This document shows, one piece after another, positions 1 through 64,000 of a stretch of 64,000 nucleotides of DNA. Location of the stretch: the NCBI GenBank assembly GCA_951406725.2, contig OX597822.1, forward strand, positions 46,686,001 to 46,750,000, given 5' to 3'. Every line of letters begins with the position of its first letter. Position 1 is the first letter of the stretch. Both the position numbers and the translations under genes were made by a program. Source of the DNA: Octopus vulgaris (Eukaryota). The notes under the pieces are model-generated. The model did not search any database. It was given only the letters and a program-made list of their open reading frames with translations, and was not told the DNA's origin.

Positions 1-764
1 GACTAAAGCCTTGTGAATTGATGTGGTAGGCAGAAACTGAAAGAAGCCCGTTTATGTGTGTGTGTGTGTGTGTGTGGTTTGTATTTACTCTTGTCCAGAC
101 ATCATGTAATAGTTGTAAATGAGCATCATTGTTATACAGGCAGGGTTGTTTGTTTTCAGTCTTCTCTGAAAAATATGTCAAGCTATGGGGAAAATGTTAC
201 CTTCCTTGAAGACAGGTGAGGGTTGGTGACAGGAAAGGGATCGAGCCATAGAAGATCTGCATCAAGAAATTCCATCTGACCCATGCAAGCATGGAAATGT
301 GGACAGTAATGATGGTGGCGGATATGGCCGGTTTGAATATGAAATGGTTAAAAACTAGTTTTACTGATATTGCTTTCAAAATTCTTGTCTTTTTCACATG
401 TTCACTTGTGCATGTTTGCAATAGCTACTGTCTGACAGAACATGTTTCAGTGGCCAGAAAAACATGTTGAATTACGTGAAACGATAGAGTAAGAAACCTA
501 GTACCAGATCTTTTCATGGACCTTTCAAATACTACTCTGGCTCCCCAATTTACTCTTTTGCTTACACAGACCCCACAAAATCTTATATGGAGCCCTAAGG
601 TTCATGTGGACCCTGGTTTAGAATTTCTTTGTCTCCATACATACACACACTGAAATAGTCAGCTACCATACATACATTGTGTAGAGAGATCACATGTGCT
701 AAATTAGTCATTTTGTTACTACACACACATTATATAGAGATATCACAGTACACCCTAAATTAGT

Positions 765-987
765 CAGGGTGGCCTGAAAGTAGGTTTACAGTTATCACGT
801 ATGCACTTGTTATAAATTTTTTAAAAAATTTATAACATTTAAATTTCTCTTACATACTGGAAACTAAATTAGCATAGAATAATAGTTTCATATTGTTTTG
901 TTTTTTTATAATTAAGATCTAAACTGTTAATATATGAATTCAAAAGAGATAGTTGAATAACTGTAAACCTACTTTTGGGCCACATTA
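765..987. mobile_element. Tc1/mariner-type MITE inserted in a degenerate tandem repeat
   Basis: Terminal inverted repeats CAGGGTGGCCTGAAAGTAGGTTTACAGTTAT / ATAACTGTAAACCTACTTTTGGGCCACATTA around an AT-rich non-coding core. Confidence 0.65.
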
Positions 988-1598
988 TATAGAGACATCA
1001 CAACACATAGCTACTTAGTTATCATGGAGAGATTATATATATAACATCATTGTACACACTAAATAGTCAATTTGTTACTGTATATCCATTGTATAGATAC
1101 ATCAATGTATATGCAGATTAGCCACTTAGTTACCAAACATACATAGACACATCACTGTCCACTCTAAAACCAGCAATTCCAGGAAATGCTGATGATGGCT
1201 TAATTGAAAATTGTGCGTTGGTACGGAGAAAATTGTAATGAATTCCTGGAAAGACAATTGTGGTCTGTCATCCCAGTATGTTTTATTGTGGTAATAGCTG
1301 CAACAATAAAGCTGTGTGTGTAGTAGTAGTAGCAGGGATGTTGTATAGATCACTATTTAACCATTTGACAGTGAAGTAAATATTTAATTATCCTAAATAT
1401 GGTGTGAATTAGAGTAGGGGTGATGTTAACTGATTTAAAAGATTATTTGCCAACATAACGTGGCAGTCTTGGTTTAGGACAAATGTTGCTGTAATTTAGC
1501 CCCAGGAGGCATCGTCTCCAGCTGGCTATATGACATGACCTGTGTCCTTATATTTTCGAACAAGAGCATTTAGCACCCCCACTCAGCTCAAAACAATA

Positions 1599-1643
1599 TC
1601 TGTGTATTGCAATTTCTGGGTTATTTCTCTTCATCAGCACAGA
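1599..1643 (-). ncRNA. Type I minimal hammerhead ribozyme motif within a Penelope-type repeat
   Basis: Minus strand reads UCUGUG-CUGAUGA-A-GAG AAAUAA CCC-A-GAA-AUUGCAAU-A-CACAGA: 6-bp stem I, core boxes, palindromic stem III, AUA cleavage triplet. A decayed duplicate lies at ~2956-3000. Confidence 0.6.
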
Positions 1644-1676
1644 ATAATTGTTTGGCTAGAGGTGGTGCTACCAAAT

Positions 1677-2866
1677 AAGAGGTGCAGCTATATCAAAGGA
1701 AGGCTAACTGGGAAGATAGTTTTTGTGTGTGGCAAATGCTTAGGGGCAGTAAACACTGAAAATGTGCAGAAAACAGCTTCTGTCACATTCCAGGGGGAAA
1801 AGCTACAAGTAGTTGATAGCTTCCATTACCTAGGTGAGCAAGCCAGTAGAGGGGGTGGATGCTCTGAGAGTGTTACTGCTAGAATAAGAATAGCTCCTAA
1901 CTCTGCTGGTGACAAAGGGCTTCTTAGAGTAAAAGGTGACTATGACGTATGTGTGCGAACAACCATGCTACATGGCAGTGAAACATGGGCCATGACTGCT
2001 GAGGACATGCATAAACTTGCAAAGAATGAAGCTAGTATGCTCTGCTGGATGTGTAATGTCAGTGTGCATACATGAGAGAGTGTAAGCACCCTGAGAAAAA
2101 AGTTGGATCTAAGAAGCATCAGATGTGGTGTGCAAGAGAGATGACTGTGCTGGTATGGTCATGTGTTGCATATGGATGAGGACAGCTGTGTGAAAATGTG
2201 TCATACCCTAGCAGTAGAGGGAACCTGTGGAAGAGGTAGATCCAGGAAGACCTGGGATGAGGTGGTGAAGCACGAGCTTCAAACGTTGGGCTTTACCGAG
2301 ATGATGATGAGTGACTGAGACCTTTGGAGATATGCTGTGCTTGAGAAAACCCAGCAAGCCAAGTGAGACTGTAACCATGGCCTATGCTAGTGCAGCATAA
2401 CCAGCCATTTTAAGAGTACCCTTCAATCATTGGGCAATAAACTGTGCTTGCAAAAACCTGTTGAGGCAAGTGGAATCGTCGTTGTGGCCAGTGACAGTAC
2501 TGCCTGATTGGCATCCAAGCCGGTGGCACGTAAAAAGCACCGTTTGACAGTGATTGATGTCAGTGCCACCTGACTGGTCCTGGTGTTACATAAAAAGCAC
2601 CATTCGAGCATGGTCATTGCCAGTGCCGCCTGGCTGGCCCGTGTGCCAGTGGCACATAAAATGGACCATTCAAACGTGGCTGATGCCAGTACCGCCTGAC
2701 TAGCCCTCTTGCTGGGGGCACATAAAAAGCACTCACTACACTCTCAGAGTGGTTGGTGTTAGAAAGGGCATTTCCAGATCAGATTGGAGCCTGGTGCAGC
2801 CCTCAGTCAAACCGTCCAAACCATGCCAGCATGGAAAGCAGACGTTAAATGACAATGATGATGAGA
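1677..2866 (+). mobile_element. 5'-truncated RTE-clade LINE (RT C-terminus, 3' UTR with tandem ~60-bp units, (GAT)n tail)
   Basis: Translation ...VVDSFHYLG...ARIRIA...MLHGSETWA...EASMLCWMCNV is typical of the RTE ORF C-terminus; flanked by a 167-bp direct duplication (1510-1676 / 2867-3033). Confidence 0.85.
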
Positions 2867-3384
2867 CATTGTCTCCAGCTGGCTATACAACACGATCTGT
2901 GTCCTTATATTTTCAAACAAAAGCATTTAGCATCCCCACTCAGCTCAAAACAATATCTGTCTATCATGATTTCCTGGTTATTTCCCTTCATCAACATAGA
3001 ATAAATATTCGGATAGAGGTGGCGCTGCCAAATTGCTGTTCGAAATATATAGTTTTCCAACTATAAAACATTTTTTTGTGTGTGTGTAGTACCAGGGTTG
3101 TTTTATAGATCACTATGTTCGAAAATATAAGGATACAGATGGTGTCATATAGCCAGCTGGAAACGAAGTTTCTTTTGCTGCACCACTAAGTCCACTAAGG
3201 TGGGGTATGTAAACAAACTACACCAGTTGTCAAGTGTGGGAGTGTGGGGACAACCATAAAGGCACATACACACAACCATATATCATCATCATACATCTGT
3301 TGTCCATGCTGGCATGGGTTGAACGGTTTGACTAGAGCTGGCAAGCTGGGGAGCTGCACCAGACACCAACCTGATTCGGCAGGG

Positions 3385-3425
<41 letters not shown>

Positions 3426-3450
3426 ACCCATCCATCCATCCATCCATCCA

Positions 3451-3738
3451 AATTGAAAGAATGGAGTAGGTAAAATCCAGGCTATGTATGTTTCCTAGTT
3501 AGCAGCACCTCGGAAGTAATAATTACTCAACGAGGGGTTCTCCACTAGCTACTCATTAGGCTGAAGATGCCTTAGTTAAATGAAGGTTACATTGTTGTTA
3601 AGGGCCCAAATTAAATGAGGTATCGTCGGCTTGATGAGTAGCTAGTGGAGTACCCCTGTTGACTAATTATTACTTCCAAGGTGCTGCTAGCGAGGTAACA
3701 TATGTAGCCTGGATTTTACCGACTCCATTCGCTCAGTT
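3451..3738. mobile_element. Foldback/MITE-like near-palindrome (~130-bp arms)
   Basis: GAATGGAGTAGGTAAAATCCAGGCTA...CTCCACTAGCTACTCAT on the left is the reverse complement of ATGAGTAGCTAGTGGAG...TAGCCTGGATTTTACCGACTCCATTC on the right. Confidence 0.75.
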
Positions 3739-3999
3739 AAGATTTTTATTTCCATTCATAGCAACCCTAGATGCTAACTGAACTGTAAAAAAAATTTTCT
3801 TTCAGCTTATCGAAATTCAATATAGGAAAAACCTACAACCTTCTACACCATTAAACTATTATGGTTCCTAAAAGTTTTTTTTTTTAATACTTACTACAGA
3901 TTGCTCAAAGCTTACTAGCTTCCTGTACCTAGATCCTTGAACCTTACAATTACATACCATCATCATTATATATATATATATATATATATATAAATATAT

Positions 4000-4072
<73 letters not shown>

Positions 4073-4074
<2 letters not shown>

Positions 4075-4340
4075 GAGTAAACACACAAATGTGAAACAAG
4101 GTGGAAAAAAGAATACCTAATACCGTCTCGGCCTTTTGGCTAAGATCAAAGTGTAGTACCCAAATACCAGTGGTAGAGTAATATGCTTTATTTAAAGCAG
4201 CAGAAAATTCAACAAAACCTGTTACTCTGAGTTTCCCGTTGCCGTTCATCGGACAGTTTTTGCTAGAAAAAACTGTCTGATGAACGGCAACAGAAACTCA
4301 AGTAACAGGTTTTGTTGAATTTTCTGCTGCTTTAAATAAA
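4073..4340. mobile_element. Penelope-type inverted-repeat element with a hammerhead motif in each arm, inserted in (TA)n
   Basis: Arms 4187-4261 and 4267-4340 are reverse complements. Each carries CUGU-C(U/C)GAUGA...GAAAC-UC(A/AG)A-GUA-ACAG. Confidence 0.7.
4126..4158 (+). pseudogene. Truncated U2 snRNA fragment (5' stem I to the branch-point recognition sequence)
   Basis: TCTCGGCCTTTTGGCTAAGATCAAAGTGTAGTA matches the conserved U2 5' end (about nt 7-38, invertebrate-type GATCAAAGTG). No downstream U2 sequence follows. Confidence 0.9.
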
Positions 4341-4422
4341 TACATATATATATATATATATTTTATCTAGTTTCAGCTCACGAGCTGTGGCCATGCTGGG
4401 GCATATATATATATATATATAT

Positions 4423-4757
4423 AGGATCCCTGGTCTGGTGGTACGTAAAAAGCACTATCCGACTCGTGGCCGATGCCAGCACCGCCTCGACTGGCTTCCG
4501 TGCCGGTGGCACATAAAATACACCAATCTGACCGTGGCCGTTGCCAGCCCCGCCTGGCACCTGTGCAGGTGGCACGTAAAAAGCACCCACTACACTCACG
4601 GAGTGGTTGGCGTTAGGAAGGGCATCCAGCTGTAGAAACATTGCCAGATTAGACTGGAGCCTGGTGCAGCCTTCTGGCTTCCCAGAACCCCGGTCGAACC
4701 GTCCAACCCATGCTAGCATGGAGAACGGACGTTAAACGACGATGATGATGATGATGA
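4423..4757 (+). mobile_element. RTE-associated 3' end (tandem GGCAC..AAAAAGCAC units, GGTTGGCGTTAGGAAGGGCATCCAG box, (GAT)n tail)
   Basis: Same 3' region as 2470-2866. Further copies at ~5143-5620, 19828-20130, 47610-48140 and 53165-53500. Confidence 0.75.
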
Positions 4758-4831
4758 TATATACATACATACATACATACATACACATTCATATATTATA
4801 TATATATATATACATATACATACATACATAC

Positions 4832-4865
<34 letters not shown>

Positions 4866-6000
4866 GGCTTCCATTCAGTTTCCGCCTACTAAATTCACTC
4901 ACAAATTATTGGTCAGCCTGATGCTATAGTTTTGAAGAAACTTACCCTAGGTACCATGGAGTGGGACTGAACCTGAAACCAGGTAGTTGTAAAGTGAGCT
5001 TCTTAACCACACAGCCATGCCTCTGCTTATTAAATTTTTTTCCTTCTCTCTCATGAAACCCTTTTGTAGGTGTCTTTTCTGGCTCAGTGTTATTTAATAT
5101 TGGTAAGTGACACAACACAAAGCGGTAGATATTTATGTAAAAAGACCTGGTATGCCAAGTGAGATCGTAACCATGGCCTATGCCAGTGCAGCATAACTGG
5201 CTCATTTAATAGTACCCTTCAATCATTGGGCAGTAAACTGTGCTTGTGAAGACCTGTTGAGTCAACTGAAGTCATTGTTGCGGCTGATGTCAGTACCATC
5301 TGCCTGGCATGTAAAAAGCACCATTCAAGAGTGGTCGATGCCAGTGCTGCCTGACTGGCCCCATACCGATGGCACATAAAAAAGCACCATTCAAGCGTGG
5401 TCAGTGCCAGTACTGCCTTGGCTAGCCCTTGTGCCAGTGGTATGTAAAAAGCACCCACTACGCTCTTGGAGTGGTTGGCATTAGGAAGGGCATCCAGCTG
5501 TGGAAACCTTGCCAGATCAGATTGGAGCCTGGTGCAACCACCTGGCTTGCCAGTTCTCAGTCAAACCGTCCATCTCATGCCAGCATGGAAAGCAGACATT
5601 AAGCAACGATGATGATGATGAAAAACAATATTTGTTTAGCGTGACTAATTGAGAAAAATTCAGATGGTTTGTTTATTGTCCCAAAATATTTAGTCTACTT
5701 TGTTTTGCACATGTTCATGTATATATTTTAGTAGAACAAATGCATCTGTAGTGTGTGTGTGTGAATTAATATATTTTCTTCAAGTGCTATACATAAGCAG
5801 ATACCTACACTCACATACACACACACTTGCATGTGTATGAGACTAATTCTCACCTCCAAAGGATGTTAAATTGACGCAGATTTTACTCTGTGTTATTTCC
5901 TTTACTATTTATTTGTCTTTCTTTTATACTTCTTATCTCTGATCTATCTCTCTTGCGTCAAACCTAACCACTTTTTCTGCTTTTATTTATTTTTTTGCAG

Positions 6001-6210
6001 TGAACAACAGGTCGTGTTGTCCCCTGTGAGACACCGACGCATCACGGACTTACCAATGCCACCAGTTGTTGACGACCCTGATCAGGAGGTTGATATTGAC
6101 ATAGACAGTCAAGGTGATATCAAGCCGTCATCCCTAGGTTTGGAAATGATGGAGATGAAGAGCAGAATTGATTCTAATGTGTCAGCTGCTCCAAAGTTGA
6201 AGAGACCAAA
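6001..6210 (+). CDS. CDK12: CDK12/13 kinase, internal exon upstream of the kinase domain
   Basis: Polypyrimidine tract plus TTGCAG acceptor, GTGAGT donor. Encodes ...RRITDLPMPP...KLKRPK, matching the DLP(L/M)PP and KRPKIC motifs of CDK12/13. Phase joins the next exon (AA|A). Confidence 0.85.
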
Positions 6211-7479
6211 GTGAGTTACAATGTGTGAAAGTGTGGTGGTGTGTTATGTGGTACTACCAGAACAGCAATTGTGTTGGTAGAATGTAGGAATTCTTGCTAT
6301 GGGTATTTCTGTGTGGTGGGGCTGTGCAAGTGTTCACACACCTACACATGCCCACACTACCCAAACCTATATTTATAAATCACTTTTAATCGTGGAATAC
6401 AATGTAGAAAAAGCTATAAATAATAACTTGCAAATATTGGGTTAAAAAAAGAAATCATTGGATGGAAAAAGTTGCAAGATGGTATGCTGACAGAATTGTT
6501 AACAAGTCGGACAAGATGTTTAATGGTATTTTCCCTGACTCTTTATGTTCTGAGTTCAACTCCTCCTGCAAGTCAACTTTGCCTTTCATCCTTTCAAGCT
6601 CAATAAAATAAAGTACCATTGAAGCACTGGGGTCAATGATGTAATCAATTTGCCCTCTCCTTTCAGGCTTGCTGACCTTGTTCCAAAATTAGAATTATTT
6701 ATAGCTTCATCTCCTTTGAGTTCCACCATTAAAACTAATATAGTTCATGTCTCTCAAAATTTCTAGATTCTTCTAACAAAAGCAGTGTGTGTGTGAAGGT
6801 ATGGGGCCTGGTGTTTCGGGTGTAGCACTCACAGTCGCTGTATCATGAGTTTTATTCCCAGATATATACCCTTACTACCATGTGGATGTCCTGTGAAAAA
6901 AAAAAAGGCCCAGGGAGTCAGCCTTAATAGCACATCAGGGAATGGAGTCCATCAGGTGGTGTAGAGCTCTCCTGTGAGGCAATTCACTTTAGAGAAGGCC
7001 ACTCCAATTATAGCTTGATGGTCACTGCTGACATCTTAGCCCACTGATCCACTGTGTGAGCCTCTAAAACTGAAAGAGTGGAATCAGAATGAGAAGATTG
7101 ATTCTGAGTTCAAAGTTACTAACAGCAGGCAAGAAAAGAAAAGCCCTGCAGCTTCAGGGTTTACATAGCCTCTTGAAGGTGTGTCATTTTCCCTCATGAT
7201 CTTCAGACATGAAGAAACTGCCATCGTGTATGCGTAGATGGATAGACAAACAGATATAAGCATGATTTACAGAACAAGAGAGATAGGTAGTTTTCATTGG
7301 TGGTGTTTGTATCAAACAATGAACAGTATGACATGTGGCTTAACATTTTGTTGGAACAGACTTGTCCAAATCCATGCTAATTTGGGATCTAAAAGATATT
7401 AAATGATAAGTGAACCCCTTGAGTGATTGAGGGTGCAGTATTGACAGAAGTGAAAGTATGATAGAGAGGAATGTGTGTC

Positions 7480-7707
7480 TTAACCTTTTCATTACCAACC
7501 CAGCTGAAACTATCTCTGGCTCTGTAGTACAAATGACTTGTTTTCATAAGTTTTGAATTAAAATCATCCACCAAACTTTAGTCACAATTTATTTTCTTAA
7601 CACTAGCTGAATGTTAACTAAGTTATTTTACTAAATTCTTTGTTATATTTAAAATCAGTTGAAAGATATACAGCATCTCCAACTAAATACAGTAATGACA
7701 GGGTTAA
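7480..7707. mobile_element. piggyBac-like MITE (TTAA...TTAA, CCCTTTC-type termini)
   Basis: TTAACCTTTTCATTAC...GTAATGACAGGGTTAA; an inverted copy of the same family lies at 58980-59207. Confidence 0.6.
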
Positions 7708-8524
7708 AGGGAGATGCAAGGCATCTAACAAGCCACCTATTGTCCCTATCAAAAAAACTTTTATTGGTTATGTAGGTGTATACAGCTTGAAAAATTTATG
7801 ATTTCAAACAGTGTTTGCTGGTACACAACTGATGCTCTCAGAACACAACTTAAAATGGCATTCAACAAACTTGGCCTGTGCATGACAGCCAAACCAAAGA
7901 CCTTTCAACAATAACCTTGCTTGATGTCATGCTTCATCTAAATAATTCTGCCTGCCAACTCTTCTCCAAATACCTTCTCAAGAATTTCAAAGAAGATCTT
8001 TCTGATACATGGTAAATGACTGTTGATTTCAGTGGTCACATGATCAATTAAAGAAGTAGTAATGATACTTTATACTGCTTACACCAATGATTTCTTATCA
8101 ATCTGTTGACTTTTCTAGTTGAGTGAGTGGAAGGTTAACCGAGCTAAGCCATAGCCTAGAACTAAATTTGTGTTTGCCTTGTGCATAAACATATCACATG
8201 CTACACACTTCTAACACAGAATAAAGGTGTGTGTGTGCATGTGCATATATATATATGCATGTGTGTGTGTATACACACACACATATATATGCGTGTGTGT
8301 GTGTATACATATATACATACATACATATATATATAAAATCTACCATGAAAATCCACCTCAACAAGTTCTGCCTCACCCATGTGACTATGGAAAAGTGTAT
8401 GATAAAATGAGGATGATGACAGTGAAATGGTGATGGTGACAGCTATGTTAGGAGATCTCATCATGAAATTTTAGCTTTTCCTAATGAAAGGGTGTCATCA
8501 AATTGATGTTCTTTTCTTTTGCAG

Positions 8525-8661
8525 AATCTGTCATAAGCGTCGTTATAATGAAAGAAACAAAGGTGACTGGGGGGAGCGCTGCGTTGAAGTATTCCGAAAG
8601 ATCTGTCAAATTGGTGAAGGAACCTATGGACAGGTTTACAAAGCTGAAGACACATTTTCTG
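8525..8661 (+). CDS. CDK12: CDK12/13 exon: DWGERC and glycine-rich loop IGEGTYGQVYKA
   Basis: TTTGCAG acceptor, G|GTAAGT donor. Translation KICHKRRYNERNKGDWGERCVEVFRKICQIGEGTYGQVYKAEDTFS. Confidence 0.97.
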
Positions 8662-9287
8662 GTAAGTTTCACTCTACCATTATTTTATAGTAAGTTACAT
8701 TGAAGAACTAAAGACACATAGATTTTAATCCAGATCTCCTATTGCATAATTTGAAAATATGCACATACACACACACGTCCACTGGCAGAACTTTGATCAG
8801 TCTTGGGCTGTTGTAAAAGACCCTTGTTTAAGCCATCACACAGAATGACTGAATCTGAAACCTAATGGTTAGGAAGTAATGATCTTAACCATATACACAT
8901 GCATATGTGTTTGTTATCATCATTTAATGTCTGTTTTTCATTGCTGGCATGGGTTGGACAGTTTGACAGGAGCTGGCCAGCTGAAGAGCTGCCCAGGCCC
9001 CATGTCTGTTTTGGCATGGTTTCCACAGCTGGATGCCCTTCTCAATGCCAACAACTTTACATACCTCACTTGTATGATGACAATGCTTATTTACATCCTT
9101 TATGTGATGTCAAGATATGGATACACACAAATACATACTATGCATTCACACATATATTATACCAACCTTCTTTCTGTGAAATTTATAACTATATCATTAA
9201 ATTTATTGCTTTTGTTTTTAAATGTAAATCTTTAATTTATTTCTTTCACTCTTTATTCATTCTCCTTTACCTATTTTTGATCTGTAG

Positions 9288-9458
9288 GTGAACTTGTTGC
9301 ATTGAAAAAGGTTCGTTTAGAAAATGAGAAAGAAGGTTTCCCCATCACAGCAGTGCGGGAGATCAAAATTTTGCGACAGCTAAACCACCCCAACATTGTC
9401 AACTTGAAGGAAATTGTCACAGATAAACAGGATGCTCTGGATTTTAGGAAAGACAAAG
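9288..9458 (+). CDS. CDK12: CDK12/13 exon: VALKK and PITAVRE helix
   Basis: TGTAG acceptor, G|GTATTT donor. Translation [57 protein letters not shown]; PITAIRE-type cyclin-binding helix. Confidence 0.98.
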
Positions 9459-11117
9459 GTATTTCTTCTCACATTATTATTTCATAGAACTTTAGGGCAG
9501 TGAGGTGGCAGAATCGTTAGAACTTGCGGGGAGAGGTGGATTTTTTTCTTTTTTATCTTTTTATTTTATGGATTAGTCAAGTGAACTAGGCACAAGCATA
9601 GCTGTTTGTTTCAGAAGTTTGCTTCCCAACCACATGTTACTGGGTTGTGTCCCACTCCATGACACCATTGGCAAATGTTTTCTACTGTGACCTCAGGCTG
9701 ATTAAAGCCTTGTGGGTGGATTTAATAAGTGGAAACTGAAAGAAGCACAGTGTATGTGCACATACAGGTGTATGCATGTGTGTCCTTGTCTTGACACTAT
9801 GATAGTTATTAAAATAAATAAATGTCTCTATCATAGCAGAAGTGCCATTCATTTAAAATATTCTGTGAGAACATGTAGGAACATGGGGAAATATTACCTT
9901 ACTTAGAAACAGATAAAGGTTGGTGACAGGAAAGGCATCTTACTGTAGAAACTCTGCCTCAGTAAGCTACATCCAGTTCATGCAAGGATGGAGCGGTGGA
10001 TGTTAAAACGATGATGATGAGAGGAAGGTGCCCATGACCATTACTGCAACTTGTGATCCATTTGGTTGACTCTTGGTTGTAGCCCCTCTTAGTTGCTCTC
10101 AGCAGGGAAACATGAATTCCAGAAAGGTTAGAAAGTGGTTTGTGTTTGTGATGTGTTAGTGCGGGGTGGGGTGCTCTCTACATAATGTGAGGGATAAGAG
10201 GCTATCAACAGTTGCATGAACAAACTTATTAGTTAATTAGAATTACTTGTGAGGAAGAGGAGCAGCTGGTTGTGGCTGTCTGTGTATGTTGCAATTAACA
10301 TTGTTTGGTGTATCTACCACTGCACACCACTTGTAATCAGAACCAGGGAAGGATTCTGTGATAAGTGGGCCCTTGTCTGAAACTGCACATAAGTAGTACC
10401 AAAGTAATCATAGACAATGTAGAAATACAGTGGAATATCAATGGTGGGATTTGAATTCATGAGGTTTGAGCTATAGTCCCACTTCCTAACTCATTCATCC
10501 TACATCTACAAATTTAATCAATGTTTTGGGTTTTTCTGAGCTCTAATTATGATATGAAAAATAACACCAAAAAGTTTGCTTTTTTTCTTTTTGACTATTT
10601 TGGCTTTGAATTAAACATAAAAATTTTTTTTTTAGCTGTCACTATGTAACTGCTGTATTTTCTGGTATACAAGTCAGTGTAGTTTATAGTGAAAAAGTTT
10701 AGTGTAAATATTTAAACATCATCACTATCTTTCTAAATCCTATTGCATTTCACATAGAATTTTTGATCCTCTAAAGTAGTCTTGGTACTTGTTTGCTGGC
10801 TGTAAATTTTGATCTGAAAAATTTGACTTGTATGCCAGAAAATATCATTTAACTTATTAAAGATAAAGTTTTTCTCTTTGCTTAGATTTATTTCAGTATC
10901 AATGTTTCAAATAAAATTAACAGATCTCACCAAAAACCACCTGAAGCTCTTCACTTCATCTCCTAAGCACCAACTCTTCATAGCAGTCATTTTGTTCAAC
11001 CCCAACCCTTGTCCCTACCCTACCAAATATATACTGTTTTGACTTTCGATAATTTTCTTTGTTTTATTTTTGTGCTTTTATGATTTTTTAAAACTTCTAT
11101 TTTTATTTATTGTTCAG

Positions 11118-11307
11118 GTGCCTTCTATCTAGTTTTTGAATACATGGACCATGACCTGATGGGTCTGTTAGAGTCCGGTTTAGTACACTTCAACCAGGAT
11201 CATATCGCTTCCTTCATCAAGCAGCTTCTTGACGGATTAAACTATTGCCACAAGAAAGACTTCCTTCATCGTGACATCAAATGTTCGAACATCCTGCTTA
11301 ACAATAG
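11118..11307 (+). CDS. CDK12: CDK12/13 exon: hinge and catalytic HRD loop
   Basis: TTCAG acceptor, AG|GTTAGT donor. Translation [25 protein letters not shown]...[15 protein letters not shown]; HRDIKCSN is diagnostic of CDK12/13. Confidence 0.98.
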
Positions 11308-12253
11308 GTTAGTAATGACATACATTTTGAGACCAGTTAAGGGTGATTCACTCATCTTCTTTATTGCTCAATAATACATTGTTAAACACTTCACAAACTA
11401 CACAGGTTCCATTAAGCCACCTCAGTTTATGCAGTTCATATTATTCAATGTAATTACATCAACACACTCTCTCCCTCTCATCATCCACTGTCCATATCTT
11501 CTTGTATGCTCACCTTGCTCCGTGAAGCTTTGATCTAGCGCCCCATCACTTCCCTCCTCTTATTTCCTTCAGTCCTGTATCTTTTATAGCAAAACACCTG
11601 TGTTTGTCCCTCTATCTTACTTTACCTTTTCAACTCCTGGCATAAAGCCACCAACCACCACCTTCCCCTTCCAAATACTCCCTTTTTGTGGTTGGTCTTA
11701 GGAAGGGCATCCAATCATAGAAACCATCCTAAAGATGACATTGGAACCTGACACAGCTCTGCAGCTCACTGGTTCCCTATCAGGCTGTCCAACCCATGCC
11801 AGCATGGAAAGCAAATGTTAAACGAGAATGAATGGTGAGGGTGAATATTTATATAGCATTGAACCCCATCACCCTATGCCATGATCCAAACCCCACTGGG
11901 TTGAATCCAGTCTTTCAATCTGCCAGGTAAAATAAGTACTGGTTGAGCAACACAGAAAGTCCTGGTTTACTAAACCCCACCACACACACACACACACGCA
12001 CACTTTTGTACCAATATGAAGAATTATATATTATAACAAAGCAGTGAGCTGGCAGAATCGTTAGCACACCAAGCTACATGTTTAGCAGTATTTCGTCTGC
12101 TGTTACGTGCTGAGGTCAACTTTGCTTTCATCCTTCCGGGGTCTATAAATTAAGTACCAGTTGCATACTGGGTTTGATCTAATCGACTGCCCTCCACACT
12201 CCCCCAAAAGTTTCAAGCCTTGTACCTAGAGTAGAAAAGAATATGAAGAATTA

Positions 12254-12284
<31 letters not shown>

Positions 12285-14205
12285 TTTCCTGCACTTTCTG
12301 TATACAGCAGAAAAGTGATATTGAATGGAAGCTTTATGCGTACCACATGTGCACATTCCTCTAAATGAATCAGTGAGGAAGCCTGTTCATGGTTGCTGAT
12401 CTACTGGAAACAACAGCCAAATTTCCCTTAAATCACACCCAATTGACTGCAAGAAAAAGGTCACGTTGGATAATGTAAATCTAAATACATTTTCTGGGGG
12501 GAAAAATAAGGGAAGCTTCTGGTATATCTCATATAAGATATGTAACCTGAAGTGTCTTATGGCTTAAAATATGACTTGGGGGAGCTACAGATTATAACAA
12601 TATATCTTGAGAATGTCATAGATTAAGATGTGAAATTCAGTGCTTGGAGGTGCCATGTAAATCCAGGAGGATTGTTGTTATCATCACCATTTTTAATGCC
12701 CTCTTTTCAACTCTTGCATGGGGAAAATGGAGTCTATTAAAGCAGATTTTCTACAGCTGGATACGTTTTCTGTCACCAACCACAGACTTGTTTCCAAGTA
12801 AAGTAATATTTTCCCTTGGTCAGACATGTTTAAGCAAAATATCGAAAGTAATGAATAACACTGCATGTATGACGGTGATACTCATTTACAACTGTCACAT
12901 GATGTTAAGACAAGGACACACGCACACAGATACATATATCTATACCTCTCTGTATGTGTGTGTGTGTGTAATGAGTTTTTCATCACTTTTTATCTACGAA
13001 ATCCATTCACAAGGTTTTGTGGTTGACCCAGGACTATAATAGATAACACTTGCCCAAGGTGCCACACAGTGGCACTGAACCCAAAACTATGTGGTTAGGA
13101 AGCAAACTTCTTAACCACATGACTAGGGTATCATGTAGATGTGATTTGGGAATGCAGCAGGTGAAGATATGTGTATTGGGGTATCACATGCTTGAGTACT
13201 TTCCTCTTATCAGCAGCCAACTTTTATATTTACTGAAGGATTAGTAAATAAACTGATACATTCTTGAAACGGATGTAATAGTTGATCTGTGAACTTTCAG
13301 AATAGCTGTCATTATATGGAGAAGTGAAAGGGCAAAGAATAGGTTGATTGTTCCCTTTTGTGAAAAATCCTTTTTTGTTCAAAAGGAATTCCAACCATGT
13401 TTTGTAGTTTGCTACCTCAGCAGCTCCTTTATAGGATCCAGTGGGTAAAAACATCATTAGGAGGAACCACGTTTGGTTTTGGCCCCAACACCTCTACCAG
13501 TTTCGATGTGGCAGGCCCCATCCTTTCGGAGGTGTCTTCAGCTCTGGTATTGAGTGTGTTTCTTCTTTCTCTTTTTTCTTTTGTTCTTCGGTGTCCACTT
13601 AATTTTTGGCTTCTTCACACCTGTCTCTTTTCTTGGCTGTTTCAATTCAACTGTGGAATGACCCTCGCTATGGTTTCTTTCCAGGAGGTTCTAGCCACAC
13701 AACTTCTGGTTTTACAACCCACGCTGTTGAATCACTTTCTTCTGACACTTTAATGTTTTTACATTTTTGCTCTCCTCTTTCATTAATCTATAAAAATTTG
13801 GCTGTTGATAGAAAGACTCATATTTGATGTATGATTCTAGTTGTCAGATATTAATTACGTGATTTCAGTTGTCAAAAATTAAGCTATATCTTGTGTTGTC
13901 AGAAACTACATTATGTAAGTTGGTTTTTGTCAAAAGATTAACTATGACTAGAGGGTGATAGAGATTAAGTTACTTTATTTTTGGTTTCAAGGATTAAGAA
14001 GTATAAGACTTGGTAAAGTTGCATATTTAAAATATATGGCATGAGGGGCATCATAGATTATCTCTTTCTTATTCAGTTCTCTGTCTATGTTTTTAAATCA
14101 ATTTTTAGAATAAATAATTTGGAGAAATTTGTTTAGATAACTTTCAGTTGAGAGATTTTTGCATTTTTTATCTTGCAAGGTACTTGGTGACCCTGTCAAT
14201 GAATT

Positions 14206-14440
14206 GTGCCATGAAAAAGCACTGCTGCCTGCCAGTGCCATGAAAAAGCACTGCTGCCGGTGCCAACAAAAAAGCACTGCTGTCGGTGCCACAAAATAGC
14301 ACTGCTGTCGGTGTCACAAAAAAGCACTACTGCAGGTGCTACAAAAACGCACTGCTGCCAGTGCCACAAAAAAGCACTGCTGCTGGTGCCACAAAAAAGC
14401 ACTGCTGCCGGTGCCACGAAAAAGCACTGCTGCCGGTACC
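14206..14440 (+). repeat. 25-bp minisatellite (~9 copies, AAAAAAGCACTGCTGCCGGTGCCAC) in front of an RTE-type 3' end
   Basis: Directly visible tandem units, followed by CATCCAGTACACTCTG...GGAAAACAGACATTAAATGATGATG. Confidence 0.85.
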
Positions 14441-16496
14441 ATTTAAAGAACATCCAGTACACTCTGTAAAGTTGTTGGCACTAGAAAGAGCATCCAGCCA
14501 TAAAAACAATGCCAAAACAGGCAATGGAACATGATATGACTCCTGGAATTGCCAGCTCCTGTCAAACCATCCAACCCATGCCGGCATGGAAAACAGACAT
14601 TAAATGATGATGATGATGTTTATAAGTTAATTTATCTAAAAGTTTCTTACATAAAATTATAATGGAAAATTTTAATTTAGATAAGAGGTATGGGCATAGC
14701 TGTGTGGCTAAGAAGTTTGTTTCACATTCACTTAGTCTAGGATTCCATCTCTTGAGTAAGCATCTTCTATAGTCCCTGGACAAATAACACCATCTGAGGG
14801 AATTTGGTTGACAGAGATTGCAGGAAGCCCATCATGTGTGTGTGTGGGTGTGTATGAATGTTTTGCTATTCCTTGCTACTCAGTGCTTTTGAAGTGCTGT
14901 GGAATGATTTCCTTACTTGGAAAACTGTTATGAATTGGAAACAGGAAGTGTGTTGTTTACATGCTAGCATGGAAACAATGATAAATAAAGGAAAGGAGTG
15001 GTTGTTTTATTTTATTAAAACAGATGGTGTCAAGCAATTTAGTATCAGAATGTTTAAAAGACATAACTTGAGACATCTGTAAACATGTATGACTTGGCAC
15101 TGTTGTTCTTTATTAGCCCTTTAACATTTAAGCAGGCCATATCCAGCCCAAATTTTCTACCTGTTTCATGTCCAAACCAGCTAGACTTGGCTTCTCACAC
15201 CTACTCTACAATGTGATGCTAAAAATAAACCATCGGATCTTCGAAACCTCAATGTTACAAGATAATGCATGATTAATTGAAACTAATGTGAATAAAAAGG
15301 CATGCATTTGACTGAGTAATCTGAATGCTTAAAGATAAAGACTGAGATGCTCTGATGATAATATATGACTTTGAGTGCGTTATATATAATGCCTCACAGA
15401 AGCAATGACAAATGACCGAGACCTTTGGCATTATGTTGTGCTTGAGTAGAAGATCCAGTCGTGTCAGATACTAGTGTCATGCAAATGGCACCCATAAGCA
15501 TCCATTACACTCTTGCAGTGGTTGGCATTAGGAAGGGCATCCAGCTGTAGAAACCATGCCAAATCAGACTGCAGTCTGGTGTAGCTTGCCAGCCCTGGTC
15601 AAACCGTCCAACCCATGCCAGCATGGACAGCAGATGTTAAATGATGATGGTGATGTCTCTGTAATGTTGAGGTTTTCCATTAGACTATCTGATATGCCAG
15701 TTTTTCCACTATGCCAATATCAAGTAGGTGAAGGCACATGGCCCAGTGGTTAGTGGGTTGCACTCACAGTCACAAGATCATGGTTTCAATCTTTGGACCA
15801 GGCATTGCATTGCGTTCATGAGCAAAGCACTTCATTTTATGTTGCTCCAGACCACTCCACCATAAATGAATAACCCTGCCACAGACTGGCATTCCATTCA
15901 CAGAGTATGTTGTGGTTTCAGTCACTCACACACCATGGAAACTGAGTCTCTGGCCCTATGAGTCTTAGAACTTGAAACACTCACTTGAAAGGAACTCAGC
16001 CTATATATATATATATATGGTTTGTGTGTGTATAGTGTGTGTCTATATATATGTGTATGTATATATGTGTGTGCGTACAACCTTCAACAAAGTAACAGTC
16101 ATGTATACAACTTGAACACACACATATCAGTACATCAACATACATTCACATGTACATACACATGTGCACACACACAGACACGTCTACACACTTGCCTAGG
16201 TGCTCATGTGCATGCATAAGTACATACATACATACATGCGTATAGGCATGCACACATATGCATACGCACATACATGTACACACATACATACATGCATATC
16301 ATGAAATTTTATCAGTGAACAGGTTGTGATCTCAAAGTGACGAAAATATTTTGGCAAATTAAATTTAAATGTTGAAGTGAATCTAATGGTTTTTGTGTGT
16401 TTCTTAAATGGCTTATAAATACCTTCCACACTGCAATTGTTTTCATTCCAGCACACAATCTCAGATTAGGTAACTTGCTATGCAAGTACATCTCCG

Positions 16497-16555
<59 letters not shown>

Positions 16556-17682
16556 TATATATTTATATATATTATAATATTATATATTCTTTTATGCCAT
16601 ACAGCATGGGTATAGATATGGCTGTGTGGTTAAGAAGATAATTTCACAATCATATGGTTTGGGGTTCAGTTCTACTGCATATCATCTCGAGCAAACTCTG
16701 GGCCAACCAATGCCTTGTGAGTAGATTTGGCAGACAAGCCCATGACACACATTCACACGTCTGTATATTTGTGTGTGTATTTCTTTGTCTTCACATTGCA
16801 TGTTAATAGTAAGCAAACATTGCCTTCAAACAGTCTTTTGTGTTTGCACTCTTCTGCAGAAATGTGCGCTGCCTTTGTGTTCAGAAGACTAAGGCATATA
16901 ATACTTTGTTTGGAAACCGGTGCCAGTAGGTAACAGGATGTGCATCAGGTTGAGAAAAATCTACCTCAAAGAATTTTGTCTGACCCTTGAGAACATGGAA
17001 ATGTGGATGTTAAAATGATAGTAATGATGGCATTATCATCATCTCCATTGTTTTTCCACTAGACAAAATATTTTCGTGTGGTGTGATTTATTTAGAATTT
17101 TCTCCCTGTCAACTGCAGATTTTAAGGTACCTGATATCACAACGGCTAGCATTTTATTATTTGTAATGTGAACCTACAATTCTGGTGACAAACTTGAAAT
17201 ATGTTATTTAGAATCACACTGAGATTTCAGGAAATATTCCTGTATGAAGAGATACTTTCAGATACCTTATTTTGGCAGTGGTTGCCAAGAAAAGAATTTT
17301 TGTCAGACATCAGTGTAAGAATTGGAGTCATAAGACAACCCGCTTTGGGAAAAATAAGTATTATTTGCATAGTATTGGATGCTATTGTTGTAACTTCACA
17401 CTGTACTGACATTGTTATTCTACAAAGTGTGCTGACATCACTACTCCAGAGAGTACCGGCATTCTACAGAGTACCAGTATTGCTACTCTACAGAGTACCA
17501 GCACTGCTACACCACAGACTACTGACATTGCTGCTCCATGTAGAATGCAGACACCCCTTATCTTTATTTCTCTACTTTGCTATGTGATATCACTCATACT
17601 CCACTAGATCATGTAGATATTTCATTAGTTTTTGCATAGTATTATATATTGTAATCTATATTTTCTTTCTTCCATTTACTAG

Positions 17683-17844
17683 GGGCCAGATCAAGCTTGC
17701 TGATTTTGGCTTAGCTCGCTATTACGAGCCTGAAGACAGAGATAGATTATACACCAACAAGGTCATTACACTGTGGTACCGTCCACCTGAACTGTTGCTG
17801 GGAGAAGAGCGTTATGGGCCAGCCATCGACGTCTGGAGTTGTGG
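17683..17844 (+). CDS. CDK12: CDK12/13 exon: DFG motif and activation segment
   Basis: TACTAG acceptor, GG|GTAAGT donor. Translation [55 protein letters not shown]. Not present in the supplied ORF track. Confidence 0.98.
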
Positions 17845-19205
17845 GTAAGTTGTTGTTTAGTCCTGGTCGGCTGAAATCTGGCAGACATATGATTAAAGAC
17901 AGTCTAGCCAGGATCATCATGTCTTTCATTCAGACTGCTTTATACAATATATTCTTCCTTTTTAAAAGATAGCTATATGATTTGAGAGTGGGTTGGCTGC
18001 TATTTTTCGCAGGAACAAATGGTCATTTCGTGAACTGGCTCCCAGCCTTTTGTAGCTTAGTTTCCCACACATAAACACTCACACCAAATACGGTTTTATA
18101 AGCACCTCCTTTGCATGTTTTACAAAAAGAAAGAAATCCATATATTTATTATATATAAATAGAAAGTAATTTTATGCAGTGATTTATTGATGGTATAAGA
18201 TGAAATTTAACAAGGGTCCATTGTGAAGGTTCTTAGAGTCTCTTCATATTTACAGTTTGTTAGTATCCATGAGAGGAGTGATTCCTGAAAATTTCAGCTC
18301 CATAGCTAATACCAGTCAGATTTTATGTACATTATAGTCATCAATGATGAGCAAGTATGACTTGGTCATGTATACTATATTCACTCTCAGTAGAGCATAG
18401 CCTGTCGACAACATTTCCTTACTTTTCTAAACTCTGGGCTGTCTTTGCCTTTCCCCAGTCCTGTTGGTTTTGAATTGTCACCTCAATGCTTCTGTAACTT
18501 TGCTTTTTCTCGTTTGGGATGTTGGCCCTATGCAAACTCATTTTTACCTCTGGTCCATATAAGTCTGGCTTCTATCCTTTGAACTGTCCAGCATGAGAGG
18601 CCCTTCCAGGAGCTTGTGCTCTGCCAGCATAGCTCTTTGGATCATTGAGGCACCCAAGCTACCACACTGCAACAAGGACTGGACCTTGTGGTGAAATGTG
18701 TATTATCGTCATCATTTAATATCCATTTTCCATGCTGGCATGAGTTTATTGGTTTGAAAGGAGCTGGCAAGGCCAGGAACTGCACTAGCTTCCATTGTCT
18801 GTTTTGGCATAGTTTCTACAGCTTGATGCCCTTATTAACACCAGCAACTTTACAAAGTGCTCTTGTTGCTTTCTACATGGCACCAGCACCAGTGCTTTTT
18901 ACTTGGCACCACCGCCAGTGTTTTTGTTTTACATGGCACCATCACCAGGTACTGATATAGTCACAAACACTCACTCAGGGTGCTTTTTATGTGCCACAGG
19001 CACGGGAGCCAGTCAGGTAGCACTGGCAGTTTTTTCTTTTAAGACTTAGCTGCTATGTCTAGTTGGTTGAAGAACCATGTAAGGCTCCTTCAGTAGCTTG
19101 TCTTGTGTGAATTTGCATATTGTCTGTCTGTGATATAGTCTTCCACAGAAGATTGTATATAATTTTCATATTGTGTAACCTTTTATATATGTTGTGTGGG
19201 CTCTG

Positions 19206-19253
<48 letters not shown>

Positions 19254-19370
19254 TTGTATATAATCTTCCTGTTGTGTAATCTTATATAAAAACTTTGCTT
19301 GGTTTTTATTTTATCGTATTATTTATTTATCTGTTTAATATTGTTTTAATTATTTTCTGTCCTTAAACAG

Positions 19371-19565
19371 CTGCATTCTTGGGGAATTGTTCACTAAGAA
19401 ACCCATCTTTCAAGCCAGCCAGGAAATAACTCAGCTTGAACTGATCAGTCGTACATGTGGATGTGCTTGTCCAGCTGTGTGGCCAGATGTCATAAAGCTG
19501 CCACTCTTCCATTCCATGAAACCAAAGAAACAGTATCGTCGACGATTACGAGAAGAATTTTCCTT
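19371..19565 (+). CDS. CDK12: CDK12/13 exon: kinase C-lobe
   Basis: AAACAG acceptor, TT|GTGAGT donor. Translation [64 protein letters not shown]. Confidence 0.98.
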
Positions 19566-19796
19566 GTGAGTAGCTCTGAGAAACATTTGGCAATGTGTGT
19601 GATAACATATTGATCTGACCTGCTAAAACAACTGGAGTGATAAATCCTTTGTAAAGTATCAGTTAAGTTAGATCCTGGAATTGCTGATGTTGTTGTGGAG
19701 CCAAAAACCAGCCCTGATAAAACAGATCTAAGATTAAAGCCATTCCAGCTATGTATTATGTCAAGAACTACATTGTCTGTGTCACTTTTTTTTTTT

Positions 19797-20327
19797 TTAA
19801 CCCATTAGCATTTGAAGTAACCATATAAGTGAACCATCCGAACGTGGCTGTTGCCAGCGCCGCCTCGACAGGCCTCCGTGCCGGTGGCACGTAAAAAGCA
19901 CCATCCGATCGTGGCCGTTGCCAGCCTCGCCTGGCACCTATGCCAGTGGCACGTAAAAAGCACCCACTACACTCACGGAGTGGTTGGTGTTAGGAAGGGC
20001 ATCCAGCCGTAGAAACATTGCCAGATCAGACTGGGCCTGGTGCAGCCTTCTGGCTTCCCAGACCCCAGTTGAACCGTCCAACCCATGCTAGCATGGAAAG
20101 CGGACGCTAAATGATGATGATGATGATGATATCTGGCTCAAACCATCTGTTTTATGTTCAAACTGACCAGATCTGGCCTCCCCCACCTACTCTACAATGT
20201 CATTCTAAAAACACACAACCACATTGTCAAAGTATTAAAGCTATGTGATAATGCAAGATTAAATTTGAAACAATGCTAGTAAATATGCATTGTATTTGAC
20301 AGAGTAATCTGAATGCTCATGGGTTAA
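19797..20327. mobile_element. piggyBac-like MITE interrupted by an RTE-type 3' fragment
   Basis: TTAACCCATTAGCATT...AATGCTCATGGGTTAA termini. An uninterrupted copy lies at 56184-56395, others at ~15113-15335 and ~38160-38355. Confidence 0.65.
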
Positions 20328-21360
20328 ATGTGAGATTGAGTTTTGGTTATGGTTTCTAGCAAATCAAATGAGTGCATAGAGCAGGCATGGGCAACCTCTT
20401 TTGAGAAGTGGGCCACATGAGACATGGCTCATCATCAGAGGGGCTGCACCACTAAAAAAAATTCAAGGTAATTTTTCATTGGCATACCGTTTTGCAAGTC
20501 CCATGGGTCACAGTTTGCCTGTGACTATCAGTGAAACTTCTCATTACCTTGTATATTCTGAAGGAAGTAAGTGTGTTGTATCATGGACTCTAGCTTTATA
20601 TCAATGGTAAATACACTTGTAATTAGCCAGCATCTTATCAAGGAGATGCCGAGAATTACAGTTTTTAAAACTGATTATGTATCTTATGTTTTAATGCTCT
20701 AATGAAGCATGCCCATACCAAGACAGTTGTCTCTTCTGCTCATATTGCATGTCCATATTAAAATAGCTGTCTCTCCTGTATACCAGGACATTTGTCTCTC
20801 AGCACACATTATGTGCCCAAACCGAAAGTGCTATCTTTTCTGCATGCATTACATGTCTGGAATTGAACCATGCATCTCTTTCATATCATGAATAGATTTA
20901 GTCAGGGCTGAGTTTGCTTTACAAAGATATAATTTCGGGTTCAGTCCCACTACATGGCACAATGGGCAAGTGTCTTCTACTATAGTCCTGTGAGTGGATT
21001 TGGTAGATGGAAGTTGAAGTAAGTTGATTGTGTGTGTTAGTGTCTCTTTGACATGCCATCACTTGTTTATTATAAATAAGTGTTACCTTCCTACAAATGG
21101 TTTCATTTGCAATCTTCTGAGAAATCAATGTCTAGCCATTGTATTGCTGGTGTTCAAAGGGCTGTGAGGAAATATTACCTTAACAGGAAACAAAAATTAG
21201 TTACTGGAAGAGCATCCAGCCATAGAAAATTTGCCTCAACAAATTTCATTTGACTTAGCTTAGCATAGAAAAATGGATGTTATGTTGAGTATGATGATGA
21301 TGATGATGATAACCCATATACATGGACAGTTGTTTGACTAAGCATCTTTTCTATTTTCAG

Positions 21361-21492
21361 TATTCCCAAGCCAGCTCTAGACCTGCTTGATCGTATGTTA
21401 GAACTTGATCCAAGTCGGCGATGCAGTGCTGAACAAGCTTTAAATTGTGCTTGGCTCAGAGATGTTGATCCTGCTAAAATCACACCACCTGA
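21361..21492 (+). CDS. CDK12: CDK12/13 exon: end of the kinase domain
   Basis: TTTCAG acceptor, GA|GTATGA donor. Translation [44 protein letters not shown]. Confidence 0.96.
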
Positions 21493-22589
21493 GTATGATG
21501 GGTTTTCTTATTCTTTTTATACTTATCCCTGCTGTTTCTATTTCCATTCATTGTTGTTGTACATTGTACTATGTTATTATATAAGTTCACATCCCACTAG
21601 AGTCCAGCTTCCATTTCATTTCTTCAGTTTTGGTTCAATCAATGTACCTCCACTTTTGAAATATGTGACCTTGTGCCAATGTTAGAAATCCTCATTAGTA
21701 TTTATTCTTATCATTGCTACTGATAATCCTTTCTAATTTGGGCACAAAGCCAGCAATTTTGATAGAAGGGGCTAAGTCAATTGCATCAACCCCAGTGCTT
21801 AACTGGTATTTATTTCATCGACCTCAAAAGGATGAAAGGCAAAGTTGATATCGGAGAGATTTGAACTCAGAATGTAAAGAGGACCAGAAGAAATTCCACT
21901 CAGTAGTTTATTTGATGTGCTAACAATTCTGCCAGCTTACCACCTCAGCAGCAGCAGTAGTAGTAGTAAGGAAATAACTACATGTGCTGAAGCTACATAA
22001 AATGCACCTGTGCTGGTGCTATGTAAAAAGCACCCAGTACATTTTGTGAAGTGGTTGGCATTAAGAAGAGCAGCCAGCCCTAGAAATCATGCCAAAACAG
22101 ACAATTGGAGCCTGGTGCAGCTCTCCAGCTTGCCAGCTCCTGTCAAACTGTCCAACCTATACCAGCATGGAAAATGGAGGTCAAATGACGATGAATAAGG
22201 GAGAAGAAAAAGTTTGCTAATGATTTCATGAATGATGTCCAAGCTGTGAACAGCCTGAGGGAAATGTGTCAACTGTTGTTTCAAAGAAAGTAAAATTAAG
22301 GGCTAAGAAAAAAAGCACATAAACAGTTGGCTAGTTGGAAGCAGGAATCTCAGCATGGCAAGTATGTGGCTTGTAGCAAACAATCTGATGTTGACCAAAA
22401 GCACACCCATCTGTAGCTATGAAACTCAGGGCTAAAGGCAGAGGGCAAGGGCTTCTTATTAACCCTCCGACTGCAAAATTAAGTTTCATGATTATTCCAG
22501 TAATTATGTTAAATGTTCGCCAACAAATAGAATTGGTATTTTCTGCAAGCCTCAATAAACTTGACATATCTCAACCAGACATTCCACAA

Positions 22590-23119
22590 TACAGTTCTAT
22601 ATTTAAGAGATGAGGAATTTTGTACATTATTTACATTTGATGGATATTTGTCCTCATCTTGTTTGTTGTTAACACAACTTTTCGGCTGATATACCCTCCA
22701 GCCTTCATCAGGTGTCTTGGGGAAATTTCGAACCTGGATTCTCATTCCTAAGGTATATTTCAATGTAATTATTATTATTATTATAAGCCCTAAAATTCAC
22801 TCTATAATTGCCCATGGGCATATGTCGTAGTGGTTCAGAACGTGGGCTACTAACCCCAAAATTCCAAGTTCGATTCCAGGCTGTGACCTAAATAATAATA
22901 ATTACTTTATTTATATTTCACGGATAACACAACGTTTCGGCTGGTATACCCTCCAGCCTTCATCAGGTGTCTTAGGGGAAATTTCGAACCTGGGTTCTCA
23001 TTCTTACGGTATTTTCCCCAAAACACCTGATGAAGGCTGGAGGGTATATCAGCTGAAACATATTAACAACAAACAAGATAATGACAAATATCTGTCAAAT
23101 TTAAATAATGTAAATAATA
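22590..23119. mobile_element. Palindromic tRNA-headed, hammerhead-bearing element (composite of three arms), 11-bp TSD ACATTCCACAA
   Basis: Minus-strand tail 22590-22785, plus-strand tRNA-like head ~22817-22890, hammerhead motifs at 22671-22716(-), 22926-22971(-) and ~23022-23060(+). TSD at 22579-22589 / 23120-23130. Confidence 0.8.
22926..22971 (-). ncRNA. Intact-looking type I minimal hammerhead ribozyme motif
   Basis: Minus strand GACAC-CUGAUGA-A-GGCUGG AGGGUAUA CCAGCC-GAAAC-GUU-GUGUU: stem I GACAC/GUGUU, 6-bp stem II, palindromic AACGUU stem III (dimer type). Confidence 0.7.
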
Positions 23120-23158
23120 ACATTCCACAACAAAAGATAGATTGGTATATAAAACTGC

Positions 23159-24434
23159 GGATCTTTTCCTTTTGATAGACAGAATTCGACACAATTTCTA
23201 GTTAACTAAACAATTTGAAACTTTGTATACTGGTAGAATGTGTCAAAAGAAAACATTATTTTCACTTGGCTTTTTTGATAAATTTGTAATTCGTTTGTTT
23301 AACGTAGTTTAATTTTTCGAATTTTAACCAATCGTATGCTCTCTTTTGAGCTGAATTCATTTGCTGCGTTATCTATATTGATAAACAAACGAGGAGGGTT
23401 GTGTTGGCATGTGCTAGAATTAACAGCCATATCTCTTAAATCGATGAATTTCGTTGCCCAATATAAATATTAACGATATTTTTTTAATATTTTCTTTTTT
23501 TTTTTTTTTTTACCAAAAGGCTTCTCCCATGGTTTTGAAGGGCCAAAAACAACAAAAACAAAACAATAATATGCCTAAATCGGTCTAGAGTGGGATATGA
23601 GGGTATGCTTGGAGTGTGGGTCGTATTGTAAAAATTTGCGAAATATTTTTCATAAAAGGATGCCCCAGCTTGTCAGAGGCTATAATATAAATTGGGGGGA
23701 AAATCCTCGACACCAGTGCGTAATTGGTACTTAATTTATCGACCCCGAAACGATGAAACATTGATCCCCCATTTCTGGTTTATTTACCTTTTGTGTAAAT
23801 TTGTTCTGGCAAGGGGCTCTATCGACACCAGTGCGTGCGTACGTAACTGGTACTTAATTTATCCCTAAGCCTAACCTCTAACCCTAACCCTATCTCGTGA
23901 CAGCCTTCCGGCATCGGTCACTAGCTTAAGGATAAATTAAGTACCAGTTACGTATTGGGGCCGGTCTAAACAACGGCAGTAATTCGTTATCGATATTAAT
24001 AAATAAACGTGAATTTACTAATAATCGTAAAGAAGAAATTTACTACTAAATATATAAACATGTGTGCACGCACACATGTATGTATAACATTTATGTGTGC
24101 ACGCACACATGTATGTATAACATTTATGTGTGCGGATGACTAAAGAGCGAGACAGACAGAAGAGAGAAGGATGAATAACACGTGTGTGTGCGCGCTGTTT
24201 ACGTAACAGTAAACAGTTTTTAGACACAGCAAATGATTTCAGCTCAAAAGAGAGCATACGATTGGTTAAAATTCGAAAAATTAAACTACGTTAAACAAAC
24301 GAATTACAAATTTATCAAAAAAGCCAAGTGAAAATAATGTTTTCTTTTGACACATTCTACCAGTATACGAAGTTTCAAATTGTTTAGTTAACTAGAAATT
24401 GTGTTGAATTCTGTCTATCAAAAGGAAAAGATCC
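23159..24434. mobile_element. Non-autonomous DNA transposon with 208-bp TIRs and 8-bp TSD (Merlin- or MULE-like)
   Basis: TIRs 23159-23366 / 24227-24434 are nearly identical and start GGATCTTTTCC. TSD AAAACTGC at 23151-23158 and 24435-24442. No transposase ORF inside. Confidence 0.9.
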
Positions 24435-25377
24435 AAAACTGCTTTGTCTAGTTAAGGGTAATGAAATTTAGAGTCAATATATCTGATTTTTTTCAGTGAA
24501 TTGTTGGTGTTGAATCAAATTGGAGAGCATAGGCTAAGAATCACCTGACCATATAAGTCCAGCGGTTATATATATTGTTGGTATTCAGTTACTTAAGATG
24601 TTTACTTAAAAAAAGAGGCAAGGGGATGGCTGTATGTTAAGAGGTTCACTTTGGAACCACCTGATTTTGAGGTCAATCCGACCTTGCAGAATCTTGGGCT
24701 TGTGTCTTCTTCAATAGCCTCAGGCCAGCCAATGACTTGTGAGTGAATCTGATAGACAGAAACTGTGTGGAAGCCCATCGTGTGTGTTTGTGTTTATCCT
24801 CCCACCTCTGCATGACATTTGGTGTTAGTTTGCTTATGTCCTGGTAACTTAGTGGTTCAGCAAAAGAGACTGATAGAATAAGTAACATACTTAAAAGCTT
24901 GGCTACTGAAGCCGATTTCTTTCCCTGAACATTTCAAGGCAGGGCCCCAGCATGGCCACAGTCCAATGATTGAAACAAGTATAAGACGAACAATAAAAAG
25001 AGAGACAGCGATGACTATTAAGAATAAATGATATACAGAGGGTAAAGAAGAAGATATGGGTGAGGGTAAAATTAAAGGTAGTTGTGCCAACTTCACTGAT
25101 ATGAGCTTCTTTTGATTTTTGAAATAAAATCAAAAGAGTTTTGGATGAATTTACTAAAACCACTAATTATATTAATTGTTAAGCTGATGTTGGAAACATG
25201 CCTTAAAAGATTCTTACATAAAATGATAGCAGAAGCTTTTAATTTAAATGTGGACATTTTCAAGTAAAAGCTTTTGTATCAGAGAACCAGCTTGGTTGGT
25301 ATTACTTGAATTAAACAAGTGTTAAATCTGTGGTGATAGTGGTGGTAGTTTTCGGCTGTTCAGATAAAAATTTTGTG

Positions 25378-25760
25378 CAAGCATAGCTGAGTGGTAACAA
25401 GTTTGCATCCCAACCACATGGTTCTAGGTTCAGTCCCACTGCATGGTCCCTTGGGCAAGTGTCTTCTACTATAGCATCAGACCAACCAAAGCTTTGTGAG
25501 TGGATCTGGTGGATAGAAACTGAAAGAAGCCTGTCATGTATATGTATGTATGTGTATCTGTGTTTGTCCTCACCACTGCTTGACAACTGGTGTTGGTGTG
25601 TTTATGTCCCTATAACTTAGTGGTTTAGCAAAAATGATCAATAGAATAAATGATAAGCTTTAATAAGTACTGGGGTTGATTCATTTGACTAAAATTCTTT
25701 CAGGTGGTACCCCAGCATGGCCACAATTTAATAATCGGAACAAAGAAAGACTAAAAGATA
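25378..25760 (+). mobile_element. CORE-type tRNA-derived SINE (resembles octopus OR-type SINEs)
   Basis: A/B-box-like head (GCTGAGTGGT...GGTTCAGTCCC), CCTTGGGCAAGTGTCTT core, internal TG repeat, CAGCATGGCCAC tail. Many copies in both orientations across the window. Confidence 0.7.
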
Positions 25761-26304
25761 ATTCTCTCTCTCTCTCATACATATTTTGTTTTTCAATTTG
25801 GATTACAAAATTCTTGATGTGAACTTGTGTGTTTGTTGTATCTCAGGAGAGTCATTATGCCAGCAATAAACGCATGTAGACAGGGCGCATTATTGATGAG
25901 GCCACAAATGGCAGTGAAAGGACTTTTGACAACCCTAGCTGACTGATGATTAATTAAACAGTTAATTGGCTAAATGTTAGCTAATTGACTAATAATGATA
26001 AAAGGTGCTGGTACCACATGAAAAGATCCCAGCCCATTCTGTAAGGTGGTTGGTTTTAGAAAGGACATCCAGCTGTAAAAACCATGCCAAACCAGATGGT
26101 GGAGGTTAGTACAGTCTGCTGTCTTGTTAGCTCCTGTCAAACCGTCCAACCCACGCTAGCATGGAAGACGGACATTAAATGATGATGGCGGGAAAGAAGT
26201 GAAAAAGAACCAATGTGTGTGTTTATTATTGGCATGAAGACCCTCCCAAGATGCAGCAATATATATAATATATATATTTGTGTTTTGCCTTTTTCTCTTT
26301 ACAG

Positions 26305-28102
26305 ATTTCCTAGGGACCAAGATTGCCATGAAATGTGGATTAAGAACCGAAAACGAAGTCTGCGAGAAGCTATGAAAAGAGAACAAGAAGTGAGTCACCA
26401 AATAAACATGCAACCCAAAGGTAATCCACCACTGATTGGGGCTTGTAAAGGTAGATTGCCTATCAGCAGCAGCAGCAGTGGTGGTAGTAGTAATAGTGAG
26501 AATCCAAAGCCTTTCTCTTATCTGTCAAGGGACAATCCCAGCCATGCTATGATATCAGAAAGGCTCAAGAGTGAAGATCCAGCTGGTCTGGGCTTTAGTT
26601 CTGAACCTCTTATAAAAGACAATAGAGTTCTTACAAACAGTGGTAAAGAAGCACTGAGTTCAAATGTTGAAATTGCTGACAGCAAGGACGATTCCATCGT
26701 GTCATCTTCTACTGACTTTGAAGCGAAGTGTAAAACAATATCATCGCCCAATCCACAGCAGTTGCAGTCTATTGTTCAGATGCTGAAGTCTAGTCAGGGG
26801 GGACTAAGTATTGAGGATCTGGCGAAAAAACTGAATGTACGCTGTGACAAAACTACCATAAAGTTGCTAGAGAGCCTCAACAAACAATTGCAGAGTGAAG
26901 GCAGTTTGTCAAAATCAGAACATTCTGGCCTCCCTGTCACACCTCAAACGCCAAAGACTCCACATAGTCCTCCTCCTGGCTTTCACAGCTTTGATAGGCA
27001 GGCAGGTAATACATTCCGGGCAGTTAATTGCTCTCAGAGGTTAGGCGAGAATTCTAAACTGTTAGAGTGCAAGGATGAGCCTGGTTATGGTAATTCAAAC
27101 AGCAATAATAGCGGCAACTCGGCCTCTATGTGTGGGGTATGTGACATGGCTGACAATAGTAACACTGGTAGTCAGATGGGCCTGCTGCCACCACCAAACA
27201 TAGGGTTACCGCCTTCTGTGTTAAAATATGACAACCCACCCTTATCAGCAGATGGTCATTCACGGAGCAGTAGTAACAATATGGACAACATTTACCATAG
27301 TTGTGTGGGTCCTGACTATGGCCACAATGCCACTAGTAGCAGCAGTATTTCTTCTAGTCTGTCGCCCACCTCACAAGACACCAGCACTGTTTCTTCCTTA
27401 AATGTCAGTTCTGCAGGCAGTAATATTGTTACTTCTCAGGCCATTCTTGATAGTCTAGCCACAGATGTGCTGGTGCCTGCCAAAGTGAATTTTGGATCAA
27501 CACAGACAGTCACTTCAAAAGTTGAATTTGACAAACCTTCTAAGAACTTCCCGTCACCACTCAGTAAAAACCAACCTATTTACCCTTTGGATGATATGCG
27601 CTACCCTCCACCACATCCACATGTGACTCTTCACCATCCGCCTCCTCCCAGTAGTGTAGCTCCTGTTAGTGTTAGTGGCAGTAGCCAAGGCATGCCTCCT
27701 GCAGCAGCTGCAGCTGCCGCCGCTGCTGCTGCCACTGCTGGTGGGAACGATGGCGCTGTGTCTCTCCGAGCGAAAGTGCAAAGTTACTTTGATACGTATG
27801 GGCAGGATGACAGCATGCCACGTCCAAGCCCATCACCATTTGGACTGGTGGCCACACCTCGAGGTGGCATGAGGCGGAGACCCTACCACGGGGCGACATC
27901 CCTTGGCCCACACAACCTTCCTCTTCCCCCTCCACGTAACCCCAGCCACAGGCCGGCCATGCCACCAGTATTGAACAACACACCGCCACCCAACTTGCCA
28001 CCACATTCTATTCCAAGTACTATGAGTTCCAGTGGTGGTGGTGGTGGTGCTAGTGGTAGTGGCGGTGGTGGGCTTTATCAAGGAGGGCATGTTGGGTGGT
28101 AG
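26305..28102 (+). CDS. CDK12: CDK12/13 terminal coding exon: C-terminal kinase extension (QDCHEMW plus basic cluster) and long Ser/Pro/Ala/Gly-rich tail
   Basis: TTTACAG acceptor in the correct phase (GA|A). FPRDQDCHEMWIKNRKR matches the CDK12/13 DCHE(L/M)W extension. Frame open to TAG at 28100-28102. Confidence 0.93.
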
Positions 28103-31100
28103 CAGAATTGATAAAAACATTTGAATACACACACATATTCTCTCACCTGAGCACATTTACACACAGATTTTCACCTATACACAAAACAAATCATTCATAC
28201 ACACACATACACACATTGTTTTCTTTTCTTTTATGAATAGTGCTCTATAATTCAGAAAAAGCTCTGCCAAATGAATTTTTTTTATTTTTATTTTACTTCT
28301 GTCTGTTCATCTTGGTTTTTCTCTTTCTTTCCTCAAAACAGTTTTATATTATTATTTAAGATTTTTTTATATTAATTTTAATTTCTTTTTCATTCCTTCT
28401 ATATTTCCTCACCCTTTTTCCTTCTCTTTCATTTTTTCTTTCTCTCTCTCCCTCCCCATTCTCTCTTGTTTCTTTTTGTCTTTTTTTTTCCTAAATGTTA
28501 TTCAGTTGGTACTTTGGTTCTGGAACTTTTTCAGGATTTCGAAAGCAAATAGACATTGAAAAAGTGGAAATTTATTAAAAAAACAATAATTAAAGTAAAA
28601 AAAAAAAAAAAATGTTCAAAAATTTTTAAAACACAAAAAAAGGAGAAGCAAAAAGAAGCCCCCTTCCTGCCCCAAAATAACAACCAACCAAAACAACAAA
28701 ATTGCGCTGATACTTAACCAAGAAAATAAAATTTAATTAAATAAATGAGAAAATTTCCAAAAAGAAAATTATAATTATTAACCCCCCGCTCCTCTCAAAG
28801 AAATTATATATAAGAAGAAAGAAGACAAGAAAGGAAGAAAAAGAAGAAGAAGACTTGGCTACTACTTTTCTGTAAATGTGAAAAACAATTTGCTGGTTAA
28901 AGGGAGAAAAACAAATAAACAACAGAAAAAACAACAAAGACTGACAGTAATAAAACATGTATGTATGAACTCTGCTTCCAATCCAAAAATTTAAAACAAA
29001 CCCATCCCACCCACTTCCACCTCCCATGTTCATGTAATTCTGTTTGTATCATTTTATTATGATTATTATTATTATTATTATGATGGTGGTGAGCTGGCAG
29101 AATTGTTAGTGCTCTGGGCAAAATGCTTGGCGGTATTCCATCTGTCTTTACATTCTGAGTTCAAATTCTGCCGAGGTTGACTTTGCCTTTCATCCTTTCG
29201 GGAGTCGATAAATTGAGTATCAATTACGCACTGGGATTGATGTAATTGACTGCCCCACCTCCCCCAAAATTTCGAGCCTTATTATTATTATTATCATTCT
29301 GGTGGCAAGCTGGCAGAATCGTTAGTACGTCAGGTGAAATGCTTAGCAGTATTTTGTCTGCTGCTACATTCTGAGTTCAAATTCTGCCAAGGTCAACTTT
29401 GCCTTTCATCTTTTTGGGGATGAAAGACACTGGGGTTGATGCAATTGACTCAGCCCCAAAGTGGCTGCTCTTGTGGCAAAATTTGAAACCATTATTATTA
29501 TTAGTAGTATTATTATTATTATCATTATTGAGGCAGCAAGTTGGCGGAACTGCTAACCTTTCAGACAAACTGCTTAGTGACATTTCACCTCTCTATGTTC
29601 CGAGTTCAAATTCTGCCAAGGTCAACTTTGCTTTTCATCCTTTTGGGGTCCATCAGTGCCGGTCAAGTATTGGGTCAATGCTCTGTATTTGATTACCTCC
29701 CTTTTATGTTCTGGTTAAATTCTCGAGAGTTCAGTTTTGTATTTTATTCCTCTGGTGTCAGTAAGTATTGAAGGTAGCTGAGTGGTTCAGATGTTGGGTC
29801 ATGAGTTTGATGCCAAGTGATGCACTGTATCCTTACTTCGGTTTGTTGAGCTGGAAATTAGTCCCAGCTGAGTGCAGCTACAGTTCCCTGCTCTCTTTTT
29901 CTCTCTCACCAACTGTCACATTCTTGATGTTTCTTTGCATCAAGAGTGAGAGCTGAGTGTGGTGGTGGGAGATCATTTATTTTGAGTCTACTTCTGACTA
30001 CAAGGCGCTAAAAGCAAAGAAAGCATGGTACATTCTTCCAAGCCTTACTCGCATGCAAATGATGGCTATGTTACCTCCCTTAAAATAGGTGACTTCAAAC
30101 AAATATATGCTTAATTACATGTATGGAGTACTTTTTCTCCATTTGTATTCTCAAATGTGTGTGTTTAAAAGAAAGAGAGTGTTGGTTAATTTCAATATTT
30201 GTCATTTAGTCAGGGAATGAAGGGCAAGAGTAACTAGAAGAAATGGGATAGTTAGCTTCAAACCAGAGACTTGACTCTGCTAAAAGCTCCCTAGTCCCTG
30301 ATGGTAGTGTCTCCCCTCCAAAAACTGAGAATACAAGGAAATAGAGCCAGCAAATTCCACAAGGCATATCATCTGATGCTCTAATAATTCTGGTAATTTG
30401 TTGCTCTAGACAAAGTCTTTAGTTTGTCATCCCCCAAAGAAATAAAAAACAAAGCTGATCGTACCAGAATTTGAACTCATTCTGCAGAGAGCCTAAAACG
30501 TTTACCCCCAACTATTTGATCAGCCTCTAACAACTCTGGCAATTTGTTTCCTATTAATGTTCTTATTTAAGCCAAAAAAAAAAGAAAGAAAGAAAAAATG
30601 TGTTGAAATGTTGAAGAGAGGAGGATTATGTTTTTTCAATCTTAAATGACTTTATCATCATTATTATTGCTATTGTTATCATTATCACCTCTTCTTCCCT
30701 CCATCACCTCACCACAAAAATCTTTCATCACCTCCATCACCACAAAAACTTTCTCCCAACAATGTGTGTTACATCCATGGCACTGTCCACCTTATCTGTT
30801 CTTGGATTGGCAGCTTTGTTCAAAACTTTCCTTTTTCTCTGCAGAACCATACGTGTATCATTTATTTCTGCTTTCTTATTGTTTTTTGTTGTTGTTCTTT
30901 TTTTTTTTAGATTTTCTTTCTTATTCCTTTATCCATCAGCCATTACACTGACCATTATTCTGTTTTTACCTTTTATTCTTTGTTTTAAATATCATGTAGT
31001 AGTCATAATAGTAGTAATAATAACAACAGCAGCACATGATTTCATCCCATCTTGTCTCTTGTATTTCACTATTGTTTGCAAATGTAACTATTTATGTGAG

Positions 31101-31138
31101 TGTGTGCCATACAAGTACCATAGTGTATTTGTAATTTA

Positions 31139-31140
<2 letters not shown>

Positions 31141-31199
<59 letters not shown>

Positions 31200-31200
31200 T
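31141..31200. repeat. (ATT)n microsatellite
   Basis: Directly visible; it explains the poly-Ile ORF 30762-31268. Similar tracts at ~37237-37289, 39128-39190 and 63679-63718. Confidence 0.95.
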
Positions 31201-34200
31201 TAATTTTTATTATGGTTATTATTCTTATGTTTTTTGGGGCTTTTTTTTTTTTTGTAGTTTGTGCATAGTTAATGACTTGGCTTCAATTCCAAGTTGAAAC
31301 TGTTGTATGTGATTTCATTAATCATAGAAAATGATGCATGTGTATCATATCTGTTAGATTTTAGACTTTAGGGTAAATTACAATTCATTCAACAGGCATG
31401 TTTAGCAGGGTCTTTGTTCCACCAACTATTTTACAATGCCTAATTCCCTGACAAGAACTTTGTGGCAGGTGTCAGTATTAGTAATATGTGGGCATTATTA
31501 GCTAGACTGGAAAAACAGCATTTGTTCTGGCATTTTATGTTCAGGGCCCAGGTTCTGCCTAGGTTGACTTTGCCTTTCATCCCTTCAGAGTCATTAAATA
31601 CCAGTTGAATATTGGGACCAGTGTAGTCAACTTAACCTTCCCCCAAAAATTGTTGGCATAATGCCAAGATTTGTAAACATTATTAGCTAGACTATTCTTT
31701 CTTTAATAACCAGAGTGTCTTTTACTCTCTGTGACAATCAGTTTATACCTTCTTTCACCATTATCCCCCAACTATATTTTCTATAAGAACCAGACCACCA
31801 TTTTCTCCTCAATACACCTGCCAGGCTGTACTACTTCTTCTCTATAACAATTATACTATATTTTCTCTTCAAAACAATAGCTACCAAGAAATCATTTATT
31901 CTACCCTTTTCTGCAGTTCTCTTTCTGATCATTTTCTGTTGTCAAAGATTAGTGATCACATAATTGGGGAATGCAGCTAAAGTAGGCTGCCTTCTTATCC
32001 AGCTGGGAACTGGTTCTCTTTGGATTCCGGCTCATACAATGTATCTCAATTTATAGATATCATAACGTCTCATTAGCCTACTAATTAAACTTTGTTAACA
32101 ATAGTGACGCTCTTAACCTGTAACACACAGCTGCTATTAACAGTTTGGTCTTTATCTCAAACTTTGGTTTCTCTTACACATCTGATTCAAATAGAGTTTG
32201 CTTTAAGGCACTTGTTAAATTACTCTCTTCTTCAAAAGTTCTAATGCTTTTTTTCTTTCTCATCTTTTCTTCCTTGATTTTCTCCCCACTTCTCTCTTCA
32301 CTCTATCACCCCTCCCTCTCATCTTCTACTGCTGTTTGCTTACATCAGATTCCTACATCACAGTGCCGATACTTAAGAGTGGCTGACCTGGTAACGGATA
32401 ACCTAAAAGTAGCATCAACTCCCCAGTGCAATTCATTCCAAATCCCAAATCACTTAAGTGAAATTGTAGGTTCGTATGGAATACAGCACTCTCACACCAC
32501 ACCAAATTGGTCAGTTCACGTTGCTCCCTCTTATTTAATGTTCTTGTACCTGTGGTGGTTGTTGTTGCTGCTTTGATGTGAACTGACTGAACATGTTTTT
32601 CTAAAAACTTAACCATCCAGCTGTGTGTTTTATTCATTTGTTTCTGTATCCACCTCTGACAGACATCCAGATTTCACATTTATTCAAAGTGGGACAGACT
32701 ACATTATGGTATCTTTCTGTTGCTTCATCTATCTGAGTTCAAATTTCCTTCCTGGTTTTGGACCTGGCATTCAGGCCGAGGCTGGTATCAAATTTTATGA
32801 CCCCAGAAGGTCATTAAATATTTGGCATTAATGTACTCTTCCCTTTATTCTTTCTACTTATAGATTTTCATAAAGAAAGCTCTCATTTTATTTTATCCCA
32901 GAATAGTAGAGTTGCTGAAACAACCCAGAAAATGAGAATTTCAACATTTTTAATTATCTTGTTACATTCTGAATTCAGACTTTCCTTTTGACGACTCCTC
33001 AAGAATAGGTTTGAAGCTTGGGATTGAGGAAGACATTTAGAGCAGTTAAATGTGTGGTGCATTCCTTGACTGTGTGCTGGTCCTTCCACTCTCCACCTGC
33101 AAATTAATAAAACCACATACACAAAGCACACACTTCTATACTCCATGTCTTTCTGTTCCTGATAAAATTCATAAAAATCATTTGTTGCTTTTCCTCATCA
33201 CAGAATCCCTCACTGCCTTACCAGCCAGCTCTAACTCAGAGTTTTCATCCCCCCCCACCACCACCACTATGCTTCACCTCACAGATCTCACTGCACCTGC
33301 CCCTGTTATTCACCCCCCTCCATTCACCGTTTCACTGCTTACCTGCGTCTTCTACATTTCGCGACAGATTTTAATTTCTCACATCTCTTTTCTCTGCCTT
33401 GTTTATCTTCCAGTTGGCTGAGACCTTGACCAGAAATATATTTTTGTTGTAAGTCTTCTTCATTGGAAAATTCTCTCTGCTTGTGGTTATGGATGAGCAA
33501 ACTACTTCACTTGGTCACTATTTACCTTTTTTTATATTTGATTTATTATTATTATTTTTTTCCTGATTCCTGTTTATTATATTTGTTATTATCCCCCCCC
33601 CCATTTCTTTTTTTATAATATTTACTTATTTAATGCCACTTTTTAACCATTCCACAAACCCTCTTTTTTTCTTTATTTCACATTTTCATTCTTTGTTTTT
33701 GTTGTTTTTTTTTGTTTTTTTTTTTTGTTTTACCCCTCTGAAAGCTCTTGTACTTCTGCCCCACTTCTTTTTTTTATTGCCCCCTCCTTTTTTTTTTCCT
33801 TTCTGTTTCATTTTATTTATTATCATTTTTTTTCTTCTTCGTCTATGTGTGTGTGTGTATTTGTGTATGGCTAGTAAAAGCAGAGATGACAGATTCTAAA
33901 CACAATGGCAAAAGAGAGAAAAATTTAAAAGAAATGAAACCCAGTGCTCTATACATTATACACACTTGTTGGATTGAAGTGTTGGTAGAGTGATCAGCTA
34001 TGAGTGTATAGAGAACATTCTATAACATAAGAAAGGCACTGTTTATCACACTTCTCTCTCTCTCTCTCTCTCTCCACACACACACATATATATATATATA
34101 TAACTCTATGTACATGTGTGTGTGTATATATATATATATATAATATATATATACACACACACATATATATATATATGTAAATATATATGTAAATATATAT

Positions 34201-34985
34201 AGAATATATAAACCAATAACACTAGTGTAAATGATTTCTTGATGAAATGTCATTTGAAATTGTCTCGTTTGAAGCTGTTAAAAAGTCTCTTTCTCTCTTC
34301 CTCTCCCTCCGTCCATGCCTCATCCTCCCCCACTCTCTATTTTTTTGTTTCTTTAACCAGATAGCCCCTGTTTCTCCTCTACCTTTTTCTCTCTCTCCTG
34401 CATGCTCCACTTGAAGACTAACAATTTGTGAAAATACACTAAATTAAAATTTCATTTTATTATATTTAAGTAACAATAAATTAGTTTAATCATAATAATA
34501 ATATTAATAATAATAACAACAATAACAATATCAAAAAAGATAATCTAGGTTGGATAATCTTGAATGCATTGCCTACATATGTGTCACAAAGATATGTGAG
34601 ACAGCTCTTCACTGAGGTAATGTGCTATGGACTGTATTATTATGGTACATATTGAATAGCTTGCCATCAAGATTTTTCTGATTTACATATGTTTTATTGT
34701 TTTCTTTTCAAAATATCCACACACTGATGCTCTATGGTGATTTTGTTGCACATCCAGTGTGTTTCATTCACTCGTTTTCTGCGTAAGAAGTGCAGAATAA
34801 AGGTGACTGGAATTTAGGGTAAGTGCGTGAGACACATTTCGAAACCTAAGTTGAAAATGTTTGTACAATTTATGAACACTTTGAAACTGTTGCTTGACAT
34901 ATCAACAAAAATGATCAAAGTTGAGAGAACACTTAGAAACAGACACACACACTATAGCCATATTTTTATAGCATCCACACACATA

Positions 34986-35041
<56 letters not shown>

Positions 35042-35132
35042 TTTGTTTTTATGTCAAGTTATAATAAAAAGCAATTTAAATCTAAACTGAAGAATTACAC
35101 AATTTGTTTTAGTTGAGTACATATTTATTATT

Positions 35133-35403
35133 GTTCTATATTTAAGAGACGAGGAATTATGTATATTATTTACATTATTTACAATTGATGGATATTTGTC
35201 TTCATCTTGTTTGTTATTAACACAATGTTTCGGCTGATATACCCTCCAGCCTTTATCAGGTGTCTTGGGGAAATTTCAAACCTGGGTTCTCAGGTTCAAA
35301 ATTTCCCCAAGACACCTGATGAAGGCTGGAAGGTATATCAGCCGGAATGTTGTGTTAATAACAAACAAGATGAGGACAAATAGTTGTCAAATTTAAATAA
35401 TGT
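35133..35403. mobile_element. Palindromic hammerhead-bearing element (headless copy), 12-bp TSD ATATTTATTATT
   Basis: Same family as 22590-23119. Two inverted arms, each with a mutated CUGAUGA/GAAA core. TSD at 35121-35132 / 35404-35415. Confidence 0.8.
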
Positions 35404-36000
35404 ATATTTATTATTCTCTAACAAGAATGATGTTGATAGTGACTTTGAGGTTTTAAGCTAAGCAAACCAAAACTTCAAAGTTACAGTCAATACTATCCTT
35501 GTGATATATAAGACTTTTGGATTTACTTGAATTTTTTTTTTTTATTGAAAATACATTCCTATGTCAAAATTGAAACATAGAATATGTAAAAGTTGATTCT
35601 CATTCATTAACATGTTGCTTGGATTGGTTTCACAAGCTGTTCCTTGGCCAAAATGCTATCCCTGTTCATGACTTGCTGCTATTCCCTTTGCTTCACATCC
35701 TTTTTCAATTGACCCTCTTGTGCTGGCCATAGCTTTTTTTTTTTAAATGCAGCACAAAAAAAACCCTGCTTCTATTGGTAATACTGTCTCTGCCTGGCTT
35801 TTTCTTGTCTCCCATCTCTTGTCAGCTTGCTAACATTGGCGGTCACTAATATTTTGTATGCATCACTGTTATTTCCTTATCCCAGTGAGTATAACATGGA
35901 CATGCGTGTATAAGACTGAGCCGCCCTCATTTGTATGACAACCTCATACATTGCTAGTTGTGGATAAAAGCTTTTAAACATTTTATTTTATTTATATATA

Positions 36001-36051
<51 letters not shown>

Positions 36052-36553
36052 TTGTGTGTGGGCCTGTGTGTGTATTTGTAATTGGCAATTAGTTAGGGAT
36101 ATTGAGAAGTGAGGGGTTCAAGTCCTGGCAGGAATAACAGCACTAGCTTCTTTTTGGAAATAGCATGGTCTTTACGCTTTCTCTCATTTTCCCACTCTGT
36201 TGAAATTCTTTCAAACCTTGTCACTTATGGTGGAGGTCAAAGTTCTTTTGATGTGGGTCTCCATGAACTTCTGTGAAAAATTCTTCCTCACCCTTTGCTA
36301 ATTCGTTTTGTTATTTCAATACAAATTTATGGCTCAATAATCGTATGTGTGAATTTTTTTTTTTTTCTTTGGATTACTTTCTTTTAAAATTTGCATTTCA
36401 ACTCTCATCATTGGATTGCTAACATTGATTCTAAATCTCTTAACCTGGGGGCAGGGGACAGAGGGAGAGAGGGGTTGGGGGAGGACATTCTTTGAAATGT
36501 TGCATTTTTCCATCTTCATAGTTGTGTTGCACCAAATCTGAAATAAAGAAGAA

Positions 36554-36584
<31 letters not shown>

Positions 36585-37252
36585 GAATGTTTTGAGATGA
36601 TTAATAATTTCTTACAGTGCCACTAAGCTTTTTTTTTTTCCTCCATTTTTTTTTCTTTTGGTGATGAAGGACATGGGGATATAATCAGCAGTTGGTGACC
36701 ATAGATTATTTAATAATGATAATGATGAAGTTGAATATAAATTAATGGCTCAATGTGCTCTTGTTTAACTTGGAAGATTTTCTTTTCAGCTTTAAACAAA
36801 TTAATCCTCCTCTGGTGTTTGAAAATTTTTTTTTTTTTAACAATTGTAGTGTGTGTGTGTGTGTGTGTAAAAGTGTTATAGCAGATGGATTGTTTTGTAA
36901 AGGACAATCTATTGCAAATACAGTAATAACTATTTAAATTGATGTGTCTGTGTGCAGGGCCTCAAAGAGAAATTTTGCAAGGTGAAGCAAGATTGCTTTC
37001 AGAAGTGAGCAGTGTACTCTTTCTCTTTCAGAAATTCAAGAAGGCTCTGTGTGTATGTATGTGTGTGTTTAAGATGGGAGGCTCCTGTCAGATATTCACA
37101 AGTCCCTACTTGGCTCTATATGCCCCAGACTGATGTACCAGCTGATCTCTCTAATAGGTCATGTATGTATGTGTGTGTGCTTTGAAATAAGACTAGAAGG
37201 GTAAATTTGAGTTTACCTGAACTGGTGTGTGTGTGTATTATTATTATTATTA

Positions 37253-37288
<36 letters not shown>

Positions 37289-37672
37289 TTGTAAACATAA
37301 CTGTTTGTACAAACACATGTAAAGACTTGACTACATGGATGTAATCTCATGTTTGAAATATTTCTGTTCATTTGGATTAATTTTTCAAAAAGATTCTTTA
37401 TATTGCGCTGAATAAAATCTTCCCACAAAGCAGTGTTGTCTTATTTCCTTTGGCCCTCAAAGAAGCACACCAACTGTCTTCCACCAATTCACTAGATATT
37501 AGATAATTCTGTCTTCTTTGGTTCAACACTTTGAAAGAAAAACCCATCTTTACTGCATCATATGTGTCTATAGACATGCACACATACACATATGTGTATG
37601 TATGCACATGTATATATATATATATATTCATACATACATACATACATTTATATATATGTATTTATTTGTGTG

Positions 37673-37707
<35 letters not shown>

Positions 37708-39123
37708 CTAATCAGAAATTTAATTTTTTCTTTTTAAAGCATAAAACTGTAGTTAGTGAATGTCTTAAGGTATGTTGTAATACCAAGGCCAAATTTATTA
37801 TTTATCATTCCAGAGTTTATAAAATTAAATTGGCCAAGTGCCATCAATTGTACCCCCATACTTATAAGAATCAAGCTTTGTATTTGAATAAGAAATTGTT
37901 TTTGTTATTATTATTATTAGGGTGATGGATCAAGGTAGCGAGCTGGCAGAAGTTATTTTCATACCAGGCAAACTCTTATCGGCATTTCATCTGTCTTTAC
38001 AGTTGATAAAGCTACCAGTTGAGTCCTGGGATCAATATAATCACCTACATCTCTGCTATCTTCAAAATTGTTATCCGTGTTTCAAAATTTGAAACAATTA
38101 TCACTATTTAAAAGAAAGCCTTGAGTTGTTAGGCATTATGGCATGAAGTACATGACTAAACATAATGCTTATTTATTCATATTGTTTTGGCTTAATCATG
38201 TTTTATTTTATAGCCTTGGGGTTTTGATGAGGTAACTTCCAACTTTTAGTATGATATTATAGAGTAGGTGTGAGAGGCCAAATCTGGCCAGTTTGAACAT
38301 AAACAAAGGTCAATATTTTGGCTGGATATGGCTAGTTTAAATGCTAAAGAGCTAAACTTATATATTTTTACTTTGACATCTAAGATCTTGTCTCTTGACT
38401 CTGTCTCTCATGAACAACTACAGAGTACAAGTACGTTGCTGTTTGGCTGAATCTGTGATTTGGTTTCAATCCCCAGTTGAATTATTTCACTGACTGAATG
38501 TCAATTTTGCAAGTTTCATATTCTTCACAACATCTTGTTTCTTCAAAGGCATGTGATGCCCTCTAATTGACCACTATTACAAAGGTAACTATTTCCTCCC
38601 AATATGAGGTGCGATTAGAAATTGAGAGTCCCTTTTCTCTCTTAACACTCTCAAAGTTTGTTAAATATCTCTGAGCACCTTTGCTTTCTTTAGTTTAGCT
38701 ATTAACTCCCTGAATCAAACATATTTATTCTTTCTCACCCTAAAGTGGTATGCTTCTTTGTGTTGGCATTTTCCCCCCCACTCTCTGGATGATTAACATC
38801 CACAACAACTTGATGAATTGTTATCAAATGTTAACTTCCTCCCAATTCATATTGTAAGAAAAATTTCTTTTGCTTCTCTGCTATATATAAATGTAAACAC
38901 TATGTACTACCATATTTAAACTTTATATTTCATCATATGCTTTTTGTTGTTGTTACTAAAGCAATGTGAAAGTAAGTGCCTTCCAGAATATTCCATTTAC
39001 ATTTTCAGTTGAGGGTTTTTTTTTGTTTATGTGTGTGTGTATCTGTGTTTTAGCAAAAAACATTTTTATTTAGATGTATTTTTCTATTTTTTGGTATGGT
39101 CAGTTGTATGGTTAAAGATGTAA

Positions 39124-39175
<52 letters not shown>

Positions 39176-39572
39176 ATTATTATTATTATTAAGGGCAATG
39201 GATTAGTAGAGTCATCAAAATGACAGAATTCCCTGTGGTATTTCTTCTGGCTCTATGTTCTGAGGTCAACTTTGCCTTTCGTCCTTCCAGGGTTGATAAA
39301 ATAATGTACCAGTTAAGTACTGAGGTTGACAGTATCAACTCAAAATTGCTGGCCTTGTACCTAAATTAGAAGCTATTATTATTATTATTTTGCAATGAGT
39401 TTATTTACCTGGTTTGCATATTGTCAACATATGTAAATATACCATAATTGCTTCTAAATGTATTCTTGGAAATTTGCTTTGAGTATGTATGCAATATTTA
39501 TGTTCCCATCATATATATGTAAATTTTATCATGCCATCATTGCAGATAAATTTTCTGGAATCTGTTATATGT

Positions 39573-39610
<38 letters not shown>

Positions 39611-41853
39611 TCTAAATGTGATTCTGATTTAGGTAGGGACATACATGTTGATCCTCTAGCTGTCATTCATCACTATGTTTTTTTTTTCTTCCTTTCTAAA
39701 ACTGTTTGAGATTCTCTTAATATTGAGGAACTCTTTTATACAATTTGTCAGCATCCCAATATATTAGGATATATTATTAAAATTAAATTAACTTTTTTTT
39801 TTCTTGAACAGTTTTGTTTATGTATTTATATCTTCAAAATAGTATTTAACTAGACTTTCTTATTGGTAAACCTCTAAACTACCACTGTTTAGACTGTGTA
39901 TGTGCATATATATATATAAACACACACACACATGCATATACATAAACACATATGTATGTATGCATCTGTGTGTGTGTACATACACTGATATTTATATATT
40001 GTCCTTTTACAATATCCATGAGTTTAGAAACTTCATGATGAATATGGCAAGATTTGTATCTCAGGTCAGTGTGGGAAATATCTTCGGTGCTCTTCATACT
40101 TGTTATATTAATTGATGTTTTCCCCAAATTTTGAGAATAAGACATTAGGCCTCTGTGGGTATTGACTACCCCACAAGAAGTCATCTCCTAGCAAGCTGAG
40201 CTTATTATCTCAGCCAAGAGGTGTTTACTTCTACTGAACAGATGGTATCTACTAGTTGTAATTGTTAAAATAATAATTTGAAGTTCTGTAGGCTGATGAT
40301 TATGGGAATGGCTATCTAAGAGTAGGAATAAGTAATGTTGTTTTTGATTCTCAGTTAAAACTACTTTATTAAAGCTATTAAAATGAGATTCTTCTTAAGG
40401 TGACGAACTGGCAGAACTATTAGCATCATGGGTGAAATGCTTGGCATCATTTTGTCTTGTCTTTACATTCAGCTTTCACTGAGGTTGACTTTGCCTTTCA
40501 TCTTTTCAGTGTTGATAAATTAAGTACCAGTTTAATACTGGGGTTGATGTAATTGACGCCCCCCCCTCCCTCCCTCAAAATTGGTTACCTTGTGCCAAAA
40601 TTTGAAGCCAATATGAATTCCTCTCAGACATGGTGACTTTTTTATTCCCCCCCCCCCCCCCCAACCCTTTTGTAAGATTTTGTATTTTAATGCTGACGTA
40701 ACAATATTAGTAGATAGCTAAAGTGTGGTTAGAATGGAACTAGATTTCAGCTTATTTACAACTCTGATCTTAGTTCGAATCTATCACAGATATGTTAATG
40801 ATATCCCTTCAATTGATTTTATCTCTCTCTCTCTCTGTCAGTATTGATTTTCAAATTCCCCAACATTTGTTGTGTCAGGGTTTATGAAGTTATCAGTCAC
40901 ACAACAAACATTTGAGATTTTCAGTATTTCGGTTACTTCCTGGCAGGGTTTGTAAGTTGAAAAGGTAGGGAGGGGGCTAGTTGCAAATGTGTTCCTTTTT
41001 TTTTTTTTTGTGCTCCTTTCTCCTCTTTCAGTCCTTTCCAGTACTTTTTATAAAAGCCTTTCATATCTTCAAAAATCCAACAAATGTGACAATCCATCAT
41101 CCTTGATTGATTTCCCAGAATCACACAACCATGTTATAAAATTTTATAAAAATTGTAATTCTTATTATTATGTATGTGTTGCCTATGATGGGCAAAAAGC
41201 TCTTATTTTGAAACCTATGATTATTATTATTATGATCTGTAGAATTTCTCTTGTATTTATTTTATGAAATCTGTATGTTCCATTGTAAAAATTCCTGTTT
41301 TGGTTTAAACGAAAAAAAAAAAAAATCTGAAGAAAGAAATTGAAATATGGAAAAATAGCTTCATTTCTAAAATAAATCTCTGGCAATTCTGTTCCATTTT
41401 TACCCCCTTTTCTGCCCCCTATCCCCTTACTGCCATCGAGATTTACAGTTGTATTATGTTATTTGTACCTGGCCAAGCAACTAGAAGGATTACTACCAGT
41501 AAACACTAAAACAGAAGGACAATGAAATGAATACACATGCAAAAACGGTCATTAATGTAAAAGACACAAAGAAAACCCATTACATATATATATGTATATA
41601 TATGAAGAACTCTTGGAATATGCTTAATATTTCTTTTGAGAAGCAACTTTTGACCACTGACTACTGAGTTGAAAGTGGACAATAATTATTTATTTGGGTG
41701 TCTTTGTTGACCTTTCATTTACCAATGTCTTTGGCCGCCTTGAATTAGTTGACAGACAGTCTGTTAATCCAAGGGAAACTGAAACGACAACAACATCATC
41801 AATACCAAAATCTGGTTGTGGATAATCTCTGGAGTTTCTTGCTCCCTCTTCTC

Positions 41854-41885
<32 letters not shown>

Positions 41886-44659
41886 TCCATCGTGCCAACA
41901 TCTACATTTCTGAGCAAATGAACAAGACACACATGATTAAGAATGGTCCATCTTGGAGACATGTTTAGTCTAGTGACCTGTTTGTTATTCATCTTCAACT
42001 TGGTCTGTATAATGGAAAGTTCTGGAACAGTCAGTTAGAAATAGAGAGAGAGAGAGGCAGATGGAGGTCGAGTGAGACCATGGAGAATGAGAAAAGGAAA
42101 AATATAAAAATACAAAAAAAAAATGCAAGGTATATGAAGAAATGGAACAAAATGTGAAGGAAATGTTTCTTTTCTGATAAAATTCTTGGAACCAATTAAG
42201 AGATCACAGCTTACCAAAATGAGCAAAAGAAAAAAAAAAGAAAACGTGACCTCCCAGAGTGACTGGTTATGTGAAATATTGAAGTATAAATGTATTTCTG
42301 TATACACAAATACAAAATATACACATGCACACATTCTAGTAAATGTACATGCATGCATATAAATATGGTGCTGTGCATTTGCTGTCTCATGCATCTATCT
42401 TCAAACACTAGCATACATAGTCCAGAACAATGTGTGTATATAAATACATATGTATACATATATATTTTGTGCATACGCAGATTTAATCAATCACAGCAAC
42501 AATATCCCAACCATAATTTAAACTACAACAACCAAAATGAAGAAAAAGAGGAAAGAAATGGTGGCAGTAGTAATGATGACAAGAATGGTGATGGTGATGC
42601 ATCGACTATCATTCTGAGAGTCATTTGTTCCTTTATTTTTTTTTTAGTTTGTTTTAAGTGGAGTGTAGCAAACAGCTGGGGGATGGATATCTACCAAATA
42701 CATGAAAGGAAAAAAAAAAAAAAGAAATTTAAAAATAATCAGAAAGAAAATCATTTGCTGCAGCCATGTTTATTTTTTGGATTACTTACCTAGTGTGTGG
42801 TTTCCTCAATCCAAATTTGCCTCTGTGGGTTATCCTACTCACATCTTGGGATAAGTACTAAAACAGGTTGGTATGTTTGTTCACTGTGTGTAGCAACATT
42901 TAGTTGATGTTAATTTTTATATTTTACTCAGCAGATTTTTTTTAAACCATTATTATTATTATTGATCAATTAACCTGTTTTGTTTGTTTTTAATTTTTTG
43001 TCCCTTTTTTTCTGTATATTTTTACCATCTCCACAGACACACACACACAGCCATCTAAAAATTAAACTTTTTAGTTTTAGCAGTTTTCTTTTTCATATTT
43101 TGCTAAAATAATTCATTTAAAAGATTTAACCTCCAAAAGACACCAGTTGTTGTGTCTCAAAAGAAAGACAAGGAATGTAAGCAAGACATGATTTCTCTCT
43201 TATTGGAATTTTGAGTTCTGTGGTGCAGGTGTGTGTGTTTGTGGGGTTGATGTATTCATACAAACTGAGTATCTCTAGCAAAAGACAGAAAGAAGAAAAT
43301 GAAAAAAAAAAAATGTATTCTCTGCAAAGACTGGTATATATATATATAATGTATGTGTATATATCTTTATAGAAGGCAAATCTATTCAATTCTTGTTTAA
43401 AAAAAAAAGAATTTTTTTCTTAATAAATATTTTAAAAAATATATCAAAATTTGAAATTACAAAAAGCCCTGTGGATATTTGATTAAGTTTTTGTTTTCAT
43501 AAGGACGGAGTGAAACCTGTTTGGTTCCGCTTCTGGAGTGATTATGTTTCCCATCAGTCTTCCGTAACTATGACAACTAACCCCTAGCCAATTCTCTCTT
43601 TCATCAATACACTTGCTATCCTACTCAGGTGTGTAATTTGCGACCGTACCCCAGGTATGTTTCTCTTTACTTGTTAATTCATCTCTTCATCATTTGGCAT
43701 TTATTTATCCTCTACAATCACAACCGACAACGTACTCAACTAGTTTCACACCAAAATTCACCCTTTTATCTCGTATCTAATTCTAATCGAAAGGTAATTG
43801 TTGATTTTTTTTTTTTTTGTTAACTTTTTCTACCAGCAGAGAACAGCTTCCATCAATTTCTTCTGAACTCTTGCCTCCTACATTCTTTTTTATATCTTTG
43901 CTGCAATCTCTCTCTTTATTTTTTCCTTTCTTTCTCTTTGAGTTCCATAACCATGTGTTGCAATAACTGCAGAAGTAACATTTCCTTTGTCATATTTAAT
44001 GCTGTGCTCTTTAATTTTTTGCTTCCATGTCAAAATTTGCTGCTACTTAAGCCCATTTCTGACCCTCTATTTTACACAACCTGGTCACTGATTTATTACA
44101 CCTAAGTTTTAGATAATTAAGAGGCTTTAGAAATGTTTTGGTAAAATATCAGCAACTTTTACATATTTTTATTTATTCATATATATAGAGAGATAGATAT
44201 CTTCTATTTTTTTACTTGTTTCAGTCATTGGGCAGTGGCCATGCTGGGGCATCACCTTGACACAGTTTAGTCGACTGAATCAACCTCTGTCTTTTACCGA
44301 ACCGCTAAATTATGGGGACGTAAACACACCAACACCAGTTGTCAAGCAGTGATGAGGAACAAGCAAAGACACACACATGCGTAGACATGTATGTGTATAT
44401 ACACACACAGTGGGCTTCCTTCAGTTTCTGCCTCCCAAATCCACTCAGAAGGCTTCGTTCAGCCCAAGGTTGACACTTGCCCAAGGTGCCACACAGGTTA
44501 CACTTTTATATATATATATTAAGGTTTTATAGTTTGCTTGAAGCATTGTATATGGAATATAACATTGAAAGATTTAAAAGCCAAACAATGCAAATAGATT
44601 TTAAGATGAGGTAACATAAACTAAAAGTAAATTACCTGGTAATCTTTGGTCGTATATTT

Positions 44660-44700
44660 GTCCAATATTTCGGGACATACAAGTCCCTTCTTCAGGGTTA
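44660..44700 (-). ncRNA. Hammerhead-like motif of a further Penelope-type repeat
   Basis: Minus strand CC-CUGAAGA-A-GGGAC UUGUAU GUCCC-GAAAUAUU-GG: 5-bp stem II, palindromic AAUAUU stem III, but only a 2-bp stem I. Confidence 0.45.
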
Positions 44701-45546
44701 AAAAGGAACTGTCCTTGGCGAGATGTTTTTTGTTGGCGATAAAATTATTCTATGATATATTTGAATTTTCAAGCGTTTCTTTTCTTCATGAATGTTAGTG
44801 ACGTCAATTATTAACTTATCGCTCCACAAATCAATTTTCATCCCCTCTTGTGGACTGATGTTGGTGTGTTTACATTCCCTTAACTTAGCAGCTTGGCAAA
44901 AGCGACTGATAGAATAAGTACTAGTCTCACAAAGAATAAGTCCTGGGGTCGATTTGTTCGACTAAAGACAGTGCATGGCCACAGTCAAATGACTGAAACA
45001 AGCAAAAGAATAAAAGAATTCATGTAATTTTTAGAATTCATTTTTAAAAAATTTTTTAATGGTTACTAGTTAAGGCAGTGAGCTTTGCAGAATATTTTCT
45101 GTGCCAGACAAAGTACTTAGCAGCATTTTTTCTGGCTCTTTACATTTTGAGTTCAGATGCAGCTGAGGTTGACTTTGCATCTCTGTCCTTTCAGGGTCGC
45201 TAAAAATAAATACCAGTTGTGCATTGGCATCAATGTAATCAACCTCCTCCTCCCCTCAAAATTGTTGTCCTTGTGCTAGAATCGAAACAGATATTAACTG
45301 TTACTAGTCAGACTTTCTCTAATCTGCTGGTGCACTTACTTATATACCTTTGCCTTTTAAGCACATTTAAATGAAAGTGAAAATATTCCCTTTACTATGG
45401 TGTCTACTATCAACTGATAGTAGGTAACTCAAAGCCTTATTTCAAATGTAGCATGCCTTTGTTTTATTTAATCATAATGCGCATTATATTTTCATATAAT
45501 TTGTCATGTTAATTTCCAGTTTGCCATAATATTATTACTATTATTA

Positions 45547-45773
45547 AGGCGGTGAGTTGGTAGAAATGTTAGCACGCTGGGCAAAATGCTTAGCGGTATT
45601 TTGTCTGTCTTTACATTCTGAGTTCAAATTCTGCCAAGTTCAACTTTGCTTTTCATCTTTTTTGGGGTTGATAAATTAAGTACCAGTTGTGTACTGGGGT
45701 TGATCTAATTGACTGGCGCCCTTCCCAAAAATTTCGGGCTTTGTGCCTAAATTAGAAAAGATTATTATTATTA
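45547..45773 (+). mobile_element. tRNA-derived SINE with conserved central domain (CTTTGCCTTTCATCCTTTCGGGGTCGATAAATTAAGTACCAG) and (ATT)n tail
   Basis: Head GGCGGTGAGCTGGCAGAA...GAGTTCAAATTC. Copies at ~12040-12240, 21725-21945(-), 29083-29660, 45775-45985, 61122-61340 and the 57240-58970 array. The central domain resembles Nin/Meta-type SINE domains; superfamily unverified. Confidence 0.75.
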
Positions 45774-48499
45774 TAGCAGTGAGCTGGAAGAATCGTTAGA
45801 ACAAAATGTTTTGTGGCATTTCTTCTGCCTTTCCTTTCTGAGTTCAAATTCTGCCATGGTCAACTTTGCCCTACATTCTTTTGGGTTTGATTAAAAATAA
45901 GTACCTGTTGGGCACTGGGATTGATGTAATCAATTTACCCCCTCCCTCAAAATCACTGGCCCTCGTGCCAATAATTTGAAATTATTGTTATTATTATTTA
46001 TTAATGGGTGGATGAATTTGTAAAGCCACAAGCAGAATGCCTTATGGTATTTAGTTATGTCTCTAATGATCTGGTCTGCTCTTTGTTCATATTTGTTCAT
46101 TTAATTTACATCTGTTTTTTCATGCTGACATGTGTTAGATGGAGACTTATTTGGAGACATTATTTTTATTTTATAGTCAGGTGCTCTTCCTAACTGTTAC
46201 TTGTTTTTCAAATGAGGGCTTTTTAAAAAAAAAAAAAATTCTGCTGGTCTTTGTTTATAAGGAATGTAAATGTGAAGATGTGGAATGTTGATATATAATG
46301 GGCTTTCATACCATTCTCGTCTGCCAGTTCCACTTCCAAGGCATGTACCAGTGATAGACATAATAATCAAGGGGGTTGCTGTCTAAGGAGTTAGGTGGCC
46401 AGATGTTGGAGGTGATGTGGTCACAGAAATTGTCTGACAGCCATGACTGGGTTCTCCTGCTTTTGTGGCATGGTGCAGAGTCCTGCTGCTAGACATAGGG
46501 TCTTCCAGGCACTTGATGTAGGACGTGTGGGAAGTAGCTTATATCCTCTACTCTTACTCCATACTTTTTGGTTTTGTGCCTGTGCCAGAAGGGAAGAACA
46601 CATAGTCAGGTGGTCGCAATCATAAGATCATGGTTGCGATTCCTTGACTGGGTGATGTGTTGTGTGTGTTCTTGAGCAAAACATTTCATGTGACATGGCT
46701 CCAGTTCACTCAACCATAAACAAGTTCCAGCAATAGCTGAGAAATTGGCCCTGCAGTAGACTGGCTTCACATTTGGTCATTCAGAAAGGTGTCACTTGTG
46801 CATCATGGAAACTGGGTTGAGTTCTGGCTTTTTGAGGCCTAGAGCTCATGATAGATCTCATGACAGAATCTGTGTCACAAGTGGATTAAATGCCTTGTGG
46901 TGTTAGATACATCCCACAACTTTCTGAGGTCAGTATATATCATCATCATCACATCCAATTCTACATGCTTGTAGGAGTCAGATGGAATTTGTAAAGTTAA
47001 ATTTCTTGTGGCTGGATGTTCTTCCTGTCAACAACCCTCGCCTGTTTCTAAGCAAGATGTTTCCCCATAGCCTCATATCAAGACATGGATGCACACATAA
47101 GTTGGTGTTAGGAAGAGCATCTAGCTGTAGAAACCCTGCCAAAACTGACAACAGAGCTTGGCACAGTCCTCTGGCTTGCTAGCTCTTGTCAATACATCCA
47201 ACCCATGTCAATGTGGATAACAAACATTAAATGATGTTGATGATGATCATGGTGATGTATTTGCGCTATAGGCTTCTTTCAGGTTTCACCTACCATATCC
47301 ACTCAAAGCTTTGGTTTGCCAAGTGCTTTGGTAGAAAAAACTTGCACCAGGTGGCATGCAGTAGAACTAGACTCAAGACCAAATAGTTAGGAGGTACACT
47401 TCTTAAAAACTCAGCTGAGCCATACTGGTACCTTCTATATATAGGTGCAGGAGTGGGTGTGTAGTAAGTAGCTTGCTTACTAACCACATGGTTCCAGGTT
47501 CAGTCCCACTCCGTAGCACCTCGGGCAAGTGTCTTCTGCTATAGCCTCAGGCTGACCAAAGCCTTGTGAGTGGGTTTGGTAGACAGAAACTGAAAGAAGC
47601 CCATCGTATATCGGGTGAGGTGGTGAAGTATAACCTTTGAACATTGGGCTTCACAGAGACAATGCCAAAAGACAGATCTCTGGAGGTATGCTGTGACTGA
47701 GAAGACCCGGCAAATAAAGTGAGTCCCCATCTGTAACCTTCACCAGTGTCGCATAAACAGCCCACTCAAAAGTACCCTGGATCATAGGGCGATATGCTGT
47801 GCTTGAGGAGACATATTGGATTAAGTACATCAACAGCAATATCAAAATCAAATTAAACGGAAATTGTAGTTGTGAGCTCCATGCTGGTAGCACATAAAAA
47901 GTATCATCTGAACGTGGCTGATGCCAGAGCTGCTTTGACTGGCTTCTGTGCCAGTGGCACGTAAAATTCACCCACTACACTCTCAGAGTGGTTGGCATTA
48001 GGAAGGACATCCAGCTGTAGAAACACTGACAGATCAGGTTGGGGCCTGGTGCAGCTTCCTGGCTTTCCACACCCAAGTCGAATCATCCAACCCATGCCAG
48101 CATGAAAAACAGACATTAAGCTGTGATGATGATGATGATAATGGTGATATATATGTGTGTTTACATCCTCGTAACTTAGCGGTTTGGCAAAAGGGACTGG
48201 TAGAATAAGCACTAGACTTACAAGAATAAGTCCTGGGGTTGATTTGTTCAACTAAAGGTGCTGCTCCAGCATGGCCACAGTCAAATGACTGGAATAAATT
48301 ACATGAGCTGTGCACTTCTAGAATCTGTGGTTTTGTGTGTATTACAGATCATTGTTATCATTACATGGATTTCAAGTGTTTGGGCAGAAAGCAAGATACC
48401 AGTGGATACAATCTTCGATTTGGCTGCATTGATTTTCTACCAAAATGTGATACCCATCCGCATAGTTTAATGTCAATAATTGGTTAGGTATAACCGTAA

Positions 48500-50040
48500 A
48501 AATCTGTCTTAGGGTTCCTCCCTCCAGATTTGTGTAAGAATTTATTTGTTTCGCTATTTTTAAAGCTCAATAAATTACCCCACTTGGTTGATGCAGTCAG
48601 TACTGCTGTCTTGTCTGGTGCTGTGATTCCAGTAATTATCAGGATGCAAGATTTGTATGGAGTTACCTGTTCTGAGATGAGCAGCTAAACGCTCGAGAAC
48701 CTCATCTGCCTTGGGTTCATTGGGGTGTCTGTGAGTGACCTTCTTCTGGAGCCAATTCCATGACACGCTAATCAACCCATAGATAGGACCCGGGTATGAT
48801 GTGGTTCCACACTCCTCAAAATTTTTGGAACTCTCGAACCAGACCCTGATACTAGTTTCTGATTGGAAAATTGATGTGTGGGTCCTCAGCCCTGACAATA
48901 ATCGCACTGATTTTGCCAAGTGTTGGTCACATATTTATTGAATTCCTCATAGCAAAATGGGTATCAGACTGCTGCTTTCACCACTGTAATTTACAGTCAT
49001 ACCTAGAACATATAGACTATAATTGGCTCTAATTAGATTCAGCCACTTCGTAAATAATCTGTAGACATGATATTCCAGAGTCCATTGCAATCAGGATATC
49101 CTATGGCACACTATGATCAACATACTCAAAAGCTGCTGCAAAAGTCATGAAGCAAATGATGGTTCACTATTAGTAGCTCCAATGTTTTCCCAGAACCCTT
49201 TTCTGATTGGAAATTTGATTTCCAATCAGCCCTGACAATAATCACACAGATTTTGCCAAATGTTGGTCACATGTTTATTGAATTCTTCATAGCAAAATGG
49301 TATTAGACTGCTGCTTTCACTACCACAAGCCTGGACAAAGATGAGCTAGATGCCTGTATTTTCTATGCAAATACTGTATTCTATCATTATCTTTCAAGTC
49401 AGGGGATCTTGTAACCACAAAAATATATCTCTCTTAAGTGCTCATTCATGCTAACTTGTGAGACACAACTTATAAGTGCAGTGGATTTATTTAAGGTAGA
49501 AGTGTTTGGTCTATGATTAGGCTTTACATTTTGTGTTGAACCCTGAAGTTTGTTGATGTTATCAGATTAATTCTCTTCAACATCTCTTTCTCAGATGGCA
49601 GTGCCTTTGATCATGTGCTTAGTTGTCTAAGAGGTGAACTCTTCTGTGATACAGTCATGCCAGAGTCCATCATAAGACCATAATCCAGTTGTGCCTGAGT
49701 TTCTCATTGGGTAGTATAAACAGTGAGGCTTTCAGCTGAAAACAGACAGGCATTATCAACTTGGATCTTGAATCAACAAATGGTCCTTGCATTTAAATGT
49801 GACTTTACATTAGACAACATTGATTGTCTGGCATGGTCATCTTCTGCGCATGATGCTGAAAGTTAATGGACTGGAATTCCAACAGAAGGTAAAGTATATT
49901 TCAACCAAGAATTGAACCTGACTACAGGAGACTCCACTTGAGGCTCACTTTTCCACCGAGCTTTACAAAATAGTCTAATCTCGATTCTTGCCTTAGCAAA
50001 CTAACTTTGTGCAGTCTGTAGCAGACTGTTTCAAAAATCC
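48500..50040 (-). mobile_element. Heavily decayed RTE-like LINE RT remnant
   Basis: Minus-strand frame near 49170-49080 reads IICFMTFAAAFEYVDH, resembling the RT motif DFAAAFDSV of RTE elements. Many stops; boundaries uncertain. Confidence 0.45.
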
Positions 50041-51527
50041 CATTATCACCAGCTAGTGACCCAACAAAGTATTGTTTGCCTTGCTAGAAATAACATTTGT
50101 TCTGACTAGTCTTGGGAGGCCCACAAAGGTTCTAGGCTCTGTTCCTCTTCAAGATAAAGTTACATCTTTTCATGTTAGGACAGTCAATGGAATCACTGTA
50201 CCACCATTACTGTTCAGTCCTCACATAATCAAACAATGGACAAAACTGGACAAGTATTGTTTGCCTTGCTAGAAATAACAGCCAAATCTCTCAGTTCATA
50301 CTTTGCTGTCATTGAAAAGAGGACACGCATTTAATGAATTGGTTGTGGCTCTTCTTGATCAGAAGTGATTTGCTGTTAAACAACCACTATGTCTACTACG
50401 GCAGATACACATTTATTACACATGTTAGTGACCTCATGCTTGAGATTTTGATATTCTCAACAATGTCTTCATTCCTTCATCCTAGTTCTCTTTATCATCA
50501 GGTATTACATCATTTAACATCTGTTTTCCATGATGACATGGATAGGATGGAGCTGCACCAGGCTCCAGTCATCTATTTTGGCATGGTTTCTGTGGTTAGA
50601 TGTCCTTCCGGTTGCCAACCGCTTTACAGAGTGTACTGGGGCCATGCCTTTTACATGGCAGCAGCACCAGTGCTTTTACAAGGCAATGACATCACTGTTT
50701 CTAATGTGGCATTGGCATAGGTGCCCCTTAGGTGGAACCATCACAGGTAATTATTTCATATGCTAAAGTGTTGAGCTAAATGTCTTAGTATATACTATAT
50801 TTGATGGCATATAAGACACCCAAAAATTATCTCTAAAAAAATCACCTCAGATTTTATATACAAAGTTAAACCTCCTATAAGCTTTAATACAGTAAAAACA
50901 TTTTTACCTGAAAATATACTGAAATACATTACTGAAATTGAGGTGTGTCTAATATAACTGTGCGTTATTTATGAGACATTACATTGGTTAGTATTAGATT
51001 TGTCTTGTTTGGTCTAAATTCATATTCTGTCCAGGCCAGTTTTGTCCATTGTTTGATTATGTGAGGACTGAACAGTAATGGTGGTACAGTGATTCCATTG
51101 ACTGTCCTAACATGAAAAGATGTAACTTTATCTTGAAGAGGAACAGAGCCTAGAACCTTTGTGGGCCTCCCAAGACTAGTCAGAACAAATCTGTTGGTGT
51201 TAAGTTTAAAACATCTGGAGGTAGATGCTCCAATAAGTTCAGGCTTGATTTCGTTCCATTAATTAATGTAATGAATGATATGGAACCTTTTAGTTCATTT
51301 TTTTTCATCCTATCTCTCTCCCTCCCCATCCCTCTCTCTCAAGAGAAGTTTCCAGTAAGTGAATGATTGAACATCTATTCATATTTGTAAATATTGAATG
51401 AATCTCACCTGTCGCTTTGTGGGGCCCAATGCTTGCATTGATTCTTGATTTGTCCAGGTATAAACAGTTACTTCTTAGTAATACTATCTACGTTTATGTT
51501 TGCTGTATATATGTGTGTATATATATT

Positions 51528-52190
51528 CGGGGTGCAATGAATAAACTGTCATCTAAATTACGCAAAAATGAAAATAACACTGACATCTCATTTTAACAGA
51601 GATATTTACCAAAATTACATAAAAATATCTTGAAATACTAAAGAGTGAATTTTTAAAATAAAATTGCCATTGGCTTCAACCACAGCCTCCAGACGATTTT
51701 GGAATCTCCTGCAACTCTTCTGGACAGTCTTCTTATTTAAGTTGGTGAATGCTGTCAAAATCTTCGCCTTGAGTTCATCTTTGGTGTTACAGGGAGTTTT
51801 GTTGGTCTCTCACTCAACTGCGTCCCATACATAATAATCAAGGGGGTTGCTGTCTAAGGAGTTAGGTGGCCAGATGTTGGAGGTGATGTGGTCACAGAAA
51901 TTGTCTGACAGCCATGACTGGGTTCTCCTGCTTTTGTGGCATGGTGCAGAGTCCTGCTGCTAGACATAGGGTCTTCCAGGCACTTGATGTAGGACGTGTG
52001 GGAAGATGAATGGAGGTATAACATCACCATCACTAGTGATCACTCTCAGTACTCTGCACTATCCTCAGATCGACACCCAAACACTCTGAAATGTTCATAT
52101 TGGAGCTTCTGGTGTGAGTGCCAAGCAGTACAGCATGTGGTTTCCAAATTTCTGGCAGAATGAATTGCATCATGGTGCTGTTTTTTTTCA
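51528..52190 (-). mobile_element. Decayed maT (DD37D) Tc1/mariner transposon with internal deletions
   Basis: Minus strand PYV*QQDSAPCHKSRRTQSWLSDNFCDHITSNIWPPNSLDSNPLDYYVWDAVE*; 37 residues between the second and third catalytic Asp; in-frame stops. Confidence 0.85.
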
Positions 52191-52269
52191 TAGACAGTGC
52201 CCAACTGACCCTACTATATTGGGTATTATTTGATTCTTTCACACGCACAATTTTCACTAAGAAATTTTT

Positions 52270-52711
52270 AAAAAAAACTCAGATTTTTTGTGTGGAATCA
52301 AGTACCCTGACCTCCCCTTATTTTTGTTCAGAAAAAAAGGGGTGGGTGGGAAACCAAACCCCTTCCTCCATCCCAGAATCATTGGATTTTTTTTTTTTTT
52401 TATTCGACTGAATTCTGGTGACCTAATATGCTACAAAACGTTTTATGGGTCCGGGAAACGGGATGGGGTGGGGTGGAACCCTCAGTAATTTGACTCCCCA
52501 CCCCCATTTTCAAATATTTTTCTCTATTTCTTTCTTTAATGTAATGAATGACATTCAATAGAAAATTCAAAGTTTGAAATAAATAAGTGAAGATGAAGAG
52601 GTTATAGAAGTTACCCCCACCTTTTTTTTTTTTCCAAACCAAAATAAGGGATTTGCAGCATATCAGGAAGTCAGGGTACTTGATTCCATGCAAAAAATAC
52701 AGGTTTTTTTT
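52270..52711. mobile_element. MITE with ~40-bp imperfect terminal inverted repeats
   Basis: TTTTTTGTGTGGAATCAAGTACCCTGAC versus GTCAGGGTACTTGATTCCATGCAAAAAA, plus subterminal inverted segments. Confidence 0.6.
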
Positions 52712-52715
52712 CTTA

Positions 52716-53095
52716 GTGCAGGAGTAGCTGTGTGGTAAGTAGCTTGCTTACCAACCACATTGTTCCAGGTTCAGTCCCACTGCGTGGCACCTTGAGCAAG
52801 TGTTTTCTACTATAGCTTTGGGCCAACCAAAGCCTTGTGAGTGGATTTGGTAGACAGAACCTGAAAAAAGCCTGTCATATATATGTGTGTGTGTGTTTGT
52901 TTGTCCCGTCCCCCCAACATTGCTTGACAACCAGTGCTGGTTTGTTTATGTCCCCATAACTTAGCGGTTCGGCAAAAGAGACCAATAGAATAAGTATTAG
53001 GCTTACAAAGAATAAGTCCTGGGGTCGATTTGCTGGACTAAAGGCAGTGTTCCAGCATGGTCGCAGTCAAATGACTGAAATAATTAAAAGAGTGA
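52716..53095 (+). mobile_element. Near-complete CORE-type tRNA SINE
   Basis: GCAGGAGTAGCTGTGTGGTAAGTAGCTTGC...GGTTCAGTCCCACTGCGTGGCACCTTGAGCAAGTG...GTCAAATGACTGAAA. Same family as 25378-25760, 47444-48295 (interrupted) and 62625-62990(-). Confidence 0.75.
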
Positions 53096-54827
53096 AAATT
53101 GTGCAGGTGAAAGGATCAAAATTTACCCTATATTGTGTAGTCAACAAAATCAAAAACAAAACAATGTGCTGCCTGACTGGCTCCCATGCTGGTGGCATGC
53201 AATAAGCACCTTTCATGTGTGGGTCGTTGCTAGTGCTGCCTGACTGGCTTCCTGTGCCGGTGGCATGTAAAAAGCACCATCCAAACGTGGTCGATGCCAG
53301 CCCCCTTGCCCCAACTGGCTCCCATGCTGGTGGCACCTAAAAAGCACGTGCTACACTCACGGAGTGGTTGGCATTAGGCAGAGCATCCAGCTGTAGAAGC
53401 CTTGCCAGATCAGATTAGAGTCTGGTGTTGGCTTGCCAGTCCCCAGTCAAACCGTCCACCCCATGCCAGCATGGAAAACTGATGTTAAACAATCATGATG
53501 ATGTACATGCACGAAATCATGCTGGTGGTTCCAAAAAAGCACCTGCTACACTCACGGAGTGGTTGGCGTTAGGTTATTTGTTTCCAGTGATCCATGAAAA
53601 TTATGTCTGGCCATGGAAAAATATTACCTTGCTTGGAATATAGTGCTAATAACTTGTTGTTAATAGTAACCTTACAAGAGACATTTACTGAGTTGAAGAT
53701 CTGTGGAGTGTCTCTAAAACCTATCCCATGTCATCAGTTTGTTCAGGAGGAACGTAGCAGAATTCCTCAACAACAGGCTAGACCAAATATTGTTCACTGA
53801 TCCATCATTCTTCTATAGAATATGCTTCTACGCTTGTAATCCCTTAAGACCACAGCCATGTTGACAATATCAGCTAGTCATTTAGAGTTTATGAACCACT
53901 AGTACAGGTTTCAATTTTGGCCCTCCTCAACCACACTTTCAACCTCTGTAGCAACTTGGTAAATTTTCTATGCCTTTGTGTGTGTGCATTTCTGTAAGCA
54001 AATGTGCATAGCTAATTAAAATAAGCCATAGTTATATCTGTATGTATCATCGTCTTTGTCATTTAACCCCTGTTTTCCATGCTGGCATGGGTTGGATGGT
54101 TTGACAGGAGCTGTTAAACTGGAGGGTTACACCAGGCCTCTATTTGTTTTGGCATGGTTTCTATTGCCGGGTGCCCTTCCTACCTCCAACCACTTTACAG
54201 AGTTTACATGGCACTGGCACGTGTGCTTTCTATATAGCACAGGCGTTTTCTTCATGATGCCAACACAGTTGCTTTTCTCGTGGCACCAGTACCCACAGGG
54301 TTGCCAAGTGGCTGTGTGTCAGGTGAGAGGCTGGATTACAGAAGGTCGGGGATACCTGTCTTGCATTCAACAGTTGCAAGATTGTGGTTTCTATTCCTGG
54401 GTTGGGCAGTGCATTGTGTTCATGAGCTCTGATGCACTCACTCGTAAATGTGTAATCCTGTGATGGACTAGCATCCCATCCAGGGGGAATGTTGCAAACC
54501 TGGTCATTTACCCACTTTCACCTGACCAAAGGCAGTAGTGTCCAGGTATGGATGATTACAATGATTCGCTAGAGTGATGATTCGACAGAACCTTTAAAGC
54601 TGTGGCCCTCAACCGTTGATTTCTGCTTTTCTCAGTTGGATCCTCATAATCAGTCAGTATTTAAAAAATCTTATTTTTATGCTTAAATATTATTATTGTC
54701 TCAAAGTATTCTGTGTATTGTAGAAATATAACCAATTTTTAGCATCAAAGCCTTATGTGAATGCCTCAACAGCCATATGAACCCTGGTTCATATGAATCA
54801 CTGATTTAAAGTGTAGGCCAAAATACT

Positions 54828-55068
54828 CTACAGTTCTATATTTAAGAGATGAGGAATTATGTACATTATTTACATATGGATAGCAGTTAAGAGCATGAGC
54901 TATTAACCCCAAGATTCTGAGTTCGATTCCAGGCAGTGACCTGAATAATAATAATAATAACATTGAAAAATACCTTAGGAATGAGAATCCAGGTTCGAAA
55001 TTTCCCCAAGCCACCTGATGAAGGCTGGAGAGTATATCAGCCGAAATGTGTTAACAACAAACAAGATT
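54828..55068 (+). mobile_element. tRNA-headed, hammerhead-bearing element with short inverted tail, TSD AAAATACT
   Basis: Inverted tail ~54830-54875, then tRNA-like head (...GAGTTCGATTCCAGG), (AAT)n, body and CUGAUGA-A-GGCUG...CAGCC-GAAA. TSD at 54820-54827 / 55069-55076. Confidence 0.8.
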
Positions 55069-55651
55069 AAAATACTTTACGGTGTGTGTTACCTCCTCTC
55101 CACTCTGAGATTAAATCTCACCAAGGTCAAAGTACCAGTCCAGAATGGTATATTGGTGGAATGGATGAGATACCTTGTATTCAATCCAGTTCTTGGGTAG
55201 TAAATTTAATCGCTCACCCAGTTTAACACCACCATCTGGTTATTGGGTGCCTGTTAGAAGCGTTTGGATCCGATCTCTCTGACTTTAGGATGACATTCTC
55301 CTACCAGTCTTATAGGACCTGAAAAAACAGAAAATAAAAAGGCTACCCTCTCTGAACCATAAGCATGGAAACAAAGTTTGCTTAAGAAGTGCAAACCCAC
55401 GTCCAAAAGTTTTTACAAACGAGATTGATTTTTATTCAATCTAAATATCAAAATGATGACAGGTATAATAATTATAATTATAATTATTGTTATATTTGGT
55501 TGGCCCAAGGCTATAACAGAAGACTCTTGCCCAAGGTGCCACACAGTGGGACTGAACCCAGAACCATGTGGTTGGGAAGCAAGCTCCTTACCACATGTAT
55601 ATGTACTTGACATCATTTGATGGTTGTAAATGAATGTCAGCAGAATTCTAG

Positions 55652-55963
55652 TTTATGCATGCCATATAACCCCTCATAACCTCTTTAATTTTTGGAATTT
55701 TCAGAAAATGATTGGTGCATCATTTAAGGCTTATTTAGCTGTTATTTTTAGCATATCTCACAACCACCTGATACCCTCCTCTTTTCTTTATCACTGACGT
55801 ATTGATGCTTTTCAATATCTTTCTCCCCATAAACACATTTAGTGGTCTATTTTGCTGGGATTTAAGCCAAAAATTCAGACTGTTTTAAACTGTGATTGAA
55901 AAAAACTTTTCTGAAAATTCCAAAAAATAAAACTGTTACAATGGGTTATATGGTGTGCTTAAA
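55652..55963. mobile_element. MITE with ~55-bp TIRs
   Basis: GCATGCCATATAACCC...TTTTGGAATTTTCAGAAAA versus TTTTCTGAAAATTCCAAAA...GGGTTATATGGTGTGC. Confidence 0.65.
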
Positions 55964-56533
55964 GCAGAATTCTACCTGAAAATCATTGTCATACAAGTGT
56001 TGATTGTTTCCAGTCATATGTGGAAAGCGTATCTGGCAATGGGAAAAGGATGGCAACAAGAGCATCTGCCTCATAAATTCTACCTGATCCATGCAAGCAT
56101 GGAAAAATGGACGCTAAATGATGCTGGTGTTGAATTCCTGTAGGGGAAGTGAGATTTTAAACTTACATCTTGGAGGAATTCAATTAACCCTTTAGCATTT
56201 AAACCGACCAATATACTCTCCCTGTTTTGTGTTCAAAGTGACCAGACTCTCACACTTGCCCTACAATATTATTCTAAAAATAAACACTCATGTCATTGAA
56301 ATTTCAAAGCTACGAGATAATTTATGTTTAATTCAAAACAACATGAATAAATAAGTATTATACTTGACAGAGTAATTTGAATGCCAATGGGTTAAGCTTT
56401 TTGTTGCCATATTTCTGTTGGAATACAGTGCCTTTGTTTCAGTTAGTTTTGAAAATAATGCAGATTTTAGTAAAATAATTTTGTCATGTGTGGAACATAG
56501 CATAAAATTTTGATGGAAGGTTTTAATTTACAT

Positions 56534-57164
56534 TATTTACATTGGACAGATATGTGTCCTCATCTTGTTGTTACCATAATGTTTCGCCTGATGTACTCTC
56601 CACCCTTTATCAGGTGTCCTGGTGGAATTTCAAGCCCAACCCTTTATTTGACTAATGGGAGTACTCTGTTCTCATTGCTAAGGTATTTTTTGCTGATGTT
56701 ATTATTAGGTCGAGGAAAAAGTTTGTGCATTGTGTTAAAATATTGCTTTTTTATATATTTTTGTGGTGTGTGTGTTCATTCAGTTCATTATTTTAACATG
56801 CTGCACAAACTTTTTCCTCAACCTATTATTATTTATTCAAGTCAATGACTGCAATTGAACGTGGAATCTTGAAGTTTGTAGCCCGTGCATATAGCGTAGT
56901 GGTTAAGAGTGCGGGCTACTAGCCTCAAAATTCTGAGTTCAATCCCAGTCAGTGACTTGAATAAATAATAACATCAGTAAAAAATATCTTAGGAATGAGA
57001 ACAGAGTATCCCATTAGTCAAAAAAAGGGTTGGGTTTGGAATTCCACCAGAACACCTGGAGAGTACATCAGCCGAAACGTTATGTTAACAACAAACAAGA
57101 TGAGGACACATATCCATCCATTGTAAATAATGTACGTAATTCCTCATCTCTAAAATATAGAACC
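56534..57164. mobile_element. Head-to-head palindrome of the tRNA-headed hammerhead element (subfamily with a longer body), 15-bp TSD GGTTTTAATTTACAT
   Basis: Left arm (-) and right arm (+) meet at ~56885. A box TAGCGTAGTGG at 56892-56902, B box GAGTTCAATCCC at 56935-56946. TSD at 56519-56533 / 57165-57179. Confidence 0.8.
56705..56826. mobile_element. ~120-bp mariner-type MITE nested in the (AAT)n spacer of the palindromic element
   Basis: TAGGTCGAGGAAAAAGTTTGTGCA / TGCACAAACTTTTTCCTCAACCTA TIRs in a TA context. Confidence 0.7.
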
Positions 57165-57239
57165 GGTTTTAATTTACATCATTTTAAAACAAAAACGTTT
57201 GTATCAAAGAACCATGGGCAGTCTCAGATAGACACATAA

Positions 57240-58970
57240 TAATTTTTTCTACTATAAGCACAAGGCCTGATATTTTGGGGGAGGGGACTAGTCATTTACT
57301 TCAACCCTAGTGCTCCACTGGTATTTATTTGATTGACCCCAAAAGTGATAAAAGGCAAAGTCAACCTCCACAGAATTTGAACTCAGAACATAGCAACAGG
57401 CGAATACCGCTAAGCATTTCATCCAGTATGCTAACAATTCTGCCAGCTCACTGCTTAAATAATAATAATAATAATTCTTTCTAATTTTAGTACAAGGCCA
57501 GCAATTTTAAAGGGAATGAGGCATATAAATTACATGGACCCCAGTACTTGACTGGTACTTTAGTGGCCCCAAAAGGATAATTGGCAAGATCTGAGCTAAG
57601 CTTGTTGCTTAATAATTCTTTCTAATTTTGGAACAAGGCCAGCAATTTTGGGAGGCAGGGTGGTAAGTCAACTACATCCCACCCCACCAAAGTACTTCAC
57701 TGTTTCTGTTTCATCATCCCCAAAGGATGAAAGCAAAGTCAGTGTCGGAATTTGAACTCAGTGTGCCACGAAGTATTTTGCCCAGCATTCTAACAATTCT
57801 ACCAACTCACCCCTTTAAGAATGATTCTGAATTGTGGCACAAGGCCAGCAATTTCGGAGGAGGGACTAAGTTAGTTGCATGAACCCCTGTGTTCAACTGG
57901 TACTTAATTTATTGACCCTGGAGGGCGAAGTCAACCATGGTGGCATTTGAACTCAGAGTGTAAAGTTAGAAGAAATGCCTCTAAGCATTTTGTCTGGCAC
58001 GGTAACGCTTCTGCCAGCTCACTCATTAAAATAATAATATTGATAATAATAATAATAATCCTTTCTACTATAGACACAAGGTTTGAAATTTTGCAGGAGG
58101 GGACTAGTTGACTACATCAACTCCAGTGTTTCATTGGTTCTTAGTTTATTGACCCCAATGGATGAAAGGCAAATATGACCTTGGTGGCATTTGAACCCAG
58201 AACATAAAGGCAGATAAAATGCTGCTAAGCATTTTGCCTGGCATGGTAACGATTCTGCCAGCTCACTGCCTTATTAATAATAATAATCCTTTCTACTATA
58301 GGCACAAGGCCTGAAATTTTGGGGGAGGGGAATTGTCAATTACATCGACCCTGGTATGCATCTGGTATTTAATTTATCGATCCTGAAAGGATGAAAGGCA
58401 AATTCGATCTCAGCAATATTTGAACTCAGAACGTAAAGTCAGACGAAATGCCACTAAGCCTTTAGCCCTGTGTGCTAACAACTCTGCCAGCTCGCCATTT
58501 CAATAATAATAATAATAATGGTTTTTAATTCAGGCATACGGTTAGCATTTTTGAGGGGAGGGGAGGGGTTAGTTGAAACCCTAATACTGAACTGGTACTT
58601 TGTTATTGACCTAAAATGAATGAAAGGCAATGTTGACCGTGCCAGAATTTGAACCTAGAACACAGGAAATACCACAAGGCATTTATTGTGTCAAATGCTC
58701 TAATGATTCTGTCAATCAACTAAAGGCACAAGGCCTGAAATTTGAGGGGTGGGGACCAGTCGATTATATCAACCCCAGTGCATAATTGTTTCAAATTTCG
58801 GCACAAGGCCAGCAAGTTTATGGGAGGGGTTAAGGTGATTACATTGACCCTTCCCCCCCAGTGCACAAGGGTACTTATTTTGCCAACCTCAGCAGAATTT
58901 GAACTCAGAATGTGAAGATGGCCTAAGCTCTTTGTCTGGCCTGCTAATTATTCTGCTAGCTCTCTGCCTT
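57240..58970 (-). repeat. Head-to-tail array of about 8-9 full or partial copies of the (ATT)-tailed tRNA SINE
   Basis: Recurrent GGCACAAGGCC...AAAGGATGAAAGGCAAA...TTTGAACTCAG...TTCTGCCAGCTC units, many separated by (AAT)n. Confidence 0.8.
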
Positions 58971-59443
58971 CAAGCATCTTTAACCCTTTCGTTACTGTAT
59001 TTATTTTGAGATGCTCTGTGTTTCTTTCAATTACTTTAAATATAACAAAGAATTTAATAAAATAATTTAGTTATCATTCAGCTAGTGTTAGGAACATAAA
59101 TTGTGAATAAGCTTTGATTGAAGATTTTAATTCAAAACTTATGAAAACAAGACATTTGTACTCAGACCCAGAGCCGGTTTCAGCTGGGTTGGTAAGGAAA
59201 GGGTTATTAATAATAATAATAATAATAATAATTTAAGATTTTGTACAAGGCCAATACTTTTCTGGTACTTTGGTATTTTATCAACTCCAAAGGATGGAAG
59301 GCAATTTGACCTCATCAAGATTTGAAAACAAAACATAAAGAGCTAGTACAAAGCATTTTTTTCTAATACTTTAATGATCCAGCCAATCCGTCATCTTTAT
59401 TGATACTGGTGGTGATGTTAATAATAATAATAATAATAATAAT

Positions 59444-60500
59444 GATTTCTTTATTAACCATTAAGTGTTTACAAGCAGATCAGGGATGGTACAGAGCAAT
59501 AAACTATATGTGGGCTTACATAATGGCATGGAAATAGTAAAATAACAACAAAAAAACCTAAAACTATCAAAAAGAAGAGGTGACTTCTAGGGGCTGCTTT
59601 AGTGGTCATTCTGACTACTGGAGTAAGTACCCACTCCTCATCCTCCATCAGTCAATAGATTCATGCTTAGACCAGGCCTGTTTGCTTGAACCATCCATGT
59701 CACATTACTCCACTTTTCAATGAAATTGCTAGAAGGTAACACTTCCCTTTCTACCCTCACTTTCCTTTTTAAGTGATGCTTGAAAAATTGATATAGGCTT
59801 GGCCAATGAAAAAAGTGTCTGTCATCAGCTCTTTCAATCTGGTCCACAACACAACCTCTTTTGCTAAGGCTACCAAACAGATAAACACTCTGTTTGTCCC
59901 TGTCAAAGGTAGGTGGCTAGACGAAATGATAATTTCCATAAAAGGCATGTCACAAGTTTATTGGTTGCATCAAGTCATCTGGTGCTTATTTCATCAACCT
60001 CAGAAAGCTGACAAGCAAATCACCTCTGGCAAGAGTTGGTCCCAGAAATGTAAGTCGATGAAATGGCTACACCAGAGCACTTGATTAACACCTGTCGCAT
60101 TGTAATTAAGTGAAGTAGATCGGAAGTGCTAATATTGCCATGTAACCTGGTGACTGAATCATGGTCATAGTCGCATCACTGTGGTAATCTGCTTGGCTTT
60201 TTTTAAGTAGCACAATGCTAGTGATGGAGATGAACTGTAAAGCTTTCATACATCATATCAGAACCCACTCGCAATTGCTGCTTTCCTCTAAGCAGATTTA
60301 ACAGAAAGACCAACCCAAATTGCCTGTTTAACTCTTCTTAAAACTGTTATCCCAAAGAGGTCATTAAATACAAAAGGAATGTATAGGTGATCCCTACTAA
60401 TCTGTTACCCCTACTGCAGTCTTCAGTACTTAACACTATCTTCTATTCTCTGGACCTTACTAACAGTTACAATTTCAGCCTCTCAGATCCTCTGTTAGCC
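59444..60500 (-). mobile_element. Decayed 3' part of an L1/Tx1-like LINE ending in AATAAAGAAATC-(ATT)n
   Basis: Minus-strand frames read FICLVALAKEVVLWTRLK and FFKHHLKRKVRVEREVL...FIEKW, resembling the C-terminus of Tx1-clade ORF2. 5' boundary uncertain. Confidence 0.5.
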
Positions 60501-63249
60501 CTTGTTTTCTACCCTTTTCCTTCAGAACTACTTTTGTCTGGAAAATCTTCATTGTAATTGTTGTTCATGTTTCCTCAAGGTTTTCTATACCATTTCTTTC
60601 ACATGAAACAAAGGGTGCTTTATCAGTGCTACATTGTGTGCAAGAGGTGAAAACCATTCAGTTGGTCCAGGTAGTAGAGGCATAACATAGTAGCAAAGCT
60701 GCAATTGAATTTTTGACAGATCAAGACTTGGTCCCAAGCAAATACATACAGCTTTCCAGTTGCACTTTGCTCAACTGTTTAGGGTAAGTGCTAGATCAGA
60801 GGTGAAAATAGACTTTAGTGCATACCTTTGACTCTCTAATGTGGCTCCAAGTACGAAAAGTGGAGTGCTACAATAAAACCTAATAAAATACCAGGGTTGA
60901 TATAACTGACTAGCCCCTCTCCTAAAAATCACTGACCTTGTACCTAAATTAAAAATTATTATTTTTATTATTATTAAATGCTGCTGAGGTCTACTCTATC
61001 TTTCATCCTTTCAGGGTCGATAAAATAAGTACCAGTTGAAGACTGGAGTTGATATAATCGATTTATCCCTGAACTTGCAGGCCTTTTGCCAAAATTTGAA
61101 GTCGTTATTATTAGTAGTAGTAAGGTGGCAAGCTGGCAGAATTGATGCACGCATGGCAAAATACTTGGCAGTATTTTGTCTGTCTTTACATTCTGTGTTC
61201 AAATTCCACTGAGGTCAACTTTGCCTTTCATCCTTTCAAGGTTGATGAAATAAGTACCAGTTATACACTGAGGGAGGTCAATGTAATCGACTAGTCCCCT
61301 CCCCAAAATTTCAAGCCTTGTGCCTATTGTATAAAGGAATATTATTATTATTTTTAGTAGTAGTAGTATAGCAATGGTTGTGAGTTAGCAGAATTGTTAG
61401 GGTGTCAAAACAATGCTTTCTTGTATTCATTCTGAGTTCAACTCCCTTGATTATCTGTGTCTTTTGCTCTTTCGAGGTTAATAAGATAAAGTATCACTCA
61501 AGTTCTGAGATCAATGGTATCACCCCCCCCCCCTATCCGTCCACCACCTCTCAAAATAGCTGCTGGCTTTGTGTCTGAACTAGAAACCTGAAAAGGAAGC
61601 TTTGTATTTGTGCTGGTTGCTCTTGACTGTCTGAGTTAGAAACCCACTGGGGCCAACTTTACCTTTCGTTCTTCCAGGATTGATAAAATTAGGCCTAGTT
61701 CGAATTAAGTAGTAGGGTCAACATAATCGACCATTCCCCACTCCTCACCCAAATTTCTAGCCTTTTTACAACCTGTGAGAAATTATTATTGGAATATTCT
61801 TTGGCACAAGCATGGCTGTTTGGGTTGACAAGTTTGCTTCCCAACTACATGGATTCAAGTTTAGTCCCACTGTGTGTTAACTTAGGTAAGTCTTTGCTTA
61901 TTGCTATGAGCTGACCAATACCTTGTGAGTGGATTTCGTAGAAAAAGCTAAAAGAAGCCTGTTGTGTGTGTATAGGTGTGACTGTAGTAAGAAGCTTGCT
62001 TCCCAGCCACGCAGTTCAAGGTTCAGTCCCACTGTGTGGCACCTTGGGCAGTTGTCTTCTATAAAGCTTCAGGTTGACCAAAGCCTTGTAAGTGGTTTTG
62101 GTAGATGGAAACTGAAAGAAGCCTGTCATATGTGTGTGTGTGTCTGCATTTGTACCACCACCACCATCACTTCTTGACAACTGGTGTTGGTGTGTTTATG
62201 TCCCCGTGACTTAGTTCAGCAAAAGAGACCGCTAGAATAACTACTAGGCTTAAGAAATAAGTCCAGGGGTCAATGTGGTGCTCCAGCATGGCCACAGTCA
62301 AATGACTGAAACAAGTGAAAAACTATATATTTGTGAGTGTGTGTATATTTGTGTCTCCTTGTCTTAATATTACATGGTTGTTGTAAATGAATGCCATTCA
62401 TTTTCAATATTCTGTGTGGAAATTGTCTGGCCATAGGGAAAGTATTCCTTGCTTAGAAATAGATAATGGTTGATGACAGGAAAGGCATCCAGCCATAGAA
62501 AACTTGCCTTGGTAAACTCTCCTCTGATTCCTGAAAGAATGGGAAAATAGATGTTAAAATGATGGAAGAAGTAATTGAGCACCAGACTAAATGCACCACT
62601 GTGAGTTCAAATCCCACCGAGATCTAGTCTTTTATTCTTTTACTTGTCTCAGTCATTTGACTATAACCATATTGAGCAAATCGACCCCAGGACTTATTCT
62701 TTGTAAGCCTAGTACTTATTCTATCAGTCTCTTTTACTGAACTAAGTTACAGGGATGTAAACACACCAGCATCAGTTGTCATGCGATGGTGGAGGAACAA
62801 ACACATACAAACATACGCACACACACACATATGCAACAGACTTCTTTCAGTTTCCGTCTGCTAAATCCACTCACAAGGCTTTGGTCGGCCTCAGGCTATA
62901 GCAGAAGACACTTGCCGAAGATACTACACCATGGGACTGAACCCAGAACCATGTGGTTGGTAAGCTAGCTTCTTACCACACAGCCTCTCCATAACCTGTT
63001 GACTGTCCATTCATAGTTTCCCCTCCATCTTCTTTTATCCACTCTGGCTCATTCTGTCGTGCTCCTTTTTAGTATTTTCCCTTTCTGTTTACATTTGTCT
63101 TCCTGTCTCCCTCTCTTCTTTGCCTGGTTCTCTCTTCTCTGCATAATATCTCTCTCTCCCCCTTTTGCTCTGTCAATTTAATCAACTGTGCCCATCTCAC
63201 AAAGTATGTCGCTTTGTGCCAATGCTAGAAACCATTATTATTATTATCA

Positions 63250-63676
63250 TTGCCTTTGCACAGCTTCTAATGCTGGAGATGTACTACGGTGTCAGCTGTT
63301 CACTACCAGTGAACTAAGGTAACACCTCTTATTTTTTGAGCACCTTCTGGAGTATTCAAGCAGTTCTAAGCAGTGCTGTTTTCAGCAAGTGCTCCACCCT
63401 TATTGCAGCCCCTATTTGTTCCGCGTACTTTTTGAGATTTTTGCTCACTGTTCTTAGGGCTCTGACAATTATTGGTACTACTGCTAGCTTTTTCATCGAC
63501 CACAACTGCTTAACCTCCCAAGCTAACCTGTCATAGCTATCGACTTTTCTTTCTTCCTTATCGCATGCCTTGTCAGCTGGGCATGCTATATCTATGATCC
63601 AGCATAGTTTGTTTTCTTTCTCAATTAAATGTCTGGCTTCCTATTCTCAATCTCATGGTCGCACTGAATCATAAAA

Positions 63677-63678
<2 letters not shown>
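63250..63678 (-). mobile_element. 5'-truncated R4/Dong-like non-LTR element (restriction-like endonuclease domain) inserted in (TAA)n
   Basis: Minus strand DFMIQCDHEIENRKPDI..EKENKLCWIIDIACPAD...KEERKVDSYDRLAWEVKQLW...VVPIIV shows PD..D RLE motifs. TAA repeats on both sides. Confidence 0.8.
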
Positions 63679-63719
<41 letters not shown>

Positions 63720-64000
63720 AATTATTATTTACGAATTTGTTTCTTCTTCTGTGTAATGAATTATTTGAAGCATGCTGTTTCCAGTTGGATGGCCATCCTT
63801 TCTTTGACTTGCCTATCATAAAATAACAGTATTACCTGCACTACTTTATATTTACACTGATAATCATTTTTTTTTTCTGCCAAGCATCACATTCTATAGG
63901 AAGTATCTCTTCTGGTGACCATGCCCTCCACTGATAACTTTTGCTATTATAATTGTGTGTTTAGCGAGTTCAGTTCAAGGATGTTAGGACATGCATTGTG

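Follow-up and report, generated by a model that had tools for sequence, protein, structure and literature searches.

Four palindromic insertions in the window

We analysed a stretch of 64,000 nucleotides from Octopus vulgaris (contig OX597822.1, positions 46,686,001 to 46,750,000), here called the window. An earlier note on this DNA had described four insertions of a short repeat, all of them palindromic, and we confirmed these, positions included, in the sequence (Table 1). A direct repeat of about 11-14 bp was present on both sides of every insertion (4/4). The whole unit, however, was not intact in any arm in the window. The two boxes of its tRNA-like head, taken as A and B boxes from the general box consensus, were present as claimed (A in insertions 1 and 4; B in 1, 3 and 4), but insertion 2 has no head. 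The (AAT)n linker was also present; it arose by expansion of the A-rich linker that an older subfamily has. The end proposed for the unit lay near the true one; the family ends a few bases past AAATATAGAAC, and its last ~30 nt occur on one arm only. The hammerhead core nucleotides were intact in three of the seven window arms scored, and helix III and stem I were additionally kept at only one of the window hammerheads, at 22926-22971 (-). The claim that the unit has no ORF did not hold, since the body has an ATG, and 52 open codons run across the hammerhead and tail in insertion 1 (minus arm).

Table 1. Parts of the four insertions in the window (pLTR, pseudo-LTR; positions counted from the first nucleotide of the window).
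Feature	Position	Strand	Remarks
Insertion 1, left target-site duplication	22579..22589	.	11 bp; right copy 23120-23130
Insertion 1, tail-bearing arm	22589..22764	-	pLTR body and tail
Insertion 1, tail-bearing arm, ATG	22745-22743	-	52 open codons of the element's ORF
Insertion 1, tail-bearing arm, hammerhead	22671-22716	-	helix III altered
Insertion 1, stop of the coding element's ORF and 37-nt spacer	22773..22815	+	TATA-like motif about 22781-22786
Insertion 1, tRNA-like head	22816..22889	+	A box 22823-22833, B box 22868-22876
Insertion 1, additional inverted body fragment	22925..23015	-	hammerhead 22926-22971, the sole fully intact one in the window
Insertion 1, tail-less arm	23013..23118	+	hammerhead through proximal end
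Insertion 1, right target-site duplication	23120..23130	.
Insertion 2, left target-site duplication	35121..35132	.	12 bp; right copy 35404-35415
Insertion 2, tail-bearing arm	35133..35292	-	no head; core altered
Insertion 2, tail-less arm	35291..35407	+	no head
Insertion 3, left target-site duplication	54820..54831	.	12 bp, 1 mismatch; right copy 55069-55080
Insertion 3, tail-bearing arm	54829..54878	-	short
Insertion 3, tail-less arm	54873..55067	+	head 54873-54944 (B box 54921-54929), (AAT)n, body with ATG
Insertion 3, hammerhead of + arm	within 54873..55067	+	no cleavage triplet
Insertion 4 (older subfamily), left target-site duplication	56519..56531	.	13 bp; right copy 57165-57177
Insertion 4, tail-less arm	56526..56888	-	partial head
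Insertion 4, insert interrupting the - arm	56706-56825		~120 bp, inverted ends
Insertion 4, + arm	56884..57163	+	head: A box 56892-56902, B box 56937-56945
Insertion 4, remainder of + arm	within 56884..57163	+	older-type body with ATG, hammerhead core deleted, tail

The unit is the pseudo-LTR of a coding element

The repeats belong to a high-copy family (2377 candidates; the 40 scored were 94-96% identical, far beyond chance). A pattern search for RT motifs gave 96 matches, all from a single family, while the reversed control gave none. In 16 of 30 fetched RT-motif loci the head lay ~1 kb downstream, right after the ORF, and the junction was shown in 14. Among loci selected on the ORF 3' end, this end continued into the head in 30/30; among those selected on the ORF 5' part, the tail adjoined it exactly in 20/30. 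The order observed was ORF stop, 37-nt spacer, head, linker, ATG, hammerhead, tail and rest of the ORF. The whole unit (tRNA-like head, hammerhead and 'tail') is thus the pseudo-LTR (pLTR) of a protein-coding Penelope/Poseidon-type element: it starts 37 nt after the stop of the RT-endonuclease ORF, and also encodes the first ~52 codons of this ORF. A relative (P0005, 52% identical) has the same hammerhead-shaped N-terminus.

The ORF has ~825 codons (825-850 aa in relatives) in a unit of 2.6 kb (majority 2617 nt). Its RT domain matched PF00078 (E 4e-9), and the C-terminal domain matched PF01541-positive Neptune endonucleases (E 1e-5 pairwise, 1e-10 with a profile); the Pfam GIY-YIG model gave no score on two copies, both broken. 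When the translations were compared by eye with Neptune ORFs, the Zn-finger-like linker between RT and EN was absent, unlike in Neptune. A partial tandem and an inverted 5'-truncated arrangement were present, as in Penelope/Poseidon PLEs. The ORF domains, linker, pLTR, tail and arrangement, set against published descriptions, point to the Penelope/Poseidon-type label. Neptune-type families from a GIY-YIG search were also considered as the partner, and were rejected because the unit has no match at their 3' ends.

The suspected link to a Penelope RT/GIY-YIG machine was therefore borne out, as a coding element with an RT and a C-terminal endonuclease carries the unit. The autonomous Penelope ORFs that the earlier note proposed to look for exist, and share not only the hammerhead and tail but the entire unit, head included. 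Its picture of a separate SINE-like parasite borrowing only the tail has to be given up, since the coding element carries all of the unit as its pLTR and the consensus is the same for short and coding-linked copies.

Palindromes and hammerhead

We evaluated 48 palindromes, after removing one locus listed twice. A target duplication of at least 8 bp (8-16 bp long) was found in 34/48, compared to 3.8% of 286 mismatched pairs, and exactly one arm was tailed in 43/48, with a tail of ~30 nt. The two arms have two different 3' ends, with a single target duplication around both. Head-to-head arms, a one-arm tail and duplications of this length are known Penelope features. Direct tandem arms were seen in 2/30 tail-selected loci (L017, L028), the others being single or head-to-head; the head-to-tail array with a hammerhead per unit that marks non-LTR retrozymes was not found.

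The family hammerhead has a 5-bp stem I, CUGAUGA, one additional A, a 6-bp stem II and GAAA, with a self-complementary AACGUU at the helix III position. This consensus agrees with the dimer-type (type I) hammerhead recognized earlier, and predicts a ribozyme. All core bases were kept in 72/140 arms, and inserted hammerhead copies decay neutrally. An Rfam scan gave no hammerhead match; its MIR9486 matches merely reflect the palindromes.

Short copies compared with coding-linked copies

Short copies were far more numerous than coding ones and begin at the head, as expected if there were a true SINE, mobilised in trans, whose own master genes had arisen from the pLTR or from mini-tandems with internal deletions. 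Internally deleted units do exist (L224, L237-L240), and short copies were slightly nearer the consensus (93.3% vs 90.7% for coding-linked copies, in sets chosen differently). However, the majority sequences of the two showed no difference over 132 + 76 columns, no allele separated them at p<0.02 (about 30 vs 30 arms, a small sample), and minor alleles were common to both. Coding and short forms also occurred in both subfamilies. Furthermore, in the available text on the anole element, its protein needed ORF sequence past the RT start, which short copies would lack if the same holds here. We consider separate SINE masters improbable. The copies do have the A/B-box head of tRNA-derived SINEs; they are not, however, non-coding sequences sharing only a 3' tail with a partner, and no master lineage distinct from the partner was seen (about 30 vs 30 arms).

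The tRNA-like head and the 5' ends

The tRNA-like head of insertion 1 scored 24.9 bits with RF00005, below the 29-bit cut-off, and ARAGORN found no tRNA. The head was closest to tRNA-Arg (51 identities, among 30 fetched tRNA loci covering few isotypes). Two subfamilies retain the A and B boxes, with changes at degenerate positions, while the cloverleaf has decayed (pairing in acceptor stem 5/7, anticodon 3/5, T 3/5). The TATA-like motif is identical in both subfamily majorities.

We observed that 25/29 head-selected copies begin at -9..+2 of the head, the mode being the A at -2, ~30 nt downstream of the TATA-like motif. The expected share was 6.9% (binomial P 2e-25), with the expected stop rate taken from small hand tallies (15/29; 14/28). 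In the older subfamily, 12/21 arms start at the head against 10% expected (hand tally). Most short copies thus begin at a tRNA-like start signal within the pLTR, which makes Pol III the likely polymerase for the element; judged from sequence, the Pol III idea of the earlier note is probably right.

Could RNase P, cutting in the tRNA-like region of a longer transcript, have made these ends? They do cluster at the tRNA 5' boundary, but the mode is at -2 rather than +1, with ends out to -9, and the stems are broken in a head where ARAGORN sees no tRNA; this origin appears very improbable.

The other alternative is that these are ordinary 5'-truncated Penelope copies, with a Pol II promoter. The head would then be passive, left over from an old tRNA or SINE insertion, and RT stalling or snap-back at a hairpin would have produced the ends. 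The spacer and head start do form an imperfect hairpin, 4/25 copies stopping at the head are hairpin-centred palindromes, the 5' ends spread over -9..+9 rather than falling on a single base, and 9/21 older arms read through the head. Adineta pLTRs, moreover, have TATA + Inr and inverted-junction palindromes, with no tRNA mentioned in the accessible part of the paper (PMC3846280). The other 21/25, however, join other sequence, and the mode is at one purine. In coding copies, 3/4 of the upstream pLTRs reaching the head read through it, a poor fit to an intrinsic 86% stop, and the boxes are retained while the stems decay. We regard truncation as unlikely. The read-through in 3/4 also indicates that long templates usually do not begin at the head.

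T4 runs were absent from the 2617-nt majority and from three older copies (3887 nt in total), whereas five Neptune pieces had 25 in 8047 nt. This fits Pol III, but the deficit is modest, from which the truncation reading gains. For the 2617-nt unit, P was 0.005 with a mononucleotide and 0.025 with a codon shuffle, but non-significant under the other two nulls (dinucleotide, 0.055; second-order Markov, 0.23). Low Phe content is common to close relatives, which counts against the T4 argument, and one young copy had 4 T4 runs.

Contigs from seven sequencing runs with five organism labels contained the family, with the ORF end and head bridged in three runs and loose ends at the head start in four. 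As such contigs give neither RNA start nor level, they are no evidence of transcription.

A model for the short copies

Together, these results lead us to the reading we consider likely: the repeats are short pLTR copies of a Penelope/Poseidon-type element whose head is a Pol III promoter, with its predicted start where most of them begin. In vitro, according to the available text, the anole Poseidon protein cuts both target strands, extends them, and initiates reverse transcription at two sites inside the RNA, which it uses mainly in uncut form (PMC11167929). By analogy, Pol III would start transcription at the head, and staggered nicks 10-15 bp apart would prime two cDNAs, one from the distal site (tail present) and the other from the proximal site (tail absent), which would then join head to head. 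On RNAs begun at the Pol III site, RT would run off after ~290 nt and give a SINE-like copy, so that short copies would come from the same masters as coding copies. Processing by the ribozyme, suggested earlier as the insertion route, is unsupported, since copies keep the cut site joined and the anole enzyme mainly used uncut RNA.

More tentatively, and at less than even confidence, we propose that this is an autonomous coding retrotransposon whose pLTR has captured a tRNA-Arg promoter, from which Pol III transcribes the element end to end, its 2.6-kb sense strand having been kept T4-free. Its SINE-like run-off copies would then show a SINE arising within its partner and not through capture of a tail. 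In this reading, hammerhead cutting and circularisation could rejoin the upstream ATG to the ORF, for cap-free translation.

Pol III normally makes no protein-coding RNA, and coding retroelements are taken as Pol II transcripts; to our knowledge, PLE promoters are poorly known. If the pLTR tRNA promoter works, this PLE would have a defined start site and Pol III would transcribe a long ORF; SINE-like repeats could then also arise by a second route, the capture of a promoter within the partner. With its tens of thousands of genomic products, the family also lends itself to tests of the two-primer model of PLE insertion. Annotation tools would file the copies as a SINE family, though they are Penelope ends.

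Comparison with known systems

The octopus SINEs OK, OR1 and OR2, reportedly described by Ohshima and Okada in 1994, are also tRNA-headed repeats; we set them beside the present family by description. OR2 is listed as a CORE SINE in the available text of one paper (PMC4758252).

Schistosome SM-alpha and Sj-alpha are likewise short repeats with a Pol III promoter and then a type I hammerhead, but the portions available call them SINE-like and often tandem and name no coding partner (PMC6765202, PMC8490949); the octopus unit forms the end repeat of a coding element, and its insertions are head-to-head pairs. The TRIMp3 elements Cassandra, Helenus and Ajax have a small-RNA-derived Pol III promoter in a terminal repeat, but, as far as the accessible text goes, are non-autonomous LTR elements of 0.3-1.3 kb (PMC10886601), whereas the octopus element is a PLE with an ~825-codon ORF. 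Animal non-LTR retrozymes are also short hammerhead repeats related to pLTRs, but head-to-tail arrays are part of their definition, and the text available mentions neither tRNA nor Pol III (bioRxiv 10.64898/2026.07.22.740005).

From the minimal type I hammerheads of metazoan PLEs, as given in the part of the report at hand, the octopus ribozyme showed no difference: both have a short helix I, a long helix II, an unpaired base before stem II and a monomer without helix III (PMC4209133). The closest likeness is to Poseidon_Ac of the green anole (PMC11167929) and Adineta Pen2a (PMC3846280), which, in the available texts, have an ORF with RT and C-terminal GIY-YIG, a pLTR and tail encoding the ORF N-terminus, a hammerhead overlapping the ORF start, an inverted 5' pLTR, an optional ~30-nt tail and a short target duplication. 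The octopus pLTR opens with a tRNA-derived head (A and B boxes), where most short copies begin; the Adineta paper mentions no tRNA and proposes a TATA/Inr promoter. The palindromes, tail and target duplications are already known from Penelope, and the tRNA head is the unusual part.

The window insertions and the unit

The earlier note had placed four insertions in the window, and all are present at these positions, each as a head-to-head palindrome (table). A direct repeat of the target-site duplication type flanks all four. The unit that it described (a tRNA-like head with A and B boxes, an (AAT)n linker, a body, a hammerhead and a tail) holds as a composite over copies, but no single arm in the window combines the head with an intact hammerhead and the tail. 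The head is missing from insertion 2, the plus arm of insertion 4 lacks the hammerhead core, and only one window arm keeps the full hammerhead. Insertion 4 belongs to an older subfamily (loci L241-L270), where the N-terminus before the hammerhead is 9 codons longer and an A-rich linker replaces (AAT)n. The unit had also been described as having no ORF; this had to be abandoned, as the hammerhead is preceded by an in-frame ATG, and the minus arm of insertion 1 has 52 open codons.

Features of the window and of one fetched locus
Feature	Position	Strand	Description
Insertion 1	22590-23119		palindrome
Insertion 2	35133-35403		palindrome
Insertion 3	54828-55068		palindrome
Insertion 4	56534-57164		palindrome, older subfamily
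Hammerhead	22926-22971	-	full
Insert in insertion 4	56706-56825		~120 bp, inverted ends, within the (AAT)n linker; looks like a small MITE
U2 snRNA match	4120-4290	+	48.4 bits, slightly above the 46-bit cut-off
Inverted-repeat pair	23159-24434		211 nt, 98%, ~0.8 kb apart; starts 40 nt from insertion 1; like a young terminal-inverted-repeat element
Inverted-repeat pair	50095-51190		155 nt, 100%, ~0.8 kb apart; like a young terminal-inverted-repeat element
Open frame	L063:7920-8999	+	360 codons; putatively sulfotransferase-like

Besides these, the window holds three or more dispersed families that look SINE-like (D5/D9/D10, D7/D17/D18 and D8/D12/D20), with 4-12 copies each.

Across the genome (2.8 Gb, 227 contigs), the claimed linkage was borne out for head and body: the head was found in 25 of 30 tail-selected loci (in one as part of a neighbouring insertion), and of 30 loci selected on the head, 27 had the body behind it. 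Evenly spaced stretches totalling 400 kb held 4 family insertions, and ~370 kb fetched for other purposes held 3 more. This extrapolates to about 25,000 insertions genome-wide (Poisson range roughly 10,000-50,000).

A coding Penelope-like element carries the unit

With 150 of 6136 candidates scored, a GIY-YIG search returned families of Neptune type, another type of Penelope-like element (PLE), with intact 781-aa ORFs. These were rejected as the partner, since no 3' end resembled the unit in 30 loci and 20 longer stretches. One young Neptune-type PLE (L061-L065) keeps its 781-aa ORF intact, and an open frame of 250-405 codons lies upstream and overlaps it. This element also has a hammerhead-like motif of the U3-A8 type, and its targets are (TA)n.

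A pattern of two Poseidon-type RT motifs gave 96 matches, all of one family, while the reversed control gave none. The head lay ~1 kb downstream of the RT match, 37 nt past the ORF stop, in 16 of 30 fetched loci; the others were broken or deleted ahead of the head position. In all 30 loci selected on the ORF 3' end, the ORF ran into the head. The tail passed directly into the ORF in 20/30 loci (3 more were shifted by small changes), and the reading frame continues across the ribozyme and the tail. The encoded protein contains an RT, and its C-terminal domain can be aligned with the Neptune endonucleases; the GIY-YIG Pfam model gave no score on two broken copies. A related protein, P0005, has 52% identity over the RT and the same N-terminal pattern. 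All 60 copies examined were decayed, with ~90% identity to their majority. A Penelope ORF sharing hammerhead and tail, for which the earlier note had proposed a search, exists, and the four insertions are members of a real Penelope/Poseidon family whose pseudo-LTR (pLTR) is the whole unit.

The proposal of a separate SINE-like parasite does not survive, because the head directly follows the coding ORF and the short and coding-linked consensus are the same. A true SINE lineage is likewise very improbable: the two kinds of copy showed no majority difference, and minor alleles were common to both. Some family units (L224, L230, L237-L240) are internally deleted, with tail and 5' part of the ORF followed by a jump back into the pLTR; they are candidate non-autonomous masters.

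Palindromes as single insertions

After dropping one locus listed twice, we had 48 palindromes, 20 of them picked on the tailed arm. Exactly one arm carried the tail in 43 (both arms in 2, neither in 3), and in 23 of the 28 not so selected. Direct repeats of 8-16 bp surrounded 34/48, compared with 3.8% of 286 mismatched pairs; 11 had no flanking direct repeat. One tailed arm together with a flanking duplication indicates that each palindrome is a single insertion event, and the missing poly(A) tail would follow from internal priming.

Most short copies begin at the head

Starts fell within -9 to +2 of the head (negative positions lie upstream) in 26/30 head-selected loci, or 25/29 without the query copy. 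The expectation was 6.9%, from the loss over the preceding ~110 nt (15/29 tail-selected arms survive; hand tally). The remaining four copies reach -24, -115, -284 and -810. The commonest start was an A at -2, with a second cluster at -5 to -7. In the older subfamily 12 of 21 arms stop at the head and 9 read through (hand tally).

A TATA-like motif, identical in both subfamilies, begins 34 nt upstream of the head, and the A- and B-box differences between subfamilies fall at degenerate positions of the consensus used for comparison. tRNA-Arg was the best match to the head among 30 fetched tRNA loci, the Rfam tRNA score was under the cut-off, and ARAGORN found no tRNA in the window. The tRNA stems are broken; this and the commonest start at -2 make it highly improbable that RNase P cutting produces the 5' end.

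The 2617-nt majority contains no run of four T (T4, the Pol III terminator); Neptune pieces have 25 such runs in 8047 nt. The expected number was 4.6 under a mononucleotide null (P 0.005), 2.5 dinucleotide (P 0.055), 1.5 second-order (P 0.23) and 2.9 codon (P 0.025). Three older copies had none in 3887 nt, and three young copies had 4, 1 and 0.

These sequence features suggest that Pol III start at the head with RT run-off probably generates SINE-like palindromes from the masters of the coding copies. Pol III would begin just upstream of the head, and the element's RT would prime at two internal sites, on both nicked target strands, and run off where the RNA begins; the resulting SINE-like palindromes would share their masters with coding copies. 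Pol III transcription of the whole ORF is less certain than the start at the head, and we regard it as somewhat doubtful. Counting against the Pol III reading, a hairpin lies at the head start and forms the centre of 4 of 25 junctions, and of the 4 upstream pLTRs in coding copies, 3 continue through the head. Structure-induced truncation at the hairpin, with a passive head, would fit the first two observations; we consider it unlikely, as the read-through argues against an intrinsic stop too. The read-through implies that long templates are multimeric, circular or started further upstream.

Comparison with known elements

What sets this family apart from the known PLEs compared here appears to be the tRNA-derived head in its pLTR. 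In mainly open-access literature outside Repbase, Dfam and the 1994 octopus SINE paper, screened mostly by title, we found no coding PLE described with a tRNA promoter in its pLTR. Excerpts of PMC13282606, a paper on repeats in Octopus vulgaris, mention neither hammerheads nor ribozymes; the family may be present in its supplements.

The following comparisons draw on excerpts of the sources. Pol III promoters are already known with a hammerhead in schistosome SM-alpha (PMC6765202, PMC8490949) and within the LTRs of TRIMp3 elements (PMC10886601), and pLTRs are described as a source of short hammerhead repeats (bioRxiv 2026.07.22.740005). The hammerhead matches the minimal type of PLEs (PMC4209133). 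Palindromic arms, a one-arm tail and target duplication are ordinary PLE features, with tails of 30-40 bp and inverted copies being general (PMC8557442). In anole Poseidon (PMC11167929), the protein cleaves both strands of the target and extends them, reverse transcription starts from two internal sites whose distance equals the tail, and the hammerhead overlies the ORF start, uncut RNA being used. Adineta Pen2a (PMC3846280) resembles the family in its inverted pLTR, its one-arm tail (31 bp) and its short duplication (9 bp), and its pLTR codes for the first 12 residues, 22 including the tail.
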